Positions 1-64,000 of a stretch of 64,000 nt of DNA are shown here, in pieces; positions within the stretch are counted from its first letter, which is position 1, and each line of letters starts with the position of its first letter. The stretch comes from a virus: the IMG/VR virus record IMGVR_UViG_3300042549_004948, positions 1 through 64,000 of that record. The stretch is one strand, 5' to 3'. The translations under genes were made by a program, and so were the position numbers. The notes beneath the pieces are model-generated. The model was not told where the DNA came from. It ran no database searches and saw nothing but the letters and a program-made list of their open reading frames with translations.

Positions 1-46
1 CACCTATTTGACTTCCTGATATTGGGCCTGATAGAGGTAAAGGCAT
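1..46 (-). CDS. 5' fragment of next tail-associated gene (runs off window)
   Basis: ATG at 46-44 overlaps the stop of the upstream gene (TAATG); reads MPLPLSGPISGSQIG, resembling the 'MALPxSGxIS' N-terminus of small phage tail-fibre proteins. Confidence 0.6.
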   Translation of the reverse strand, partial: MPLPLSGPISGSQIG

Positions 47-1950
47 TATAACTTATTTTTTATCGTCTCTCTTAATTCGTTTATTTCTTTTTGCTGCTCT
101 TTTATTGCTTGTATAAGAAGCGGAACAATTTTTTCATACTTGACTGCTTTGTAACCATTGTCTCTTGTTGTTACAACTTCAGGAAGTACTAATTCTATTT
201 CTTGAGCTATAACTCCAACATCAATGCCGGTATGATTGTGTATAGATGCTAAATCTTTATCATCGTTCCAGGTAAAAGTATATCCTCCTATCTGATTAAT
301 CTTATCAATTGCATTTACGATAGGTTTTATATTCTCTTTAAGTCTGATATCTGAAGTTGCAAAAGCAGTAATATCTCCAGTAGCGTCTATAGAACCTGTT
401 ACTACGAGATTACCTATCGAGGTTATAGATCCTGTGACTCCTAGGCTTCCTGTTATTAGAGCTGATCCTGTGTAGGGGAAAGAAGAAGCATATGCTACAT
501 ATGATGCGGTTAATGCTTGGGTAGCATATGATGCCGTTCCTGTTAAAGCTCCTACTAATGATCCTGTAAATGAACCTGTAGCTCTTAAAGTTGTTCCATC
601 AAATGTTAATGTTGATACGCCACCAAAAGCACCAGCATTATTGTATTGTATTTGTGTATTTGAACCACCAGGAGTTCCACCTCCTCCTACTAGGTTTGTA
701 CTAGCACCAGCTCCGCCTCCAGTAATGTCTATAAAATATCCACGAGCATCTCCACCTTGTTCAAAGAATCTTAATCTATTTTGATAAACATCAATAGTAA
801 CACCACTACCAGTTAATGTTGTATTAGTTTGTGGTTTTCCTAATAAAATTTCACCACCTTCATCACCTACCGAGTTAATTGATTTTAAATTTTGTTGAGC
901 TATTACATCTATTGTGGAATATAAATATGAAGATGCACTTATACCTCCATTAATTAAAACATTTTGGTTAAGTGTATTAATAAACGATGCTGTTGAAGCA
1001 AATGAAGATGATACTGCTTGAAGAATATAGGATGCTGTTTGTGCTGTTTTAACAAACGAAGCTGTAAAGGCAAATGATGAACTTACAGCATTTAAAATAT
1101 ATGATGATGTTAATGCATTGTTAGCCCACGATGATGTACCAAACAATGAACCAGTAAAAGATCCACTAAACGATCCTGTATTACTTAAAAATTGATCTAC
1201 TCTATTAACTGTTGCTATTACTGAAGGAATACCTGGTACTACTCCAAATCCAGGTTCTGCGTGTAAGCGTACATTAGCATCGGATGAATACCACATTAAT
1301 TGATAGTAATCGTTTGCAGCTGAATTAACAAAGAAATTCCATGCTGCTACATAATGATCTCCGTTACCAGTTAATTGTATTGATGTTGCAGTATCTTGTA
1401 AATTTGTTCCGTTTTTTCTTAACCAAATCCATATCTCATCTGTTCCTGAGTCTGTTTTATCTACTTGAGCAGAAAATTGTATATCATATACACCTGCATT
1501 TTCCGTCTTGATATAAGTATTAAAAGGATTTGTTGATCCTGATATTGATACTCCATTTGTAATATCTGTCGTATTGAAAGACATTGAGCGAGCAGTACCT
1601 GCTACATTAGTTTGAGTTGTAGTATCGTAAAAACTACCGTAAGATCCTGTTGCTGTATTAAAAGTTGAACCTCCTCCACCTGTTGCTGATATAGTAACCT
1701 GACCTTGGCCGTTTGTAGGAGCTATAGTAACATTAGCTCCTGCTAATATTTGTGTTACGCCACCGTTTATTGCATGTGATGCTGTTAAAGCATATGAAGC
1801 CGTTACGGCATTACTAGCCCAGCTAGAGGTGCCAAATAGAGATCCTGTAAATGATCCTGTAAAGCTACTACCAGTGATACTGGTTAGTACAAATAATGAG
1901 TTTAGAGAAGCATCGGAACCCGATACTATTACTTTTTTCCAGTTAGGCAT
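46..1950 (-). CDS. Tail fibre protein with C-terminal intramolecular chaperone (peptidase S74-like) domain
   Basis: Gly/Ser/Thr-rich body; C-terminal SDIRLKENI...GVIAQEIELVLPEVV...YEKIVPLLIQAIKE autocleaving chaperone signature. Confidence 0.85.
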   Translation of the reverse strand: MPNWKKVIVSGSDASLNSLFVLTSITGSSFTGSFTGSLFGTSSWASNAVTASYALTASHAINGGVTQILAGANVTIAPTNGQGQVTISATGGGGSTFNTATGSYGSFYDTTTQTNVAGTARSMSFNTTDITNGVSISGSTNPFNTYIKTENAGVYDIQFSAQVDKTDSGTDEIWIWLRKNGTNLQDTATSIQLTGNGDHYVAAWNFFVNSAANDYYQLMWYSSDANVRLHAEPGFGVVPGIPSVIATVNRVDQFLSNTGSFSGSFTGSLFGTSSWANNALTSSYILNAVSSSFAFTASFVKTAQTASYILQAVSSSFASTASFINTLNQNVLINGGISASSYLYSTIDVIAQQNLKSINSVGDEGGEILLGKPQTNTTLTGSGVTIDVYQNRLRFFEQGGDARGYFIDITGGGAGASTNLVGGGGTPGGSNTQIQYNNAGAFGGVSTLTFDGTTLRATGSFTGSLVGALTGTASYATQALTASYVAYASSFPYTGSALITGSLGVTGSITSIGNLVVTGSIDATGDITAFATSDIRLKENIKPIVNAIDKINQIGGYTFTWNDDKDLASIHNHTGIDVGVIAQEIELVLPEVVTTRDNGYKAVKYEKIVPLLIQAIKEQQKEINELRETIKNKL

Positions 1951-1958
1951 ATTATAAT

Positions 1959-2043
1959 GAGATCAACTTTTTTCTGTGGTTAGATACAAACACTTATGCC
2001 GTGTATGAGCCTACTTCCCTATTCGGGCCAACAGAGTTATCTC
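1959..2043 (-). promoter_or_regulatory. Candidate structured 5'-leader RNA (three-way junction) of tail fibre gene
   Basis: Sense strand: GAGAT/ATCTC, AACT/AGTT and CTGT-GG/CC-ACAG closing stems enclose CCC-GAATA-GGG and CATACAC-GGCATAA-GTGTTTG hairpins; lies between late motif (2048-2055) and ATG (1950). Confidence 0.6.
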
Positions 2044-2047
2044 TTTT

Positions 2048-2055
2048 ATAAATAT
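2048..2055 (-). promoter_or_regulatory. Putative late promoter ATATTTAT (representative; 15 intergenic copies)
   Basis: Sense-strand ATATTTAT at 2048, 3802, 5090, 8927, 11878, 13737, 15670, 20240, 27220, 30068 (minus) and 34484, 37518, 45956, 63172, 63500 (plus). Confidence 0.7.
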
Positions 2056-2066
2056 ACGACTAACGA

Positions 2067-2282
2067 CTACTTTTTCTCTTTAGTCTTTAAAGCTTGTAGC
2101 TCTGCTTGTTTCTTAGATTCTTCTTGTGCTTTGACCTCTTGGATCTGTGCATACTCGCTTTCTAATTTGATTTGAAGACTCGCTAAAAACTTTGCATCTT
2201 TACCTGAAATTTGTACTAGATCTAAAGCTTGGCGCATGAAAGCGATTTCTGTAGACGTAACATCGATTGAAAAAATATCCAT
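2067..2282 (-). CDS. Small helical protein, possible tail-fibre assembly factor
   Basis: 71 aa ORF in fibre cluster; resembles neighbour (ISGKDAKFL..LQIKL vs LKGKEVEMF..LVIKL). Confidence 0.6.
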   Translation of the reverse strand: MDIFSIDVTSTEIAFMRQALDLVQISGKDAKFLASLQIKLESEYAQIQEVKAQEESKKQAELQALKTKEKK

Positions 2283-2287
2283 AACAA

Positions 2288-2491
2288 TTATTGTTTACTT
2301 ATATACTGTTGCTGAAGTTTAATTACAAGTTTATAGAACATTTCAACTTCTTTACCTTTTAAGTCAGCATTACCTAATACTCTTAAAAGATACTCTAATT
2401 CAGGTTTATCTAGTTCGCTAGATGGTTGTTGATTGTTTGTAATATCTTGTTTTTTTTCATTACCATTAATGTGGTTAGAAATAAAAGCCAT
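2288..2491 (-). CDS. Small helical protein, paralog of downstream ORF
   Basis: Likely start MAFISNH at 2491; the longer ORF call overlaps the upstream gene. Confidence 0.6.
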   Translation of the reverse strand: MAFISNHINGNEKKQDITNNQQPSSELDKPELEYLLRVLGNADLKGKEVEMFYKLVIKLQQQYISKQ

Positions 2492-2514
2492 AGACTTTAT
2501 TTTTGCTTTATTTA

Positions 2515-3756
2515 TTATGCGTAGATAAATATATCTCCAGCGTTGGTTACCCATATGTTACCAGATCCGTTTGTTGTACTTCCCCAAGTTGGTGCGGCTG
2601 ATGGGTCTGAAGCTTGATTAATTTTTGCACTTACCATGTACTCGTCTGCAGTTGCTGAACTTGCACTTGCATTAAGTTCGGATGCTACAGCCCAACGACC
2701 ATAAGTACCTGCAGAAGCTACTTCAAGATAGAAAGCTGATCCTGATAAGCCGCCGTTTGCTACAATGATACCACCGTCTACTAGCGTATTAGATCCAGAA
2801 GCAAGAAGAATAAATTGATCAGCAACTAATAGATTCTGAGTATTTTGGAAGCTAGCAGTACCAGCTACTGTTAAATCACCTGATACTACTAAGTTATTGT
2901 TAAATGTAGAGTTTCCTGTTACATTAATACCGCCGGCTGCTATACTTACTCCTGATACAGCGCTTGCTCCGATTTGAACTTGAGTTCCAGTATCTGATAT
3001 ATTTGATCCAACTAAAGCATTGCTGCCTAATTTAGGAAGTTGATTTGTAGTTAAGCTAGATGTAGTAACCATTACAGCATCAGCAGTAACTGTGATAAGA
3101 GCTCCGGCTCCTACTGCTGCAGTGATTGCAGAAGATCCGTCAAAAGCAGCTCCAGTTAATCCATCACCAAAAGTCAATGCATTATTTACTTTTGCTGCAG
3201 TAGATGCAAATGAAGCACTAGTAGCAAATGAAGCGCTAGTAGCATTTTCAACAAACGATGCCGTTGATGCAAATGAAGCACTTACAGCTTGAGATGCGGT
3301 TCCTTGTAAACTACCAGTAAAATTAGTAGATGTAATAGATGTAATTCCTGTTATAGTAGTAGCTAAAGTTAAACTATCAGTACTTTCTACTGCTAGGTTA
3401 GTTCCAGCTAGATCAGTTAATAGATTGTCATAAGTTATAAACTTATTAGTGCCATCGTTAATAAAAAACTGGTCTGATGAGGCTAAGTCTGTTTTTGCTA
3501 CGACAGGAAAATTTGCTGTAACACCAGTTAATCCACTACCATTACCAAAGAAAGAACCTGAAAAAGATCCAGATATAGATACTCCGGAAGCTCCAGTAGT
3601 AGCTAGAATATTACCAGTACCATTAATCGCTTGAGTAGTAAGATTACCTGCAACGCCTCCTCCAATTACTACTTGTCCAGAGGTAAGATTATCTACTTTT
3701 AATGCGGCAAGTTCTGCGCTACTGCCAGAAACTACGACTTTTTTCCAAGTTGCCAT
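2515..3756 (-). CDS. Tail fibre / fibre-associated structural protein
   Basis: N-terminus MATWKKVVVSGS shared with the 46-1950 protein (MPNWKKVIVSGS); ASFASTAS repeats; LVVSGDLTVAGT fibre motif. Confidence 0.7.
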   Translation of the reverse strand: MATWKKVVVSGSSAELAALKVDNLTSGQVVIGGGVAGNLTTQAINGTGNILATTGASGVSISGSFSGSFFGNGSGLTGVTANFPVVAKTDLASSDQFFINDGTNKFITYDNLLTDLAGTNLAVESTDSLTLATTITGITSITSTNFTGSLQGTASQAVSASFASTASFVENATSASFATSASFASTAAKVNNALTFGDGLTGAAFDGSSAITAAVGAGALITVTADAVMVTTSSLTTNQLPKLGSNALVGSNISDTGTQVQIGASAVSGVSIAAGGINVTGNSTFNNNLVVSGDLTVAGTASFQNTQNLLVADQFILLASGSNTLVDGGIIVANGGLSGSAFYLEVASAGTYGRWAVASELNASASSATADEYMVSAKINQASDPSAAPTWGSTTNGSGNIWVTNAGDIFIYA

Positions 3757-3824
3757 TGTTAATTTTTATTTATGTTGATGCTTTTAGAGGCGTGGATGTT
3801 TATAAATATCAAAATTTTTTACAA

Positions 3825-5036
3825 TTAATCAAGTGCTATGTATATATTATTTGTGGTAATCCAAATTGACCCAGCATCTATAGTTCCGGTTGGATCTAGA
3901 GATTGCGTGGCGATTTGAACTATACTTTGACTAACTGTCAATACAGGTTGCTGGGTAATGATGTTCTTTATTATAAACAGATTACTATTTATAGTCGTAT
4001 CTCCTGAGCTTGATATGTTTAGAAAAGTTACACTTCCTGATTTGATTAAGAAAGTCTCATTAGGATCAACTCCAACACTAGCAGTGATAGAACCTGTTGT
4101 AATTTGATACGGCGTATGCCCTATTAAAAATGATGCTGTTAAAGCGTTTTGAGCCCAACTTGCGGTTCCAAATAATGATGATGTAATACTCCCAAGAACA
4201 TTCATACTACCTGTTAACTGCATTGAGCCAGTAGTTATTAATGAACCAGTTAGTAATAAAGTGTCAATGTTTGCCGTAAATAAATCTCCTTGGCTTCCTG
4301 ATATACTAACAGAACCTGTTACTCCTAGTGAACCTGTTATTTGAGCAGAGCCAGTAAAAGGGAATGGCGATATGTATCCTTCTAAATAAGATGCTGTTAC
4401 TGCATTTTGTGCCCAAGATGCAGTTCCAAATAATGATCCTGTTATTGATCCAAATACTTTTACAGATCCTGATATTTGTACTTCATTTCCTGCGGCGTAT
4501 ATAAGATTACTTCTATTACTATCATCAGTTCCATTACCTACAATAAAAGCTGCAGGTACGGAAGATGTAGCGTTAAATTGGCCTTGTACGTGTTGATGGT
4601 CGGCTAATGCTATTGTTTGATAACCTTCGGCATGTGAATATGAACCTGATGCTATTGTATCTTGCCCTTCAGCGTGTGAGCGGCCTCCGTATGCTATTGT
4701 TCCTAATCCTTCTGCATGTGAAAAAAGTCCTATTGCCTGTGTACTATCTCCTTCGGCATGTGAGTTTTCTCCTATTGCTGTGCTTCCTAATCCTTGAATA
4801 AGAGAGCCTGTTATAGTTTGATTACCATTAAATTGATTAGAACCGGTTGTTGCAAATGAGCCTGTACCTATAGTAGAACCAATTGTTACTACCTCTTCAC
4901 CACTAGATCCAGACTTCTTCATGAAGGCAAGACCATCATAGGTATTTAAAGCTATTTCACCATATTCTAGTGAAGACGTTTCAGGTACCTTACCTGGCAC
5001 CGCTGAACGGCGCAGTTTAAGAAATTGGTTAGACAT
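3825..5036 (-). CDS. Tail fibre protein with YadA-head-like SHAEG repeats
   Basis: N-terminal LKLRRSAVPGKVP...GEIALNTYDG anchor motif typical of long tail fibres; four 14-aa TxAxGxxSHAEG repeats. Confidence 0.75.
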   Translation of the reverse strand: MSNQFLKLRRSAVPGKVPETSSLEYGEIALNTYDGLAFMKKSGSSGEEVVTIGSTIGTGSFATTGSNQFNGNQTITGSLIQGLGSTAIGENSHAEGDSTQAIGLFSHAEGLGTIAYGGRSHAEGQDTIASGSYSHAEGYQTIALADHQHVQGQFNATSSVPAAFIVGNGTDDSNRSNLIYAAGNEVQISGSVKVFGSITGSLFGTASWAQNAVTASYLEGYISPFPFTGSAQITGSLGVTGSVSISGSQGDLFTANIDTLLLTGSLITTGSMQLTGSMNVLGSITSSLFGTASWAQNALTASFLIGHTPYQITTGSITASVGVDPNETFLIKSGSVTFLNISSSGDTTINSNLFIIKNIITQQPVLTVSQSIVQIATQSLDPTGTIDAGSIWITTNNIYIALD

Positions 5037-5053
5037 GTGTCTGGACTCGTTTT

Positions 5054-5088
5054 AGTATATACTGGTTTCTTGAACTATATAGCTCAAG
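5054..5088. promoter_or_regulatory. Two adjacent palindromes with TATATA cores in fibre-gene leader
   Basis: AGTATATACT (5054-5063) and CTTGAACTATATAGCTCAAG (5069-5088), just downstream of late motif at 5090-5097. Confidence 0.4.
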
Positions 5089-5096
5089 TATAAATA

Positions 5097-5315
5097 TTAG
5101 TAATCTCCTAAATCCATAGTAAAGAAGCTTCCAGAATCCCCAAATGTATCAAGATTTTGAATTGTGATAGACCCAGTGTATGTATTATTAGAAACTACAT
5201 TAATAGTTCCTGATACTGCAAAATCAATAGGTCGGCTACCAGACAAGGTTAATATTGCGCTTGCTGTATCATATTGCAAATTAGAATATATTTGTTTAAA
5301 CTTTAATCTTGCCAT
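5097..5315 (-). CDS. Small hypothetical structural protein
   Basis: Likely start MARLKFKQ at 5315, two nt after the upstream stop. Confidence 0.6.
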   Translation of the reverse strand: MARLKFKQIYSNLQYDTASAILTLSGSRPIDFAVSGTINVVSNNTYTGSITIQNLDTFGDSGSFFTMDLGDY

Positions 5316-5316
5316 A

Positions 5317-6576
5317 TTATCCAAATTTACCTGACGCTAATATTACGTCTGTTTGATCAAAAGAATATCCTAAAGCGGTAGTATCAACAACTAAGCTTGA
5401 TACAGATCCGTTTGTTGTAAAACTAACTATACTAGAAGGTTCTACATACATACCATTAACAAAGAACATAAAGTTAACTACGCTAGTTGCAGGAAGCGGA
5501 CTAGGAGCTGTTAACCAACCTGAATTAAATATAGCCGTAGTTGGAGACGCATACGTTCCTTGAACAGTTGTGTTTGTATCAAGATATATAGCTAAATCGG
5601 AATTAAAATTGGCGTTAGTTATATTTATTACGTTATTCACAGAATCATTTAATAGTACTGATTTAACATTAGTATTTCTACCTTTATTAATTCTAGCTCC
5701 AAATTCCTCAGTTCCGGTAGAAGTTTCTAGTCCAAATACAATTTGAGATATTCCAAAATACCTTTCTACACTAGCTATTTTTTTATTAATACTATCCGGA
5801 ATTAAGTATCCGTTTAGAGTAAGATTAAAGTTTGTTCTAACCGCTCTATTGTCACCTAGATTGTACGTAATGCTATCTTGAAATGTTTCTATTGAGCTAT
5901 AGAACTGAAAGCGGTTTGGATCACCCCAATAGCTTCTGGATGCGAAGTTTAGGCTTTCTATAAGCTTATCCATCTGTTCTACAAAATAAGTCCAAAGTAT
6001 GCACTCGTACTCGACAGTTACATAGTCAGGAGTTACAGACACTACATATTTTTTTTCTGGCACTCTATTATTTAGAGCTTGGAAATTACTATAAAAGTTT
6101 CTCTTATTAAAATTAGATTCAAATACTTGTAGATTTTGAGCTGAGTTACCATCTAGTTTATTTCCTAAATTACGGTTCTGGGTTATTGTTGTTCTTTTAA
6201 ACATCAATAGTGGCGCCATTAATTTACCATTCTCATCACGATAATAGCCATCTAGTTGTATGCTTTTCCAGTTTTCTGGAGTTCCATAAATTACAGGAAC
6301 ATTTAATCTAGCATTATTCTGAACTACTGATAGTTTAAGTACTTTGTCAAAATAGTGCATTACAGCTTCGTCGATATCTTTTATACCTATATAAAAGTCT
6401 TTATCAGTATCTCCTTTTAAACTTACTTCAAGAGCTCTGTTATTTTCTGGCTGTCCTAGCTTAGCAGGTTCAGAAAATGGTTTAGCTACGGTTCCTTCTT
6501 TAGGATCATAAGCCGGACCTATGAGCTTACTCATGAACTCTTTTCTATTCTGTGGTCTAACTACTTGTATTGCCAT
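5317..6576 (-). CDS. Tail completion / sheath terminator (T4 gp15-like) with C-terminal extension
   Basis: VPVIYGTPENW, PDYVTVEYECILWT...QMDKLIE, FNLTLNGYL motifs; follows neck genes. Confidence 0.65.
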   Translation of the reverse strand: MAIQVVRPQNRKEFMSKLIGPAYDPKEGTVAKPFSEPAKLGQPENNRALEVSLKGDTDKDFYIGIKDIDEAVMHYFDKVLKLSVVQNNARLNVPVIYGTPENWKSIQLDGYYRDENGKLMAPLLMFKRTTITQNRNLGNKLDGNSAQNLQVFESNFNKRNFYSNFQALNNRVPEKKYVVSVTPDYVTVEYECILWTYFVEQMDKLIESLNFASRSYWGDPNRFQFYSSIETFQDSITYNLGDNRAVRTNFNLTLNGYLIPDSINKKIASVERYFGISQIVFGLETSTGTEEFGARINKGRNTNVKSVLLNDSVNNVINITNANFNSDLAIYLDTNTTVQGTYASPTTAIFNSGWLTAPSPLPATSVVNFMFFVNGMYVEPSSIVSFTTNGSVSSLVVDTTALGYSFDQTDVILASGKFG

Positions 6577-7067
6577 TATAATCTTTCTTGAGTTATACCA
6601 AGCTTATCAGGGCTTGCGTAGTGCGCATTTAAAATAATAGAATATGTTTCACCAAAACCTTGTAATGCATCTGAGTATATATAGTTAGGATCTTTTCCTA
6701 GGATGTATTGGTTTTCATTTACATTATCTATTTCATAATAGCCCTGATTATACATGATAACGTCACCTACTTCAGGAACTACTTCAGCTTCCATTAAATG
6801 ATCTTTAAAGAATCTAAATTTAGTATCGCGACGAGTATCAGGACCGTAGTCCGTACTCTCTCTTTCAAATTCCCCTCTTTCAATTAGGCACGGTATTAAA
6901 ACAGGTCCTATAAAATATTTATTCATTGCCTCACCATACATATTTACAGGCGTATCAGATAGCATAATTTTATAGTAGCCTATTTCTTGAGAAATAATAT
7001 CCTCAACAAGTTCTTTAGTAAATAATTTAAAAGTGCCTATGTCTCTAAACGATCCAAATAGTGCCAT
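6576..7067 (-). CDS. Head-closure / neck protein (T4 gp14-like)
   Basis: NMYGEA, PEVGDVIMY...YYEIDNV motifs; position between gp13- and gp15-like genes. Confidence 0.65.
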   Translation of the reverse strand: MALFGSFRDIGTFKLFTKELVEDIISQEIGYYKIMLSDTPVNMYGEAMNKYFIGPVLIPCLIERGEFERESTDYGPDTRRDTKFRFFKDHLMEAEVVPEVGDVIMYNQGYYEIDNVNENQYILGKDPNYIYSDALQGFGETYSIILNAHYASPDKLGITQERL

Positions 7068-7068
7068 A

Positions 7069-8244
7069 TTATCCTATGTATATAAACATCGGTACATCAT
7101 TTAATGTACTAGATATTGATTGATTTTCTGATTGTTTACGTTCTAACTGAGACCTTCGACTCATGTCTTCAAAATCCCCTCTAAGTCTTTCTCTAAGAGC
7201 AGTAAGTTGATCTCTACCTTTAGTAAGTAAGTCAGCGCCATTTAAAGTAACTTCAGAACCAGGTGCTGGGATTTGTGTGTATTTGCCTCTAATAAGACCT
7301 AAAAGTTCTGATGCTAGAGCTAATGTATACTCATAGATCCATTGGCGTCCTGGTTGGTTGATACCATTGTATGTTATATTAGCATAAGGTACTTTTGATG
7401 GGTTGCTAATTAAACCAGCGTTTGTACCATACGGACTATTTCCTGTTATGCTTGATACCTCACTTCTTTTAGCATAATCTATCCAAACAACAAGGCCTTC
7501 ACTATCAGGAAAAGGAAATATAGTTAGCGTATTATTTGTTATTTGAAAAGAATACATTGAACGTCTAACAATATTTGACATTTCTATCTCTTGTATTCTG
7601 GCTACATCCCAATAAATAGGAAATAAAACAAAATTTAGACCTGGTGAATAAGATGCCCAACCAAAGTTTTCTGTTGCTCCTTGATAGTTAATACTGCCTC
7701 CAATATATGGATCATAGTATTGATTAATTGCAGGCTGGGCTTCATAATAAATTCTATTAATAATAACTCCATCAGAAGATGAAATTAAATTATTATCGAT
7801 TGCCCATTTTTGTAAATCGTAATTTTGAACACTTGAGGTTAAATATAGTTCTGCTTTATATTGATTAACATAGCCTCCTACTTGAATAGGTGTTCCGTAG
7901 TTTTCAGCTATAGTGATTATAGAGTTTAAACTAGGAACTACAACTATATCATTTAAAGCAGAACCGGTTGCGCCGCCTTCTAAAGATAGATAATTATCTT
8001 TTATCTTAGATTGATAAAGCTCTTCTGAGTAAACAGACACGGCTTCTTCAAAACAAGTATAAAAATTAACATCTTGAAGTTCAACGTCCATAATAGGATA
8101 GCCTAACTTTTGAGCGCAGTAGTTAGCTACTTTAGGGCCATCTAATTGAAAGAGCGAATCATTATCATAGAATCCAAAAGGAGTTGATCCTGATATGGGA
8201 CCAGGAGATCCATCATAAATTACTGTGGTTGATACTACTGCCAT
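7069..8244 (-). CDS. Neck / head-tail adaptor (T4 gp13-like)
   Basis: KLGYPIMDVEL, WIYEYTLALASELLGLIRGKY, VTLNGADL, C-terminal PMFIYIG. Confidence 0.8.
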   Translation of the reverse strand: MAVVSTTVIYDGSPGPISGSTPFGFYDNDSLFQLDGPKVANYCAQKLGYPIMDVELQDVNFYTCFEEAVSVYSEELYQSKIKDNYLSLEGGATGSALNDIVVVPSLNSIITIAENYGTPIQVGGYVNQYKAELYLTSSVQNYDLQKWAIDNNLISSSDGVIINRIYYEAQPAINQYYDPYIGGSINYQGATENFGWASYSPGLNFVLFPIYWDVARIQEIEMSNIVRRSMYSFQITNNTLTIFPFPDSEGLVVWIDYAKRSEVSSITGNSPYGTNAGLISNPSKVPYANITYNGINQPGRQWIYEYTLALASELLGLIRGKYTQIPAPGSEVTLNGADLLTKGRDQLTALRERLRGDFEDMSRRSQLERKQSENQSISSTLNDVPMFIYIG

Positions 8245-8909
8245 TAATCGTGAGCTTTATATATTTCTAAAATGTGTTCTACTATTGGATCACGATGATT
8301 TGTTTTCAAAGTGACTACTGCAAAACCTGGTACCTCTTTAAAATTAGTACTTATGAAATTAAAACCGCTTATTTTTTTATCTTTTAGATCTATCTGAGCG
8401 GTATCTCCACAAATAATCATTCTACTACCATGACAAATACGACCTAAAACTAATTCCATTTGTCTGTGTGTAATATTCTGCCCTTCATCCACTACTACAC
8501 AACAGTTAGTTAAGTTTCTCCCTCTCATGAAAGCTAAAGGTATTACCTCTATATTGCCTTCTAAAATTTCTTTATCTATCTTTTCTTTACTATACAACCT
8601 ATACATATTGTCGTATATAGCTGCAGTGTAAGGAGCAAGTTTTTCATCTTTAGTTCCTGGTAGAAAACCAATGTCTTCACCAGAAGTTACAGCCGGCCTT
8701 GTTAAAATAATTTTTTCTACTTCTTTACGAAATAAAAGATCTAAAGCAACTTGAGCAGCTATCAAAGACTTTCCAGAACCTGCTTGTCCTTTTAAAACCG
8801 TTATTTTATTATTTAATATAACTGATTTGGCTTCTTTTTGTTCTTCATTTAGTTGAACATGAAACTTAATCTCATTCTTGGGTCTACGCTTAACACTTTT
8901 ATCAACCAT
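8244..8909 (-). CDS. phoH: PhoH-like ATPase
   Basis: GQAGSGKS Walker A, IILTRPAV, GFLPG, PLAFMRGR, DEGQN, GDTAQID. Confidence 0.95.
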   Translation of the reverse strand: MVDKSVKRRPKNEIKFHVQLNEEQKEAKSVILNNKITVLKGQAGSGKSLIAAQVALDLLFRKEVEKIILTRPAVTSGEDIGFLPGTKDEKLAPYTAAIYDNMYRLYSKEKIDKEILEGNIEVIPLAFMRGRNLTNCCVVVDEGQNITHRQMELVLGRICHGSRMIICGDTAQIDLKDKKISGFNFISTNFKEVPGFAVVTLKTNHRDPIVEHILEIYKAHD

Positions 8910-8947
8910 AATTCTACACCTTTCAAATAAATATTGAATAACTATAA

Positions 8948-8978
8948 ATAAAAAGGCCCAACCGAAGTTGAGCCCTTT
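8948..8978 (-). terminator. Intrinsic terminator after major capsid gene
   Basis: Sense GGCTCAAC-TTCG-GTTGGGCC followed by TTTTT; UUCG tetraloop as in T4 terminators. Confidence 0.85.
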
Positions 8979-9002
8979 TAATATAGATAGTGTAGATTAT
9001 AA

Positions 9003-10679
9003 TTACACTACGTTCAAGTCAGAAACACCTACTAAACCATAGTATTCCGGACGAGTCATGGTCATTGCGTAACGAGTCATGATACCTTTACGTGGAGTGA
9101 AGGTGTTTGGATCGTACACAAGTGGAGTCATGATCAATGGAACATATGGAGAGTAAACAGCGCCACACTCAAGGAATTGATTACCACGGAAACCGAGGAG
9201 GATCACATTCTCAAGCATGTAAGGGTTTTTGTAAACCTTGTAACGGCTGTTAAGTTGTCCGATTTTCTGAACACCGAAGGCATACTTCATTGTGTCAGCA
9301 GCTCCGTCAGTATCAGCAGCAAATCCAGGGATTGATTCAAGGATTGTAGCTACAGTTGGAGAACATACAAGGAAGTTTGCACCGCCACGAAGAGTTCTCT
9401 GATGGATGATGTTAGATACTTTTTGAAGTTTAATACCCAATGTCTGGAACCAGCTCATTTGAGTGTAGTAAACACCAGCAGTATTAGAATCGAACGCTGT
9501 ATTTGTAGAGTTGATTTGGTTACCAACTTTAGCAGACCAATACTCAACAGTTGGAGCGTTTTGGATCAACATGTCAAGAATTTCGAGGTCAATCTCCAAA
9601 GAGATGTGCTCAGAAAGAAGACCAGTCAATTCAGCTTCAGCATCAAGAGAATGGTATGCATTCAAATCTTGAGCGAATTCTGGAGTCCATTGTGCTTTCA
9701 ACTTACGAGTTTTAGCGCTTACGGTCTGAGACTTCATTTGTACGTTGATCTCAGGGATAACGATTGAAGTAGCAGAAAGACTGTTTGGAACAGATGGGTT
9801 ACCAGTTCTGTCTTCGAAGTCACCGCGAGAGTTAAAGTCTGTTGCTTTATTATAAAAAACAGTAAACGTAGCACCTGCGCCTGTTGTTACGACAGCAGCT
9901 TCATTAACAATAAAGTTAACGAATACACCACCAGCAGAAGATGATACTGTAGTGAATTGTTGCAAGTTATCAGCAGCAGTCAAGCTAGAGCCAGAAAGGA
10001 TGATAAAAGCTCTAACTCCATCTGCATTAATATTAGATGCAATAGAAGCTGTAGGGACAACAAGCTTAGTCAAACTCTTTGTAACAATAGATGCAGAAAA
10101 ATCAGAGTTAAATTCAACATCAGCAAAAGTTGCAGATGAAGAAGCAAATCCTGTTGCAGAAGAAGAAAGTGAAGAACTAAACTGGTTCAAAGAATAACCG
10201 AACTTACCAGCGCCATAAAGACCGCCAGCGGCTTGGTTACCAAAGTTTGCAGATGGAGTACCATATACAGAACTACCGTCAGTGAAAGGAGCTTTGCTGT
10301 TACCATATTGGAAATCCAAATAGAATACTAGACCTGCAGGAAGATTCATTGGTTGTACACTAACGAATTCTTTTGCAGCAATTTGACCGAAGATCTTACG
10401 AACCAAAGGAAGAGCAACACCAGCCCACTGCTCACCAGTACCAGGGGTAAAGGTTGCACCGCCAGAATTAAGGCCTCCGTTAGTTTGTGTAGATTCGACA
10501 ACCAATTGTTTTGCTTGATTTTCAAGAATTACTGCCATGTTGTTAGCATCGTAATCTTGTAGGCCTTCAAGAAGACCAGACCTGTTCCACTTCTTAGTAA
10601 GCTTCTGAGCAACACCATGTTGATCAGCGTGAGCTGTTTGAGCGGATTCAGTCAATAGGGATTGAACTAAATTTGCCAT
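9003..10679 (-). CDS. gp23: Major capsid protein (T4 gp23-like)
   Basis: VSVQPMNLPAGLVFYL, KTRKLKAQWTPEFAQDLNAYH, EIDLEIL, YSPYVPL, FTPRKGIMTRYA. Confidence 0.95.
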   Translation of the reverse strand: MANLVQSLLTESAQTAHADQHGVAQKLTKKWNRSGLLEGLQDYDANNMAVILENQAKQLVVESTQTNGGLNSGGATFTPGTGEQWAGVALPLVRKIFGQIAAKEFVSVQPMNLPAGLVFYLDFQYGNSKAPFTDGSSVYGTPSANFGNQAAGGLYGAGKFGYSLNQFSSSLSSSATGFASSSATFADVEFNSDFSASIVTKSLTKLVVPTASIASNINADGVRAFIILSGSSLTAADNLQQFTTVSSSAGGVFVNFIVNEAAVVTTGAGATFTVFYNKATDFNSRGDFEDRTGNPSVPNSLSATSIVIPEINVQMKSQTVSAKTRKLKAQWTPEFAQDLNAYHSLDAEAELTGLLSEHISLEIDLEILDMLIQNAPTVEYWSAKVGNQINSTNTAFDSNTAGVYYTQMSWFQTLGIKLQKVSNIIHQRTLRGGANFLVCSPTVATILESIPGFAADTDGAADTMKYAFGVQKIGQLNSRYKVYKNPYMLENVILLGFRGNQFLECGAVYSPYVPLIMTPLVYDPNTFTPRKGIMTRYAMTMTRPEYYGLVGVSDLNVV

Positions 10680-10692
10680 TGTTTGTTAAATT

Positions 10693-11784
<1,092 letters not shown>

Positions 11785-11806
11785 TTTCAATAAATGGGTT
11801 TCGGGG

Positions 11807-11870
11807 ATTGCTTATTAGATTAAAGCAATATAAGGATTGTGTATAGTAGCGCCATATTAGATAATGGCGC
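11807..11870 (-). promoter_or_regulatory. Twin hairpins with shared ATCTAAT loop in scaffold/capsid leader
   Basis: Sense: GCGCCAT-TATCTAAT-ATGGCGC (11870-11849) and ATTGCTT-TAATCTAAT-AAGCAAT (11829-11807). Confidence 0.65.
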
Positions 11871-11925
11871 ATATCAAATAAATATCTAGTATCTACTTAA
11901 AAATATGTATTCTTGAAAATACTTT

Positions 11926-12552
11926 TTACTTAATACAGCAAACTCCTGACTGAGAACATATGATCTCTGAAATAAGATCATGTATTTTATTAGTTGTAGA
12001 AGATACAGAATAGTCTTTAGACTCTCTTAGCCCGGCTACCGGTCTTACATACGCGCCATAAGTAGATGGAGTAGACACAAAGTCCCAACATATTAATTCT
12101 AGATCATCTTCTACTTGAACTAAACCTTCACCAATAGGTGTAGTAGTTCCCATAGCTCTAGATGAAATGCCGACTGTTATATTATTCTTAAACAATTCTC
12201 TTAATATATTTCCGGATGGAGTCGGTAGTATTTCTATGTCTCCATATAAGTCTTTACCGTTCCAATACAATTTCATAATGTTATGACTAACATTTTTAAG
12301 GTTAATAACTGATGACTCTGGATGATCTAATTCACCTAGCGCTCTATTTTCAGCTATTGGACCTGCCATATATACATCTACCTGCTCTTTTAATACCTGA
12401 TAAGGATAGATCCTTCTGTTAGCGTTTGGCTTGTCTGTGGCTTGCACCAAACCAGACACGATCATATTACCATTAGCCAGACGTTTAGCCTCGTTTAATG
12501 AACCAGGAAGCGGCTGAAATGCGTTGTATTCTATTAAGAGTTGTTTATTCAT
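11926..12552 (-). CDS. gp21: Prohead maturation protease (T4 gp21-like)
   Basis: NANRRIYP, ALGELDHP, VSH, GISSRAMG, WDFVSTPS. Confidence 0.92.
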   Translation of the reverse strand: MNKQLLIEYNAFQPLPGSLNEAKRLANGNMIVSGLVQATDKPNANRRIYPYQVLKEQVDVYMAGPIAENRALGELDHPESSVINLKNVSHNIMKLYWNGKDLYGDIEILPTPSGNILRELFKNNITVGISSRAMGTTTPIGEGLVQVEDDLELICWDFVSTPSTYGAYVRPVAGLRESKDYSVSSTTNKIHDLISEIICSQSGVCCIK

Positions 12553-13730
12553 TATTTACGTACTATGTCGATTTTTTGACCTGTTTTTATTGTAGGATCT
12601 GCTGCTACAATTTTATCTATTTGTGGTCCAGTTGCCGTTTTAGGTACAACTAAAGCACTAGCTTCTTTTAATTTCTTTATCGCCTCTTTAAGTTTACCCA
12701 TCTTATCTTTATTGCCTTTAAACTTCTCCATGTACTGTTTAATCTTTTCAGTTATAGTACTGCCTCCAAACGGATGGGAAAATCTCATATCTTTTGGCTT
12801 TTCTAACCCGTCTATATCGATAGAACTAAAGAACATACCTCTATTATATAGAGCCATTACTTTTCCTTGAGTCTCTTCGAATCCTGTTATCTTGATTCTT
12901 TTGTTTGTATCTCTAGTAATAGCCTCATCATTCATACTAAAAGTAACGCCTTCATCGTTTGTTGCTTGAACAAGCCTTCCAGAAATGTCTTTCTTAACGT
13001 TGTATTTAGGATTAGCTGGCTCGTCTGCAAAGTTCATACTAGCCTCTTCTTGAGCCTTTGCTGTATGATGATCTATAGTATTGATCTGATAATCTTTTAG
13101 CGTTCCGTCTTCAAGTTCAACGGTTAAGGTGCCTCCAATAATTTCTTTAATAGTTCCTTCACCATCTGGCGTGTGAACATTAGATCCTACTATATGACTC
13201 CAGTGGGCGTCTTCGTTAATTTGATCTTTTTTTTTAAGGGAGTCTTTAAGCTCTTTTAAAGCTGCTTGTTTAAGAGCCTTTACCTTAACTTTTTTCATTT
13301 CGTTATCGGTATCGTTTAGGTCTCCTTTCTTTATGTATTTCATTTCAAGCTTCTTATCTGCCTTTTTAACGTCTTTAGCATTAGCAAACATCTCTTCATC
13401 AAAAGCATGCGAATCGTTTTCAAGAGCTTTAGCAGCTTTATTAAGAGCATTTACATAAGAATCATTAGTTAATTCTTTTTCTTTTGACAGCATCTTATTA
13501 ATACCGCGCTTCAAAAAATATGGGTTTACTTTATCTACAGCTGGATCAGTTGCTACATTAGCATCTGCTTCACTGATAATACTCTTGTTCTTAAGTATCT
13601 TTACAGCATCATCATAAGATGTAAGGTTAGTTACCCAAGGAAGATTAGAATCTCTACGAACTTCATAGATGAATCTGTCACGGCTGACTTCTCCAGCCTT
13701 GTGTTTGCGATATAGTTCTATTGTTGTCAT
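12552..13730 (-). CDS. Head-associated hypothetical protein
   Basis: Likely start MTTIELYRK at 13730, preceded by late motif; K/E-rich with several [LI]xE sites. Confidence 0.7.
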   Translation of the reverse strand: MTTIELYRKHKAGEVSRDRFIYEVRRDSNLPWVTNLTSYDDAVKILKNKSIISEADANVATDPAVDKVNPYFLKRGINKMLSKEKELTNDSYVNALNKAAKALENDSHAFDEEMFANAKDVKKADKKLEMKYIKKGDLNDTDNEMKKVKVKALKQAALKELKDSLKKKDQINEDAHWSHIVGSNVHTPDGEGTIKEIIGGTLTVELEDGTLKDYQINTIDHHTAKAQEEASMNFADEPANPKYNVKKDISGRLVQATNDEGVTFSMNDEAITRDTNKRIKITGFEETQGKVMALYNRGMFFSSIDIDGLEKPKDMRFSHPFGGSTITEKIKQYMEKFKGNKDKMGKLKEAIKKLKEASALVVPKTATGPQIDKIVAADPTIKTGQKIDIVRK

Positions 13731-13743
13731 ACTTTTATAAATA

Positions 13744-13875
13744 TTAGGATCTTCCTTGTCCACGATAGTTTTTTTCTGATCTATCATGTTTGTTAAACGA
13801 TTTCTTTGCAACCCCTCTTTTCTTTTTACCGAAATTGATCTTTATAGAACCGCCGGCTGATTTTGATTTTGCCAT
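13744..13875 (-). CDS. 43-aa basic protein ending YRGQGRS (not in ORF track)
   Basis: MAKSKSAGGSIKINFGKKKRGVAKKSFNKHDRSEKNYRGQGRS; TAATG overlap with upstream stop. Confidence 0.75.
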   Translation of the reverse strand: MAKSKSAGGSIKINFGKKKRGVAKKSFNKHDRSEKNYRGQGRS

Positions 13876-14792
13876 TACTTAAACTTTTTAATGCTTTGAT
13901 TTAGAGCAGAAACCATTTCCTTGATCTTCTCAAGGGCTTTTTCAGTGTGTATTTTATATTTAAGACCGTCTTCACCTTCAGATAGTTCTGATTTTAAACG
14001 GCTAACATATTCGAATAATTTATTAATCTCTTGTACTTTCTTTCTTACTTGACGGACTGCTTGATGGAATTGATCTGACTTACCTCTAGTCTTAGTCTCG
14101 GTTTTGAACTTAGAATAGCTTTCTTCAATAGGTATAGGCCCATAACCATCTTCAGGGTTATCTGAACCGTAGTCGTCATCGTCGTCCTCCTCATCTTCTA
14201 TCTCTTCTACACCATTTGCATCTTTATTCTTTAAGGCAGAAATAAAGTCATTATAAGATTTAACTGGTTGGCCGTATACTTTTATTGTGTCATTATCTAG
14301 ATCAACATAAATTGCACTGTCTTGATATCCTAGGTCAATAATCAAGGTATCATAATTCTTACCAATCGCTGTTCCTCCGGTTATCTTTTTACCGGCCTTT
14401 TCTGCCCAATTAGCTATAGTATTAACTATACTAGTGGCACCTTTTCTTTTAGCAAACTTAACTATATTTTCAGGAACACTTCCTTCACTAATAGCACTAG
14501 AAAGCTCTTCAAATAATTGCTTATAGATAAAACCACCTTTTGAAGGGCGGTTAGGTATTGATGGAGCGTCTTTCCAACCCCACTTATCTTTCATATATAT
14601 TTTAGCTTTGCCTGCAGCTAGTTTAGGCTCGACGTCTTTTTGCTCAGGCTTTAGTTTCTTTCTAACTATTTTCTTTGTGGCTATTGGACCTGCTTGTTCA
14701 CCAGTTCCGGCAGTAAAGGTAGCTCCGGTTCCGGTAACTGATCCTTCTTCACGAAGTCTTTGAGTTGCAAATTGGTTGTTAAAGCTATTCAT
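13875..14792 (-). CDS. Head-associated hypothetical protein
   Basis: 305 aa, between portal and protease; modules separated by LRE, LFE, ISE, IEE. Confidence 0.7.
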   Translation of the reverse strand: MNSFNNQFATQRLREEGSVTGTGATFTAGTGEQAGPIATKKIVRKKLKPEQKDVEPKLAAGKAKIYMKDKWGWKDAPSIPNRPSKGGFIYKQLFEELSSAISEGSVPENIVKFAKRKGATSIVNTIANWAEKAGKKITGGTAIGKNYDTLIIDLGYQDSAIYVDLDNDTIKVYGQPVKSYNDFISALKNKDANGVEEIEDEEDDDDDYGSDNPEDGYGPIPIEESYSKFKTETKTRGKSDQFHQAVRQVRKKVQEINKLFEYVSRLKSELSEGEDGLKYKIHTEKALEKIKEMVSALNQSIKKFK

Positions 14793-14794
14793 TA

Positions 14795-15643
14795 TTAAGC
14801 CTTTTTAAGCTCGTCAATTAAATCGCAATACTGAAGAATTCCTGAAATAGTCTCATCTTTGATCGATTGATTTTCTTTAATCGGCCTGATAAACTTTAGT
14901 ACTTCTTCTAGTTTGATTTTAACAACCTGATCTTTTGTAGATTCTTTTAATTCTATTAATTCACTTTTAATTGACTCTAATTCTTCATTTAAATAAGTCT
15001 TAAGATTCTTAGTGTCAGAAATATTAGTGATGTATTCTTTTAGCACTTCTTTTTGTCTCTCAGACAAGTCTTTATACTTGTTATTGAACTTCTCAATTAG
15101 AATTTTATATGTTAAAAGTCTAATCTCTTTATCTTCTTTCATAAACTCTTCTACTAAAGATCTAGGAGCTTTAGAATCGGCACCGTTTTTAAGGGTGATG
15201 TGTTCTAGAAGATTAATCTTATTTAGAAGAATTTGCTTAGTGTCAATAGTTTTTGCAGTCTGAGATTCAAATATAGTATAGATAGAAGCGAATGGCTTAT
15301 AGTTTTCTATTTTAGCTTTAAAGAAGTTATCTAATTCATAAGTACCCTTGATTTCTCTAATTAGGTTGTACTTCAATTTGTTAATCTTTTCAAAATCAAG
15401 CTTCTTATATTGCTCAATAATAGTAGAAATTAAAATCTCAGCCCTAGCTTCAGAAAGCTTTGGACTAGATGCAAAAGTACTATATAAGCTATATTCTTTA
15501 CCTAATTCGGTATTGCTAAAGTACTTCTTAAGGATTTTGACAGCCTTAGAGTCTTGATTATTTATTAAATCAGATGTAGTTTGTCTGACTAATAATTCGA
15601 ATAAAATACCGGTATTGCGATATTTTGAGTGTTTTATTGCCAT
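14795..15643 (-). CDS. Conserved hypothetical protein downstream of portal
   Basis: Likely start MAIKHSKYRNTGILFELL at 15643; late motif upstream. Confidence 0.75.
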   Translation of the reverse strand: MAIKHSKYRNTGILFELLVRQTTSDLINNQDSKAVKILKKYFSNTELGKEYSLYSTFASSPKLSEARAEILISTIIEQYKKLDFEKINKLKYNLIREIKGTYELDNFFKAKIENYKPFASIYTIFESQTAKTIDTKQILLNKINLLEHITLKNGADSKAPRSLVEEFMKEDKEIRLLTYKILIEKFNNKYKDLSERQKEVLKEYITNISDTKNLKTYLNEELESIKSELIELKESTKDQVVKIKLEEVLKFIRPIKENQSIKDETISGILQYCDLIDELKKA

Positions 15644-15684
15644 AGTTTTTTTATACAAGTCGACTAGTAATAAATATCTATATA

Positions 15685-17592
15685 TTATTCTAAACCGCCC
15701 TTAATGTTATCCTCACTTAAAAGATCAGATTCCTCGAATAATTTAGTTTTTCTAGAGCCAAATTTCTTACCTAGACCCGTTAACATTGTTTGATTTTTTA
15801 AAAATTCTGTCATTGCTCCTTCAAGAGCTAAAGGACTTCCTCCTTTGTAATTAACCCCCATACTATCTTCTCCTGTTTCAGCATTTTTAGAATATGCAGC
15901 TTGTCCAATAGGATCTCTGCCGAATCTAGAATTATCTGTACCAATAATTGATGTTACAGATTTAGGACGGCCTGGTTTCTTCTCATCATATCCTTGAGGA
16001 ACATTTAATACAGAATCTTCTTTTCCTCCATATAGACTAGCTATTTGGTGAGGTGTTCCGTATGATTGTCCTGATTCTGCTGGATCATTTCCTTCTTCTT
16101 GAATTTGAGCATATCTGAATTGTCTTTTCTTATCTTCAACAATCATATCTTCAAGTTCAGCATATTGATCTTCAGAGAAGTGGAATATCTTGTCATAGAT
16201 AAAGTCTCTTGGAAGTAAGTTTCCTTCCATCGCTTGTTTAGCAAGATCGATCTTCTCTTTGAATAGTGCTATCCTTTCTTGATCATAAATGATTGACGGA
16301 TTAGTAAGAGATAGACTAAAGTTAGCAGCTGATTCGTTAGTGTAACCATGAGCATATAAATGCACCAAGGCTATTTTAGTTAATTCAGATACTAAAATCC
16401 TTTGAAGCCTTTCTATAGTTCTAGCGAATCGAATATCTTCAGCCGCTAGTGTAGCTTTGCCTGTCAAATCCTTTTCATAGCCCATGAAAGCCTTAGGTAT
16501 CTTGAGAGCAGCAAATAGCTTTTCACGGAAGTATGCAACGTCTTCAATACCATTATATTCTAATCCTTTTGCAGTATCAATCTTTGTAGATGTATCATTA
16601 CCACGAACCGGGATAAAGAAGTCTTCTAGTAGATTTTGCTGGTTATATTTAAGGTTATAGTTGCCAGTCTGGGGATCCATAAGAGGAGTTTTCTTCATCT
16701 TCTGAATCATTCTCTGCATGTAGTTATCAACTTCGCCTGGTGGGATAGCTCCTACGTTTACATAGAAGATACGTCTCTCAGGAGCACGAACAATACGGTG
16801 AATCAACATTGCATCTTCGATCAATACATATTGCTTAAACAACTTACGAGCGGGCTCTAAATAAGATCTACCATAAGGAAGATAATTAACATCTCCGGTC
16901 AAACGGAAGTGGGCCATCTCAAAGTTATCAAACCAAATACCAGTATCTTCATTTCTTTGTGAACTATATCCTGTAGATGAAGCAAGAGTCGCGTTAGGAT
17001 CGTACTTAAATCTAACCTCTTGTGGGTTTTGAGGATTGAATCCTTCTTCTCTGATAATATTATAAGCTGAGAATGGGATTACATTATAAACACCATAGTT
17101 TTCTGCGATCTCTAGTTTTAAGTAGAAGTCCCCGTACTTAGCCATATTGCGAACCCAAGACCAAAGATTAAATTCAATATTAAGTACAGAATAAAATAAG
17201 TTGTAGAGGAGTTTCTGTATGTTTTCATCAGAAGACCTAATTTGTAATACTTCACCTTGTTCATTTTTAAGTGTACATTCGTCTGCTACGATATCTAGGG
17301 CAGAGCAACAGATTGCATCTGTATCCATTGCATCATAGTCGGCATAAATCTGAACCCTTGCAGACTGATAATTTTGAGATAAGTTAAGGTTAACGCCATA
17401 GGCAGTTGAAGTAGTGTATACCTTGTTAAACCTGTCTACAAGAGAGTTGGTTTGAATAACACCAGATCTTTGTATAGTGTCCGTGTCGATAACTTTTAAC
17501 ATGTCTCCACCTTCATTTCGAATAATTACGTCTGTTGAAAATAGACGCTTTAGAGTAGAGAATAAATTGTTTTGTTTTTGTTGTTCTGCCAT
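15685..17592 (-). CDS. gp20: Portal protein (T4 gp20-like)
   Basis: EDAMLIHRIVRAPERRIFYVNVG, EDFFIPVRG, LFAALKIPK, EDIRFARTIERLQ. Confidence 0.95.
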   Translation of the reverse strand: MAEQQKQNNLFSTLKRLFSTDVIIRNEGGDMLKVIDTDTIQRSGVIQTNSLVDRFNKVYTTSTAYGVNLNLSQNYQSARVQIYADYDAMDTDAICCSALDIVADECTLKNEQGEVLQIRSSDENIQKLLYNLFYSVLNIEFNLWSWVRNMAKYGDFYLKLEIAENYGVYNVIPFSAYNIIREEGFNPQNPQEVRFKYDPNATLASSTGYSSQRNEDTGIWFDNFEMAHFRLTGDVNYLPYGRSYLEPARKLFKQYVLIEDAMLIHRIVRAPERRIFYVNVGAIPPGEVDNYMQRMIQKMKKTPLMDPQTGNYNLKYNQQNLLEDFFIPVRGNDTSTKIDTAKGLEYNGIEDVAYFREKLFAALKIPKAFMGYEKDLTGKATLAAEDIRFARTIERLQRILVSELTKIALVHLYAHGYTNESAANFSLSLTNPSIIYDQERIALFKEKIDLAKQAMEGNLLPRDFIYDKIFHFSEDQYAELEDMIVEDKKRQFRYAQIQEEGNDPAESGQSYGTPHQIASLYGGKEDSVLNVPQGYDEKKPGRPKSVTSIIGTDNSRFGRDPIGQAAYSKNAETGEDSMGVNYKGGSPLALEGAMTEFLKNQTMLTGLGKKFGSRKTKLFEESDLLSEDNIKGGLE

Positions 17593-17601
17593 ATTTTTAT
17601 T

Positions 17602-19197
17602 TTATAAAAGCCATGTTAAATCTTCATTCATTTCTCCTTGAGCCGTATGATGTGTCATATTCCAAGGATTTTGATTATATTGATTGTTTGCGTTATATGA
17701 TATAGTGTTATCTTGTGTTTTAGTAAAACTATTTAAAGCTGCGTAAGTTAAGTTTTCTACCGTCTTCTTATATCTTAATGATGTTTCTCTCAAATACATT
17801 GCTACAGCAAAACTCATAACAAGATCATCATTATAACTCTGCATGGCTTGAGCTTTACCGTTCTTCCAGATAAACACTCTAAGCTCTTCTAATAATCTAA
17901 CCGATCTTATATTAGCTAGTTTATTTTCTATTGAGTCTCTCATCTTCTCTACAGCTAATGGCCTGGTTTTCTCAGTCATACTAAATCCAGGAACTAGTCC
18001 TGTTTGAGTATTGATTCTATCCACGTATTTTGTAAAGTCCATATTGCTGTCTTGCTTATAACTATAGTGGATATTTGTATATCCTCTTTCTAATACTGTC
18101 TGCACCACATCCCAACCTATATTATTATTTTCTACAACTAGTAGAGCATTATTATATTCAGAGGCTATGCTTAGTAATATATTGGCATAATCTCTTGTAT
18201 CTGGCTGTGACTTATATTCTGCAACCTGGGTAATTGATTCAATTTCAATAACATGAAAAGAAGAATAGTCATTACCGTCTCCGCGTGCAACGTCAGCAAC
18301 AACTGCGTAGTATTTAGTAGGGTCTGGATAATCCCAGATCCATAGCGCTCTGTCAAGCCCTCTTCTTTCAATCGGTTCTGATAACATATTTTCTTCATAC
18401 CAAGTTAGTATTTCTGGTTCTATTACACTATTACCTGAGGTAGCAAAGTCACAATCACATTCTTGCGCAGCATTTCGTTTACCTAATATCTTATCTTGCT
18501 CGTCTCTCCATACTTGATCTCTTTCAGGATGGACAGACCAAGGTAGCGATATCGGCAGAAATTTATTTTGTTGCTCTTGAGCAGACACATATGATTTGTG
18601 AAACCAATTGCCCACACCATTTGGAGTAGATAAAGCTATGCACCCACCACCAGTAGCCAACGTTTGTTGAGCCGCTGTAAAGATCTCCTCAATTCTGTCA
18701 ATGAACGCAGCCTCGTCTATGACTAGGAGTGATACCGCTTCAGAACGACCCGCGTCACCTGCCGCCGACACCGCTTTGATTTGAGAACCATTCGCTAGTC
18801 TAAGACTCAGTCTGTTATCTTCTGATGTTCCTATCTTAAGCCAAGTTGGTAGGTTCTGATAAGCAAATCTTACCTTTGTTACCATGTTCTTGGCGGTATC
18901 TTGCTTAGTCGCAATAATAAGAACATTCTTATCTTTATTGAACAACATTAACCATAAAGAATAAGCAGAAACAAGAGTAGATATACCTAGCTGTCTTGAC
19001 TTATTAATTATAGAGTAGTCATGCTTCTGAAACAATTTTAAAACCTTTTCTTGAAATGGATATAGATTAAAAAACTGCCTTCCTCTTTGTGGGTGTTGGA
19101 TCATATAGTACTTCTTCATGAAGTACACGGGATCCGTGGCACACTTAACAAACTCCTCCTTTATTCTTTCTTTTATCGTTATCTGTTGATCAGACAT
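17602..19197 (-). CDS. terL: Terminase large subunit (T4 gp17-like)
   Basis: LYPFQ, KSRQLGIST, IDEAAFI, LSTPNG, VADVARG, DDLVMS. Confidence 0.95.
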   Translation of the reverse strand: MSDQQITIKERIKEEFVKCATDPVYFMKKYYMIQHPQRGRQFFNLYPFQEKVLKLFQKHDYSIINKSRQLGISTLVSAYSLWLMLFNKDKNVLIIATKQDTAKNMVTKVRFAYQNLPTWLKIGTSEDNRLSLRLANGSQIKAVSAAGDAGRSEAVSLLVIDEAAFIDRIEEIFTAAQQTLATGGGCIALSTPNGVGNWFHKSYVSAQEQQNKFLPISLPWSVHPERDQVWRDEQDKILGKRNAAQECDCDFATSGNSVIEPEILTWYEENMLSEPIERRGLDRALWIWDYPDPTKYYAVVADVARGDGNDYSSFHVIEIESITQVAEYKSQPDTRDYANILLSIASEYNNALLVVENNNIGWDVVQTVLERGYTNIHYSYKQDSNMDFTKYVDRINTQTGLVPGFSMTEKTRPLAVEKMRDSIENKLANIRSVRLLEELRVFIWKNGKAQAMQSYNDDLVMSFAVAMYLRETSLRYKKTVENLTYAALNSFTKTQDNTISYNANNQYNQNPWNMTHHTAQGEMNEDLTWLL

Positions 19198-19889
19198 TAT
19201 TTATGTGTTACAGCAAGACCTATTACTAAAGCTCCAAGTACAAACTTTTGTATTTTACCCATTTTCATTCTTCTATCAAACTTCTTGATGTCTCCTTTTA
19301 AGCCATCAATTTGAATTTTATAGTTTTGCCCTTGCTCTATTTGTTTTTGTATAATTGATTGATAATTAGTTTCTTTTTGTCTAAAAACTGTAATTACTTG
19401 ATCTCTATTATTAAGAGACTGGGCTTGGGTTTGAATTACACTGTCTTGCGCAATTACTATTTTCTCATTCACCTCTCCTTCTTTTAAATCAACTACTACA
19501 GCCTTACTAACTTCAATAGGTAACATTGTAGTGTCACTAGAAACTTTATCATATTCCTCTTTATATGTAGCTACAAAGAAACTATCAACTTGAGTTGGTG
19601 TATAAGATAAAGCATCTTTAGCATCTTTTAAATCATCTTTAAGATCTTTTACCTTATCCTTTAAATATACGACTTTTTCTGCTAAATAATCATTATCTTT
19701 TTCTAGTACGCTAATTCCTATTTCTAGAGTATCATTTACTAAATGAATAGAGTCAATGTTTTGTTGAAGTGAGTCTATCTTTGCTTCATAGGGTTTGGTA
19801 TCAAATCTTTTTGGTTGTAAGATAAAAATATACCAGATGGCTAATAATGCTAATAAGGCTAATGCTGTACTAAATACTATCTTCTTCAT
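19197..19889 (-). CDS. Membrane-anchored coiled-coil protein, possible spanin-like lysis accessory
   Basis: N-terminal TM helix, long coiled coil, hydrophobic C-terminus, multiple D-S/T-hydrophobic sequons. Confidence 0.5.
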   Translation of the reverse strand: MKKIVFSTALALLALLAIWYIFILQPKRFDTKPYEAKIDSLQQNIDSIHLVNDTLEIGISVLEKDNDYLAEKVVYLKDKVKDLKDDLKDAKDALSYTPTQVDSFFVATYKEEYDKVSSDTTMLPIEVSKAVVVDLKEGEVNEKIVIAQDSVIQTQAQSLNNRDQVITVFRQKETNYQSIIQKQIEQGQNYKIQIDGLKGDIKKFDRRMKMGKIQKFVLGALVIGLAVTHK

Positions 19890-20223
19890 CTGAATCTAAT
19901 TTAGGGTTTTCAACTTGGTCTATTTGTTGTTTAAGTAATTTTATTCTATCAGGAATATTACCTACTGCTTTTTTATACCCGCCTACATCTTTCAGTTTTA
20001 GGATACCATCAGCATCTCTTTCAGTATACTTTGCTAGAATAGATTTTACTTGAGCTTGTAGATTTTGTAGCTCTTTTTTCTTCTTGTCAAGTCCTCTAAA
20101 GTCTTTTTCAGATTTTTTAAGGTCTGTTGTTGAAGGTTCTATATCATCTTCTGCCTCTTCTCTAATTTTAGAGATGATAGTAAGATTGTTCTCTGTTAAA
20201 TATTTTTCTAAGTTAAACGACAT
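19870..20223 (-). CDS. Hypothetical protein, putative internal head protein
   Basis: MSFNLEKYLTE leader; late motif upstream. Confidence 0.65.
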   Translation of the reverse strand: MSFNLEKYLTENNLTIISKIREEAEDDIEPSTTDLKKSEKDFRGLDKKKKELQNLQAQVKSILAKYTERDADGILKLKDVGGYKKAVGNIPDRIKLLKQQIDQVENPKLDSDEEDSI

Positions 20224-20250
20224 ATTGGTCTATTTACTTATAAATATTTA

Positions 20251-20496
20251 TTAATCCTGTAAATCGTCTTCTGATTTTACCCTTCTTAGTGGCCTAGATA
20301 ATTCTAACCATTTATCATAGTCGTACTTGATACCAAATAAATAGTATTCATCTGGCTTATTATGTCCTTTTAGATACATGATCGCGGGTCCGGTTGGACA
20401 GTGGGGTTTTACGATACCTTTATCGTCTTCGTAGATTTTAAGTATAATATTCTCTACTGTCTTAATAGTTCTATACTGCGGTTCTTTTTTAGCCAT
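20251..20496 (-). CDS. Hypothetical protein with HxxxGPA...EYYLFG motif
   Basis: 81 aa; preceded by TTGTATATT promoter-like motif. Confidence 0.65.
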   Translation of the reverse strand: MAKKEPQYRTIKTVENIILKIYEDDKGIVKPHCPTGPAIMYLKGHNKPDEYYLFGIKYDYDKWLELSRPLRRVKSEDDLQD

Positions 20497-20513
20497 AGAC
20501 TTAATTTATGATC

Positions 20514-20522
20514 AATATACAA
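20514..20522 (-). promoter_or_regulatory. Putative host-RNAP-type promoter core TTGTATATT
   Basis: Same core found at ~31869 and ~51170. Confidence 0.45.
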
Positions 20523-20539
20523 TAAAAATATAAACTAAA

Positions 20540-22066
20540 TTAATTAAAGTCTATAGTATTATCAAATTCTATATCGCTATCTTGTAAAGTATCTCCAAAT
20601 AAAAATTTAGTAAGAGAATATACTCCATTATCTATATAATCTTTAACTTTGTAAATATATGATTTTATAGTATCCATAACCCCTTCTTTTAGTTTAGTTG
20701 GATCTGATATTAAAGAAACAACGCTCCAAAATCTATATCTTCCTGTTTTTTCTCCTTTTAGTTTTTCAGAAGATGATTTAAATCTTACAGTTAATTTCAT
20801 CTGATCTGCTATCTTTGCTGCGTATCCTGAATTTTGAGTAGAATGCAATTTAGGGCTAGATAAATCTGGACTTACTGATAATACGTAATCAGCTGATGCA
20901 TCACTATTAGAACCAAATTTTTCATATCCTGACATTGCCTCTTGAGCAAACGCTATTTTAAATTCTGGGCTTTTATTAAAAAGATCTTCTAATTTACTAG
21001 ACATTTCTTTGTGGGCTTTATCTCCTGCCGTGAGCATTTTATTTTTACCTGATTTTAATCCAGCTTCTACTGCTCCAGATTTTGTATATCCTACTTCAAT
21101 AAATTTGTCAAATGTATCTAATACGGCTTTAGCTTCATCCGTCTCTAAAATACCAGGAACTTTTTTTGCCGCAGCATAGAAAGTAGCGACAGATTCATTT
21201 TTTCCTCCGGACATTAATTGAGAGTTTCCTACTTTTACAGATATCTTTTTATTTCCTAAAATAACATCTGTTTTAGGAGTTGTATTACTGGCTCCTTGAA
21301 TTTTCCAAAATTCAGTTAGTGTAGCTTTTTCTCCAGTTCTTCCTGTAGCTCTAGCAGATTTACCTTTTTGCAATCCTAAATCAATTATAGCCTCTTCAGC
21401 TTTTTTTACCATTGTTTTATTAGACTTCAGTTTGCTTAATTCATCTGGTAGTATTGCTCCTTTTGGAACAGGTATTCCATTGACTTTATACCAAGCATAA
21501 ACAAGAGCAGACTCAAATAAAGTTGCCTGTCCTGTTTCAGCCTCTTTCAATATAGCTTCTAATATTCTTGATTCTGTTAACTCCTCTCCGCCTTCTGGTT
21601 CAGATGTTTCTGATGGAGGTGTTGGTCCTGCTTCTTCTGTAGGACCTTCTTGATCTCTAGTAGCTTGTTCAGAACCTTCAGGACCTTTGGTCTTTAAAGG
21701 ATTTCCGTTCCTCAATATTCTTGAGATGGCAACCATGCATCTTTCTTTCTCGCCAATTGACATCAAATAATACTTCTTACCCTGAACAGTTGCTTCATAA
21801 GCCTTTCCCATGAACTGTAAAAAGAAGAATTCTCCATTATGAAGAACTACTTTAAATGTAGTTGGCTTAGGTGCTACTACATAAATTCCGGTTATATACT
21901 CCTCAAATGAAGGAGTCATTAAATACTCTAATGTATTCTTAAGACCTGCATATTTTTTCAATATAAACTGCATAGGATCATCCTCAAATGTAGAGGTTTC
22001 TGGCTCCATCCTATCTAACTCTTGTAAGAGTATAGTCTTTAGTATATCATGTTTTGACACAGGCAT
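20540..22066 (-). CDS. Two-part protein with C-terminal PD-(D/E)xK-like nuclease-fold domain
   Basis: N-domain, acidic Pro linker ending LTE/ILE/LKE, then E...TPKTD...KISVK motif. Confidence 0.55.
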   Translation of the reverse strand: MPVSKHDILKTILLQELDRMEPETSTFEDDPMQFILKKYAGLKNTLEYLMTPSFEEYITGIYVVAPKPTTFKVVLHNGEFFFLQFMGKAYEATVQGKKYYLMSIGEKERCMVAISRILRNGNPLKTKGPEGSEQATRDQEGPTEEAGPTPPSETSEPEGGEELTESRILEAILKEAETGQATLFESALVYAWYKVNGIPVPKGAILPDELSKLKSNKTMVKKAEEAIIDLGLQKGKSARATGRTGEKATLTEFWKIQGASNTTPKTDVILGNKKISVKVGNSQLMSGGKNESVATFYAAAKKVPGILETDEAKAVLDTFDKFIEVGYTKSGAVEAGLKSGKNKMLTAGDKAHKEMSSKLEDLFNKSPEFKIAFAQEAMSGYEKFGSNSDASADYVLSVSPDLSSPKLHSTQNSGYAAKIADQMKLTVRFKSSSEKLKGEKTGRYRFWSVVSLISDPTKLKEGVMDTIKSYIYKVKDYIDNGVYSLTKFLFGDTLQDSDIEFDNTIDFN

Positions 22067-22069
22067 AAT

Positions 22070-22546
22070 TTATTTTCTCTTCTTTTTACCTTTACCTATT
22101 TCCATTAAACTTTGAAGACTCATCTCCATATCTTCTGCATCTCCGGCTGGTAGTTCTTCTGTTCCATCAGGAAGTTCATCCATATCATGTTCGCCTCCAT
22201 TATATTCATGGTAGTTTTTAGAAGCTTGATTAATAAAGTTCTCGGCATTTGTAATATGATCTTGAATCCAAGCAGGAACGTCTTTCTCATCTTGGCCTAA
22301 CAAGTTCATTAATTGACTTGCCGAACTTATAATAGACTTAAGACTATTCTGAGCCATTGACACTTCATGGTCTTGGCCTTCACCTTCTTTCTTCATGCCT
22401 TTCTTTGCACGAAGTGCTTTAAAGTCAGCAGCTGTTATTTTATCTTTTGGTTCTGCAGCTCCTGCAATTTTTTCTTGATTTCCAGGAAGGTCTTTTTCGT
22501 TTAGCTCTCTCATTAAGATAGCTTTAAAGAATGCAATACTATTCAT
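22070..22546 (-). CDS. Hypothetical modular protein
   Basis: Likely start MNSIAFFK at 22546; KITAADFKALR and DHEVSMA...PAWIQDHIT modules. Confidence 0.7.
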   Translation of the reverse strand: MNSIAFFKAILMRELNEKDLPGNQEKIAGAAEPKDKITAADFKALRAKKGMKKEGEGQDHEVSMAQNSLKSIISSASQLMNLLGQDEKDVPAWIQDHITNAENFINQASKNYHEYNGGEHDMDELPDGTEELPAGDAEDMEMSLQSLMEIGKGKKKRK

Positions 22547-22547
22547 T

Positions 22548-22835
22548 TTATTTTTTCTTTTTAGATTTTTGTGCTCTTTTCCATAACTTAGCATCTGCTT
22601 TTCTAGCACCGCCTTTGCCTGTTATAAAACTATTCACTCTACCCATTCCCCACTGATGTTGACCGGCTCCTGGTCTATGTCCTGTTTTCCAGGCAGCAAG
22701 ACCTAAAGCATATACGCTTTTAAGTATAGATTTAGATATCCCAGAGGCTTTAGCTTTATTTGCTAATCCTTTTTCTACTGCGGCGTCATACTCAAGGAGT
22801 AGTAACTGCTTTAATATATCTAAATTATTTATCAT
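22548..22835 (-). CDS. Small basic protein (DUF5824-like)
   Basis: KAKASGIS...VY..GLAAWKTGHRPG...QWGMGRVNSF motif. Confidence 0.65.
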   Translation of the reverse strand: MINNLDILKQLLLLEYDAAVEKGLANKAKASGISKSILKSVYALGLAAWKTGHRPGAGQHQWGMGRVNSFITGKGGARKADAKLWKRAQKSKKKK

Positions 22836-23107
22836 TTTTTTTTCTTTTTGTCTAGTTTTTTTTTGACTATCTCTCTAGTTCTATCCATCTTTCTGGCATA
22901 AGCAGGGTCGTCCTTCTTATTAAAGTTGGCTTGTTGATTTAGTGAGCCTGTTATCTTACTCATATTACCTTTTCTAGTTTTGATTAACCAGTTAGCTAAC
23001 TTTTCTGCTGATAACTCTTTAAACTTTCCTTTTGCCTCTGGTGCATTGGAATGCTGAAACTTTAGTCTCTCTTCAAATAACTGTTGTAGTAATTCGTGAA
23101 GCTTCAT
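22832..23107 (-). CDS. Small basic hypothetical protein
   Basis: MKLHELLQQLFEE leader; ATGA overlap. Confidence 0.65.
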   Translation of the reverse strand: MKLHELLQQLFEERLKFQHSNAPEAKGKFKELSAEKLANWLIKTRKGNMSKITGSLNQQANFNKKDDPAYARKMDRTREIVKKKLDKKKKK

Positions 23108-23649
23108 TACTTTTCTTTTTTACCAAATCTTTTTGCATACGCAATAGTTGCAGCAGACTTTCTAGTCTTATACTTCTTTGTTTTATCTTTATCTATATAA
23201 TCGGCATCCCATTTACCATAAGCTGCAGGATCATCTGATTTTAGGTTCTTTCTTGCTTTTATATCTTTTTTCATCTGCGCAGCATCTTTAGTAAGATATG
23301 CAGCATTAACCTTACCTGTTTTCTTTGCCTCACTTATTCTAACACAATTAGGAACCATTCTATTCCCTTTCTTTTTCATACCGTCTTGTCTGTATCCATC
23401 CCAACAAGCCTCGTTTAAATTATGAAGTCCTAGATCTTTTAGTTTCTCATCAAAATCGGCTTTATCCATACCTTGAATAATATCCAAAATAGAATCTATA
23501 GGAGCTTCAGTTTGGCCAGCAAATGCTATTGATATTTCTCTTGCTTTATTAGGATTTCTTTTGTAGGAATCTATAATATTTTGCACTCCCCAATCATTTA
23601 ATCCCATTTCAGAGACCATTTCTTTTAATATGTCTTTTAACTTTATCAT
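23107..23649 (-). CDS. Modular hypothetical protein with CWxGY...MVPNCV motif
   Basis: MIKLKDILKE leader; LNE|ACWDGYRQDGMKKKGNRMVPNCVRISE module. Confidence 0.7.
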   Translation of the reverse strand: MIKLKDILKEMVSEMGLNDWGVQNIIDSYKRNPNKAREISIAFAGQTEAPIDSILDIIQGMDKADFDEKLKDLGLHNLNEACWDGYRQDGMKKKGNRMVPNCVRISEAKKTGKVNAAYLTKDAAQMKKDIKARKNLKSDDPAAYGKWDADYIDKDKTKKYKTRKSAATIAYAKRFGKKEK

Positions 23650-23963
23650 TTGTTTCTTATGATTAGCTCTCCTAATACCTCCATGCGTCCAACTTCACGT
23701 TGAAATTCAATTTGTGTCATATTTAATGATATGCTTTTTAATGTTTTTTCAAATTCTTTCACAGCAGCTTCTTTATCGAATTTACCCTCTTCTGCTTTTT
23801 TATAATAAGGAGCTTTTACTTTAAAATGATGCCATGTTAATAATGACAACCCACCTTTCTCTTCAGCAGTAGCTGCAATTTTAGCAGCGCCTTTAGCACG
23901 AGTAATAGCAAAATTTTCAAATGTTTCTTTTACTTCAGTTAGAATGTCCTTTAACTTAATCAA
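23646..23963 (-). CDS. Hypothetical protein
   Basis: TTG start, MIKLKDILTE leader. Confidence 0.65.
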   Translation of the reverse strand: MIKLKDILTEVKETFENFAITRAKGAAKIAATAEEKGGLSLLTWHHFKVKAPYYKKAEEGKFDKEAAVKEFEKTLKSISLNMTQIEFQREVGRMEVLGELIIRNK

Positions 23964-24219
23964 TTTTAGTTATTTTAATTTTTAAAGGTCCAGTCCCTTT
24001 AATAGTCCTGTGCCAAATATACTTTGGTATAAATATCGGCCTATCGATTAAAGTTGGGAGCTCGTTGTCTAATTGTACTTGCCAGTCTGTAGATTCTATG
24101 GCCTCTACTATCCTGTCTTCTTGATCTCTATGCCACATGAGTTCAATAGGATCTATATCTTGATCAAAAACCCTAGTAATTGTTTTATTTTCTTGTTGTA
24201 TGTCCTGGTACGGTTTCAT
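23956..24219 (-). CDS. Small cupin-like protein
   Basis: ELMWHRDQEDR...WQVQLDNELP...FIPKYIWHRTIKG. Confidence 0.65.
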   Translation of the reverse strand: MKPYQDIQQENKTITRVFDQDIDPIELMWHRDQEDRIVEAIESTDWQVQLDNELPTLIDRPIFIPKYIWHRTIKGTGPLKIKITKID

Positions 24220-24823
24220 TTATATCATAGTAATAAGAGTCAGAATCTTCAGATACCCACCTATCAGAAACAGACTCTACATTTAATAGTTCAGTATCTA
24301 CCTTGATCATTTTAGGATCTACAGGAAACTCTTTAGTTATCCAGTTAGAGTCTTTCCAGTATATTCTATTGTTAGGCATACACATCAAATAACCATCGTC
24401 TGCCACTAAAACATGGCCACATTTATAGTCTGATGGTTCGTTTGAATAGGTATTGTTTTGCCAATCTATAGTTATTAAATATGTTGCCCAGACAAGGGTT
24501 TTATCTCTCAACATAACTTTACACCTCTTATCTTTTAGAAAATCGTATTTGATAACTGCCGCATCTGGGCCAAAGCAATCCCATAATTGTTTGAAATAGT
24601 ACGGAATGTCTTTAGTCGGAGGCTTTATGTATATCTCAGAAATAGGAACTCTACTTCTAAGCATGCCATAATCAGTCATCACATGAAATGTAAGTATCTT
24701 AGCATCTGCAGATTGAACTCCAAAAGCATAACAATTGTGAAAGACATTATCGTCTTTTATATTTTTTGTAAAGTAAGATTGCTTAACAAGGCATTTAAAG
24801 CCTTCTATATTATAGTTTAGCAT
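24185..24823 (-). CDS. Conserved phage hypothetical protein
   Basis: LTFHVMTDYG, QLWDCF, YLITIDW, KCGH, PNNRIYW motifs. Confidence 0.7.
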   Translation of the reverse strand: MLNYNIEGFKCLVKQSYFTKNIKDDNVFHNCYAFGVQSADAKILTFHVMTDYGMLRSRVPISEIYIKPPTKDIPYYFKQLWDCFGPDAAVIKYDFLKDKRCKVMLRDKTLVWATYLITIDWQNNTYSNEPSDYKCGHVLVADDGYLMCMPNNRIYWKDSNWITKEFPVDPKMIKVDTELLNVESVSDRWVSEDSDSYYYDINETVPGHTTRK

Positions 24824-24840
24824 AACTCTGTCCTAATTTA

Positions 24841-25347
24841 TTAAAGTTTAATAGGAGCATAACCAGATCCATATGGAGCAGCTTTGCCTGATTGTGGATC
24901 TGATGTTTCTTTTATTTTATTTAAACGCTGTGTTTTTTCTTTAGATGCTTCTTTACGTTTTTCTATATATTCTAAAGCTTTTTTTAATCTGCTTTTAACT
25001 TCAGGATTCTTAGAGTTTTTATAAGCCGCTCTAACTCTTTGATGTACAAGATTTATAATCTGTGATTGTCTAGCGTGAGATTTTGATTTAAAATCACTTT
25101 TAGATAACGTGTCTCTTATATCTTGAACAGTCTTAAATTTTACCTTAACAGTATCTTTAGGATTCTCATCTGTGTAAAGCCTTCTATCAGATCCTTTTGG
25201 TTTTTTTCCTGTTCCTTTTTTAGGATCTGCTTCAGTTATATCAGGATCATTAGTCCAGGTATCAGACGCTTTGTATCTAACCTTCTTAACCATATTTGCT
25301 CTATATGGTGGATACATCTCATTTAATATGTCAATTAGTTTTATCAT
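24841..25347 (-). CDS. Hypothetical basic protein (LYTDENP motif)
   Basis: MIKLIDILNE leader; ITE|ADPKKGTGKKPKGS and IKE|TSDPQSGKAAPYGSGY modules. Confidence 0.7.
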   Translation of the reverse strand: MIKLIDILNEMYPPYRANMVKKVRYKASDTWTNDPDITEADPKKGTGKKPKGSDRRLYTDENPKDTVKVKFKTVQDIRDTLSKSDFKSKSHARQSQIINLVHQRVRAAYKNSKNPEVKSRLKKALEYIEKRKEASKEKTQRLNKIKETSDPQSGKAAPYGSGYAPIKL

Positions 25348-25350
25348 ATA

Positions 25351-26196
25351 CTACCAAAATCCTGAGAAGTTGGATTTCAACCCTATTAGTTTTGCATATC
25401 TTGGAAGCCTACAAGACCAATACCTTGCGCTTGTTTTATCTTTAGCTTGTGCACATTTATGTCTTGCTGCAAAACTCTTTCTTGCTGCTGGATTATTAAT
25501 CTTAGCAGACAATCCTGATGTATCTCCGAATGATACTTTTTTTATACCGCCATCTGGCTTGCGTACATAAACGTAGAACTTCTTTGAACCTCCACGCTTT
25601 GGCTTATTTAATTCAGGTTGTTTCTTTTTCGCTTTTACTTCTAACAAAAAGTCAATAGTCATCGGGAAATCAAGAGGTACTTTTACCCCATTATACTGTC
25701 CACAATTTCCTAGTTCTGTATTCTTAAAGTACCAACTGTCTTGTTCTGATAGTTGTAATTTCCCACTATCATATAAAGATCTAGCCTCTTCAAATAGCTC
25801 AAGAAATTTTGTTGATTGAGGGCGGTAAATTGATTCGTTAAGATCAATCTTATTTTGTAAGTGATAGTTAAGCCCTTCTGATATTAATAGTCTATTAGCT
25901 GTTTCATGAAGCTGAATTTGTCTTGAACAGCAATCTTCATTTAAACTATTGTTTGTACCACATTTATGACAAATATAAGGATCTTTTCCTCCATCAGATA
26001 GTTTCCATTCCCAACCACAATTTTTACATTTGATCATTTCTGCTTCTTCAAGACCTGCCTTAACTAATTTATCATAGTATTTAGGATCTTCTTTAATATG
26101 ATCCATAGCAATTTTTAAAGCCACTTTTGGATCATTAGTATGTTCCATTTCAACTTTAACGCCTTTCTTGATTTGCTTAAGTAAGGCCTTATCCAT
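25351..26196 (-). CDS. Multi-module protein: DUF5661-like + Zn ribbon + DUF6321-like
   Basis: GVKVEMEHT...IAMDH.KEDPKYY; CKNC...CHKC; KKFYVYV...VSFGD...SFAARHKC...ARYWSC. Confidence 0.7.
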   Translation of the reverse strand: MDKALLKQIKKGVKVEMEHTNDPKVALKIAMDHIKEDPKYYDKLVKAGLEEAEMIKCKNCGWEWKLSDGGKDPYICHKCGTNNSLNEDCCSRQIQLHETANRLLISEGLNYHLQNKIDLNESIYRPQSTKFLELFEEARSLYDSGKLQLSEQDSWYFKNTELGNCGQYNGVKVPLDFPMTIDFLLEVKAKKKQPELNKPKRGGSKKFYVYVRKPDGGIKKVSFGDTSGLSAKINNPAARKSFAARHKCAQAKDKTSARYWSCRLPRYAKLIGLKSNFSGFW

Positions 26197-26567
26197 TATT
26201 GTAAAAATTTAAGCTTATACTTTGTAGATTCAATAAGATCAACGATCTCATCTACTTGATTTTGTATGTAAGAATCCTGAGGTATTTGTTTTCTGATACC
26301 TTCAACGAATTTAGAAAGACCGTCAAAATACATTCTAGCATTATTGTCTTCTCTGATAGTATCGGCCATTCTATAGCCAGTTATAATACCATAGCGTCCT
26401 TGAATACCTTCAGCTAAGCCGTCTATTTTATCTACAATCTCATCGTAGTATTTATTTAAAGCTTTGTGGGCTGCATAAGATCCAACTCCTTGTACTTGAA
26501 GGTGGTATATATGAGCTTGATTTCTGCTCTGCATTAATGTTCCTAAAAGTAGTCCTACTGATTCCAT
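26196..26567 (-). CDS. Ferritin/Dps-like four-helix protein (DUF5856-like)
   Basis: AHIYHLQ...SYAAHKALNKYYD...DGLAE..QGRYG...QNQVDEI...TKYKL. Confidence 0.75.
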   Translation of the reverse strand: MESVGLLLGTLMQSRNQAHIYHLQVQGVGSYAAHKALNKYYDEIVDKIDGLAEGIQGRYGIITGYRMADTIREDNNARMYFDGLSKFVEGIRKQIPQDSYIQNQVDEIVDLIESTKYKLKFLQ

Positions 26568-27202
26568 TACTTTTCTTTTTTATCTTCTGCTTTTGCTATT
26601 TGTTTCTTAGATTTTTCAATCTTTTCCATCTTGGTCATAAGATCATCGATCTGTCCTGCTATCTTTGCAATGCCCTCTTTATGTTTAGAAGCATTCTTAG
26701 GATCTTCTTTAGCCATATCAACATGCTCCTTACGCTTCTTTTCTAGTTGATCGATAACCTTCTTGAGTTTATCTCCAACTTTACCTTTCTTTTCTTCTAG
26801 TTGTAAAGCTTCATCACAATATGCTTTATACGCTTCTACAGCGATTCTTCTTGCTTCTGTTTCATCGTCATGTACTGAATAAACATCATGCATTCCTATT
26901 CCTTTTTCTTGAATTCCCATTAAAGGGTTGATCTCAAGAACCATATCAGATTCTGGAAGTTCACCGGAAGGCTTACGAACAACATACATACTAGGAGTTC
27001 CCATGTTTTCTTTCTTAGTCTTTTTAACTTTTTTAGGTAGGCCTTTATGTTTAGTTGAGGCAAAATCTTCTACGTCTCCTTTTTTCATTGATTTAGCCAT
27101 TTCTTTTGCTTTTTCTGATGCTTTTCCGGGTTTCATATCTCCTGTTTGTAAGGCTCTAACGATACCCATTAATTTTTGTTGTTGTTGAGATGTAGCTGGC
27201 AT
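26567..27202 (-). CDS. Protein with N-terminal DUF3008-like domain
   Basis: MPATSQQQQKLMG...DFASTKHKGLPKKV; late motif upstream. Confidence 0.65.
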   Translation of the reverse strand: MPATSQQQQKLMGIVRALQTGDMKPGKASEKAKEMAKSMKKGDVEDFASTKHKGLPKKVKKTKKENMGTPSMYVVRKPSGELPESDMVLEINPLMGIQEKGIGMHDVYSVHDDETEARRIAVEAYKAYCDEALQLEEKKGKVGDKLKKVIDQLEKKRKEHVDMAKEDPKNASKHKEGIAKIAGQIDDLMTKMEKIEKSKKQIAKAEDKKEK

Positions 27203-27216
27203 ATACTCTAAATTTA

Positions 27217-27795
27217 CTAATAAATATCCTTGTTCTTCAGTTCTTCTATTTTCTTTTTAACCTCGTCGTACATCTTAGCCTTATCTCCGCCAGACCAGGA
27301 TTCTATATCTCCTGCCTCTGAAACAAATGTATCTTTATCTAACATCCATGATTCTACTGCCTGTTCAAACTCTTCTAGGCTAGCGTTCTTATTGGCATTT
27401 ATAACATTTTTGGCGTATTCATCCCATTTGCCTTCTAGCTTTATTTTACTTTCCATATCTACCACACAATCTAAACACATCTTATGAATAGAGAACATCT
27501 TCTTATTGAGATCATTGTCTTTCATTGACTTTTTACAACTAGGACAACATAGAGGTAGGTGAACTAAGTACTTGAATTTGTCTAACTTCGTAATGGACTG
27601 TTTGATGTTATTCTTTATAGTCCAGACTTTGCCATTCTCTTCCCAGGTGTCTCCTTCTTTATGCTCATCTTTTTTATTTTCCCAACCTCCAATTATTTGA
27701 GTCCTATCACCAGATTTACCTGTTATTAGGTTTCTCATTCTTTGAACATCACTTTTCTTAAACTCTTTCTTCAGCGTAGACTCTTTAGGTATCAT
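27217..27795 (-). CDS. Hypothetical Zn-finger protein
   Basis: HKEGDTWEENGKVW, CPSC...CLDC. Confidence 0.7.
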   Translation of the reverse strand: MIPKESTLKKEFKKSDVQRMRNLITGKSGDRTQIIGGWENKKDEHKEGDTWEENGKVWTIKNNIKQSITKLDKFKYLVHLPLCCPSCKKSMKDNDLNKKMFSIHKMCLDCVVDMESKIKLEGKWDEYAKNVINANKNASLEEFEQAVESWMLDKDTFVSEAGDIESWSGGDKAKMYDEVKKKIEELKNKDIY

Positions 27796-27797
27796 AA

Positions 27798-28691
27798 CTA
27801 CTTTATTCTAAATTTACTTAATATATCTTTTGTTTTATTAATATCTTTATGCAATATTGAAATACCTCCCAGAGCTTTCCATGGAGCCAAGTTTGGCCAA
27901 TAGTCATCTATTAGCATAGAGTTCTTTGGATCTGAAGTTAGATATTCATGCTTATTTCCTGTTTGGGCAAATAATATTTTCTTTGGTTGTGGATTAAGAT
28001 TTTTTTCTACCCATATCTTCTTTCCTTCTTTTGCATATAAAAACTTACTAGGACTAGTTAGAATGATAGGTCTATATTTACCTATAATAGACCAAAGTTC
28101 TTGACCTCCAGGCATCCAATTCATCTTGCTCCAGAATTCAACACCAGCCTCATTTACGGCATCTTCAAATCCTTTAGCTCCTTTTTCTCCTCTATATTCC
28201 ATAGGCATAACTCCATAATAATGTTCAAATCTATCATCAAAATCGCAGAGAACTCCATCCATATCACAATAGATTTGTATTCCTCTTGAATCTTGTGCTT
28301 CGTATATCTGCTTAAGGGATGGCATTAAATGCTCATAGATCATGTCGTGATTCTTACCAAATTCACGCATCATCATTCCTGCTAAAGCATTAGCTTGATT
28401 CTCTATATTTGAGCCAGTCTTTCCAGAATCGGCCACAAGCATATTCAATTCTCTTTGTCTATGATGAACTAATTCGTGGCCTAGAGTTCTAAGTATATCA
28501 GCTAAATTACGATTCCCGGTATATACTTCTAGTCTATTTGTATCAGGAGAATATTGACCAAAACTCTTTCTTTCTACTGCCCACTCGCGATCGTTTGTAA
28601 ATTCTATAATAGGGAGCTTATTAATATTAAGCTGGTCTTTACAAAATTGTATAAACTCTTCAATTATATTTTGTCTTTGTTGATCTATCAT
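27798..28691 (-). CDS. Fusion: HExxH Zn-metallopeptidase-like domain + HAD 5'(3')-deoxyribonucleotidase
   Basis: RTLGHELVH...ENQANA; IYCDMDGVLCDF, ILTSP, K..W, LIDD. Confidence 0.8.
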   Translation of the reverse strand: MIDQQRQNIIEEFIQFCKDQLNINKLPIIEFTNDREWAVERKSFGQYSPDTNRLEVYTGNRNLADILRTLGHELVHHRQRELNMLVADSGKTGSNIENQANALAGMMMREFGKNHDMIYEHLMPSLKQIYEAQDSRGIQIYCDMDGVLCDFDDRFEHYYGVMPMEYRGEKGAKGFEDAVNEAGVEFWSKMNWMPGGQELWSIIGKYRPIILTSPSKFLYAKEGKKIWVEKNLNPQPKKILFAQTGNKHEYLTSDPKNSMLIDDYWPNLAPWKALGGISILHKDINKTKDILSKFRIK

Positions 28692-29278
28692 TTCATTATT
28701 TTCAACAGTCTTCCAAATACATCTTTTGTGACTCCTTTATTATATGCTGCATCTGGTATAAACTTTTCGAACTCTTCGTAATTACCATCTTTTATATATG
28801 ATCTCATTTGAGTTGAGCTAATTCTTTCAAACTGATCTGGTATAATTTCTTTTCTAACTTTATTAGGAAATCTTTTTTGTATAGAATCGAAATACCCTAT
28901 ACCTTCAACTTCTTCTGTTGCGCCGGCAACATAGATAGGGTCTACATCCGGGTTTTCTGCCATGAAAGAGAAGACATCTTTTATAGGAGTCGATTCTTTA
29001 GATATCGATACGCTAATTTTAGGATTAGGTTCTGCATTAAGATACTGTTTCCATATTTGAAAAGAGTCTTCAGCAGTAATGCCATACTTAGTAACATTAG
29101 AAATAATAACATATACTTTATTTATATACGGTTTAGATGCTAAGTATTTTGCTGCTTCAAAGTGTCCTTTATGAGGAGGCTTAAATTTACCAGGATAAAA
29201 ACAAGGTCCTACATCAGAAGACGCTTCTTTTAATATATCTTCGGCTATTTGACGGCCTAATTGTTCTGGATTAATCAT
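28688..29278 (-). CDS. HIGH-superfamily (cytidylyl/adenylyl) nucleotidyltransferase-like protein
   Basis: YPGKFKPPHKGH and ISSTQMR motifs. Confidence 0.8.
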   Translation of the reverse strand: MINPEQLGRQIAEDILKEASSDVGPCFYPGKFKPPHKGHFEAAKYLASKPYINKVYVIISNVTKYGITAEDSFQIWKQYLNAEPNPKISVSISKESTPIKDVFSFMAENPDVDPIYVAGATEEVEGIGYFDSIQKRFPNKVRKEIIPDQFERISSTQMRSYIKDGNYEEFEKFIPDAAYNKGVTKDVFGRLLKIMK

Positions 29279-30060
29279 GATTTAATAAAGGATTTAGCTT
29301 TATTCACAACCTGTGACATATCAGATGTTTTTAACTTTTCTACTTGTTTTTCAATGTTATCGAACTGCCCTGATAGAATATCGATTTGTTGGTTTACTAA
29401 CTCTTTAGACTTTGCTATTTCATCCGGAGTTTTTTCTTTAGCTGGGTCTTTTCTAAATGTTGATTTATATTGGCCAGAAGACAGAATATCTTCAAAGTAT
29501 TCTTTTAACTTATCTGCTTTATGAGCCTTTTCAAACTCTCCGACCATTTTCTTTTCCTCTTCAGACATCTCTGTTGGTACTAAATAGAACATATCTCCAA
29601 ACATACTTTTATATGCTTCAATATTTTTGTATATATTATTCCAACTAGATAGTACTCCAACGGTTGGCACCTTTCTTTCTCTTGCGAAGTTACGAAGGAA
29701 GCTAACTATGGGGTTGGTATAAATCATTACCATCATTATATCATAGCCAGAATTTTTTATACCCTCAATTTTTTGTACATTAGTTGCAGTAGTATCATAA
29801 AGAAAATTATCTCCAGCATTTATAACACTTGGAAGATCTACCTTGTCTATTTGAATAGCTGCTCTAGCCAGATTATTATACATTGGACTGTCTTTGTCCT
29901 CTACATACTTGTCTGCATTAAGCTCTCCCCAGCCTGCTTTTTGCAGATCTGGTTTGATTTGTCTAGCAAAATAAGACTTTCCAGCGCCTGCGCCTCCAGC
30001 CATTATAATAGCTTTTTTGCCTTCTTTGGCTTCTAATAATAAGTCTAATAGCTTTATCAT
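29275..30060 (-). CDS. Zeta-toxin-like P-loop kinase
   Basis: IIMAGGAGAGKS, NAD, YDTT, RNFARERKVP lid. Confidence 0.75.
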   Translation of the reverse strand: MIKLLDLLLEAKEGKKAIIMAGGAGAGKSYFARQIKPDLQKAGWGELNADKYVEDKDSPMYNNLARAAIQIDKVDLPSVINAGDNFLYDTTATNVQKIEGIKNSGYDIMMVMIYTNPIVSFLRNFARERKVPTVGVLSSWNNIYKNIEAYKSMFGDMFYLVPTEMSEEEKKMVGEFEKAHKADKLKEYFEDILSSGQYKSTFRKDPAKEKTPDEIAKSKELVNQQIDILSGQFDNIEKQVEKLKTSDMSQVVNKAKSFIKS

Positions 30061-30074
30061 ACTACTTATAAATA

Positions 30075-30869
30075 TTAATCTACTAACTTAACAGTATTCG
30101 GAAGTGTTAATAGTTCAATTTCTGTCTCTGGATGCATAATTTTATATGTCTCATAGGTATGGAGGAACATATTGAAGTACTCGTCTAAGGTCTTTTTTCC
30201 TTCAATAATCTCCCAACCGGCTCCTTGCATTTTCTTTCCAGACTTATCAGCTCCTCGTTTTGAAGACTTAAGCCATATGATACCGTTACGATCAACCTTC
30301 TCTCCAAACCTTTCTTCATATGCCTTAGTGTAGGCTGACATTTGTAAGTGATAGCTTTCATGAATTGCATTTGACGTTTTGATATCTAGTACCCACCTTT
30401 GATTATCGATCTCTACAAGTAGATCCAATGTTCCTGAGTATTTATGAGTATCGCTAAACATAAACTCTTCTGATAGGATTAGCTTTGGTTTATAAGTTGT
30501 CCAGAAATCGGTAAAAGATAAAATCATTTTCCATACATGGGTATGATAATTAACATGCCCGGTTGATTCAATCCAGCGAATCTCTTCTCCATTCAAGAAT
30601 TTTTCTATTGCTTCATGAACTTGCGTACCTTCATCGCCGGCTCTACGCATAACAATATCAGCATTATGTCCCATATCTTTTATCCATGTTTCAAAGAACT
30701 GACCTTTAGGAAAATAACCCAAGATAGTTGTAACAGACGGATAGAAAACGCCAGGACTGCGTTGATAATACCTAGAGTCGTGCAATGTTATTTGTCTTAA
30801 TTCAGGATCTGTCTCGACAATTCGTTTTAAGAACTTGTCCTTTTGGATGTTCTTAGATTTTTCAATCAT
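30075..30869 (-). CDS. PD-(D/E)xK exonuclease
   Basis: YPSVTTIL, GTQVHEAIE, YSGTLDL...LDIKTS...QMSAY. Confidence 0.85.
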   Translation of the reverse strand: MIEKSKNIQKDKFLKRIVETDPELRQITLHDSRYYQRSPGVFYPSVTTILGYFPKGQFFETWIKDMGHNADIVMRRAGDEGTQVHEAIEKFLNGEEIRWIESTGHVNYHTHVWKMILSFTDFWTTYKPKLILSEEFMFSDTHKYSGTLDLLVEIDNQRWVLDIKTSNAIHESYHLQMSAYTKAYEERFGEKVDRNGIIWLKSSKRGADKSGKKMQGAGWEIIEGKKTLDEYFNMFLHTYETYKIMHPETEIELLTLPNTVKLVD

Positions 30870-31795
30870 AATAGTTGAAGTTTTTTGAAAAGCAAATCAC
30901 CAAAAGATAGTGGCTTCGCATGATGTAATAGTTTTGTCATTTTATCGAAACCTAAATCAGAAGGATCTTTTCCTTCTAACTCTATTAAGTATACTTCTTT
31001 TCCTAAGTTAAGAAGGTTTTGTGAATAATCTAATGCCTCTTTAAGTGCATCTTTGTCTAGTGCTAAATATACTGTTTTTACATCAGACTCTACTAATTTT
31101 AACATGAGTGACTTAGGAATAGTTTTACCAAATAATGGAATTGCGTTTCTTCTTATCGCTATTGCATCAAATATTCCTTCACAAAGTATAATTGGAATAG
31201 ACCAATTTACGAAATACTCTAGACCTACTAACTCTGATTTATTACATGTAGGAGCATCGTACTTCCTACTTGGATCTTGTTCAAAAGATCTAGCTATAAA
31301 ATAGTTAAGTATCCCATCTTTATCGTATGACGGAATTATAACTCTATTTCTATATCTTCCATTTTTACAATATCCCATGCCATATTTTTGTATATCTTGA
31401 GTAGATATACCTCTTCTCTTTAAATAAGCTAGAGCATGTCTACACTCAAGAGATTTATCTGGGTTAGTTAGTGAAATGAATTCTTCTGGAAGGGTTACTT
31501 TATTAGGTTTTGTGGAATCAATCTTAGTATTATCATTCTGGAAATAAGACTTCATCTCTATCAGTCTTTCTGTAGGAGCTTCTATTTTCTTAAATAGTGA
31601 TACAGGCGTTTTACCTTTAGTAGGAGGGTGACAAGTCCAGCAATTATACTGTCCAGATCTAATATTCACTATTAACTTTGGGTTATGGTGCTTACAAACT
31701 GGGCAATAAAATGCATAATCCATTGTGGTTTTTGAACCTTTGCCTCTTCCTAGAACATTTTCCAGAAGGCCTAAAACAAGCATTTCTTTATCCAT
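30866..31795 (-). CDS. DNA primase (Zn finger + TOPRIM)
   Basis: CPVC...CWTC; YLKRRG; RVIIP; CEGIFD; LALDKDA; KDPSD. Confidence 0.9.
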   Translation of the reverse strand: MDKEMLVLGLLENVLGRGKGSKTTMDYAFYCPVCKHHNPKLIVNIRSGQYNCWTCHPPTKGKTPVSLFKKIEAPTERLIEMKSYFQNDNTKIDSTKPNKVTLPEEFISLTNPDKSLECRHALAYLKRRGISTQDIQKYGMGYCKNGRYRNRVIIPSYDKDGILNYFIARSFEQDPSRKYDAPTCNKSELVGLEYFVNWSIPIILCEGIFDAIAIRRNAIPLFGKTIPKSLMLKLVESDVKTVYLALDKDALKEALDYSQNLLNLGKEVYLIELEGKDPSDLGFDKMTKLLHHAKPLSFGDLLFKKLQLL

Positions 31796-31797
31796 TA

Positions 31798-31880
31798 TCT
31801 AAATATAAGACAAAAAAACGACATAAAAAAATATTTATTAAAAAAAATTTTTTTGTTTCGAATATTTGTTGTATATTAGA
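31798..31880. promoter_or_regulatory. Divergent promoter region at the strand switch
   Basis: Minus strand TCTTATATTTAG before primase; plus strand AAAAAAATTTTTTTGTTTCGAATATTTGTTGTATATTAG; also ATATTTAT at 31831. Confidence 0.6.
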
Positions 31881-31884
31881 TTCT

Positions 31885-32140
31885 GTTAATGTCGTATACT
31901 CAGGATCTATGCCATAGCTTGGTTGAATTCCATGAGTGCGTTTTAGAATGAGTAAGTACTACGACTACCAGGAGCTAAGACTAAGAATAATGCTTCAGGT
32001 ATATAAACATAGTCTAAAGTGAAAGTTTAAAAGAATATCGGTACATCCGACGGTTCAATCCGCTAGGGCTTTTAAATATAAACTAAGATAAAAAACAAAG
32101 TCAATTATCCACTCTAAATATAGGCGAATACCCTATAAAA
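31885..32140 (+). ncRNA. Candidate structured non-coding RNA (or replication-origin structure)
   Basis: No ORF; several nested stems, a possible H-type pseudoknot, a T-loop-like hairpin and a terminal hairpin, directly after a promoter motif. Confidence 0.5.
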
Positions 32141-32151
32141 AATACTATTAA

Positions 32152-32310
32152 ATGGAATTTGAAATAAGTGATAATAAAATAACAGAAGAACAGCTACAAG
32201 CATTGTATATCTATCTATCATTAAATTATGATAGTATGAAAGAAGATGAAAAGGTTGTTTGGTATGAACTAATGAAAAAAATAGATAAAGAATTTAATGA
32301 CTATGACTAA
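32152..32310 (+). CDS. 52-aa hypothetical protein (not in ORF track)
   Basis: MEFEISDNKITEEQLQALYIYLSLNYDSMKEDEKVVWYELMKKIDKEFNDYD. Confidence 0.6.
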   Translation: MEFEISDNKITEEQLQALYIYLSLNYDSMKEDEKVVWYELMKKIDKEFNDYD

Positions 32311-32614
32311 ATTATTGGTATTAGAAGGATGCAAGAAATGCAAAAAATTAAAAGAAGAACTTGATAGTAAAGGAATAGAGTATTCATTAGTAGTTTGTAA
32401 TGATAGTACAACTATTTGTGATGAAGTAGAAGATTTAACCGGAGTTTATCAATATCCTATGATTATACACACCGATAACTTCGGGTCTATTACCGACATC
32501 TTTTATGTTACCGATAAGTACGATCATGTAGGTAAATTACGAAAGTTATCTAATGCCGTAACAGGATTAGGATTTCACTCTATAGATCAATTAATAAGTT
32601 ACATAATAAAGTAG
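32297..32614 (+). CDS. Glutaredoxin-like protein
   Basis: CKKC active-site motif and cis-Pro motif (QYPMI). Confidence 0.8.
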   Translation: MTMTKLLVLEGCKKCKKLKEELDSKGIEYSLVVCNDSTTICDEVEDLTGVYQYPMIIHTDNFGSITDIFYVTDKYDHVGKLRKLSNAVTGLGFHSIDQLISYIIK

Positions 32615-32626
32615 TAGATTTATAAT

Positions 32627-32806
32627 ATGAAATACAAACAAATAATATTAAAGAAGATGTCCGAATTAAACAACTTCTTAAATGCTCAAGATGCGCTTCT
32701 ATCGACAAGCAGGAGTGTAGACGAAATAAGATCTCAAATAGAAAAAATTAGATCTAAAGTACATGAGATAGAAGTTCTAATAAATGGAGAGCAAGAATCA
32801 TTTTAA
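32627..32806 (+). CDS. 59-aa coiled-coil hypothetical protein (not in ORF track)
   Basis: MKYKQIILKKMSELNNFLNAQDALL...IEVLINGEQESF fills the gap exactly. Confidence 0.65.
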   Translation: MKYKQIILKKMSELNNFLNAQDALLSTSRSVDEIRSQIEKIRSKVHEIEVLINGEQESF

Positions 32807-32818
32807 AATAAAATAGTT

Positions 32819-33460
32819 ATGATCAAATTATCTGCCGAACAGATTATGGAGAATCTAGATAAGTTTTATTCCATAATAAATAAATACCTTACTGGAGAAA
32901 GGAAAGATGCGCTTATTGAGTTTTATAAATCTATTGAAGAAACTTTAGCTACTTCGCCTGCTTCAACTAAGTTAGATCATCACAATGCTTTTGCTGGAGG
33001 TTATGTTGATCATGTTATTAGGGTGGTTGAAGGATCTTTAGTATTTGAGAAAGTATGGGATAAGTTTGGCCAGAAAAAGAATTATACTACAGAAGAATTA
33101 GTATTCTCGGCAATCAACCACGATCTTGGTAAGTTAGGCACTAATGAAGAACCTATGTATCTCCCTAACGATTCTCAGTGGCATATTGAAAAACAAGGGG
33201 CTGTTTATAAGTATAACCCTAATATAACTTACATGAGAGTTGCAGATAGGAGTTTATTCTATCTTCAACAAGCAGGTATTCCAATATCAGAGAATGAATA
33301 TCTAGCTATAAAACTTCATGATGGTCTTTATGAAGAATCAAATAAAGCATATTATATTACGTATAATAAAGATAACGAATTAAGATCTAATATAGCATAT
33401 ATCTTACATCAAGCAGACATGATGGCAAGTAAAGTAGAATTACAAATAAATAAAATATGA
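32819..33460 (+). CDS. HD-domain phosphohydrolase (YhaM-like)
   Basis: PAS..HHNAF.GGYVDH, NHDLGK, AIKLHDG, LHQAD. Confidence 0.85.
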   Translation: MIKLSAEQIMENLDKFYSIINKYLTGERKDALIEFYKSIEETLATSPASTKLDHHNAFAGGYVDHVIRVVEGSLVFEKVWDKFGQKKNYTTEELVFSAINHDLGKLGTNEEPMYLPNDSQWHIEKQGAVYKYNPNITYMRVADRSLFYLQQAGIPISENEYLAIKLHDGLYEESNKAYYITYNKDNELRSNIAYILHQADMMASKVELQINKI

Positions 33461-33729
33461 TAACAGCAATAGTATCCGCATCCATATGGGTTTTAACGGT
33501 AATTATATATATAATTTGGAACCTATACAATAAAAATAGAAAATTAGAAAAAATGGTTGTTAATCAACAGGTCTTTATAGGAGGCATTAAAGAAGCTATG
33601 AGAGAAGTTAATATGTGTGCAAATCTTATTGATTCTAAATTATGGGTACAATCAGATCCAGAATTTCTTTCTCTAATGGAGAATGTTAAAGAAATGCAAT
33701 CTAAAATGAGTAATTTTGTAGAAGAATAA
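33457..33729 (+). CDS. Small membrane-anchored protein
   Basis: N-terminal TM helix followed by short coiled coil. Confidence 0.65.
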   Translation: MITAIVSASIWVLTVIIYIIWNLYNKNRKLEKMVVNQQVFIGGIKEAMREVNMCANLIDSKLWVQSDPEFLSLMENVKEMQSKMSNFVEE

Positions 33730-33731
33730 AT

Positions 33732-34484
33732 ATGGACGAATTAATAACTGGTGAGGTTGAGGTATTACTTACAAAGAAAGGTGATCCAAGAAAAAGAAAG
33801 CCAAAGGTAAAAAATAACTACTTTACAATAGATACAGAAGAGGCTATCTTAAGATATAGGAATAATAAAAATCAAGCAGAAAGAAATTCTATTTACAACA
33901 AAGATATCCATTACGGATTTTATAAACTAGTAGAAAATATTATCCACACATTTAAATTCTACTATACTGAAGTTGATAATATAGAAGATCTAAAGTACGA
34001 AGTGATCTCATTTCTTTTGCAAAAATTAGATCTTTACGATCAATCTAAAGGTAAGGCATACTCTTATTTTGGCACAATTGCCAAGAGGTATTTGATTATT
34101 TACAATCAAAAGAATTATAAGAAACTAGTATCTAAGGCAGAGATTGGAGAACAGCATGATGACAATGCACTAGTTAACTCCATCATCGTCAAGGAACCAG
34201 AGCCAGAGCTAGATAGACTAGATGTGGTCGAGCTTTTTGTAAAATATGTAGATGACAATCTCTTAGATCTTTTCGACAAGACAGATGAGGCTAAAGTGGC
34301 CGATGCCATCCTTGAGATATTTAAAAAGAGGGAAAACATAGACATTTTTAACAAAAAGGCTGTTTTTATCTATGTTAAAGAGATGACAGACACGCAGTCT
34401 AATACAATAACTAAAGTAATTAAAAAGCTTAAAGTAATTTATAAGAAGATCCTTGATAACTATCTTGAAAACAATGACTATTAA
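33732..34484 (+). CDS. Late-transcription sigma factor (T4 gp55-like)
   Basis: NYFT..TEEAI..Y, EDLKYEVISFL, KGKAYSYFGTIAKRYLI (sigma region 2-like). Confidence 0.7.
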   Translation: MDELITGEVEVLLTKKGDPRKRKPKVKNNYFTIDTEEAILRYRNNKNQAERNSIYNKDIHYGFYKLVENIIHTFKFYYTEVDNIEDLKYEVISFLLQKLDLYDQSKGKAYSYFGTIAKRYLIIYNQKNYKKLVSKAEIGEQHDDNALVNSIIVKEPEPELDRLDVVELFVKYVDDNLLDLFDKTDEAKVADAILEIFKKRENIDIFNKKAVFIYVKEMTDTQSNTITKVIKKLKVIYKKILDNYLENNDY

Positions 34485-34502
34485 TATTTATTCTAAAAAG
34501 TC

Positions 34503-34865
34503 ATGGAACTTGATAAGGAAATATTCAAAGGAAAAACAGTCGCAGACCTCGTAGAAGAGGTATATAATAAGCATAAAAATCAAGACGGTACTATAAAACA
34601 GGAGATCATGAGGCTAGCTGATATGATCGAAACACCTGGTGATGCTATAGTAATTGTGCCTCTTCTCAAAGGCTTTATGGATTCCAGTCTTAAAAATGAC
34701 GAGGTTCTCATGAAGTTATTAGCCTTATTCCAAAAGGCTGCAGCGGATGCTAAAAAGGGAGATTCTGAAGATTCTAGCATTTTGACAGAAAAGGACATAG
34801 AGCAACTATTTGCCGATGTTACTAATTCTAAGATTAAAGAACTAAAACAACTCCCTAGCGCCTAA
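34503..34865 (+). CDS. Conserved helical hypothetical protein
   Basis: 120 aa, late motif upstream. Confidence 0.65.
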   Translation: MELDKEIFKGKTVADLVEEVYNKHKNQDGTIKQEIMRLADMIETPGDAIVIVPLLKGFMDSSLKNDEVLMKLLALFQKAAADAKKGDSEDSSILTEKDIEQLFADVTNSKIKELKQLPSA

Positions 34866-35761
34866 TGTCGTATTCATTAGTACAACCCCAGGTAGCCAAT
34901 AGAGGACAAACAGGAGGCCAATATTTTCAAATTGGTCGAGTTAAATCTGTAGTGCTTGGACCTTTTAAAGGAAACAGCAGAGAAGTAGACCCAGATTATG
35001 GGAGTCCTTCTGACATAGGTAAAATTAGATATGAACTTATTTATTCAGCTTTAGCAACTTCTAAATCTGATCAGGTTTCAGAACCAGCATTTCCTTTATT
35101 TAGCTTTCTAAAGCAGTATCCTATAGTAAATGAAATAGTTTTTATTATAGCAGGACCTACTGAAAGGCAGAATGACAGGATATCTAATCAACAATTTTTC
35201 TATCTTCCTCCTTACGATGTTTGGAATAGTGCTAACCACGGCGCATTTCCTAATATGTCAGAGTATGCCCAGTATTTAAACCAGTTTGCCAATCAACCAG
35301 GATATTCAGGAAATGCCACCTCCGGATCTCTTCCTCTAGGATATACATTTCAAGAGAAAAAAGATGTAAAAAACCTAAGACCTTTTGAAGGTGATGTTAT
35401 TATGCAGGCTAGATTTGGACAGTCTATAAGATTTGGTAGCACAGTTCCTGTAATGAAAGACTTTAATACCTGGTCTAATTCTGGAACTAATGGAAGTCCT
35501 ATAACTATAATATCCAATAGCCAAGGAAGGAGACCTGGACTAACTAAATTTGATCCATTAGTTGAGGATATCAATCAAGATGGATCTGCTATATGGATGA
35601 CTTCAGATCAACAAATTAATTTAGTAGATATTAATTCATTTCCTTTATCTTCATTTGGAGTCGGAATAAATCAGATCTCGCAAAATGTTATAACATCTCA
35701 AATTAATAATCCGACATCATCATTATCTGCACAAGCACAAGATCAGAATAATATAAGCTAA
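34865..35761 (+). CDS. Baseplate hub/spike N-terminal part (gp5/VgrG-like OB fold)
   Basis: GRVKSVVL, YPIVNEIVFI, LRPFEGDVIMQARFGQSIRFGS. Confidence 0.55.
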   Translation: MSYSLVQPQVANRGQTGGQYFQIGRVKSVVLGPFKGNSREVDPDYGSPSDIGKIRYELIYSALATSKSDQVSEPAFPLFSFLKQYPIVNEIVFIIAGPTERQNDRISNQQFFYLPPYDVWNSANHGAFPNMSEYAQYLNQFANQPGYSGNATSGSLPLGYTFQEKKDVKNLRPFEGDVIMQARFGQSIRFGSTVPVMKDFNTWSNSGTNGSPITIISNSQGRRPGLTKFDPLVEDINQDGSAIWMTSDQQINLVDINSFPLSSFGVGINQISQNVITSQINNPTSSLSAQAQDQNNIS

Positions 35762-35762
35762 A

Positions 35763-36194
35763 ATGTTTAAACCTGTATTTCCATATAAAGGCAATCAATT
35801 AATACTAACTTCTGATAGAGTTACTATATATTCTAAGAATGATGCTGTATTTATATTTGGTAAAGAAGCGGTATCTATATCTTCTGTGAAAACAATTAAT
35901 TTAGATGCAAATGAAAAAATTTTAATAAACTGTACAAAAATAGAATTAGGAAGTAAAGCAGAAATAGAAGGAGAACCTGTTATTTTAGGAGATAAATTAA
36001 ATAGCCAATTAAAAGGTCTTATTGATGGATTAACAACTTCTGCTATTCTTATGAAACAAGTATCGGCAGGAAATTTAGGGGTTAGTATGGAAGTAATAAG
36101 ACAGGCGGCTGATATTTTATATGATGCTTGTGAGGAAGCTAATGCATATATAACTTCTAAAACTACTTTATCAAAAAATACATTTACTAGATAG
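35763..36194 (+). CDS. Baseplate spike C-terminal part
   Basis: QLILTSDRV beta-repeats, IELG...EPVILGD motif typical of spike C-termini. Confidence 0.55.
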   Translation: MFKPVFPYKGNQLILTSDRVTIYSKNDAVFIFGKEAVSISSVKTINLDANEKILINCTKIELGSKAEIEGEPVILGDKLNSQLKGLIDGLTTSAILMKQVSAGNLGVSMEVIRQAADILYDACEEANAYITSKTTLSKNTFTR

Positions 36195-37498
36195 TGGCTA
36201 ATACAAACACCATAATACCAAAAGATAACCAGTCTATAAATATGAATACTGGTAGCGGTAAAGGATTAGAAAAGGCGATTTCTACCATATCTACATTTGT
36301 AATTAAAGCTCAAAGCAAAATTAATAAAATAATATATGGATCTGCTAGAGCTGATATAAAAAATAAAAGTACTAATAAAGGTGACGTTCAAGCTACTATG
36401 GAAAGGGGTATTATTCCTATATTAGATCAAATATCCACTGTAAATTTATGTGCATTAAATGATCCAACACAAGATATATCAAATGTTACAAAAATAATAA
36501 ATAAAACAAGAGTAGTCGATCTCATAAGAGCTATATTAGTACAATCAAATAATATAAATTCTATAGCTAGAAAAATATTAGGATTTATAAACTCAGGAAG
36601 ATCTATCGTTCAAATAATAGTTTTATTACTAAAAGTGTTTAAACTAATTGCTAATTTTTTAAAAACACTTCCTATTCCTTCAATATTTACTACAGTTGGA
36701 GTTTCAGTAACCATATCTGATACACTACAAACAAAAATAAATAAGTTTGTTGATACTAGTATTGATAGATTAAATCAAATAAATACAGTATTAAATTTAA
36801 TTGTAATAGTTGCAACTAGTCTAATAATCGGAATAGATCAAATCATTCTTAGATTAAAAATGATTTTGATGAATATAGAAAGCTGCTCTACTCCTGAACT
36901 TTTAGCAGATTTAAATTCAACTATTTCTAATCTGCAAGATTCTAGAGACGGACTTCAGAAATTCATAAATGATTACAATAACAACAAGACTCAAAAAGAT
37001 ACTAATTTTGGTGGCTATAAAATAGAAATAGTTACAGAACAAGTAGTAGACGAAGGTATTAATTTAAAAAGAAGATTTGGTATAGCTATAGATCAAAAAG
37101 GATATATAGTAGTTCAATCTACTCCAACATTTGCTTCTCTAGACTTAATAATAATAAACGAAGTAAAAGTATTATTAATATCCAAAGGATTAGTAGATTC
37201 TAGTTTACAATCTTTATCTACAGATCAAGTTTTAGTAGTTACAGAAGCATTAAACTATCTAGAAGACAATTCTTTAAATATACAAGACCTAGATATATCC
37301 CCAGATCTTACCTTAGAATCTGAAAATATACAAGCAAATGATTCTCTTGGATTAAATAACTTTATTAATAATTTGAAAGGTGGTTCTGCTCTTCGCAAAC
37401 AAATGAGAAGGGTATTAGCTATTTCTATTGCTAAATTAGGAACCGGGATTAAAAATACAGATCCAAACAATAAATTTTCTATAACTCAAAAAGTATAA
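36194..37498 (+). CDS. Hypothetical protein in baseplate cluster
   Basis: 434 aa, GTG start, long hydrophobic helices. Confidence 0.65.
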   Translation: MANTNTIIPKDNQSINMNTGSGKGLEKAISTISTFVIKAQSKINKIIYGSARADIKNKSTNKGDVQATMERGIIPILDQISTVNLCALNDPTQDISNVTKIINKTRVVDLIRAILVQSNNINSIARKILGFINSGRSIVQIIVLLLKVFKLIANFLKTLPIPSIFTTVGVSVTISDTLQTKINKFVDTSIDRLNQINTVLNLIVIVATSLIIGIDQIILRLKMILMNIESCSTPELLADLNSTISNLQDSRDGLQKFINDYNNNKTQKDTNFGGYKIEIVTEQVVDEGINLKRRFGIAIDQKGYIVVQSTPTFASLDLIIINEVKVLLISKGLVDSSLQSLSTDQVLVVTEALNYLEDNSLNIQDLDISPDLTLESENIQANDSLGLNNFINNLKGGSALRKQMRRVLAISIAKLGTGIKNTDPNNKFSITQKV

Positions 37499-37530
37499 CA
37501 GTAAACTTATAAAAATAATATTTATAACAT

Positions 37531-37974
37531 ATGGGACAATTAGACCAATTAAGAAAGCTTATAAGAGAAGAACTCAGGTCCGTTATCAAGGAGGAGCTTC
37601 CTAAAATATTAAAGGAAAGCTATAAGCCTGTCATGTCTGATCCTAAAAAGAACCTTCAGGAGCAGGTTAAATCAAAAATACCAGGCACATTAAATACTCA
37701 TGCATCTAGACCTCAAATCAAATTTGCAGGTAATAATCCTATGGCAGCCTTATTAAATGATACTGCTAATAGTATGTTAAATGAAGACTTTTCTATGACA
37801 TCTGCCGATGTACACCCAGGGATGGGTTTCCAGCCTAAAGAGGTTTCTGTAGGATCTGTTGAAGGAATGCTTGGATCAGCTAGACCTAGCTCAAATATAG
37901 ACGCTGTTCAAATAAATGAAGTTCCTGATTTTTCTGGCCTAATGGCTAAGTTTAAAGAGAGAGGCGAAATATAA
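37531..37974 (+). CDS. Hypothetical protein, putative head-internal
   Basis: LRKLIREELRSVIKEELPKILKE leader; late motif upstream. Confidence 0.65.
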   Translation: MGQLDQLRKLIREELRSVIKEELPKILKESYKPVMSDPKKNLQEQVKSKIPGTLNTHASRPQIKFAGNNPMAALLNDTANSMLNEDFSMTSADVHPGMGFQPKEVSVGSVEGMLGSARPSSNIDAVQINEVPDFSGLMAKFKERGEI

Positions 37975-38387
37975 TGGCATACGGATTAAAGAAAATAGCT
38001 GTAATAGATTTAAAACCATCAACCGGAGTTGGGGTGGCTATTCCATTTTCTGCCGATAATGTATTCACTACAACATATACCACCAAAGATCAGACTAAAT
38101 ATAATTTAATTAACTTCTTATTGACTGATCCTAGAGAGAGGCCGTTTAATCCTAATTTTGGAGCCGGTTTAAGGGCAAGACTTTTTGAACAGATAGATCA
38201 GACTACTTTTGAAGATATGAAGCAGTCTATAAGAACTCAAATAGAAAATAATTTTCCAAACGTTGAAATAGTTACTCTAGAAATAACAGGAAATCCTGAT
38301 TATAATTCAATAAACATTAAATTTAGTTATAGACTATTAAGATCAAATGAAAATGATTCAGTTATATTGACCATTCAAAATATGTAA
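37974..38387 (+). CDS. gp25: Baseplate wedge / sheath initiator (T4 gp25-like)
   Basis: NLINFLLTDPRERPFNPNFGAGLRARLFE. Confidence 0.88.
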   Translation: MAYGLKKIAVIDLKPSTGVGVAIPFSADNVFTTTYTTKDQTKYNLINFLLTDPRERPFNPNFGAGLRARLFEQIDQTTFEDMKQSIRTQIENNFPNVEIVTLEITGNPDYNSINIKFSYRLLRSNENDSVILTIQNM

Positions 38388-38389
38388 AA

Positions 38390-40246
38390 ATGCCAGATCA
38401 AATAGATATAAAATATCTGAATAAAGACTTTTCTACTTTCAAAGCAGATTTGATTGAGTATGCCAAGTCTTACTATCCTACAGTCTATAATGACTTTACT
38501 CAGGCTTCTCCTGGAAGTATGTTTATTGAAATGGCTTCTTATGTAGGAGACGTTCTTTCATTTTACTTAGACAATCAACTTCAAGAGACTTTCTTACAAT
38601 ACGCTAAGCAAAAAAATAATTTATATACTCTAGCTTATATGCTAGGATATAGACCAAAGGTTACTTCTGCTGCTATAGTAAATTTAGATGTATTTCAACA
38701 AATTCCTGCTATTACTGTAGGAATAGATACACTTCCTGATTTTAGCTACGCTATGACTATTGAGCAAGGTATGCAAGTTAAATCAAATGTAAATAGCTCT
38801 GTTTTGTTCTTTGCTTCTCAAAAAGTTGATTTTACTACTTCATCTTCATATGATCCTACTACAATAGAAGTTTACACAGTAGATGGAACTAATACGCCGA
38901 CATCTTATTTGATGAAGAAAACAGTTCAAGCACTTTCTGGTGAAGTAAAAACACAATCATTTACTTTTGGCGCAGCTCAAAGATTTGTTAATGTTACAAT
39001 ACAAGATAATTCTATTATCACAATACTAAATGCAAAAGATTCAAATGGTAATACGTGGTATGAGGTACCCTATTTAGCGCAAGATTATATACTTCAGCCT
39101 GTAGAAAATACCGCCGCAAATTATCCTAGCTTATATCAGTATCAAAATCAGGTGCCATATGTAATTCAAAAAGTTTCTGTTCCTAGACGTTTTGTTTCTA
39201 GGTTTAAAACAGATGGATCTTTAGATATTGAATTTGGTTCTGGCATCAATTCTGTAGCAGACTCTGTAGTTGTACCTAATCCTAATTCTGTAAGCGTAGG
39301 TTTAACTGGTGGCGGGCTTAGCACCCTATCGAGTTCTTTCGATCCTACTAATTTTGTAACTACACAGACTTATGGTCTAGCTCCAAAAAATACTACTATA
39401 ACTTTTCAATATTTAGTAGGCGGTGGCGCATCGGCGAATGTTTTATCAAATCAATTAACACAAATTGTTTCTTCTACAGTATCAGGAAATACAACATACC
39501 AAAATACTATAGTAGTTAATAATACAGATCCTGCCTCAGGAGGCGGTGATGGAGAATCTGTAGAAGAATTAAGATTTAATATAGCAAATGAATTTCCAAC
39601 TCAGCTTAGAGCAGTTACTCAACAAGATTACTTAGCTAGAACAATGAGTATGCCTTCTCAGTATGGTAAAGTTGCAAAAGCATATATTACTAAAGATGAT
39701 GCAACATTTGCAAATTACATGCTAGCTGATCAAAGTCAATTTGATCCAATGCTAGTAAGCTTATATGCACTAGGTTTAGATGCTAATAGTAACTTAGCAG
39801 ATCCATCTCCTGCTCTTCTTAAAAATATTCAAGAATACTTGAAAGAATATAGAATGCTGACAGACTCTGTTAATATTAAGCCAGCTTATATTATAAACAT
39901 AGGATGTAATTTTGATATAATTATAAGACCAAACTATACTAGTCAAGATGTTATAGCAAGGTGTATTCTATCTTTACAAGATTATTTTAATATAGATAAT
40001 TGGCAAATAAATGAACCTATAGTATTAGGAGATACATACTCACTATTAGATTCAATAGATGGAGTTCAAACTGTTAAAACAGTTAATATAGTTAATAAAA
40101 CAGGAGAGGCTAATGGATATTCAAAATACTCGTATGATATTTCAGCAGGTACTTTAGATGGCGTTATATATCCTTCATTAGATCCATCTATTTTTGAATT
40201 AAAATATCCAAATTCAGATATTCAAGGTAGAGTAGTAACATTATAA
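38390..40246 (+). CDS. gp6: Baseplate wedge protein (T4 gp6 / baseplate J-like)
   Basis: YLNKDF, SYVGDVLSFYLD, LAYMLGY, GGGDGESVEELR, QLRAVTQQDY. Confidence 0.88.
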   Translation: MPDQIDIKYLNKDFSTFKADLIEYAKSYYPTVYNDFTQASPGSMFIEMASYVGDVLSFYLDNQLQETFLQYAKQKNNLYTLAYMLGYRPKVTSAAIVNLDVFQQIPAITVGIDTLPDFSYAMTIEQGMQVKSNVNSSVLFFASQKVDFTTSSSYDPTTIEVYTVDGTNTPTSYLMKKTVQALSGEVKTQSFTFGAAQRFVNVTIQDNSIITILNAKDSNGNTWYEVPYLAQDYILQPVENTAANYPSLYQYQNQVPYVIQKVSVPRRFVSRFKTDGSLDIEFGSGINSVADSVVVPNPNSVSVGLTGGGLSTLSSSFDPTNFVTTQTYGLAPKNTTITFQYLVGGGASANVLSNQLTQIVSSTVSGNTTYQNTIVVNNTDPASGGGDGESVEELRFNIANEFPTQLRAVTQQDYLARTMSMPSQYGKVAKAYITKDDATFANYMLADQSQFDPMLVSLYALGLDANSNLADPSPALLKNIQEYLKEYRMLTDSVNIKPAYIINIGCNFDIIIRPNYTSQDVIARCILSLQDYFNIDNWQINEPIVLGDTYSLLDSIDGVQTVKTVNIVNKTGEANGYSKYSYDISAGTLDGVIYPSLDPSIFELKYPNSDIQGRVVTL

Positions 40247-40256
40247 AAGATAAAAA

Positions 40257-41366
40257 ATGGCCATATATAAAATATTTCCTTCTGCTGATGCCTCGATATA
40301 TTCATCCGCTCCTGCACAAAACACAGGGTTAGATGAAATTCTTGAAGTTGGAGTTAAGAATAATTTAACCCCTCTAAACTATTTTGTTGATCCAGTTACA
40401 AGCCAGCCATTACTTGCTGATGATTTAAGAAGATCATTAATACTATTCTCTAATGAAGATATTAGTACACTAAAAACATATGCAACTGGTTCTTGGAAAA
40501 CAAGTCTTAAATTGTATTTAGCAAATGCTGAGAATCTTAGTACAACATATAGTGTAGAAATTAGACAGGTTTCTCAATCTTGGGAAATGGGAACTGGTAA
40601 AAGAGCCGATGTACCTGAAACAAGAAATGGTGTTTGTTGGTATAATACAGGATCTTTTACTACTGCTGGTAATAACTGGTCGCTAAATAGATCTGCATAT
40701 TTAACACCAGGAGGAGGATCTTGGACAAATTTATATGCTACAGAATCATTTACATATACGGCAAATAAAGATATTGATAGTGACGTAACTTCTATAGTAG
40801 ACACATGGTTTAGCGGTAGCGCAAATAACGCAGGATTTATTTTAAAGTTTCCTGATTCTGTGGAACAAAATGATAAGTCTTATATTAATTTAAGCTTCTT
40901 TTCAGTGGATACACATACAATCTATCCACCAGTACTTGAAATTAAATGGGATGATAGTTCTTATTCTACAGGAAGCTTAGCTATTATCAATAACTCAAAT
41001 ACGATAATAACTTTAAACAATAATCAAGGAACATATAAGTACGGAACTAACAAATATAGATTTAGAATAAACTCAAGAGATAAATATCCTGCTAGAGTGT
41101 TTACTACGTCTTCTCTGTATACATCAAATAAAGCGCTACCGCAGACAGCTTATTGGGCTTTACAAGATTTAAAAACAGAAGATATAGTTATAGACTACGA
41201 TACAGATTATACTAAAATAAGCTGCGATAATACTAGTAGTTACTTTGATCTTTATATGAAAGGTTTAGAACCAGAAAGATATTATAAAATATTAGTTAGA
41301 ACAGTTTTATCAGACGGAGAATCTTATGACACCGATAATAATCTAATATTTAAAATAATTAGGTAA
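40257..41366 (+). CDS. Baseplate-associated structural protein
   Basis: DASIYS..P.QNTG.DEILEV, RRSLILF, FFS...TIYPP.LEIKW (DNRLRE-like beta domain). Confidence 0.6.
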   Translation: MAIYKIFPSADASIYSSAPAQNTGLDEILEVGVKNNLTPLNYFVDPVTSQPLLADDLRRSLILFSNEDISTLKTYATGSWKTSLKLYLANAENLSTTYSVEIRQVSQSWEMGTGKRADVPETRNGVCWYNTGSFTTAGNNWSLNRSAYLTPGGGSWTNLYATESFTYTANKDIDSDVTSIVDTWFSGSANNAGFILKFPDSVEQNDKSYINLSFFSVDTHTIYPPVLEIKWDDSSYSTGSLAIINNSNTIITLNNNQGTYKYGTNKYRFRINSRDKYPARVFTTSSLYTSNKALPQTAYWALQDLKTEDIVIDYDTDYTKISCDNTSSYFDLYMKGLEPERYYKILVRTVLSDGESYDTDNNLIFKIIR

Positions 41367-41704
41367 TGGCAAATATAGATTTAGTAAAAGAAATTTATGG
41401 TGTCAATACTTATTCAAAAGCAGTAGATACTAGCTTTACTGAATTAGTAGCACCTGTTCAAGAACTGACAGCCAGCTTAATTACAGTAGATCAGTTTTTT
41501 ACTTATTATGATGAATTATTCTTTAATATACCAGTATCAGGATCTATAAATTCACACACATACTTGGTTGAAAGAAGCCAACAATATATTGGAGGTTCTG
41601 TAATTGATGCTGAAAAGCAAGCACTTATAGAAGAAATTAACTCACTTCGTCAACAATTATTAGATTTAAACCAATCGTTTAGTAATATTAACGATCTACT
41701 ATAA
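41366..41704 (+). CDS. Baseplate-cluster hypothetical protein
   Basis: TAATG-coupled; C-terminal coiled coil. Confidence 0.65.
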   Translation: MANIDLVKEIYGVNTYSKAVDTSFTELVAPVQELTASLITVDQFFTYYDELFFNIPVSGSINSHTYLVERSQQYIGGSVIDAEKQALIEEINSLRQQLLDLNQSFSNINDLL

Positions 41705-44700
41705 TGGAATTAATAAACATAACATATTCAGGAGAGGGTAAACAACCAATAGAGCTTACGCCCAGTGATAGTCAATTAGTTACTTCTAACTTTATTAATT
41801 CTAATTTTGGTGCCACAGATGACTATATGGAGTTATTCATATCTGATCAATCAGGGCAGTTATTAGATCAAGATTATGACGCATTTGATTATTATCCTTT
41901 TTTATTAAACAATCCTCAAAATAATACATTCTCTGCTTTAACTTTAGATCCAGAAAGAGATCTTAAAAACAGAGGTTTTAATAGAGGGAGTCTTAATGCC
42001 CAATATAATTTTTATAAGAAGTTATTTAATTCAGAATTTGGAGTTTACTATTGGATTAAAGAAATTTCAACTTCTAGAACAGAATTAAAATTAGCTTCTC
42101 AAGTAATACCTAATCAGCAAATTTTAGATGGGTTTAATGCGTATCAAGCTTATATATCTACTAAAAACTACTATCCTATATTTTATTTGAATTTTGGTGA
42201 TAATGTTTTAGTAACAGCAAATAATGTAGCATACACAGAAGATGAACAGGGGGGTTATTTATTAGTTAAGCTTTATGAACCGCTACCTACAGAATTTGAT
42301 ATAAAAAATCAATTGTGGATAATAGATAAGGTAGCAGAGTCTGTAAGTTTTGATGTTGATATTCAAGTTCAAGTAGAAGATACAGTAAATGTAAATAGAC
42401 TAAGAGGTCCTAATTTTAATGTTAGATTAAATACAAAAAACGGACAAACAACTCCATATTATAATTATAACAATTTATTAGCGAGTCCAGTAACTTCATC
42501 ATATCAAAAGTTATTAAGTTATTATCAAGATAAATCTGTAGACATTAATGTAAATTATTCTAGTTTTGATAATTTTATTCACTGGTCTAGTGCTGTTGAG
42601 AGAGTTAGTAACTTTGTTTATAAACTCCAACTTATTGAATCTAGTTCCGCTGATTTATCTGCTCAACAATCAATTATAGGAGGCTCTGGGGCATTATCTA
42701 TTGCGTCTTCAAGTATAGGAGCAATAGAATCTTATATAGATAATATTATACAAAATTTTGATCCATACGAATATTTTTTATATTTTGAATCTTCAAGTTT
42801 TGCTTGGCCAAAATCTACTTCTACTCAACCTTATAGCATATATTCTGTATCATCTTCTATAGCTAAAAACTTTTTAGGTGGAGTAAACACAATCCCAACT
42901 CCGACTACTCAATCTTTATTATTTTCTGCATCTTATTACGACACTACTAACAAAGACCTACTTCATAATTCTATACCTCAGTACTTATTAGACGATTCAA
43001 GTAACGAGCCGTATATGACTTTTATTGATATGGTAGGTCAGCACTTTGATAATATTTGGATCTACTATAAAGATATTTCTAATAGGTATGATGCTACAAA
43101 TAATCCTGAGACTGGTATATCATTAGACGTGGTTTCAGACGCACTGAGGAACTTTGGTATTCAATTATATACAAACACTAACGTATCAGATAACCTCTAT
43201 TATACGTTGTTTGGAATCAACCCAGATGGATCCCTACTGCCTCCTACAGGTTCTGAAATTATAACTAACTATGTTACTTCAAGTTTAACCACACTTCCTG
43301 CCCAGACTATACAGGACGAAATATATAAGAGACTCTATCACAACTTACCGTATTTACTTAAAACAAAAGGTACAGAAAGAGGAGTAAAAGCTTTAATCGC
43401 TACTTATGGTATTCCCGATAGTATTTTAACTGTTCGCGAATTTGGTGGAAACTTTGTAGATGATGTAGATGGAGTATTTGATTTAGATACATCAGAATAT
43501 AAAATTGCCATTGCTACAGGATCCAATGGAAATGTGACAGGTAGTTTAACTTTATCATCTTCACTACTCTCTCCATATACTACTATACAATACTATGAAA
43601 AAAATCATAGAGTTAATAGTACAAATATAGAGGTTGGATTTTCTCCGGCCGATGTAATTAATAATAATATATCTTCTCAAGGGTTTTTTAGCATAAATCA
43701 ATTAATAGGAAAACCATCAGACCAGTATTCTTCATCCTATCAACCTTTAGTAAGTGCAAGTAATGCGTACTTTAGCACATATACTCAACCAAATAGTGTT
43801 TGGGAATACATTAGACTGCTGAAGTTTTATAACAATAGTATATTCAAATTAGTAAAAGATTTTATTCCTGCTAGAGCAAATGTTTCTACCGGCATTATTG
43901 TTAAATCACACATGCTAGAAAGAAACAAATATGCTCGCCATGAACCTGATGTAAATATAGAAAATAACTTCTCCCAGTCTATAGATATGGTTTCAATAAC
44001 TGGCTCAGAAGCTGGTGCAATTTCTGGGTCTACTTATTGGGATGGATTTATACAATCTCCAAATGGGCTTTCTTCATATACTAGTTCTCAAAATATAGAA
44101 CTATATAATGGTGAATTTAGTGGATCAACAATAGTAGTTACAGATGGAAATACTTTTAATAATCAATCTGAAATTTCTTCTATTAGTATTAGTGGATCTT
44201 CATTTGTAACATACTCACTTGGAGCACTGTATCAAAATATCACAGAATCAGTAAACTCTTTATATTTCTTCGATTTAGATTATAATTCAGATCAATTAAA
44301 GCCTGTTAATTATAATGCTGTTACTTATTCATTGAGTCAATCTCAAATAGATAATTATACAACATACAACAATCCTAATAACCCTTACGCTCAACTTCAA
44401 GATTATAATTACTTTTTGAAAAGATCAATTATACCAAGATACGAAGGATCTAAAATTCAAAGTGCTACATATAATGTTTATACAGACGGAGATAATTCAT
44501 ACGGTAAAACAGCCGTAATAGATAAAGGAAAATATCAATACGCATATTTAATTGACATCTATACATCGTCAGCTTATTTCCCAGGTAGATCTAATGCGCA
44601 GATCAAATATTTAATTGATAATAATGAAAACATACTTGATCTAACTAAAGCTAACACTAATATATTTGAAATACAAAATGTATTTCAATCTCAACAAACT

Positions 44701-45927
44701 TGTGATATTGGATTGTTTAAATATGATGAAGAGAATCCATATTCTCAACTATTAGCAAATAATCCAACTCAGGTAATATATGAAGGAGGATTTAGATATC
44801 TTCCAATGTTACATAATATTACTGGAGGGGTAAGTGTAACTCAATCATATACTTTAGATTCTCCTATACAAATAACTGTTCAAGGAAGTACCACCACAGC
44901 TCCAACATCAAGTGAAACTAATCCTGATAATTATATTCTAGATCATTGGTCTAAAGAAATTGTTTATGGAGGAGGGTATAGTGCGTATTTTATAAGTATA
45001 AGAGCATATTTTAATGGGCCCAATCTTTCTGAAGATGTTACTCTACAAGTACGTACGTTTTTAAATAATGATGGAGTATGTGGAACTGCAAGAACATTTA
45101 GTGTAACAATTTTACAGGGTGACACTATTGGATTTAGTAGTCAAGACGTGCTTGTTATTCCACCACCCGCACCAGGTCAACCACTAAATAGCACTGGAAA
45201 TGGCGCGCCATTTGAAAGTACAGCATTCGCGTCTCCGACTACTACTCACTGGCCTCCTACAGGAGTTACAAAAACATGCGGATTAGATGTATTAAGCATT
45301 GCAGGCGGTAGTACGGGCGGTGGCGGTAGCACAACAACTTTTGAATCAACATTTTTGGTTTCTCAGGTAACAGGAAGTCCTTGTTTATACTATCTATCAG
45401 AATCTCAAGAAGTAGTATTCAATTCAACATTAGGATATCACTTTACCAATCCTGTAACTTTTAATTCTACTAGTGATCCATCTTGGCCAGCAGAAACTTT
45501 AGAAAGGGTAGTAATTCCATTTAGTTTAAACTCAGGAGATAAAATATCATTTTTTGATACTGGTTCATTGGGTTGGAGTGAAAATTCTGAGTATACTATA
45601 AAAAATGCCTATGTCACTGGTTCAGGTATTACAGGATCTAGGCTTATTGCCCAACTAGATAGATCACTTAATGCTGCGGTATTATCCTCAGGATCTGGTG
45701 TACCTGTTGATCCTTTTACAGGGTCTCCTTTTAGAGTTTGTAGATATATAGTATGGAAACACGTCCCAGATGAAACTAATGTAATTTTAAGATTTAATCC
45801 AGTAAGCCCTACATTAACAGAAGAAGGATTATTATTTCCTCAATATATATCAGAAATAGTTAAGCAAAACTCAGGTAATGTAATTAAAGCATTAAGATCT
45901 CAGAATCTTTTGCCACCATCACCTTAA
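41704..45927 (+). CDS. Large baseplate wedge protein (gp7 / P2 gpI-like)
   Basis: FIDMVGQHFDNIW, LYHNLPYLLKTKGTERGVKALI..YG, KDFIPARA; 1407 aa. Confidence 0.7.
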   Translation: MELINITYSGEGKQPIELTPSDSQLVTSNFINSNFGATDDYMELFISDQSGQLLDQDYDAFDYYPFLLNNPQNNTFSALTLDPERDLKNRGFNRGSLNAQYNFYKKLFNSEFGVYYWIKEISTSRTELKLASQVIPNQQILDGFNAYQAYISTKNYYPIFYLNFGDNVLVTANNVAYTEDEQGGYLLVKLYEPLPTEFDIKNQLWIIDKVAESVSFDVDIQVQVEDTVNVNRLRGPNFNVRLNTKNGQTTPYYNYNNLLASPVTSSYQKLLSYYQDKSVDINVNYSSFDNFIHWSSAVERVSNFVYKLQLIESSSADLSAQQSIIGGSGALSIASSSIGAIESYIDNIIQNFDPYEYFLYFESSSFAWPKSTSTQPYSIYSVSSSIAKNFLGGVNTIPTPTTQSLLFSASYYDTTNKDLLHNSIPQYLLDDSSNEPYMTFIDMVGQHFDNIWIYYKDISNRYDATNNPETGISLDVVSDALRNFGIQLYTNTNVSDNLYYTLFGINPDGSLLPPTGSEIITNYVTSSLTTLPAQTIQDEIYKRLYHNLPYLLKTKGTERGVKALIATYGIPDSILTVREFGGNFVDDVDGVFDLDTSEYKIAIATGSNGNVTGSLTLSSSLLSPYTTIQYYEKNHRVNSTNIEVGFSPADVINNNISSQGFFSINQLIGKPSDQYSSSYQPLVSASNAYFSTYTQPNSVWEYIRLLKFYNNSIFKLVKDFIPARANVSTGIIVKSHMLERNKYARHEPDVNIENNFSQSIDMVSITGSEAGAISGSTYWDGFIQSPNGLSSYTSSQNIELYNGEFSGSTIVVTDGNTFNNQSEISSISISGSSFVTYSLGALYQNITESVNSLYFFDLDYNSDQLKPVNYNAVTYSLSQSQIDNYTTYNNPNNPYAQLQDYNYFLKRSIIPRYEGSKIQSATYNVYTDGDNSYGKTAVIDKGKYQYAYLIDIYTSSAYFPGRSNAQIKYLIDNNENILDLTKANTNIFEIQNVFQSQQTCDIGLFKYDEENPYSQLLANNPTQVIYEGGFRYLPMLHNITGGVSVTQSYTLDSPIQITVQGSTTTAPTSSETNPDNYILDHWSKEIVYGGGYSAYFISIRAYFNGPNLSEDVTLQVRTFLNNDGVCGTARTFSVTILQGDTIGFSSQDVLVIPPPAPGQPLNSTGNGAPFESTAFASPTTTHWPPTGVTKTCGLDVLSIAGGSTGGGGSTTTFESTFLVSQVTGSPCLYYLSESQEVVFNSTLGYHFTNPVTFNSTSDPSWPAETLERVVIPFSLNSGDKISFFDTGSLGWSENSEYTIKNAYVTGSGITGSRLIAQLDRSLNAAVLSSGSGVPVDPFTGSPFRVCRYIVWKHVPDETNVILRFNPVSPTLTEEGLLFPQYISEIVKQNSGNVIKALRSQNLLPPSP

Positions 45928-45984
45928 ACTTAAATTTTAAAAAGTCAAAAGAAAGATATTTATTTATAAAACAAAAGATTATAT

Positions 45985-46644
45985 ATGTCATATTTAAGTA
46001 GCACATCAGTAGTAGTTGACGCCATCCTTACTAAAAAAGGCAGGGAACTTCTAGCCAAGAATGACGGATCATTCAGGATCACTCAATTTTCTCTAGCAGA
46101 TGATGAGATCGACTATACCCTCTACAATCCTAATCACCCATCAGGATCTGCATTCTATGGTGAAGCTATTGAAGCTATGCCAATTATTCAGGCATATCCT
46201 AATGATCAAGAGATTATGAGGTACAAGTTAATCACGCTCCCTAGAGGAACTGCTAAAATCCCAGTACTTGATCTTGGATATACTAATATAACTCTTAAAC
46301 AAGGAGCTTCACTTTCAATAACTCCTCAGACGCTTAACTATCTTGGAGCAACATCAACATTTGAACAATCAGGATACACTGCCACGATTGGTGATGTTAG
46401 AACAGTGAGTAGTTTTAATGGAGTCGGCATTAACACACCAGAAGCTACCAGCTTAAACTCAACGACCACAATTGGTACTAATGTAAGTAAAACCGTAATT
46501 GGAACTACAATTAATATATCTGCTACTACGGTTAATACATTGTTTGGTGCTAATACATCTTTACAAACAACATTAATTGTGGTTGGTCGTGATTCTGGAG
46601 CTAGAATTTCTGTACCTGTAACAATAGTAAAAGTAAATCAATAA
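45985..46644 (+). CDS. Baseplate / fibre-attachment protein
   Basis: DAILTKKGRELLA...ITQFSLADDEIDY motif. Confidence 0.6.
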   Translation: MSYLSSTSVVVDAILTKKGRELLAKNDGSFRITQFSLADDEIDYTLYNPNHPSGSAFYGEAIEAMPIIQAYPNDQEIMRYKLITLPRGTAKIPVLDLGYTNITLKQGASLSITPQTLNYLGATSTFEQSGYTATIGDVRTVSSFNGVGINTPEATSLNSTTTIGTNVSKTVIGTTINISATTVNTLFGANTSLQTTLIVVGRDSGARISVPVTIVKVNQ

Positions 46645-46655
46645 TAGATTAAAAT

Positions 46656-47702
46656 ATGTCATTCACTAGATTAGACCCATCAGATTTTGTAGTATCAGCT
46701 GATTCAGTTACAGCGCCGGCATGGAGCAATAATGTACCTACTCTAACTGCTTTTTTTACAGCCTCTTCTACAGCAACAGGTAGTTATTATGTAGATGTTT
46801 ATAATGGAATTTTTACTAATATTAGTTCATCAGTACAATTCTCAGTAGCATACGGAAATATTTACGGTTCTGGATCTGCGCCTCTAAATTCATTAGTACC
46901 GGGAAACAGCCCTACTAGAATTACATTTGGGCAATTTAGAAATATTATTTATGGAGATGCAGAAAGCCCAGTAAATTTTGGGTCTGGTAATACTGGTTCT
47001 GTAGATTTAATTGCTATTCAAGTTGATAGAAATAGATATAAAGAGTCTTTGTTCCCAGGAACATTTAACCTTAAACTATCTTATAAAACAAATACAGCTC
47101 CAATTCAATTAACAGATAATTCAAATGATATATCTACTATAACATATTTAGATTGTGGTAGGGCTTTTAATATTATCTCTGGATCTAATGGAAGTGCTGC
47201 AGCCTCTCCTCTATTGAGTGGAGCTCCTGATAAAGGATACACTGCTTCTGGGTCATATGGACTATATCTTCCGGATGTTGGATTGATCTTATTAAATCCA
47301 AAGGCTTTATATTTAAATGCTGCCGGCGGAGGAATAGACTTAGCCTTTCTTACAGGATCAGCTAATAGTACAGTTCAAGCTTCTTCGTATAATAACAATG
47401 CTATTTTTGAAGCCATTAATTCAGGAAGTTTCTTTCAATTAAATTCTCAAGAAACAATATCTTCAGATTATATCTTTGTAAGGATTAAAAACCAAGATTA
47501 TAATTATACAACTAACCCATCATTTATATCTGGATCTGGTACTTTGATATACTCAAATTTTATCAACAGTCCTCAGACATTCCCTACAAGTGTTGGATTG
47601 TATAATGATAATAATGAACTACTTGCTGTAGCTAAAATGTCAAAACCTCTTACGAAAGATTTTACTAAAGAGGCTTTAATTAGAGTAAAACTAGACTTTT
47701 AA
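46656..47702 (+). CDS. Baseplate-associated protein (intact paralog of the split gene)
   Basis: C-terminal YNYTTNPS...VGLYNDNNELLAVAKMSKP...IRVKLDF. Confidence 0.65.
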   Translation: MSFTRLDPSDFVVSADSVTAPAWSNNVPTLTAFFTASSTATGSYYVDVYNGIFTNISSSVQFSVAYGNIYGSGSAPLNSLVPGNSPTRITFGQFRNIIYGDAESPVNFGSGNTGSVDLIAIQVDRNRYKESLFPGTFNLKLSYKTNTAPIQLTDNSNDISTITYLDCGRAFNIISGSNGSAAASPLLSGAPDKGYTASGSYGLYLPDVGLILLNPKALYLNAAGGGIDLAFLTGSANSTVQASSYNNNAIFEAINSGSFFQLNSQETISSDYIFVRIKNQDYNYTTNPSFISGSGTLIYSNFINSPQTFPTSVGLYNDNNELLAVAKMSKPLTKDFTKEALIRVKLDF

Positions 47703-47708
47703 AAATAA

Positions 47709-48938
47709 ATGTCAAGAGCGAAGAATACGATAAAGTTATCTGATATATCTTCGACTCCTATTAAAGTATTTTATTCTTCCTCTTATGCTAGTCAGTCTTT
47801 AATAGACTCAGGAATAACTACTAATAGGGGTACGAATATACCTCTGTCAGCTTCTATGTCTACAACTAATCAGACTAGAATGGTGAATTATAGAGTCATG
47901 AAACAACTCTATTATCAACCCTATTTAACAGGATCATTACTTAATTCAGCTTCTTATTGGGCACAGTCTTGGCAATCTACTGCCGCCTCTGGTACTTTTG
48001 ATGATACCAATCTAACATTTCCAGGTGAAATAGGAAAGAACATTAGCTTTTTAGCAATTCCTCCAATCACATTTGGTGAACAAATAAGTAGAAAGAGTTT
48101 TAATATAGCTTCAACAGATTCTGTTAGTTATAATATAATTGATGATGGAAATGGAAATATAGTTGACTCGCTTTCCAATTCTATTCACGTAGGAAACATA
48201 TTTTATGCACAAGGTATAGTTACGATCACAAATAACGATTATGTTGGCATAGCTTTAAATAATAACTTTACTATTAGTAGTAGTGTTATTCCTTCACCGT
48301 CAACTACTCCTAGCGTTTCTGTTACACCTAGTATATCAGCAACTCCTAGTGTAACTCCTAGTATATCTGTAACTCCTAGTATATCTGTAACTCCTAGTAT
48401 ATCTGTAACTCCTAGTGTAACTCCTAGTATATCTGTAACTCCTAGTATTTCTATGACTCCTACTTTGAGTCCTGGTATTTCATTAACACCTAGTATAACA
48501 GTAACTCCTAGTATTTCTCCTACTCGTACAGTGTCTGTCACCCCTAGTGTTACTAGAACGCCTAGTCCGACCCCGGCTTTTTATACTGTAACTGTAGATA
48601 GGGCATTTCAATCTGCTGTAACTGTTCCACCTCCTGCAAGATTCTGGTATAAATTAGGAGCTGGCGGTACTAAAACAGAAATAGGAACATCAACAAAAAC
48701 CCCTGTTTGTAATACAACAGCAACTCAAGGAACTATAACAAATATACCGGCCGGAACCGTATTATATCTAGGTGTAGAAGCTGATAGCGTAGGTGTTAGA
48801 TTTGGTCCAGGCGGTTGTGCAGGATCAGCTCTTTCAAATTGTGGTTTTGATTTCTCACCTTATTCATTTACGGTAACCTCTAGTACTACTGTGACATTAA
48901 AAGTTGCTATAAATACTGGAGATTATATGACATGTTAA
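47709..48938 (+). CDS. Chimeric virion protein: baseplate-paralog N-domain + S/T/P mucin-like stalk + Cys-containing tip domain
   Basis: N-domain aligns with the 46656 protein up to VGNIFYAQGIVTIT; then (SISVTP)n; then ~120-aa domain ending YMTC. Confidence 0.75.
   Translation: MSRAKNTIKLSDISSTPIKVFYSSSYASQSLIDSGITTNRGTNIPLSASMSTTNQTRMVNYRVMKQLYYQPYLTGSLLNSASYWAQSWQSTAASGTFDDTNLTFPGEIGKNISFLAIPPITFGEQISRKSFNIASTDSVSYNIIDDGNGNIVDSLSNSIHVGNIFYAQGIVTITNNDYVGIALNNNFTISSSVIPSPSTTPSVSVTPSISATPSVTPSISVTPSISVTPSISVTPSVTPSISVTPSISMTPTLSPGISLTPSITVTPSISPTRTVSVTPSVTRTPSPTPAFYTVTVDRAFQSAVTVPPPARFWYKLGAGGTKTEIGTSTKTPVCNTTATQGTITNIPAGTVLYLGVEADSVGVRFGPGGCAGSALSNCGFDFSPYSFTVTSSTTVTLKVAINTGDYMTC
48291..48576 (+). 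repeat. 18-bp/12-bp tandem repeat encoding S-[IV]-S-V-T-P
   Basis: Consecutive copies of ACTCCTAGTATATCTGTA. Confidence 0.9.
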
Positions 48939-48983
48939 ATAGTTTTATAATATTAGATAATAGCAAATAAATATATATATTAA

Positions 48984-51134
48984 GTGCAGGTATTAATAAC
49001 ATTATCATCATACGGAGACGCGGTAGGTCCTTTCGACATCTACTATGGCTACTATGCACCTGCATCAGAAACTCTGGTTATAGGTAATATAGATATAGAT
49101 ACATTAGCTTTAGGATATATAGTTAATTCTCCTGATGATATTAGTTATATTAGAGTAGAAAATTTAGACGAGTACGGTGGAAATGATCAGTATGTTTATT
49201 TTACACCTCCATCTCCTACGCCATCAGTATCTATTACTCCTAGCGTATCTGTAACTCCTAGTATATCTATTACTCCTAGTGTAACTCCTAGCGTATCTAG
49301 AACTCCTAGTGTATCCAAAACACCTAGCGTGTCTGTAACACCTAGCATATCCAAAACACCTAGTGTATCTGTAACTCCTAGCGTATCTGTAACACCTAGC
49401 ATATCCAAAACACCTAGTATATCTGTAACACCTAGCGTATCTGTGACACCTAGCGTATCTGTGACACCTAGCGTATCTGTGACACCTAGTGTATCTGTGA
49501 CTTCTAGTGTAACACCTAGCTTGTCAGCAACTCCATCAATATCTGTAACGCCTAGCATATCTAAAACTCCTAGTATATCTGTGACTCCTAGTGTAACACC
49601 TAGTGTGTCTATCACGCCTAGTATATCTATTACTCCATCTATATCAGTAACACCTAGTATTTCAATCACACCTACTATTTCAGTAACACCAGGCATATCA
49701 CCAACGCCTAGTGTATCAATAACACCAAGTATTAGTATAACACCTAGTATTTCTATAACTCCTAGTATTTCAGTTACTCCTAGTATTTCAGTAACTAGAA
49801 GTGTTACTCCTAGCATATCAATAACTCCTAGTATTTCAGTTACTCCTAGTATTTCAGTTACTCCTAGTATTTCAGTAACTAGAAGTGTTACTCCTAGCAT
49901 TTCAGTTACACCTAGTATATCTAGAACTCCTAGCGTATCTGTTACTTCTAGTGTAACTCCTAGTATTTCTGTAACGCCTAGTGTATCTGTAACTCCAAGC
50001 ATATCCGTAACTCCAAGTGTAACTCCTAGCGTATCGGTTACACCTTCTATATCTAGAACTCCTAGTATATCTGTAACTCCAAGTGTAACTCCTAGCGTAT
50101 CGGTTACGCCTTCTATATCTAGAACTCCTAGTATATCTGTAACTCCAAGTGTAACTCCTAGTATTTCTGTAACGCCTAGTATATCTAGAACTCCTAGCGT
50201 GTCTAGAACTCCTAGCGTAACACCTAGTATATCAAAAACTCCTAGTGTAACTCCAACTGTAACTCCTAGTACATCAGTACCTGCTATAGCATTTACTACA
50301 TCTACTAGCGATTTCGTAGGATTCTTTGAAGCTTGCGCATCTGGAACTCCAACTGGAGCTACTATATATCAAAGCCCGGTATATTCTGTTCCTACAGTTG
50401 GTCAGCAATTATATTCAAATCCTAATTTGATTTTTGCTAATCATTGGGCTCCAACTATAAGTTCAGAAGGATGGTTTAAATTTAATAGATCTAGTAGTAA
50501 TTGGGCAGTTCAAGTTAACTCTAATGGATTAATAATAGATGTTCTAGATTGTACAGTTGTTCCTTCAGTAACTCCTAGTATTTCAGTAACTCCTAGCGTC
50601 TCTGTTACTCCTAGTGTATCTGTAACTCCATCGATATCAGTTACACCTAGCATATCTGTAACACCAAGTATTTCTGTAACTCCTAGTATTAGTATAACAC
50701 CTAGTATTAGTATAACTCCAAGTATTTCTGTTACACCTAGTGTAACTATAACTCCAAGTAATACTGCTAAATACACAGTAACAGTTAGACATGGAAACTC
50801 TGCTACAAGAAGTGTTGGGGGTGTTACATCTGTAGTTTATAGGTTAGGTAGCGGCCCCCATACTAAGACTACATTAGCGTCAGGTATAACAGGACCAGAT
50901 TGTGGTACAACTGCTTTAACAGGAACTATTACTAATGTAACAGCAGGAACTGTACTTACTATAGGAGCTCAAATTGGAGGTACTTCAGATCAAACATTTG
51001 GTGTAGCTGGATGTGCCGGTGGATCAACTACCAATTGTGGATATGATACAACTCCTTATCAAGTAACAGTAAACTCTAATATTACTATAGAATTAAAACT
51101 AAACGTATCAGCAGGTGCTTATACTACTTGTTAA
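48984..51134 (+). CDS. Mucin-like virion protein with two S/T/P repeat stalks
   Basis: GTG start; ~360-aa and ~65-aa (SxSxTP)n tracts separating three small globular domains; C-domain homologous to that of 47709 gene. Confidence 0.8.
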   Translation: MQVLITLSSYGDAVGPFDIYYGYYAPASETLVIGNIDIDTLALGYIVNSPDDISYIRVENLDEYGGNDQYVYFTPPSPTPSVSITPSVSVTPSISITPSVTPSVSRTPSVSKTPSVSVTPSISKTPSVSVTPSVSVTPSISKTPSISVTPSVSVTPSVSVTPSVSVTPSVSVTSSVTPSLSATPSISVTPSISKTPSISVTPSVTPSVSITPSISITPSISVTPSISITPTISVTPGISPTPSVSITPSISITPSISITPSISVTPSISVTRSVTPSISITPSISVTPSISVTPSISVTRSVTPSISVTPSISRTPSVSVTSSVTPSISVTPSVSVTPSISVTPSVTPSVSVTPSISRTPSISVTPSVTPSVSVTPSISRTPSISVTPSVTPSISVTPSISRTPSVSRTPSVTPSISKTPSVTPTVTPSTSVPAIAFTTSTSDFVGFFEACASGTPTGATIYQSPVYSVPTVGQQLYSNPNLIFANHWAPTISSEGWFKFNRSSSNWAVQVNSNGLIIDVLDCTVVPSVTPSISVTPSVSVTPSVSVTPSISVTPSISVTPSISVTPSISITPSISITPSISVTPSVTITPSNTAKYTVTVRHGNSATRSVGGVTSVVYRLGSGPHTKTTLASGITGPDCGTTALTGTITNVTAGTVLTIGAQIGGTSDQTFGVAGCAGGSTTNCGYDTTPYQVTVNSNITIELKLNVSAGAYTTC
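49206..50283 (+). repeat. Degenerate 18-bp tandem repeat array (SxSxTP)
   Basis: ACTCCTAG/ACACCTAG recurring every 12-18 bp, with higher-order duplications. Confidence 0.9.
50559..50760 (+). repeat. Second SxSxTP repeat array
   Basis: Same hexapeptide periodicity. Confidence 0.85.
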
Positions 51135-51139
51135 TAATT

Positions 51140-51180
51140 AAAAATAAATTTTTTTATTTGAAATAAATTTTGTATATTAA
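51140..51180 (+). promoter_or_regulatory. Putative promoter of glycan operon
   Basis: AAAATAAATTTTTTTATTTGAAATAAATTTTGTATATTAA aligns without gaps to the 31840-31879 element. Confidence 0.6.
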
Positions 51181-51183
51181 GTT

Positions 51184-52443
51184 ATGGCTAAAATATTCGT
51201 TTCGATCGCAGCATACAGAGATCCCGAACTTCTTCCTACTTTAAAAGATCTCTTAAATAATTGTTCTGAACCTGATAATCTACACGTTTGTATCGGTTGG
51301 CAGCACTCTGAAGAAGATACTTGGGATAATTTAGATGAATATAAAAATGATTCTAGATTTACTATCTTAGACTATAACTATAAAGATGCTAAAGGTGTTT
51401 GTTGGATTAGAAAAAGAATTCAAGAACAATATAAAGGAGAGGATTATTACTTTCAGTTAGATTCTCACCATAGATTTAGTAAAGGTTGGGATACTACACT
51501 AAAAGATTATATTCACTATTTTCAGTCTAAAGGAAACAAAAAGCCTTTGCTATCAGCATATATACCAGGATACTTTCCAAAGAACGATCCAGAAGGTAGA
51601 AATGAAGAAGTGTGGAGTTTAAACATACAAAGGTTTATGCCTTCAGGAGTTATATTCTTAGAGCCTCATGGAGTAACTGAATGGAAAGAATTAACAGAGC
51701 CTTTTCCTACTAGATTTATATCGGCACACTTTATATTTACTTTAGGTAAGTTTGTTGAAGAAGTACCTTACGATGAGCATTTATATTTTCATGGCGAAGA
51801 ATCTTCTTTAGCTGCTAGAGCATTTACATTTGGTTATGATTTATTCTCTCCTCATAGAGCTATAGTTTGGCATGAATATACTAGAGATGGCAAGAAAAAA
51901 CATTGGGACGATAGTCAAGACTGGGCACAAAGAGATCAAGCATCTTATGCAAGATATAGAAAGTTAATGGGAGTAGAAGGTACTTGCAGTCCTTGTACAA
52001 GAAAATCATTGGGAGTAGAAAATTATTTTGGTGAAGAGAGAACATTCGAAGAATATGAAAAGTACGCAGGTTTAAAATTCTCTACACAACAAATACATAT
52101 AGAGGCAAAGAATGGTGAGTTTCCTCCAATCAAAAGTGACTATGAATCTGGTTTAGCTCACATAAGAAAATATTGCATCGATATTTATAAAGGATCACTT
52201 ACTGAGCAAGACTACGACTTTTTTGCTATAGCATTTCTAGATGATAAAGGAAATGATATTCATAGAAGAGATGCAGAAAAGAGTGAAGTATTAGCACTAT
52301 TTACAGAAAATAAAGATGATCAATTTATCCATATTTGGAGAACATTTGAACATCCAGATAAGCCTTACTCATGGAGAGTTTGGCCTCACACCGAATCTAA
52401 AGGGTGGATGGAAAGAATAGAACAAGTTATATCATATGAATAA
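51184..52443 (+). CDS. GT60-like polypeptide N-acetylglucosaminyltransferase (Pfam GlcNAc-like)
   Basis: IFVSIAAYRDPEL, KGVCWIR, YFQLDSHHRF, YFHGEE...RAFTFGYDLFSP...VWHEY. Confidence 0.85.
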   Translation: MAKIFVSIAAYRDPELLPTLKDLLNNCSEPDNLHVCIGWQHSEEDTWDNLDEYKNDSRFTILDYNYKDAKGVCWIRKRIQEQYKGEDYYFQLDSHHRFSKGWDTTLKDYIHYFQSKGNKKPLLSAYIPGYFPKNDPEGRNEEVWSLNIQRFMPSGVIFLEPHGVTEWKELTEPFPTRFISAHFIFTLGKFVEEVPYDEHLYFHGEESSLAARAFTFGYDLFSPHRAIVWHEYTRDGKKKHWDDSQDWAQRDQASYARYRKLMGVEGTCSPCTRKSLGVENYFGEERTFEEYEKYAGLKFSTQQIHIEAKNGEFPPIKSDYESGLAHIRKYCIDIYKGSLTEQDYDFFAIAFLDDKGNDIHRRDAEKSEVLALFTENKDDQFIHIWRTFEHPDKPYSWRVWPHTESKGWMERIEQVISYE

Positions 52444-53707
52444 GAAACCTACAATATTAGTTCACTTACCGGCATACCGCGATCCTGAATTAATTCCAAC
52501 AATTAAAGACGCATTAGACAAAGCAAAGTATCCTAATCGTATACACTTCGGTATATGTAGGCAGTACCATCCAGAAGACGGATTTGATGATCTAACAGAA
52601 TATAAAACAGATAAAAGATTTAAAATCTATGAGTGCTTATATAGTGAAGCTCAAGGTCTTCCTTGGGCAAGAGCTATAATTAATGAGCAGTTATTAACTG
52701 ATGAAGACTATGTATGCCAACTAGATTCACATCATAGATTTGCTCAGGATTGGGATGAGACATTAATACAAATGCATCTTGATTTAGAAGCTAAAGGATA
52801 TAAGCCAATCATAGCAGGATACTCTCCTCTATATGATCCATTTAATGAACCTGCTGGTAGATCAATGGAACCATGGCAATCTCAATTTGTTTGTTTCTAT
52901 CCTCATGGAACTATATTCATTAGACCTGGTTTATTACACGGTTATGAGAATATGACTGAACTTCCGATGTCTAGATTCTTATGCGGACATTTTGACTTCG
53001 CAAGATCAGAATGGGCAAGAGATGTAAGACACGATCCTAATATATATTTCTCAGGTGAAGAGATTAATCTAACAGTCAGATCATACACTCATGGCTATGA
53101 TATGTTTCACCCGAATAAAATAGTAGTGTGGCATTCAACTATGCGTGAAGAAAGAGCTGGAAAATTAAAGTGGGATGATGATGTTAAACTAGGCAATGAT
53201 TGGTATAACAAGCAAGAGACCGCTAGGAAAAGAATAAGAGTCTTACTAGGGTCTGAACAGGATAGCTCGGTGGATTTGACTGGATACGGCCTGGGAACAG
53301 TCAGAACAGTTAGGGACTACGAGAAGTACGCAGGCGTTAATTTTAAAACAAGATCTGTTCAAAAGTATACTCTAGATAATCAATATCCTCCTAATCCACA
53401 TATTCAAGATGATCAACTTTGGGAAAAATCATTCATGGAATCATTTTATCACTTAGTAACAATATATAGACACGATTTCCCTAGGAATAATTATAAGCAC
53501 ATATTAGTAGCCTTTGATGATGATCAAGGTAATTCACTAAATAGTAAGTTTATAACAGATTATGAATTGCAGAATTTCATGACTAATGGAAACCACATTC
53601 ATTATGAAGAGTATTTCTTAACAGACAAAACGCCTGCTAGAGTAGTATTCTGGGGATACACAGAAGAAGACGGCTGGGTAGAAAGAATAGAACACAAAAT
53701 AGACTAG
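52436..53707 (+). CDS. Second GT60-like GlcNAc transferase
   Basis: ILVHLPAYRDPEL, GLPWAR, QLDSHHRF, YFSGEE...RSYTHGYDMFHP...VWH. Confidence 0.85.
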   Translation: MNKKPTILVHLPAYRDPELIPTIKDALDKAKYPNRIHFGICRQYHPEDGFDDLTEYKTDKRFKIYECLYSEAQGLPWARAIINEQLLTDEDYVCQLDSHHRFAQDWDETLIQMHLDLEAKGYKPIIAGYSPLYDPFNEPAGRSMEPWQSQFVCFYPHGTIFIRPGLLHGYENMTELPMSRFLCGHFDFARSEWARDVRHDPNIYFSGEEINLTVRSYTHGYDMFHPNKIVVWHSTMREERAGKLKWDDDVKLGNDWYNKQETARKRIRVLLGSEQDSSVDLTGYGLGTVRTVRDYEKYAGVNFKTRSVQKYTLDNQYPPNPHIQDDQLWEKSFMESFYHLVTIYRHDFPRNNYKHILVAFDDDQGNSLNSKFITDYELQNFMTNGNHIHYEEYFLTDKTPARVVFWGYTEEDGWVERIEHKID

Positions 53708-54993
53708 TGATAAATAAAAACGATATACAAAGTTTAGTAGGAAATCATGTAGCGCCCTACATTTATAATTCAAAAGTATTTGAACCAGGAAAAACTCCTA
53801 TTTACTATTCCGGACCTTATTGGGATAATAAAGAAGTAGAAGCCGCAATAGATACGTTTCTAAATGGGAAGTGGATAACTGCAGGAGAAAAGGTTTACAA
53901 GTTTGAAAATGCTTTTAGTAAAAAGTTTAACGTTAAGCATTCTCACATGGTTAATTCTGGAAGTTCTGCTAATCTAGTTTTAATAGCTGCTCTAAAGAAA
54001 AGATTTAACTGGGCAGATGATGATGAGATTATAGTGTCTCCGGTAGGGTTTGCTACAACTGTTTCTGTTCTATATCAAAATAAACTAAAAGCTGTTTTTG
54101 TTGATATTGAATGGCAAACGCTTAACTTTGATGTAAGTAGAATAGAAGAGAAAATAACTTCTAGAACAAAAGGTATTTTCGTATCGCCGGTATTGGGAAA
54201 TCCTCCTGATATGGATAAGCTTAAAGCTTTAGCAGACAAATATGATCTTAAACTTATAGGAGATAATTGTGATAGTTTAGGGAGTGCATGGAATGGTAAT
54301 TATATAACAGACTACTATGTAGCTTTTTCTAATTCATTTTATCCAGCCCATCATATTTCTACTGGTGAAGGTGGAATGATATGCACTAATGACGATGAGC
54401 TAAAGTCTTTATTCGTAAGCCTTTCATGGTGGGGAAGAGATTGTTATTGTATAGGATCTGCTAATTTACTTTCATGTGGAACATGCGGAAATAGATTTGA
54501 TAAATGGTTAGAAAACTATGATGGCATTATTGATCATAAGTATGTGTTTAGTGAAATGGGATATAATTTAAAACCATTAGATTTACAAGGTGCGATTGGT
54601 TTAGTACAACTTGATAAATTAGATGAAATTGAAACTAATAGAAAAGTTTCTAGAAATACTTTATCTAAAATATTCACTGATAATATACCTGGTTTAAGAA
54701 TACCAGACGTATTATCTAAAGCGGATCCATGTTGGTTTGGTACTCCATTTATATGTGACGAACCAGGATTAAAACATAGACTAGTAGAATATCTAGAGGC
54801 AAATAAAATACAAACTAGAAATTATTTTGCAGGCAATATCTTATTACACCCAGGTTATTCTAAACTTGATGACTATACTTTATATCCGGAAGCAAATAAA
54901 GTACTTGATAAGGTATTTTTTATAGGAGCGGCTCCACATTATACAGAACCGGTATTTGATTATATAAATGATGTTATAACTAAATTTAAATGA
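53707..54993 (+). CDS. rfbH: CDP-4-keto-6-deoxyglucose 3-dehydrase (E1/RfbH), DegT/DnrJ/EryC1/StrS family
   Basis: VNSGSSANL, DNCDSLG, SFYPAHHISTGEGG (His in place of PLP Lys), WGRDCYC...TC Fe-S motif, YNLKPLDLQ. Confidence 0.88.
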   Translation: MINKNDIQSLVGNHVAPYIYNSKVFEPGKTPIYYSGPYWDNKEVEAAIDTFLNGKWITAGEKVYKFENAFSKKFNVKHSHMVNSGSSANLVLIAALKKRFNWADDDEIIVSPVGFATTVSVLYQNKLKAVFVDIEWQTLNFDVSRIEEKITSRTKGIFVSPVLGNPPDMDKLKALADKYDLKLIGDNCDSLGSAWNGNYITDYYVAFSNSFYPAHHISTGEGGMICTNDDELKSLFVSLSWWGRDCYCIGSANLLSCGTCGNRFDKWLENYDGIIDHKYVFSEMGYNLKPLDLQGAIGLVQLDKLDEIETNRKVSRNTLSKIFTDNIPGLRIPDVLSKADPCWFGTPFICDEPGLKHRLVEYLEANKIQTRNYFAGNILLHPGYSKLDDYTLYPEANKVLDKVFFIGAAPHYTEPVFDYINDVITKFK

Positions 54994-55667
54994 AAATATT
55001 AGTACTAGGAGATGGTTTATTAGGAAGTGAGATTGTAAGGCAAACAGGGTGGAATTATATTTCTAGAAAAAAAGACAATATTGATTTTATTAATGACTCA
55101 CTATCTTTTTATTTAGGACATTATGATATTATACTAAATTGTTTAGCTAATACAGATACGTACTCAACAGATAGAGAGCGTGTATATTCTATCAATTATC
55201 ATTTTATTATTAAGTTATCAAATCTTTGTAAAATATTAAATAAAAAATTAATTCACATATCTACAGATCATGTTTATGCTGATTCAGATTCTGATATTGA
55301 TGAAAATGGTTTAGCTATACCGGCTCCAAATTTTTATTCATATTCAAAATTATTAGCAGATGAATATGTTATGTTTAATAATAATGATCATTTAATATGT
55401 AGATGTTCATTTAAACCAAAACCATTTCCGTATAATAAAGGTTGGGTTGATCAATATGGAAATTTTGATTATGTTGATGTTATAGCTAATTTAATTATAC
55501 AATTAATAAATAAAAATGCTAATGGAGTTTATAATGTAGGAACAGAGAAAAAAACAATATATCAATTAGCTAAACAAACAAATCCAGATATCATGCCAGG
55601 TTATAGACCAAATAATGTACCTAGTGATATAACAATGAACTTAGATAAACTAAATTCTATTTTATGA
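54990..55667 (+). CDS. RmlD-like NDP-4-keto-sugar reductase (SDR)
   Basis: GDGLLG, HISTDHVY, YSYSK. Confidence 0.8.
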   Translation: MKILVLGDGLLGSEIVRQTGWNYISRKKDNIDFINDSLSFYLGHYDIILNCLANTDTYSTDRERVYSINYHFIIKLSNLCKILNKKLIHISTDHVYADSDSDIDENGLAIPAPNFYSYSKLLADEYVMFNNNDHLICRCSFKPKPFPYNKGWVDQYGNFDYVDVIANLIIQLINKNANGVYNVGTEKKTIYQLAKQTNPDIMPGYRPNNVPSDITMNLDKLNSIL

Positions 55668-56596
55668 ATTTAACTTTTTTCTTTGATAAAGAAGGAGCCG
55701 GGAATCCTTATTTTAAATATATCTACAATACTATATTTGATTTATTTAATTTAAAATTTCCTGAGCACTCTATAAAGCACCGACAACCAGAAGGGTCATA
55801 TCAAAGTTCTCCTGGTGGGATGTCTAATTTTCAAATTATAAATGATGAAAATAATAAAACTATTTTAATGTCTTTTTGGGACAGAGGAATGAATACATTT
55901 TTACCTGGTTTAGGATGGGAAAAATATAAAATAGTTCAATATATAGGAGGTCTAGGAATGAACTTAAATTCTAACCAGATAAAAGAAACTTATGGAATAG
56001 ACCATTCTAATTTCCAATATCCATTAGGAGTTCCTAATAGTTATGATTATCTAGATCAAGTAAGAGTAGAATATAATCCAGAACAAAAGATAAGAAAAGC
56101 TATTTTTATAGGCGCTATATATGGAACAAGAACTCCACTGTCAGAGCTACTATCAAAACATGAATTATTTGAAGTACTAGATAACTCAACAGGGTATCAC
56201 GGTTTGGAATATTATAAAAAGATAAATGAATATAGAGTATCGTTATCTTTTAATGGAAATGGTGAATTTTGTTTACGAGATTTAGAATCTATGGGGTTAG
56301 GAATACCATGCCTAAGATCTGAGTTAAAGACGCAGTTTTATAATCCACTTATACAAGACTACCATTATATTAATGGAGGGAGAGTTTGTTCAAATGCTTG
56401 GTTTACATATTCTGATTCTAAAATAGAAGATATCGCAGATGAATACATAAATGCATTAGAACTTATTATAGATGATTATGATAAATTAAAAAAAATCTCT
56501 TCTAATGGGCAACAGTATTTTAATTCTTATTCTAAACCTGATTATATTATTGACTTATTTTTTAAACTAGTTAAAATACATGAACTCAATAATTAA
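55664..56596 (+). CDS. Putative GT-B glycosyltransferase
   Basis: FIGAIYGTR, SLSFNGNGEFCLRDLESMGLG, IS.NGQQYF. Confidence 0.6.
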   Translation: MNLTFFFDKEGAGNPYFKYIYNTIFDLFNLKFPEHSIKHRQPEGSYQSSPGGMSNFQIINDENNKTILMSFWDRGMNTFLPGLGWEKYKIVQYIGGLGMNLNSNQIKETYGIDHSNFQYPLGVPNSYDYLDQVRVEYNPEQKIRKAIFIGAIYGTRTPLSELLSKHELFEVLDNSTGYHGLEYYKKINEYRVSLSFNGNGEFCLRDLESMGLGIPCLRSELKTQFYNPLIQDYHYINGGRVCSNAWFTYSDSKIEDIADEYINALELIIDDYDKLKKISSNGQQYFNSYSKPDYIIDLFFKLVKIHELNN

Positions 56597-57458
56597 AGAA
56601 AAGATTGCCATTTGTTACTCGTGCGCAGGAGAAAGTTATCGAGAGAGTGCGGTCCGTCAATTAACAGAACACTACTTCGATGATGACAATTTATTTTACT
56701 TTATAATAACAGATGATAAAAAGTATTTTGATAATATAAAAAGGAAAAACCTAATTGTCAATGAATTAAAAGACTTTTATGAAGAGTTTCCTCACGTAGA
56801 AAAATATGAGGCTTTATTAGAATCAGTAGATAAAAATGATTATGCTAAACAATTTGTAGAATCGGGGTATTTATATTCTTTTTCATTGATGAGATTTCAT
56901 TTATTACAAGCTTATAAACATGGAATAACTAATGTATCTATAATGTGTACAGATACTAATATAAATTTTGAATTATTTAATAATAATTTATTTGATATTA
57001 AAAATACAATTTATAATGCGGTATCAGAATGGGATACAAATATCGATAAAAAAGATATGGATATTATTAAAAACTATTTAAAAGAAAACCATAATCTAGT
57101 ACCTTCAGAAGTCGTACGTGTTTTAGACGCAGCTGCAAGATTTTTTATTTTTAGTGATTTAGATAATATGTATAATTTTTTTAATATATGGAATCAAACT
57201 ATTATATATCTCTATGAAAATAACTTAATGAGAAGATTCGCAGGCTCATATGTATATCATGATGAATATATATTAGCTCCTATCTATAATGTATTTAAAC
57301 TCACCGAAAGAGATTATCATTCAACAAGTAGAATATTCACTGTTATACATAACCAAATTCATGAAAGATTTTGGAAAGCAGGAGGATCTATTGATGGTAT
57401 CATGGATCACATTAATTATAATGAATTTTTAAAAATAAACAATTTATCTAATGGCTAA
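56580..57458 (+). CDS. Putative GT-A-like glycosyltransferase
   Basis: CAGESY, IITDDKKYF, FSLMRF, CTDT, HDE; paralogous to the 59126 gene. Confidence 0.5.
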   Translation: MNSIIKEKIAICYSCAGESYRESAVRQLTEHYFDDDNLFYFIITDDKKYFDNIKRKNLIVNELKDFYEEFPHVEKYEALLESVDKNDYAKQFVESGYLYSFSLMRFHLLQAYKHGITNVSIMCTDTNINFELFNNNLFDIKNTIYNAVSEWDTNIDKKDMDIIKNYLKENHNLVPSEVVRVLDAAARFFIFSDLDNMYNFFNIWNQTIIYLYENNLMRRFAGSYVYHDEYILAPIYNVFKLTERDYHSTSRIFTVIHNQIHERFWKAGGSIDGIMDHINYNEFLKINNLSNG

Positions 57459-59136
57459 TATAAGTTATCACGGATCTCATAATGGAGGTTTAGTTATAGA
57501 AAACAATGGTGAAATCCTATGTGTTGTAGAATTTGAAAGATTCATCAATAGTAAAAATGTTGGGATGTCTCAATATAAAATGCCTAGACATATTATAATT
57601 TGTCTTGAGCAAATATTAGATTGGGTTTATAAAGAGTATGGAATAGAAGAATTTGAAAATTGTTATTTTTCATCTACAGATTTTATAGGAGAATCTTTTA
57701 CAGGCCCCTATCAGCTTTTTCAAACTTACAACATGATAAAAGCTAAAAACTATATTCATGGAACGCATCACGAATCTCATGCGGCTGGTTGTTTTTATCA
57801 ATCGCCATTTAAAGAAGCTATAGTATTCTCTTTCGATGGAGGCGGAGACGATGGAGAGTTTAATGTATACCATGCCGTAAGAGGTCAAGAGCTTAATAGA
57901 TTAGCTCAACTTTTAAATCCAACATATAATAGACCTCACCTATATTATAACTTAGGATTTGCGTATATGATATTCGGGCAATATCTAAAAGACATAACCA
58001 TAGATAATGTTTCAGATGGTAACTTAGTATGGCCAGGAAAAATAATGGGATTAGTTTCCTACGGTAAATGGAAAGAAGAGTGGTTAGATGCATTCATAAC
58101 ATTTTTTAAAGATGATCCAGACGGGCATGAAAATGATTATGTTGGTAAATTAAATACTCTAGGTGAAAAAATAGGAATCTCATTTGATATAAATAATAGA
58201 TTTGAAGGACAGTTAGCTTATGATGTTGCGGCTACCGCACAAAGAGCTTTTGAAGAGTGCTTTATAGAAGTAGCAAAACCATATTTCGAAGAGTATCCAG
58301 ATCTTCCTATTTGTATAACTGGAGGCTGTGCTTTAAACATTATATTGAATACTAGAATAAAACAAGAGTTTAATAAAGAAGTTTTTGTAGGACCTAATCC
58401 AAATGATTGCGGAATAGCTTTAGGATTAATGTTAAAACATTTAAAGCCTGAAAATGCTATTGATATAACTTATAAAGGGCTTCCTATATTAGATAAAAAT
58501 TTACTAGTCCAAAGAGTTTGTGAGCATAATAATGTTAGGAGATTAATGGAAAGAGACGAGGCATATCATCCGGTTGAACAATATGATCCTTCGATAGTAG
58601 TTCAAGATTTATTAAGTGGTAAAATAATTGGTGTAGTTAAAGGACAATCAGAGCACGGTCCTAGAGCATTAGGACATAGAAGTATATTATGTAACCCATC
58701 CATACCAGAAATGAAAGATGTATTAAATGCTAAAGTTAAAAATAGAGAGTGGTATAGACCATTTGCACCGGTTGTTAGATTAGAAGACGTAAGTAAATAT
58801 TTTGAATGGGAAGGAGAATCTAGGTGGATGAGTTTCTGCCCGACAGTTAGAGAAGAGTGGAGAGAAAAGTTAGCCGCTATTACTCATGTTGATGGAACTG
58901 CTAGAGTACAAACAGTAACAAAAGATCAAAATGAATTTTTATATAACCTACTTACTGAATTTGAAAAATTAACAGGCGTAGGAGTTTTACTAAATACGTC
59001 TTTTAATGTTAATGGAAAACCTATACTATCTACATATGCAGACGCATTTGAAATTTATACCAAGACACAGTTAGATTGTTTATTATTAGAAGATTATTAT
59101 ATAAGAAAAGAAGATTATAAAAGATATGAAAAATAA
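57451..59136 (+). CDS. O-carbamoyltransferase (NodU/CmcH/TobZ family)
   Basis: HHESHA, DGGGD, GKIMGL, GGCALN, NDCG, EHGPRALGHRS, REWYRPFAP, HVDGTARVQTV, LLNTSFN. Confidence 0.93.
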   Translation: MANISYHGSHNGGLVIENNGEILCVVEFERFINSKNVGMSQYKMPRHIIICLEQILDWVYKEYGIEEFENCYFSSTDFIGESFTGPYQLFQTYNMIKAKNYIHGTHHESHAAGCFYQSPFKEAIVFSFDGGGDDGEFNVYHAVRGQELNRLAQLLNPTYNRPHLYYNLGFAYMIFGQYLKDITIDNVSDGNLVWPGKIMGLVSYGKWKEEWLDAFITFFKDDPDGHENDYVGKLNTLGEKIGISFDINNRFEGQLAYDVAATAQRAFEECFIEVAKPYFEEYPDLPICITGGCALNIILNTRIKQEFNKEVFVGPNPNDCGIALGLMLKHLKPENAIDITYKGLPILDKNLLVQRVCEHNNVRRLMERDEAYHPVEQYDPSIVVQDLLSGKIIGVVKGQSEHGPRALGHRSILCNPSIPEMKDVLNAKVKNREWYRPFAPVVRLEDVSKYFEWEGESRWMSFCPTVREEWREKLAAITHVDGTARVQTVTKDQNEFLYNLLTEFEKLTGVGVLLNTSFNVNGKPILSTYADAFEIYTKTQLDCLLLEDYYIRKEDYKRYEK

Positions 59137-60142
59137 ACCTGTAGTTGTTACTTGGGGATTAGGACCTAGTTATAGAGATAGAGTCAAACAAAATTTTTTA
59201 GAAAGTATTTCTATGGGATATAGTGATACCATGGATTATATTATTTTAACTGACTTACCGTCTGATTTTGATGAATTAAGAAGTAGCACAAATAAAATAA
59301 TAGATGTCATTAATATTCATGAAGTAAGAAAAGATTATCTATGGTCTATAGATATAGAATATATACCTACTAATCAAGAAACTTATGGAAAAGATTATAG
59401 AGATAATTTATATAATAAAAACTTTTTTTCTTATTCTTTAAATAGATTCTCTTTACCAAGAATAGCAGAACTAGGATACACTAAGTTTATAATGCATGAT
59501 CCAGATGCAAATTTAAAATATGATAAAATAGTTTCTGGAGAAATATCTGAAGAAGAATTCTGGAGTGAATTTGATACTCCAATAAATTCAATGAAGGCAT
59601 GTCATAAAGAAGAATTAAAAATAGAGTTAGGAAAATTTCATGATACCGCAGCAATGGGATCTGCAAGTTACTCTGGTTTACAATTAGCATCTATTATAAT
59701 GGATAGGCTAAATAATAAATATGATACGCATAATACAGATCCTATAATACGTAATCTACCAATAACAGAAGGTCCTTTTAGATATTATAATTTTGATTCT
59801 GTAGACACTGTTAAAAAATATTTTGATGTTTGGAATAAATGTTGTAAAATTAGTTATTCAAATAACATTTTTAGAGGGTGTTCTGAATGTGGTGGGTATA
59901 TGCTTTGTGATTATATTCCTGTAGGAGTAGCTAACAAGTACTGTGACATTAAAGTTTTAGACTTTAGTAAAAAATATTATGACATAAAAATATATTTTAC
60001 AGATAGATACTTTATTCCAAAGTCTATGAACTTCGCAGATGGGAGTGGGTTCATACCAGCAGATACTATAGAACAGTTTTATGAAATAAATAAAGAAAAA
60101 ATACAAATTTTAAAGTCAGAAAATAGATGGCCGATATTTTAA
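59126..60142 (+). CDS. Putative GT-A-like glycosyltransferase
   Basis: GLGPSY, IILTDLP, FSYSLNRF, DPD motif. Confidence 0.5.
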   Translation: MKNKPVVVTWGLGPSYRDRVKQNFLESISMGYSDTMDYIILTDLPSDFDELRSSTNKIIDVINIHEVRKDYLWSIDIEYIPTNQETYGKDYRDNLYNKNFFSYSLNRFSLPRIAELGYTKFIMHDPDANLKYDKIVSGEISEEEFWSEFDTPINSMKACHKEELKIELGKFHDTAAMGSASYSGLQLASIIMDRLNNKYDTHNTDPIIRNLPITEGPFRYYNFDSVDTVKKYFDVWNKCCKISYSNNIFRGCSECGGYMLCDYIPVGVANKYCDIKVLDFSKKYYDIKIYFTDRYFIPKSMNFADGSGFIPADTIEQFYEINKEKIQILKSENRWPIF

Positions 60143-60151
60143 AATATTAAT

Positions 60152-63100
60152 ATGAAAAAAAAGCTATTCAAAAAAGTAAGGGGTTTTGAGAATATAAAAT
60201 TAGAACCTACTATAATAAATGATGATCAATTAGATTATCTTGTTCTTTATTTATTAGATTGTATAGATAATAATATAGACGGCGATGTTGTAGAACTAGG
60301 TTGCTTTGTAGGAGAGTCTAGTAAGTATTTAAGAAAATCAATTGAACAATCAGAATCTAGTAAGAAGCTATATGTGTATGATTCATTTGAAGGACTTCCA
60401 GAGTTAACAAAATATGAAGAGGGCACTGGTTGGAGAGAGGGTACTTTAAATACTACGGAAGATATATTAACAAAGAATTTTGTACAGAATGGCTTAGAGC
60501 TTCCAATTATTACTAAATCTTGGTTTAAAGATATACCAAATGAAAGACTCCCAGAAAAAATATCATTTGCTTTTCTTGATGGAGATTTTTATAATTCAAT
60601 ATATGACAGTCTAACTAAAATATATGATAGAGTAGAAAACGGCGGATACATTTGTTTTCATGATTATGATAGAAACGATTTACCAGGAGTGAAAGCTGCT
60701 ATAGTAGACTTCTTCTCAGAAAGGTCTATTAACTATGAAATACTAAAAGTATGTGATCAATTAGCTATAATCAAAAAAAATGAAAAAATAGTATCTTTAA
60801 GTATAGAAAAATATGATAGAGCAAATATAGAATCAGAAGAATCTTTGGACTATTATATAAAAAAATATGGCACAGATAAATCTATAAGTGGATATACTCC
60901 AATGTATGAATGTATATTTGATGATCTTAGATCTGAAAGATTAGCTTTATTAGAAATAGGAATAGGTAGTTTAGATAATCATGTAATAGGAAATTTTATA
61001 CAAACAAAATCAATTTACTATGATCACTATGTACAAGGCGGATCTTTAAGAGTCTGGAGAGATTATTTTCCAAAAGCAGAAATACACGGCATCGATATCG
61101 CAGACGATTGTAAATTTTCAGAAGATAGAATTTCAACATTTATTTGTGATTCTAGAGATAAAAGTGAATGCGATTCGTATCTAAAAGAAAACACTTATGA
61201 TATTATAATTGATGACGGACTCCACAAAGCAAGTGCACAACTTCAAACGTTAAAAAACTTTTTTGATAGAGTTAAAAAAAATGGGTATTATATTATAGAA
61301 GACTTAGGTGGTGGCGGAGATGGAACTAATTTATATGCAGATAGAAAACAAGACGTTATTGATATTATAAAAGATCATGAATGGTTTTTTAAAAATAATT
61401 TTTTAGCTATTAAAAAAACAAATTCAAAAAGAGGAGAGTTATCTTCATTAACAGAATTTAAAAAGGAAAATAATCGTCCTAAATCTGACTTAACAATAGT
61501 TTCTGGATTATGGGATATAGGAAAACAAAATAGATCATTTGATCATTACTTAATGTGCTTTGAAAAATTCCTAGAAATAGATCAAAATCTGTTTTTATTT
61601 ATACCTAAAGAATTAGAAGACTTAGTATGGACCAAAAGAAGTAAACATAACACAAGAATAAAAATAGTTGAATTAGAAGATGTTAAAAATCTATATGGTC
61701 CTTTTTGGGATAGGACACAAGAAATAAGAAAGTCTGAAGACTGGATTAATCAAGCAAATTGGTTAGCTAACTCTCCACAAGGATCTCTTGAGTGGTATAA
61801 TCCTATTGTGATGTCTAAACTTGCAATACTTCATGATGCTAGCATTTATAATCCATTTAGAACAGAGAATTTTATTTGGTTAGATGCTGGAATTAGTAAT
61901 ACTATAAACTATAATTTATTAATAGAATCTGATTTCTTTGATAAGCTACCATCATATCTAGATCCATTCTTATTTATTCAATATCCATATCCATATTATA
62001 ATAAAGGTATCGGAGAAGTACATGGTTTTAATTGGGAAAAACTAAATGAATATGCCGGTGGAGTTGTTGAGTGGATTAGTAGAGGTGGATTATTTGGAGG
62101 AAAAAAAGAAGTTATCTCTGATGTTAATAGTTACTATTGGCACTTGCTAGATAATAGTCTGAATGAAAACTTAATGGGAACAGAGGAAAGTCTGTTTTCT
62201 ATTCTAGCAAAGAAATACCCTGAGATATTTAGAACTTCAAAAATAAATATAAATGGGCATATTCAAGAATTTGTAGAAGCAGTTATAAATAATACGGCAG
62301 TACTAGATCCTATTCCTGAAGATAGGATAAAAAGCAAACACAAATTTGTAAATGTAGATAATTTAAAGGTCAGTCTTTATATGCTTACGTTTAACTTCCC
62401 GCATCAAGTTGAACACACTATTCAAAAATGGTTGAAGCATGAGAAGTGGATAACTAATACCAGAAATATACTTATAGATAATTCTACAAACGATGAAGCT
62501 AGAATAGCTAATGCAGAAATTTGTAAGAAGTATAATTTTGAGCATATAATAACAAATGAAAATACTGGGATCAATGGCGGTAGATTTAGAGCGGCTCAAC
62601 ACTTTCAAGAATCGGATAGCGATTACTATATATTCTTAGAAGACGATATGGGAATAAACTCTCCTAGTGATACTACATTTTGTAGAAATGGATTTAGAAG
62701 GCACATTCCGAACTTATATGATAGGGTTTTAAAAATAATTCATGATACAGATATAGACTTCTTAAAACTATCTTACACAGAAGTTTACATGGACAATAAT
62801 ATCCAAGTATCTTGGTATAATGTTCCTCAAAATATAAGGTCAGAATTTTGGCCTGACTATGATAAACTGCCAGTGCAAGGTTTAGATCCAAATTGTCCTA
62901 GAACTAAGTTCAATGAAATAGAAGTATTAGACGGATTAAGTTATGCTACAGGAGAGATCTACTATTGTAACTGGCCAACTATATGTGGTAAGAAGGGAAA
63001 CCAGAAAATGTTCTTAGATGTTACGTGGCAAAGTCCTTTTGAACAAACTTGGATGAGTTATATGTATCAAGAAACTAAAAAGGGAAATTTGAAACCTGCG

Positions 63101-63172
63101 GTATTATTGGCCAGCCCAATAGATCATGATAGAATAGCTCACTATAAGCCTGAAGAAAGAAGGGAAAACTAA
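60152..63172 (+). CDS. Four-domain fusion: TylF/MycF O-methyltransferase + class I SAM methyltransferase + HtrL/YibB-like glycosyltransferase + GT2-like domain
   Basis: GDVVELG..YDSFEGLP..FLDGDFY..HDY; YGTDK..LEIGIG..DIIIDDGLH..IIED; TIVSGLWDIG..WLDAG..GGLFGG..GTEE; LIDNST..GINGGR..FLEDD. Confidence 0.82.
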   Translation: MKKKLFKKVRGFENIKLEPTIINDDQLDYLVLYLLDCIDNNIDGDVVELGCFVGESSKYLRKSIEQSESSKKLYVYDSFEGLPELTKYEEGTGWREGTLNTTEDILTKNFVQNGLELPIITKSWFKDIPNERLPEKISFAFLDGDFYNSIYDSLTKIYDRVENGGYICFHDYDRNDLPGVKAAIVDFFSERSINYEILKVCDQLAIIKKNEKIVSLSIEKYDRANIESEESLDYYIKKYGTDKSISGYTPMYECIFDDLRSERLALLEIGIGSLDNHVIGNFIQTKSIYYDHYVQGGSLRVWRDYFPKAEIHGIDIADDCKFSEDRISTFICDSRDKSECDSYLKENTYDIIIDDGLHKASAQLQTLKNFFDRVKKNGYYIIEDLGGGGDGTNLYADRKQDVIDIIKDHEWFFKNNFLAIKKTNSKRGELSSLTEFKKENNRPKSDLTIVSGLWDIGKQNRSFDHYLMCFEKFLEIDQNLFLFIPKELEDLVWTKRSKHNTRIKIVELEDVKNLYGPFWDRTQEIRKSEDWINQANWLANSPQGSLEWYNPIVMSKLAILHDASIYNPFRTENFIWLDAGISNTINYNLLIESDFFDKLPSYLDPFLFIQYPYPYYNKGIGEVHGFNWEKLNEYAGGVVEWISRGGLFGGKKEVISDVNSYYWHLLDNSLNENLMGTEESLFSILAKKYPEIFRTSKININGHIQEFVEAVINNTAVLDPIPEDRIKSKHKFVNVDNLKVSLYMLTFNFPHQVEHTIQKWLKHEKWITNTRNILIDNSTNDEARIANAEICKKYNFEHIITNENTGINGGRFRAAQHFQESDSDYYIFLEDDMGINSPSDTTFCRNGFRRHIPNLYDRVLKIIHDTDIDFLKLSYTEVYMDNNIQVSWYNVPQNIRSEFWPDYDKLPVQGLDPNCPRTKFNEIEVLDGLSYATGEIYYCNWPTICGKKGNQKMFLDVTWQSPFEQTWMSYMYQETKKGNLKPAVLLASPIDHDRIAHYKPEERREN

Positions 63173-63186
63173 TATTTATTCTTGAT

Positions 63187-63492
63187 ATGCCAATAATTAC
63201 ACCAAGACCATACACAGTTTCTTTTGTAGCAGAAAGTACTATATACCAAAATGAGGTTAGATGCTTAGTTAATGAGAATGACTTTAACTATACTCAGAAC
63301 CCATCTGCCGTACAATTAGGAACCTCAGGATCATATATAAATGCCGTAACCGGATCTGATTTTCATCCGTACTCTTCAATGGTAGGATTATATAATGACA
63401 AGGATGAACTTCTAGTCGTAGGTAAATTAGCTAGGCCATATCCAGTACCACAGAACACAGACGTTACCTTTATTATAAGATGGGATTCATAG
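63187..63492 (+). CDS. Detached C-terminal domain of the split baseplate-associated gene
   Basis: FNYTQNPS...VGLYNDKDELLVVGKLARP...FIIRWDS matches the C-terminus of the 46656 protein; own ATATTTAT motif at 63172. Confidence 0.75.
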   Translation: MPIITPRPYTVSFVAESTIYQNEVRCLVNENDFNYTQNPSAVQLGTSGSYINAVTGSDFHPYSSMVGLYNDKDELLVVGKLARPYPVPQNTDVTFIIRWDS

Positions 63493-63512
63493 TATTCTCA
63501 TATTTATAATAA

Positions 63513-63974
63513 ATGGGTTTTATGAAAAAGTGGTTATATAAAGAATTAGACTCTACTAAGGAGTTTTACACCCTAGAAGATTTTCCTCAAGACACTATTG
63601 GATTCGTATATAAAGTTACTAATATATGTGACGGCCGCATATACGTGGGAAAGAAGGTTCTTTTCAATAATCTAACAAAGACATTAACCAAGAAAGAGAT
63701 CGCGGCATGGTCATCGCCTGGGCGCGTCCCACGCAAGAAGAAGGTGATAAAGGAGTCTGACTGGGAGTCTTATTGGGGAAGCAACAAGCACATAAAAGAG
63801 GATTTAAAGAATCTGGGTGAAAAGTGCTTCACTAGAGAGATCCTGACATTCTGTAAGACTAAGAAACAACTAACCTACTATGAAGTTTATTGGCAAATGA
63901 AATTAGAAGTGCTTGCCATAAACTCTTACAATGATAATATTCAAGGTAGGTTTTATAGAAAGGATCTAGAATAA
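63513..63974 (+). CDS. GIY-YIG-like endonuclease-fold protein
   Basis: GFVYKVTN...YVGKK, ESDWESYWGS, FTREIL, YYE, YNDNI. Confidence 0.7.
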   Translation: MGFMKKWLYKELDSTKEFYTLEDFPQDTIGFVYKVTNICDGRIYVGKKVLFNNLTKTLTKKEIAAWSSPGRVPRKKKVIKESDWESYWGSNKHIKEDLKNLGEKCFTREILTFCKTKKQLTYYEVYWQMKLEVLAINSYNDNIQGRFYRKDLE

Positions 63975-63998
63975 AAAACCCGACCTTACGGGGCCGGG
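63973..63998 (-). terminator. Intrinsic terminator for a convergent minus-strand transcript
   Basis: Minus strand CCCGGCC-CCGTAA-GGTCGGG-TTTTTT. Confidence 0.7.
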
Positions 63999-64000
63999 AA

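Follow-up and report, generated by a model that had tools for sequence, protein, structure and literature searches.

The capsid-targeting sequence (CTS) of phage T4, for which Mullaney and Black (1996) is said to be the primary reference, is the textbook example of how a phage packs proteins inside its head to be injected. To our knowledge, the CTS is known experimentally from T4 only, although related starts have been noted in close T-even relatives. Reportedly, Repoila et al. (1994) described polymorphic internal-protein loci of T-even phages in which CTS-like starts stand on diverse basic proteins. In T4 the internal proteins IPII and IPIII carry the CTS, IPI and Alt have related propeptides, and gp21 removes all of these (PMC9026906, PMC3012670, PMC9958956). 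Mutagenesis of IPIII assigned positions 4 and 7 to targeting and positions 8 and 10 to processing, and engineered delivery based on the CTS is already established in T4 (PMC9026906, whose reference 69 covers the polymorphic T-even loci). The protease gp21 also cuts off its own first nine residues, and the core proteins gp22, gp67 and gp68 exit the head after being cut into pieces (PMC9958956). Processed head and ejection proteins have likewise been described in the giant phages phiKZ, 201phi2-1 and SPN3US (PMC9026906, PMC5694885, PMC10052503).

Our analysis concerns a 64-kb window that forms the start of a 162,469-bp genome (95% complete, 33% G+C, 211 proteins) of an uncultured T4-like lake phage with a Bacteroidota-type host. 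Ten otherwise unrelated proteins encoded at 19870-30060 are confirmed to share an N-terminal tag, for which no published description was found in the literature. We consider it likely that this tag acts in capsid targeting and processing in the style of the T4 leader, but for many more cargo proteins, enzymes among them. The ten cargo candidates are as follows.

29275..30060, minus strand: strict leader (codons 30031-30060), then directly a P-loop kinase-like domain (Pfam Zeta_toxin, 5e-10; PHROG ATPase)
28688..29278, minus strand: 18-residue leader ending I-L-K-E, short linker and NMNAT/NadD-like nucleotidyltransferase
24841..25347, minus strand: strict leader (25318-25347), basic 168-aa protein without family assignment, pI of mature part 10.0
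23646..23963, minus strand: strict leader (23934-23963, TTG start), basic 105-aa four-helix protein
23107..23649, minus strand: strict leader (23620-23649), module A and module B, with an L-N-E joint between the modules
22832..23107, minus strand: 12-residue leader ending L-F-E, basic 91-aa protein, pI 10.4; motif in 82% of distinct orthologue N-termini
22548..22835, minus strand: 15-residue leader ending L-L-E, DUF5824 domain (Pfam, 2.7e-15), pI 10.8
22070..22546, minus strand: 17-residue leader ending L-N-E; start taken as ATG at 22546, not GTG at 22609
20540..22066, minus strand: 16-residue leader ending L-Q-E, 508-aa protein; motif in 96% of 24 distinct orthologue N-termini
19870..20223, minus strand: 11-residue leader ending L-T-E, 117-aa protein; motif in 26/26 distinct orthologue N-termini

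Four of these carry a strict form of the leader, with the consensus M-I-K-L-x-D-I/L-L-x-E, at the minus-strand ORF starts 23649, 23963, 25347 and 30060, exactly where the first-pass annotation had placed them; the raw translation of the 23963 ORF begins with L because its start codon is TTG. The pattern [IK]-K-L-x-[DE]-[IL]-L-x-E has exactly four matches across all six reading frames of the genome, and all sit at residue 2 of these four ORFs. Among the 211 proteins, between 2e-5 and 1e-4 matches at residue 2 would be expected, the upper value allowing for N-terminal composition. Outside the leader, pairwise comparison of the tagged proteins found no match at E < 0.01, and the leader codons vary at synonymous sites, as is expected of a peptide-level motif and not of a DNA repeat. 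Together, these two features point to selection acting on the leader peptide. In 28 distinct N-termini from related loci, conditioned on their first four residues only, position 10 is Glu in 24 (background 7%), while a hydrophobic residue stands at position 7 in 93% and at position 8 in 100%. A second Glu follows in related-locus N-termini, four residues past the terminal leader Glu.

The six looser variants (19870-20223, 20540-22066, 22070-22609, 22548-22835, 22832-23107 and 28688-29278) are likewise all present, and the count of ten candidates in the region holds. When the loose pattern is defined as two hydrophobic residues, any residue and Glu, ending at residue 6-20, it is found in 31 of the 211 proteins, compared with 15.2 +/- 3.4 for internal windows of the same proteins. 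Nine of the 31 fall in the 19-gene block (Fisher p = 3.4e-4), and about five proteins in addition to the ten have such a leader elsewhere in the genome. The earlier picture of a block of tagged genes is right for these ten, but since about eight other genes in it lack a leader, not all of the block can be counted as cargo. Across candidates the leader spans 9 to 20 residues. Five small tagged proteins are basic (pI 9.4-10.8) and several other candidates are acidic (pI 4.1-5.4).

All ten leaders are retained in orthologues on related metagenomic contigs. The motif is present in 82-100% of distinct orthologue N-termini in the tagged families, versus 0% for terminase, portal and untagged neighbours; it is confined to some families, which retain it across 50% sequence divergence. 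Portability of the tag, which had been proposed from this one genome, is borne out by 98 IMG/VR stretches in which the exact 10-residue leader stands on at least 35 unrelated protein families. An independent complete genome (G002), whose major capsid protein is 53% identical, has nine leaders, seven of them in tandem, and most of its leader genes lie ~65 kb from its head module. An S77 protease is encoded by 12 of 20 leader-bearing contigs, including 3/3 that are complete and 8/8 of those at least 54% complete, a co-occurrence that could be a lineage effect since all the contigs are T4-like.

Structural models and orthologue alignments indicate that the leader is an appendage to its cargo. In the AF2 model of the 28688-29278 protein (pLDDT 86), the leader helix (residues 4-17) scores ~50 and the confident fold begins at residue 24; Foldseek matches this fold to NadD/NMNAT (E 4.5e-7), the alignment with the archaeal NMNAT MJ0541 begins only at query residue 27, and the leader is present in 7/7 distinct orthologue N-termini. 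Similarly, the 23646-23963 model has a leader at pLDDT 54 ahead of a bundle of residues 15-103, and in the alignment of this family A2, K3, L4, L8 and E10 are invariant and a linker of variable length follows the leader. The orthologue in Flavobacterium phage immuto has a leader of the same pattern. Leader length also varies among orthologues of 22548-22835, yet the DUF5824 domain always begins right after Glu. The 22070-22609 ORF probably starts at the ATG at 22546, since most orthologues begin at that Met with the same leader.

Some cargo candidates contain exchangeable modules. Orthologues of the 29275-30060 protein retain the leader, and in one relative (L099) a single ORF is a fusion of leader, kinase and nucleotidase. 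Module B of 23107-23649 matches internal segments of many PHROGs; it stands directly behind a leader in five relatives, starting right after Glu, and Leu-x-Glu precedes it in every fused form. A module resembling NT5C occurs in four contexts, behind a leader or within a fusion, and always starts right after hydrophobic-x-Glu. These boundaries show that phages swap or fuse modules at hydrophobic-x-Glu joints.

The same kind of site recurs in the head module, which matches the Pfam families Gp23 (major capsid protein, 2.6e-79) and Portal_T4 (6.8e-72) and includes the following features.

14795..15658, minus strand: head-module protein adjoining the portal, with an I-L-F-E site at ~residue 21 in 13/13 distinct orthologue N-termini and an immuto homologue
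11926..12552, minus strand: prohead protease of the T4 gp21 type (MEROPS S77; Pfam Peptidase_S77, 6e-22)
10693..11790, minus strand: acidic scaffold at a gp22-like position, containing 23 hydrophobic-x-Glu sites
10494..10679, minus strand: first 62 residues of the major capsid protein (gene 9003-10679), forming a propeptide with homology to the delta region of T4 gp23 and ending V-V-E62

The protease is 26% identical to T4 gp21 (BLASTP, E 1e-18) and matches Pfam S77 strongly and S80 weakly, below the S80 cut-off; gp21 His85 and Ser140 align with its H77 and S130, both invariant in 14 relatives. Its N-terminus contains L-L-I-E at residues 5-8, of which L5, L6 and I7 are nearly invariant in the same relatives. 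Capsid E62 aligns with T4 gp23 Glu65 and is invariant in 10 sequences including T4, and the residue two before it is always hydrophobic. The first-pass annotation had quoted the start of the capsid protein correctly, but the L-L-T-E found there is conserved in a close clade only and is not the T4-homologous site, which is V-V-E62|S63. Its reading of the tag is partly supported by comparison: the tag ends in hydrophobic-x-Glu like the protease N-terminus and the capsid maturation site, is as long as the T4 CTS and agrees with it in residue class at the four mapped positions. The leaders, the protease N-terminus, the T4-homologous capsid site and the module joints share one hydrophobic-x-Glu rule.

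The leader block and the head and tail genes also carry the same ATATTTAT motif, a candidate late promoter whose function is suggested by its placement.

30068..30075, minus strand: ATATTTAT motif, 15 nt before the first leader gene
27220-27227, 24029-24036 and 20240-20247: further copies in the block
15670-15677 and 11878-11885: copies before head genes

Copies of ATATTTAT track gene orientation (51 versus 13) and lie 11-30 nt upstream of genes for tail, baseplate and head. We count the presence of this motif in the leader block in favor of the capsid-leader reading.

When set against the T4 CTS (sequences from NC_000866), the leader has the same format: a ten-residue N-terminal peptide carried by proteins with no other relationship. 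In both, a hydrophobic residue stands at each of positions 4, 7 and 8, an acidic one at position 6 and Glu at position 10. At the mapped IPIII positions the phage has Leu4, Ile/Leu7, Leu8 and Glu10 where T4 has Tyr4, Phe7, Ile8 and Glu10, a match of class and not of identity. Only Met1 and Glu10 are identical between the leader and IPII/IPIII, ten residues being too few for any statistic, and a resemblance of this length cannot establish homology. Further likenesses are that T4 internal proteins are small and basic, as are several candidates here, and that both phages have a gp21-type protease. Moreover, the T4 gp24 and gp21 propeptides are 10 and 9 residues long, the protease here shares the L-L-I-E start of gp21, and the first 11 residues of the capsid protein resemble the gp24 propeptide in pattern. 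Unlike in gp24, however, the N-terminal Glu of the capsid protein is not conserved beyond the close clade, and, as in gp23, the homologous site of maturation is an inner one, Glu62.

There are also differences from T4. Here at least ten genes per genome are tagged, with enzyme folds and multi-module proteins among them and leaders of 9 to 20 residues; the host is of Bacteroidota type, the leader consensus is another one, and the residue after the Glu is unrestricted, whereas the T4 sites compared have Ala or Ser there. The first-pass annotation had contrasted its ten proteins with the three IPs of T4; the processed head proteins of T4 number more than three and include Alt, gp24, gp67, gp68, gp21 and gp22. 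The T-even internal-protein loci resemble this one in combining one conserved leader with clustered, exchangeable and fast-evolving cargo genes, but the present lineage is far more distant, its cargo repertoire is much larger, and its modules are fused at cleavage-type joints. Giant phages share the cutting of many head proteins after Glu by a gp21-related protease, redundant propeptide sites and dozens of packaged proteins, but they differ in having long propeptides, a small-residue-x-Glu rule and no short shared N-terminal tag.

By analogy with T4, the leader would dock each protein onto the scaffolding core within the prohead during head assembly, and the gp21-type protease (11926-12552) would then cut after the terminal leader Glu as well as at comparable hydrophobic-x-Glu joints within proteins of several modules. 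Once released, the proteins would remain in the head until they pass into the host together with the DNA. We infer this sequence of core binding, cleavage, packaging and injection for a proposed cargo that includes small basic proteins, the P-loop kinase-like protein and the NMNAT-like nucleotidyltransferase. Several points speak against this reading: the residue after the leader Glu is unrestricted, unlike at the T4 sites compared, several candidates are acidic, about eight genes of the block are untagged, most leader genes of G002 lie far from its head module, and the S77 co-occurrence could reflect lineage.

The cleavage-type motif and the link to the protease would fit equally well if the leader were a propeptide removed for control and nothing were injected: enzymes might be kept inactive or tethered until the protease becomes active, or the proteins might be prohead helpers that are degraded and expelled like scaffold fragments. 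T4 gp22, gp67 and gp68 meet such a fate (PMC9958956), and some candidates are acidic like scaffold proteins. We nevertheless judge this improbable, because the cargos are folded enzymes and small basic proteins and not repetitive acidic scaffold-like chains, and in T4 the proteins with a leader of this format are retained and injected. Quite improbable, too, is an amphipathic N-terminal helix that serves another partner without proteolysis, through oligomerization, localization to a membrane or assembly site, or recognition by a modifying enzyme. The leader is indeed predicted to be helical and amphipathic, and the leader cluster of G002 lies far from its head genes. However, docking alone would not need an invariant terminal Glu, a second Glu or module boundaries exactly after Glu, all of which a cleavage site predicts, and the same rule applies at the protease's and capsid protein's own sites. 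Recognition by a radical-SAM enzyme is further disfavored by the lack of any PF04055 match in the 95%-complete genome; the control matched in 14/14 reference genomes.

It is close to excluded that the leader reflects A+T-rich codon use, or what translation starts require in a host without Shine-Dalgarno sites, and is functionless as a peptide. In favor of such an origin are the G+C content of 33%, the abundance of Ile, Lys and Leu codons in the leader and the lack of visible Shine-Dalgarno sequences upstream of the ORFs. Against this stand four observed matches where 1e-4 are expected even with N-terminal composition, residues that stay constant while synonymous codons vary, and a motif that is limited to some families yet held across 50% sequence divergence.

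If the capsid-leader reading is correct, the T4 principle would be old and widespread in environmental T4-like phages with a different consensus tag, and would serve ten or more cargos per genome, some of them enzymes, with modules fused or split at protease joints. Dozens of “hypothetical” genes would become a defined class acting in the first seconds of infection, and a sequence rule would be available for spotting such proteins in metagenomes. A broader proposal, which we hold to be rather doubtful, is a plug-in cargo system common to environmental T4-like phages, in which the leader and hydrophobic-x-Glu joints would allow the product of any gene or gene string to be loaded into the capsid and released by the head protease. 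Here it would inject a nucleotide/NAD toolkit (the NMNAT-like transferase, the P-loop kinase and, in relatives, a fused 5′-nucleotidase) that acts before phage gene expression, for example against NAD- or nucleotide-depleting host defenses. The suggestion that the tag be used for engineered delivery is not new, as CTS fusions are already in use in T4, but a tag functional in Bacteroidota phages would extend this type of engineering to other hosts.

A search for virion proteomes of this phage, of immuto and of the contig relatives found none. The cultured relative immuto is a phage in which the prediction is directly testable, and two of its genes directly upstream of terminase share a start of the 19870-20223 type. 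Paralogues of the 19870-20223 protein are also encoded outside the window, at genome 64027-65377.

The window covers the initial 64 kb of a single virus contig of 162,469 bp, estimated to be 95% complete. Its block of leader genes lies on the minus strand, within a series of minus-strand genes extending from 31.8 kb to 9 kb.

Gene order of the series, beginning at its upstream end
Upstream end, minus strand: primase
30060 to 19870, minus strand: leader-gene block, after the primase
Between block and terminase, minus strand: membrane protein
17602-19197, minus strand: terminase
After the terminase, minus strand: T4-type portal
Between portal and prohead protease, minus strand: three head-module genes
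11926-12552, minus strand: prohead protease, S77
Between protease and capsid protein, minus strand: acidic scaffold
9003-10679, minus strand: capsid protein, Gp23-family

No Shine-Dalgarno sequences are visible. Among cultured phages, Flavobacterium phage immuto (NC_055915) is the nearest, its capsid protein being 56% identical to that encoded here. A megablast search of cultured phages with the head module gave no match, and a related terminase is encoded on at least 555 IMG/VR stretches. Judged solely from N-termini and lengths, the phage seems to have GroEL-sized (538 aa) and GroES-sized (97 aa) proteins of its own, encoded by adjoining genes outside the window at genome 132813-134734.

The first-pass annotation reported that unrelated proteins of the block share an N-terminal leader, and this observation stands, with every quoted N-terminus found where it had been placed. 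Translation of the entire genome in six frames gives four matches to the strict form, M-I-K-L-x-D-I/L-L-x-E, and all four are at residue 2 of an ORF, where 2e-5 to 1e-4 would be expected; the ORF starting at 23963 uses a TTG start codon. A looser pattern (two hydrophobic residues, any residue and Glu, ending at residue 6-20) occurs in 31 of 211 proteins, versus 15.2 ± 3.4 for internal windows. The block, together with the capsid protein, the protease and a few genes beyond the window, explains the excess of about 16, and the other 17 matches are in line with chance. Nine loose matches fall among the 19 genes of the block (Fisher p = 3.4e-4).

A repeat at the DNA level was rejected as the source of the leaders because they are encoded by different synonymous codons. 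Behind the leader the tagged proteins have no detectable mutual similarity, which together with the codon differences makes this a peptide motif and not repeated DNA. A radical-SAM partner for the leader was also rejected, since no such enzyme is encoded in this genome, estimated 95% complete.

Distinct orthologue N-termini from 80 related loci divide the families into two classes. For the genes starting at 19870, 20540, 22548, 22832, 23107, 23646 and 28688, and likewise for the capsid protein, the protease and head-module gene 14795, 82-100% of these N-termini retain the motif. The figure is 0% for terminase, portal, phoH, 20251, 24185, 25351, 26196, 26567 and 27217. The sole intermediate case is 27798-28691, which was rejected as a tagged protein: its I-I-E-E occurs in 27% of orthologues and aligns to non-Glu residues in the related locus L097, and the motif is a chance match. 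For genes 24841, 29275 and 22070 the usable orthologue N-termini were too few to tally, and the leader is kept in those orthologues that were seen. The longest ORF at 22070-22609 opens with GTG and has 62 nt in common with the upstream gene; its orthologues begin at the equivalent of ATG 22546, giving a 158-aa protein with the leader.

When no residues but the first four are specified, 24 of 28 distinct N-termini have Glu at position 10. Hydrophobic residues occupy position 7 in 93% and position 8 in 100%, and there is a fivefold enrichment of another Glu at position 14. In the 105-aa family (23646-23963), K3, L4, L8 and E10 are invariant at overall identities down to 50%, and an insertion of 7-13 residues occurs directly after the leader.

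The leader is an add-on to the cargo proteins. AlphaFold models of 28688-29278 and 23646-23963 are confident as a whole, with pLDDT values of 86 and 88, respectively, but not in the leader, where pLDDT is about 50. By Foldseek (E 4.5e-7) the former is a nucleotidyltransferase of NMNAT/NadD-like type, whose similarity to the archaeal NMNAT MJ0541 starts at query residue 27. In the kinase-like cargo, which gave no match in a PDB sequence search, the P-loop strand starts about ten residues past the leader. A BFVD fold search with the small four-helix cargo returned one uncharacterised homologue only, and no cargo carries a structural or internal-protein label in PHROGs. As with the T4 internal proteins, basic pI values (9.4-10.8) are found for five small cargos; others are acidic.

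Glu-ending motifs also mark the joints between modules. In the protein encoded at 23107-23649 the leader is followed by a module of 66 residues and then, after L-N-E, by a second one. In five relatives this second module stands directly behind a leader, from just after its Glu, and Leu-x-Glu precedes it in every fused form. Hydrophobic-x-Glu also lies ahead of an NT5C-like module in each of four settings: in immuto the module follows an N-terminal leader, and in 27798-28691 and the related loci L097 and L099 it is internal. The kinase, NMNAT-like and peptidase/nucleotidase-like proteins, encoded here by three adjoining genes, are fused behind one leader in other phages. The NMNAT-like and DUF5824 proteins, encoded separately in this phage, come under a single PHROG family. 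The minus-strand gene 25351-26196 encodes a multi-module protein that has no N-terminal leader, in which DUF5661 is followed by a Cys4 zinc-ribbon module, with L-E-E and L-N-E at its borders, and then by further pieces. In two relatives (L057:3826-4479 and L062:5476-6111) this zinc ribbon is fused in frame before an M-I-K-L leader, and thus the leader can lie inside a protein.

The prohead protease is homologous to T4 gp21 (NC_000866 was the source of all T4 sequences; E 1e-18), and T4 His85 and Ser140 align with invariant residues. Glu62 of the capsid protein is likewise invariant and lines up with Glu65 of T4 gp23, the known maturation site; the residue two before Glu62 is always hydrophobic. 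The capsid N-terminal L-L-T-E, cited in the first-pass annotation alongside the leaders, is conserved in the close clade only, and it was rejected as the homologous maturation site because Glu62 is the residue aligned with gp23 Glu65. The L-L-I-E of the gp21 N-terminus is kept at the N-terminus of the protease in all sampled clades, and T4 gp21 reportedly removes its own first nine residues (PMC9958956). A predicted complex of the protease with the 105-aa cargo scored 0.20 (mark 0.32) and was used neither for nor against.

The capsid targeting sequence (CTS) of T4 and the leader are alike in length, in an acidic position 6, in hydrophobic positions 4, 7 and 8, and in Glu10. Mutagenesis of T4 IPIII assigned positions 4 and 7 to targeting and positions 8 and 10 to processing, and the CTS has been suggested as a possible general device of T4-like phages (PMC9026906). 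The comparative evidence is consistent throughout with a T4-style targeting and processing leader, which we consider a fairly probable reading of these sequences. On the precedent of T4, the tagged proteins would be cleaved, packaged and injected. Literature searches with leader strings found no description of the tag, only the T4 CTS string, and other searches returned T4 and giant-phage work only.

The leader is portable. A search of IMG/VR with a degenerate DNA pattern encoding exactly the 10-residue leader gave 98 stretches; in the 80 that were examined, the leader heads at least 35 unrelated cargos of 41-407 residues. S77 protease is present on 12 of 20 leader-bearing contigs, including all three complete contigs and every one of the eight with a completeness of at least 54%. 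One independent, complete genome of 181.6 kb (G002) has 58 of the 211 genes of this phage in common. Of its nine strict leaders, two are beside terminase and the other seven follow one another in tandem at another place. It also has a loose-motif excess (41 versus 21 ± 4).

Many structural genes are preceded by the motif ATATTTAT, which tracks gene orientation across the genome with a strong bias to the coding strand (51 versus 13 copies). It lies 11-30 nt ahead of tail, baseplate, scaffold and head-module genes, with four copies in the block, and is a candidate late promoter that would leave very short leaders on the transcripts.

Copies of ATATTTAT in the window
8927-8934, minus strand
11878-11885, minus strand
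13737-13744, minus strand
15670-15677, minus strand
20240-20247, minus strand
24029-24036, minus strand
27220-27227, minus strand
30068-30075, minus strand
Before 34503, plus strand
Before 37531, plus strand
Before 45985, plus strand
Before 63187, plus strand
Before 63513, plus strand

Several further leader candidates were observed. Within the block, the 87-aa protein of 23956-24219 (minus strand) starts M-K-P-Y-Q-D-I-Q-Q-E, which has five of ten residues in common with the CTS of T4 IPII and IPIII plus two conservative matches, and so is closer to it than the M-I-K-L leaders are. The pattern is kept in the single orthologue seen, and the protein may escape processing because the position two before Glu is polar. 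A 213-aa protein, first in a plus-strand operon (32819-33460), has an M-I-K-L start with I-M-E at residues 9-11 and gave no Pfam match; from its N-terminus it may be another tagged protein. Five candidates lie outside the window, at genome 70596-70985, 71034-72074, 131992-132765 and 64027-65377 (loci L183 and L184); one has a strict M-I-K-L start and three have ATATTTAT upstream. Gene 71034-72074 has a weak DUF6934 match, and a related-locus search with it returned one near-identical contig.

A second leader type of about 20 residues, approximately x-E-L-R-K-L-I-R-E-E-I-x-K-V-L-x-E, has two Glu-ending sites. It heads the 147-aa protein of 37531-37974 (plus strand), where ATATTTAT lies 13 nt upstream, and is found on eight unrelated proteins of G002 (loci L186-L194), with similar starts in immuto. 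Two immuto proteins (NC_055915 5327-5641 and 10697-11698) were deposited as ‘tRNA(Ile2) C34 agmatinyltransferase’ and ‘cob(I)alamin adenosyltransferase’. Their homologues here are small, leader-bearing proteins without such Pfam domains, and both names are probably annotation artefacts.

Follow-up and report, generated by a model that had tools for sequence, protein, structure and literature searches.

The stretch of DNA analyzed here (the window; 64,000 nt) is part of a 162-kb virus record, and its gene content is T4-like as judged from Pfam and PHROG. A primase gene and a small-ORF operon form divergent units, separated by a 356-nt gap (31796-32151). No true intergenic gap in the window is longer, as a previous sequence-only reading had claimed of the non-coding stretch; longer ORF-free stretches obtained with a crude mask fall within one long GTG-start ORF. 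The genes and features flanking the gap or lying in its first part are as follows:

30866..31795, minus strand: DnaG-type primase gene, divergently transcribed (Pfam; PHROG 47 at 4.6e-45)
31802..31877, unstranded: A+T-rich imperfect palindrome of 76 nt with mirror-image divergent promoter-like boxes (inverted repeat I1)
32152..32310, plus strand: small-protein ORF of 52 codons, a conserved family, whose 3' end overlaps the start of the next gene
32297..32614, plus strand: glutaredoxin/thioredoxin-like gene, the second gene of the operon (Pfam PF00462; PHROG 22)

On the plus strand these two genes are followed by an HD-hydrolase-like gene and several unknowns, with baseplate genes from ~37 kb. 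No Pfam or PHROG family was assigned to the 52-codon ORF, and no informative match was obtained for it in the ESM Atlas. The start of the thioredoxin-like gene overlaps the final codons of the 52-codon ORF (32297-32310), which suggests translational coupling of the two. A 20-codon frame from 31889 was considered as a hidden ORF in the gap and rejected, as its start codon is absent in relatives.

The palindrome at 31802-31877 is 76% complementary with zero spacing, and both promoter-like boxes are thus mirror images. The plus-strand box is found at 31869-31877, while the other half of the palindrome faces the primase gene. The plus-strand box is invariant in 35 relatives of the close clade and recognizable in other clades, and it is located 11-14 nt 5' of P1, the first helix of the RNA described below, in most of 54 distinct upstream sequences. 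This agrees with the earlier suggestion that the non-coding stretch starts just after a promoter motif. The palindrome could also double as an unwinding element.

In order to collect relatives of the gap, a primase protein search was used, which recovered 80 viral contigs, and three motif scans of the viral collection contributed divergent members. A covariance model built in this analysis (R1) was then used for the family search and identified exactly one copy per locus in 93 viral loci, with scores of 73-278 bits, as well as a single copy in the window's own 162-kb genome. Where primase identity is 75-89%, the relatives retain 80-90% nucleotide identity across the gap. At the same 17 loci, the RNA shows 85% identity to the window copy vs 80% for the adjacent primase gene and, judged by this comparison, is under purifying selection. 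The same small-ORF family is located 3' of the RNA at every locus with a readable start.

On comparative sequence evidence, the plus strand of 31887-32140 is a genuine structured RNA of ~250 nt. The predicted consensus consists of ten nested helices in three serial domains, with a T-loop hairpin and two pseudoknots. The nested helices are given below, where A5 denotes a model-based alignment of 71 distinct sequences:

31891..31965, plus strand: domain 1, a long irregular hairpin with helices 90-99% paired (A5)
31891-96/31960-65, plus strand: P1, both-side changes in 5/6 pairs (A5)
31897-902/31949-54, plus strand: P2, both-side changes in 6/6 pairs (A5)
31906-09/31944-47, plus strand: P3, both-side changes in 4/4 pairs (A5)
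31911-15/31936-41, plus strand: P4a, both-side changes in 4/5 pairs (A5)
31920-22/31930-32, plus strand: P4b, capped by a 7-nt T-loop-type loop, both-side changes in 1/3 pairs (A5)
31966-69/31998-32001 and 31971-75/31992-96, plus strand: P5 hairpin, 98% paired, with a compensatory change in 2 pairs
32012..32089, plus strand: domain 3, composed of P6a, P6 and a three-way junction with P6b and P6c, identified by covariation
32012-15/32086-89, plus strand: P6a, compensatory change in 4/4 pairs
32026-33/32069-76, plus strand: P6, compensatory change in 8/8 pairs
32038-41/32047-50, plus strand: P6b, invariant
32051-53/32060-62, plus strand: P6c, invariant

The sequence and coordinates given in the sequence-only reading match as described, and the four helices proposed there (P1, P2, P6 and 31966-75/31992-32001, the latter corresponding to P5 with one A-A mismatch and a 16-nt loop) show compensatory changes in relatives. 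P3, P4a, the T-loop hairpin at 31920-32 and the two pseudoknots given below (PK1 and PK2) were absent from that reading. About 60 positions in the RNA are invariant. Invariance extends to P6b (32038-50) and P6c (32051-62), and the comparison therefore neither supports nor refutes either hairpin.

The covariation test among relatives that had been proposed as a check gave a strong result. In A5, 94.5% of the cells are paired and a compensatory change is seen in 34 of the 52 pairs, with a covariation score of 0.362 vs 0.121 for shuffles and ≤0.065 for slid partners. As A5 was fitted to the structure, a plain MAFFT alignment of the close clade serves as an independent check; here the hand-drawn structure is 92.2% paired, with 19 both-side-changed pairs vs 11.1 ± 1.8 in shuffles. 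G-U/U-G cells (281) outnumber A-C/C-A cells (38), which identifies the plus strand as the folded strand and rules out a minus-strand RNA. The sequence-only reading had also named folding against shuffled sequence as a test, and here the single sequence folds no better than its shuffles, with z-scores of -1.44 (plus strand) and +0.13 (minus strand). The evidence for the structure is thus comparative, not thermodynamic. Single-sequence thermodynamics alone would dismiss the RNA as a chance structure, a conclusion that the comparative data overrule.

Two long-range pairings and one local hairpin involve the 3' tail of the RNA:

31979..31982, plus strand: PK1 5' strand, in the P5 loop (partner 32099-32102)
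32099..32102, plus strand: PK1 3' strand, within a conserved A-rich linker (partner 31979-31982)
32064..32068, plus strand: PK2 5' strand, the junction strand between P6c and the P6 3' strand (partner 32131-32135)
32131..32135, plus strand: PK2 3' strand (partner 32064-32068)
32119..32137, plus strand: P7, a clade-specific local hairpin (32119-24/32132-37; clade survey)

The pseudoknot counts given here are from alignments fitted to those same pseudoknot structures. PK1 is 90.6% paired with compensatory changes (A9; dedicated model R3), including pair types AU 59/GC 4 and CG 57/UA 5, and its fourth pair is weak, failing in 20 of 67 scored sequences. PK2 is 99.7% paired, with a compensatory change in 3/5 pairs (A7; dedicated model R2) and 61 double-change cells vs 19.1 ± 3.3. 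Seven types of junction strand were observed for PK2, each sequence having in its tail the exact complement of the type that it carries. In 57 of 63 sequences, 9-20 nt separate the PK2 3' strand from the start codon of the small ORF, most commonly 10-11 nt, and a few members have 23-33 nt; in the window, the strand ends 16 nt 5' of the start codon. A terminator scan revealed no terminator-like site on the plus strand between the RNA and the ORF.

The H-type pseudoknot previously proposed for the P5 loop (31978-83/32010-15) has to be abandoned. All six pairs form in the window only, close relatives carry uncompensated changes, and the pairing is absent in divergent clades; 32012-15 pairs with 32086-89 (P6a) instead. 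A third pairing, 31934-38/32110-14, was also dropped: a single compensatory case was seen by eye (L153), the core bases are already engaged in P4a, and 31934-38 lacks positional homology in the L146 clade. A swap test of the pseudoknots based on crude duplex energies was too blunt and was discarded.

The final hairpin described in the sequence-only reading corresponds to P7; it is real, but restricted to some clades and in competition with PK2. The 5' arm of P7 is a copy of the junction strand, and P7 and PK2 compete for the 3' strand that they share. P7 was found in the window-type, L003-type, L141, L146-type, L161 and L142 lineages, and was not found in ~25 distinct sequences. A conserved tail segment at 32110-32119 matches the version of the PK2 3' strand present in divergent clades and is still able to pair with the junction strand via one G-U; from its sequence, it resembles an earlier copy of the PK2 3' strand. 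The tail also contains one copy (32113-32122) of an exact 10-nt direct repeat, the other copy being located just upstream of the primase start (31798-31807). The repeat is A+T-rich and possibly of chance origin.

A natural variant of the RNA is found at L145:1095-1276, where the plus-strand promoter box and the entire domain 1 are deleted, while P5, domain 3 and both pseudoknot strands are kept, 33 nt from the primase start. Sister phages with ~70% primase identity have the same order of primase and small ORF, separated by a gap of ~140 nt without the RNA. The RNA is accessory in nature, as sister phages with the same gene order are without it. In the sister loci (L049-L080; e.g. L050:2860-3000, minus strand), a different conserved leader of ~100 nt precedes the same small ORF. 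By eye, this leader contains a weak hairpin and a U run just 3' of the promoter, which were not called by the consensus terminator scan, and a pyrimidine/purine hairpin ~20 nt before the small ORF.

Two motif scans of 185,579 prokaryote genomes (one per species) gave zero copies, which speaks against a host-derived copy, and no blastn match to the RNA was obtained in the phage GenBank collection. One 40-nt look-alike of the P6b-P6c-junction stretch, L157:4837-4876, was rejected as a member since it scores only 14.5 bits and folds differently. L157 is an unrelated, more G+C-rich phage contig, in which the purines resembling the junction make up a Shine-Dalgarno-like sequence located 8 nt 5' of a start codon.

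Infernal searches against Rfam, the other check that had been proposed, gave no family match: no Rfam 15 covariance model reached its gathering score across the 64-kb window, and at E≤10 only chance-level snoRNA and miRNA matches were seen in 31700-32300 and in nine divergent loci. ARAGORN identified no tRNA or tmRNA in the window. Together with the strong covariation, these searches bear out the earlier view of a phage ncRNA outside known classes, and the predicted RNA is a previously uncatalogued family as compared with Rfam 15. A catalogue of 8,495 short RNA candidates has been drawn from IMG/VR (PMC10690425) and may contain fragments of the RNA. A group I intron (RF00028) was rejected, as the model gave no match, the pairing 31978-83/32010-15, which looks like the P7 of such introns, is not conserved and the element is intergenic.

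The RNA shares several properties with the FMN and cobalamin riboswitches (RF00050 and RF00174), including the leader position and a size of ~150-250 nt, covarying stems around multi-helix junctions whose junction bases are invariant, a 7-nt hairpin loop of T-loop type closed by G-C, and an element at the 3' end, close to the start codon, that a tertiary pairing connects to the core. The T-loop hairpin and the P6b-P6c stretch recall the FMN P2/P5 and P6 sequences and also parts of cobalamin riboswitches, which we take to be a lead only. The RNA is nevertheless not a member of either family, as the covariance models fail to match and the helix order differs. A search of the full 162-kb genome with the FMN model yielded nothing at E≤10, although the same search was positive in 10 of 14 control genomes, and the FMN hallmark, two pseudo-symmetric halves with six helices meeting at one junction that P1 closes, was not observed. 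No match at E≤10 was obtained with RF00174 and its variants in 31700-32300 and the nine divergent loci. Unlike in the FMN and cobalamin systems, neither riboflavin nor cobalamin genes lie downstream. What the RNA does display is a conserved covarying aptamer-like fold in a sense-strand 5' leader, the generic mark of a riboswitch.

Taken together, the RNA is best explained as a new, riboswitch-sized and cis-acting translational leader of riboswitch type or operator type, a reading to which we assign a probability of about 0.5. Region 31887-32140 would form the 5' leader of the early operon mRNA encoding the small ORF and the thioredoxin-like protein, with the conserved promoter-like box probably driving transcription from a few bases 5' of P1; both ends of the RNA are placed from its sequence. 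Through PK1 and PK2, respectively, the P5 loop and the domain 3 three-way junction are joined to the 3' tail, and docking of PK2 may pull the ribosome landing zone against the folded core, whereby translation initiation would be lowered or otherwise tuned. In clades having the P7 arm, the local hairpin may represent an alternative, undocked state. The start codon itself is unpaired in both the PK2 and the P7 states, and the effect on initiation is thus an argument from sterics; as P7 is absent in many lineages, a two-state switch is not universal. Candidate triggers are a small ligand, a protein (e.g., the small ORF product) or another RNA.

Such a leader has counterparts in the T4 gene 32 leader pseudoknot and the gene 43 and RegA operators, which also belong to a T4-type phage and to the structured 5' leaders of early or middle mRNAs, with a pseudoknot 5' of an A/U-rich initiation region; control of initiation is presumed here. 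The T4 operators are small, consisting of one hairpin or pseudoknot, and bind the product of the regulated gene or of a dedicated gene. The RNA described here differs in being about five times larger, and the downstream genes are unrelated. Tentatively, the RNA may represent an orphan class of riboswitch specific to phages, or else some other RNA of ribozyme-like complexity that senses a ligand or tRNA, with no cellular counterpart in the scanned prokaryote genomes. If so, expression of the early thioredoxin/HD-hydrolase operon would be set by a host metabolite or stress signal.

It is rather doubtful that the RNA is a stable trans-acting ncRNA that stands alone, produced either by transcription from the early promoter or by excision from the leader. 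An RNA of this kind might act on a host protein or tRNA by binding or sequestering it via T-loop modules, and the position before the ORF would then be incidental. The size, invariant junctions, T-loop hairpin and two pseudoknots do recall large ncRNAs of unknown function, and the conservation of the RNA exceeds that of the neighboring gene; against this, no terminator-like site follows the RNA, it keeps a constrained spacing from the start codon of a single ORF family, and it occurs in one copy per genome with a constant leader position. The RNA could also be a constitutive structural cap at the 5' end, one that senses nothing and serves only to shield the early mRNA from 5'-end-dependent decay or to enhance initiation, which would fit a P1 beginning within a few bases of the presumed transcript start and the lack of the alternative P7 arm in many lineages. 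The 5' stabilizers known to us are simple hairpins, and ten helices, two pseudoknots and ~60 invariant positions far exceed the needs of protection, making this improbable.

We consider it quite improbable that the RNA acts in cis on RNA polymerase, modifying it so that the early operon is transcribed with processive antitermination in the style of HK022 put or Bacillus EAR. Like HK022 putL/putR and EAR, it would be a cis-acting folded RNA directly after a phage early promoter, and as the first element transcribed it occupies the place where the hairpin and U run were seen by eye, outside the calls of the terminator scan, in the sister phages. The HK022 put RNAs consist of two stem-loops of ~70 nt. 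In contrast to put and EAR, there is no downstream excess of terminators, with 6 terminator-like sites in 15 kb vs 5.3 in shuffles, and the RNA is positioned relative to the start codon, a fixed spacing that antitermination leaves without explanation. No Rfam antiterminator family matched.

Finally, an origin element, either a structured pre-primer transcript in the style of ColE1 RNA II or an ssDNA fold recognized by the neighboring primase, is very improbable, and the origin-priming transcript suggested in the sequence-only reading found no specific support. The RNA does adjoin the primase gene at the coding-strand switch, beside the A+T-rich palindrome, and like RNA II it would be a structured transcript next to replication functions. 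The minimum of the cumulative GC skew lies near 32 kb, but the GC and AT skews both turn at ~32000, which coincides with the coding-strand switch, and the GC-skew analysis proposed as a check can therefore not be read as an origin signal. No iterons were found. The G-U bias and the T-loop/pseudoknot architecture point to an RNA in a translational context, and unlike RNA II the sense-strand leader continues into an ORF, with a constrained distance to its start codon, and is missing in sister phages with the same primase context. An origin primer role is thus unlikely.

To our knowledge, large and heavily conserved RNAs with several pseudoknots are rare, and most of those solved are riboswitches, ribozymes or protein scaffolds. 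The RNA is represented by ~70 distinct sequences, its secondary structure is well determined and its genetic context is clear. It has so far been found only in phage contigs and thus lends itself readily to ligand screening and structural studies. If the RNA is only a leader operator, it would constitute a well-supported family for RNA catalogues, and the annotation of ~90 contigs would be corrected. Should it respond to a host signal, phages would have evolved a regulatory device of their own, not one copied from cells.

What the first reader, a model, noticed from the sequence alone, without database searches (positions are those of the whole stretch)
46656..63492. The glyco-cassette appears to sit inside, and split, a conserved baseplate gene
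Seen: the intact 46656 protein has a middle part (LIAIQVDRNRYKESLFPGTFNL..LTDNSN..YGLYLPDVGLILL) and a C-part (YNYTTNPS..VGLYNDNNELLAVAKMSKP..IRVKLDF). The 47709 protein has only the first (FLAIPPITFGEQISRKSFNI..IIDDGNG..VGNIFYAQGIVTIT) and switches to repeats at ~48290. The missing C-part reappears ~15 kb later as a separate ORF (63187) with its own ATATTTAT motif. Inference: the whole mucin + glycan cassette was inserted within one ancestral gene. The N-half now anchors the mucin stalk to the baseplate, and the C-half is expressed separately and may reassemble in trans.
Basis: partly seen in the sequence, partly recalled or inferred. Interest (0 to 1): 0.8.

Follow-up and report, generated by a model that had tools for sequence, protein, structure and literature searches.

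The report
Split baseplate-module gene flanking a glycan cassette
A phage tail-baseplate gene that is one piece in close relatives is here cut in two, with 15 kb of mucin-like and sugar-building genes in between; the small end piece is conserved and is predicted to clip back onto the front piece.

Summary
The first 178 aa of the 47709 ORF and the 101-aa 63187 ORF match the two ends of one contiguous gene in relatives: 280-357 aa in Flavobacterium phage immuto and in many metagenomic phages. Two relatives with the same gene order as the window (L040, L042) have the gene intact and no cassette.

The end piece is not a remnant. There are at least 362 clusters of stand-alone 99-102-aa homologs, with dN/dS of 0.04-0.12. 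A complex prediction supports binding (score 0.79, best control 0.00). In it, the first strands of the small piece join the beta-sandwich of the front piece.

- Some relatives carry the two pieces as adjacent genes 3 nt apart, with no cassette.
- Others have them in reversed order, or with unrelated cargo of 2-8 kb between them.
- Fused and split forms are interspersed on the tree (at least 4 switches; a single split clade is rejected, AU p=5e-29).
- The cassette genes are as diverged between clades as the flanking genes.

So this is an old, recurrently used cargo site inside a gene. No fold or family match names the protein. The scan noted the same split in another genome (e1-5774179).

The parts
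37974..38387 (+). gp25-like baseplate wedge gene (context)
   Evidence: PF04965 E 5.4e-10; phrog_261 E 3.4e-21
38390..40246 (+). gp6/Baseplate_J-like wedge gene (context)
   Evidence: PF04865 E 2.4e-7; phrog_6 E 8e-24
46656..47702 (+). P0001, an intact 348-aa paralogue. It carries the same C-terminal domain as the C-ORF and lies directly upstream of the split or fused gene in every related locus.
47709..48242 (+). N-half of the split gene (aa 1-178 of the 47709 ORF). It ends at the conserved ITNxDY motif.
   Evidence: Alignment A2; aligns to aa 1-175 of the fused P0247; only one copy in the genome
48243..48938 (+). Linker, S/T/P repeat stalk and Cys-containing tip domain, fused in frame to the N-half and ending in a stop codon
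48984..51134 (+). Second mucin-like repeat protein (716 aa), part of the cargo
   Evidence: no Pfam hit
51184..63172 (+). Glycan cassette of nine genes: two PF11397 GlcNAc-transferases, a DegT aminotransferase, an RmlD-like protein, a carbamoyltransferase, a TylF methyltransferase-HtrL fusion, and three genes with no family match
63172..63179 (+). ATATTTAT motif 7 nt before the C-ORF start
   Evidence: conserved in L004, L006, L007, L009, L013 and L014
63187..63492 (+). C-half of the split gene as a stand-alone 101-aa ORF (P0003)
   Evidence: 40% identity, E 4e-22 to the C-end of immuto gene 165; 68% to the C-end of fused P0247; at least 362 stand-alone homologue clusters; dN/dS 0.04-0.12; complex prediction
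63513..63974 (+). SegE-type GIY-YIG domain gene. It is the conserved right-hand neighbour of the C-half or of the fused gene.
   Evidence: PF19835 E 2.2e-28; same position in Mel-JY01, L004-L009, L013-L015, L030, L031, L034, L035, L038 and L042

Best explanation
The 47709 N-part and the 63187 ORF are the two pieces of one baseplate-module gene that has undergone fission at the linker after its N-terminal beta-sandwich.

The front piece keeps the N-domain and carries a distal stalk-and-tip module fused in frame. The back piece is translated on its own.

After synthesis, the first strands of the 101-aa piece (about aa 6-28) complete the beta-sandwich of the front piece. This restores the two-domain protein without a covalent join. 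The conserved C-terminal domain stays free to dock with the baseplate or with the paralogue P0001.

The gap between the pieces is a long-lived cargo site. Different relatives hold nothing there, other distal domains, other enzymes, or glycan cassettes of up to 15 kb.

Shown here: the homology, the fission, conservation of the small ORF, the variable cargo, and repeated switching between fused and split states.

Inferred: non-covalent reassembly, presence in the virion, and a role in the baseplate.
For: Contiguous homologues cover both pieces in order.

L040 and L042 share the window's gene order (gp25, gp6-like, 365, 112, about 1390, 219 and 344 aa). There the gene is intact (280 and 287 aa), and in L042 it is followed by the SegE-like gene (the L040 contig ends 115 aa into an unidentified next ORF). 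Flanking proteins are 59-86% identical to the window's in L040, 48-84% in L042.

The stand-alone C-ORF has at least 362 homologue clusters of 99-102 aa at 70-96% identity. Its dN/dS is 0.04-0.12, with synonymous sites near saturation.

Every locus long enough to judge has both pieces.

Fused and split forms are interspersed among close relatives, so the two states appear functionally interchangeable.

The AlphaFold model of a fused homologue places the first strand of the C-half (aa 221-230, pLDDT 82) in the confident N-domain, while the rest of the C-half is of low confidence.

Complex prediction for the N-half and the C-ORF:
- Score 0.79, best of 3 controls 0.00.
- The mark was reached by 58 of 80 solved complexes and 2 of 110 mismatched pairs. 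These counts hold only roughly, because my own alignments were used.
- The runs agree in at least 94% of contacts, and the partner's pLDDT is at least 68.
- Contacts are C-ORF aa 6-28 with N-half aa 12-29 and 121-137.
- No solved relative exists, so the pass is not a memory of a known complex.

Adjacent split forms have the stop and start codons 3 nt apart (TAAAATATG), which suits coupled translation.
Against: There are no expression or virion data, and no cultured phage in the phage collection has the split form.

The complex score is the model's own confidence, not a measurement.

The C-domain itself folds with low confidence, and no fold match names the protein.

L022 and L027 have two N-ORFs but one C-ORF, and L014 has a bare 176-aa N-ORF. 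The stoichiometry and partner choice may therefore be looser than a simple one-to-one reassembly.

'Baseplate' rests on gene position only.
Confidence: 0.68

Rival explanations
1. One reading: in this lineage an intact gene was cut de novo by one insertion of the whole mucin-plus-glycan block, and that insertion is the cause of the split.
For: A fused form (P0247, locus L040) is the sister of the window's gene on the tree (support 93/88). It sits in the same gene order without a cassette. In every split relative some inserted DNA lies at the junction.
Against: Split genes without a cassette exist in the sister clade, and reversed-order forms also occur. Of the 18 split C-ORFs printed, 16 start with ATG-CC (Met-Pro); L013 and L036 do not; those of the window's subclade also share the upstream motif. 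Cassette genes are 43-48% identical between the two clades, the same as the flanks (P0001 48%, GIY-YIG 42-51%). This fits an old split-with-cassette allele, not a new event. Re-fusion by deletion in P0247 explains the tree equally well.
Confidence: 0.22
2. The 101-aa protein has become an independent small structural or assembly protein. For example, it might pair with the homologous C-domain of P0001 or fill a baseplate socket. On this view it does not reassemble with the N-half.
For: The C-domain is a widespread C-terminal module, with 1376 representative clusters in proteins of 100-1863 aa. Five neighbouring Mel-JY01 proteins carry it. One C-ORF serves loci that have two N-ORFs. The C-domain is of low confidence as a monomer, which suggests it needs an oligomer or a partner.
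Against: The stand-alone ORFs always keep the N-terminal strands that belong structurally to the N-domain. The predicted interface uses exactly these strands. Close relatives use the fused form. The two readings are not exclusive, since the C-domain may dock elsewhere while the strands hold the N-half.
Confidence: 0.15
3. The 63187 ORF is a decaying leftover of the interrupted gene with no function.
For: It is short, has no family match and lies at the edge of an insertion.
Against: There are at least 362 clusters of intact homologues of constant length. dN/dS is 0.04-0.12. There are 19 invariant columns across 56 sequences down to 41% identity. The start context is conserved.
Confidence: 0.02
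4. The two halves are rejoined covalently, by a split intein, RNA splicing or translational bypass.
For: Fractured genes with split inteins next to homing endonuclease genes are known from metagenomes (PMC2677866). A GIY-YIG gene is adjacent.
Against: P0002 and P0003 have no intein or Hint domain hit. The C-ORF aligns to fused homologues from about residue 8, leaving no room for a C-intein. The N-ORF continues into a repeat stalk and a tip domain. No intron or other Rfam family occurs in 46000-64000. The 14.9 kb between the halves holds ten co-directional genes.
Confidence: 0.02

Closest known systems
Genes-in-pieces of T4-like phages: nrdA of Aeromonas phage Aeh1 split by mobE, T4 topoisomerase genes 39/60 split by mobA, and DNA polymerase 43A/43B of phages 25 and 44RR (review PMC2988022)
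   Same: A gene that is contiguous in relatives is cut into two separately translated pieces by inserted DNA, and the pieces must reassemble non-covalently. A free-standing GIY-YIG-type gene lies next to the site. As for gene 43, the split may predate what now sits in it.
   Different: The known cases are enzymes cut by a single homing endonuclease gene or a short untranslated spacer. Here the gene is structural. The insert is a distal domain fused to the front piece plus 0-15 kb of cargo genes. The nuclease-like gene lies outside the split. Fused and split states alternate many times within one phage group.
Single-ORF orthologues: Flavobacterium phage vB_FspM_immuto gene 165 (QQO92083, 357 aa), the Microcystis phage Mel-JY01 591-aa protein (WWT39517), and metagenomic proteins P0126 and P0247
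   Same: They have the same N-domain motifs and the same C-terminal domain. They sit in the same position, after the P0001 homologue in the baseplate/tail-fibre block.
   Different: They are one polypeptide. Mel-JY01 carries an extra domain of about 280 aa inside the N-half (between the DDGNGN and VGNIFY motifs), not at the fission point. All are annotated as hypothetical proteins.
HEG islands: regions exchanged between phages and bounded by nuclease genes (PMC10448857)
   Same: A variable multi-gene block next to essential structural genes is bounded on one side by a conserved GIY-YIG-type gene. Conserved flanks could guide recombination.
   Different: Only one nuclease-like gene is present, and it is found in every relative rather than sporadically. 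No high-identity exchanged block was demonstrated here.
Fractured genes with split inteins (PMC2677866)
   Same: A gene in two pieces with a nuclease gene nearby.
   Different: No intein sequences are present. Rejoining, if any, is non-covalent.

Membership tests
Genes-in-pieces (phage gene split by inserted DNA) | A contiguous homologue exists in related phages | tested here: met
   immuto gene 165, L034/L038, P0247-P0249, and the L040/L042 contexts
Genes-in-pieces (phage gene split by inserted DNA) | The two pieces are colinear with, and together cover, the contiguous homologue | tested here: met
   The N-half aligns to aa 1-191 of P0247 and the C-ORF to aa 188-280. The linker may be represented in both pieces.
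Genes-in-pieces (phage gene split by inserted DNA) | The intervening DNA is a homing endonuclease gene | tested here: not met
   The insert is a repeat stalk, a second mucin-like gene and nine glycan-cassette genes. The SegE-like gene lies after the C-piece.
Genes-in-pieces (phage gene split by inserted DNA) | The pieces reassemble into a working protein | not testable with these tools
   Only a prediction is available: score 0.79 against best control 0.00. Fused and split forms are interchanged among close relatives.
Split-intein fractured genes | An N-intein at the end of piece 1 and a C-intein at the start of piece 2 | tested here: not met
   No intein or Hint Pfam hit. The C-ORF aligns to fused forms from residue 8 or so.
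T4-type baseplate proteins (gp6-gp12 set) | The gene lies in the baseplate module downstream of gp25-like and gp6-like genes | tested here: met
   PF04965 and PF04865 at 37974-40246 on the same strand, followed by six further ORFs (369, 112, 1407, 219, 348 aa, then the split gene); only 40257-45927 is contiguous, with gaps of 10-57 nt elsewhere
T4-type baseplate proteins (gp6-gp12 set) | Sequence or fold similarity to a solved baseplate protein | tested here: inconclusive
   No PDB sequence hit. Best structural Z is 5.5 (P1 head protein) for the fused model and 3.8 for P0001. T4 gp6 and a phiKZ peripheral baseplate chain appear only at Z 2.9-3.8.
Free-standing SegE-type GIY-YIG homing endonuclease (the neighbour at 63513) | A GIY-YIG catalytic domain of the SegE type | tested here: met
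   PF19835 E 2.2e-28, covering aa 21-141 of 153
Free-standing SegE-type GIY-YIG homing endonuclease (the neighbour at 63513) | Sporadic presence among related genomes, as expected for a selfish element | tested here: not met
   It is present at the same place in every related locus examined, at 42-62% identity.

The most novel reading that the evidence does not exclude
The half-gene pair is a natural plug-and-socket system. The 100-aa piece would be a universal clip that lets this phage group hang any distal module on the baseplate. The two conserved half-gene flanks, perhaps helped by the adjacent SegE-like nuclease, would act as homology arms through which host-range cargo of 0-15 kb is swapped between co-infecting phages. 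That would explain why fused and split states alternate so often at one exact site.
Probability: 0.3. Interest if true: 0.75.

Novelty: new variant of a known kind. Interest (0 to 1): 0.6.

Why it matters
Gene fission with non-covalent reassembly is known for a few phage enzymes. It is not known for a baseplate-module protein whose break point serves as a landing site for receptor-binding-type modules and whole glycosylation operons.

If the clip model holds, it has three consequences:
- It gives a natural, evolution-tested split site for displaying foreign domains on phage tails.
- It gives a sequence rule (N-half, cargo, 100-aa ORF, GIY-YIG gene) for finding host-range cassettes in uncultured freshwater phages.
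- It shows how a 15-kb operon can sit inside an essential structural gene without cost.

It also corrects annotation. Hundreds of ~100-aa 'hypothetical proteins' are the back half of a structural gene.

Tried and rejected
- Pfam and PHROGs give nothing for P0001, the P0002 N-half, P0003 or the fused P0126.
- PDB sequence profiles give no hit.
- Foldseek against the PDB finds nothing at E<=0.001. VIA-align wide gives a best Z of 5.5 and 3.8, which indicates only generic beta-sandwiches.
- The ESM Atlas returns only an unnamed viral cluster.
- Rfam finds nothing in 46000-64000.
- Sigma-70 and terminator scans are no better than shuffles.
- A first tree without clade-II fused forms could not reject a single origin of the split forms (AU p=0.31). 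This was overturned once P0247-P0261 were added.
- In L008, minus-strand genes appeared to lie upstream of the mucin gene. These are antisense ORF calls inside the repeats, and L007 and L008 are identical there.
- I first read the extra 280 aa of Mel-JY01 as an in-frame insert at the fission site. It lies inside the N-half instead.
Full report
**What is in the window.** The + strand from about 37.9 kb carries a baseplate block. It begins with a gp25-like gene (37974-38387, PF04965) and a gp6/J-like gene (38390-40246, PF04865). ORFs of 369, 112, 1407, 219 and 348 aa follow, none with a family match.

The 348-aa ORF is P0001 (46656-47702). Next is the 47709 ORF (P0002, 409 aa). Its first ~178 aa form a non-repetitive domain. 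S/T/P repeats follow (TRF arrays from 48306), then a Cys-containing tip domain.

After P0002 come:
- a second repeat protein (48984-51134);
- nine genes confirmed as a glycan cassette: two PF11397 GlcNAc-transferases, DegT, an RmlD-like protein, a carbamoyltransferase, a TylF-methyltransferase/HtrL fusion and three unmatched genes;
- the 101-aa ORF at 63187 (P0003);
- a SegE-type GIY-YIG gene at 63513.

The window is the first 64 kb of a 162-kb IMG/VR virus record.

**Check of the observation.** The C-part of P0001 matches P0003 (E 4e-11; profile probability 98.9%). The likeness between P0001 and the P0002 N-part is not significant by BLASTP. AlphaFold models of P0001 and of a fused homologue have the same order of secondary-structure elements. 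P0001 is therefore probably a distant full-length paralogue.

**The halves are one gene in relatives.** The nearest cultured relatives are the Flavobacterium phages vB_FspM_immuto, with the same gene order. Their gene 165 is one 357-aa ORF. Its aa 195-234 match the P0002 N-part (E 1e-5) and its aa 257-356 match P0003 (40% identity, E 4e-22). Mel-JY01 has a 591-aa single ORF with both parts, followed directly by a GIY-YIG gene.

A scan of viral contigs with the N-half gave 27 loci, and I mapped ORFs in them. L034 and L038 have a single 314-aa ORF. A protein search with that ORF found 591 clusters, most of them full-length at 284-360 aa. An exhaustive search with P0003 found fused forms close to the window's own clade: P0247 (280 aa, 71% identity over the C-half), P0248 and P0249.

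The contigs of P0247 and P0249 (L040, L042) show the window's gene order, from the gp25-like gene to the P0001 homologue. They have the intact gene and no cassette; in L042 the SegE-like gene comes next, while the L040 contig ends 115 aa into an unidentified next ORF. Their flanking proteins are 59-86% (L040) and 48-84% (L042) identical to the window's. Relative to these 'empty-site' relatives, 14.9 kb lie between the end of the N-half (48242) and the start of the C-ORF (63187).

**The small ORF is a real gene.** At least 362 clusters of stand-alone homologues of 99-102 aa exist at 70-96% identity, from many samples and assemblers. Pairwise dN/dS is 0.04-0.12, with synonymous sites near saturation. 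Nineteen columns are invariant across 56 sequences. In relatives with the same cassette type, the layout is: a large repeat protein, two GlcNAc-transferases, a variable set of enzymes, the ~100-aa ORF, the SegE-like gene, and a holin.

**The single-insertion story is too simple.** Relatives show a whole series of arrangements:
- Fused.
- Split and adjacent, with the stop and start codons 3 nt apart and a non-repeat distal domain on the N-ORF (L015, L016, L024, L025).
- The C-ORF in front of two N-ORFs (L022, L027).
- A bare 176-aa N-ORF followed by an unknown gene and a radical SAM/SPASM gene (L014).
- A GT6-containing insert (L013).
- A YadA-head fibre plus DUF7936 (L031).
- Glycan cassettes of 6.6-8.4 kb (L030, L033, L035-L037).

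On a tree of the gene itself, fused and split forms are interspersed. Six state changes are needed, at least four of them forced by well-supported branches. A single clade of split forms is rejected (AU p=4.6e-29). The direction of each change, whether fission or re-fusion by deletion, cannot be told.

Two facts argue that split alleles are old and share descent. Of the 18 split C-ORFs printed, 16 begin ATG-CC (Met-Pro); L013 and L036 do not; those in the window's subclade also share the upstream motif. In addition, the cassette's end genes are 43-48% identical between the two major clades, the same as P0001 (48%) and the GIY-YIG gene (42-51%).

At the junction, both the tail of the window's N-half and the head of its C-ORF align to the same ~13-aa linker of fused P0247. 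The C-ORF's ATG-CCA-ATA lines up with TAT-CCC-ATA in L040. This hints at a short junction duplication or at re-fusion, but the match is short.

**How it probably works.** In the AlphaFold model of fused P0126 (102-row alignment, mean pLDDT 63.6), the N-domain is confident (blocks at 82-93). That domain includes the first strand of the C-half (aa 221-230, pLDDT 82). The rest of the C-half is of low confidence, as expected if it needs partners. The structural search aligned residues 14-237 as one domain.

A complex prediction of the window's N-half with the C-ORF, each with its own alignment, supports binding:
- Score 0.79, best of 3 controls 0.00.
- The mark was reached by 58 of 80 solved complexes and 2 of 110 mismatched pairs. 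These counts hold only roughly, because my own alignments were used.
- The runs agree in at least 94% of contacts, and the partner's pLDDT is at least 68.
- Contacts are C-ORF aa 6-28 against N-half aa 12-29 and 121-137, the same strands that pack together in the fused model.

No solved relative exists, so the pass is not recall of a known complex. It remains a model's confidence, not a measurement.

The mechanism I favour is beta-strand complementation. The small protein completes the sandwich of the front piece and contributes the conserved C-domain. That C-domain is a widespread C-terminal module: 1376 representative clusters, five neighbouring proteins in Mel-JY01, and P0001 here. It may therefore be the part that docks to the baseplate or to P0001. 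If so, the small piece rather than the N-half would be the anchor.

**Alternatives excluded.** There are no intein domains and no intron or other RNA family. The C-ORF is in a different frame from the upstream gene. The pseudogene reading is refuted by the conservation data.

**Comparison with known systems.** The nearest known kind is the genes-in-pieces of T4-like phages: Aeh1 nrdA/mobE, T4 39/60/mobA and gene 43A/43B (PMC2988022). Those are enzymes cut by a nuclease gene or a short spacer. Here a structural gene is cut at a linker that serves as a recurrent cargo site, and the nuclease-like gene lies outside the split and is present in every relative. The idea that nuclease genes bound exchanged blocks (PMC10448857) is a lead for how cargo is swapped, but I did not test it.

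**Status and verdict.** No cultured phage in the phage collection has the split form. The scan's first readers noted the same split in this genome (e1-5735091) and in another genome (e1-5774179), and neither note had been followed up.

This is a new variant of a known kind. I rate the interest as moderate to high, for phage structural biology and for reading host-range loci in uncultured phages.

Noticed in passing
window 63513-63974: The SegE-type GIY-YIG gene consists of little more than the catalytic domain (153 aa). It is present at the same spot in every relative examined, which is unlike a sporadic homing endonuclease. PHROGs (phrog_447) and the immuto record label the family 'NAD synthetase', which looks like a wrong name.
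   Followed up: partly
L003 (Mel-JY01) 12490-21436: Five consecutive structural proteins (357, 352, 954, 718 and 591 aa) all end in the same ~85-aa C-domain as P0001 and P0003. The 591-aa protein carries an extra domain of about 280 aa inside the N-half.
   Followed up: partly
L022 9686-11623; L027 9599-11539: Reversed arrangement: the 100-aa C-ORF comes first, followed by two different N-ORFs (about 311 and 227 aa) and then the GIY-YIG gene. One clip may therefore serve two front pieces.
   Followed up: no
L014 10001-12862: The N-ORF is only 176 aa, stopping just after the N-domain. A 318-aa unknown gene and a radical SAM/SPASM gene sit between it and the C-ORF.
   Followed up: no
protein P0255 (289 aa): A C-ORF-like protein that starts at the usual strand, then has an insert of about 190 aa inside the C-domain before the conserved end. 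This would be a second permissive insertion site.
   Followed up: no
window 48239-48541 and 49196-50002, minus strand: Long antisense ORFs inside the S/T/P repeat DNA are artefacts of the repeat. Gene callers made the same false calls in L008.
   Followed up: yes
window, both strands: Ten of the 29 ATATTTAT copies lie 5-21 nt upstream of ORF starts on the coding strand (for example 34484, 37518, 45956, 63172, 63500). None precedes a gene inside the cassette, which may therefore be read as one unit.
   Followed up: partly
window 48243-48290 and 63187-63225; L040 10500-10590: Both the end of the N-ORF linker and the start of the C-ORF align to the same ~13-aa linker of the fused relative. This may be a junction duplication or a trace of re-fusion.
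   Followed up: partly
window 45927-45985 compared with L001 10069-11280 and L042 7504-8238: Immuto has an extra 403-aa gene, and L042 an extra 244-aa gene, between the ~1400-aa gene and the 219-aa gene. The window has none. This is a second small variable spot in the baseplate block.
   Followed up: no
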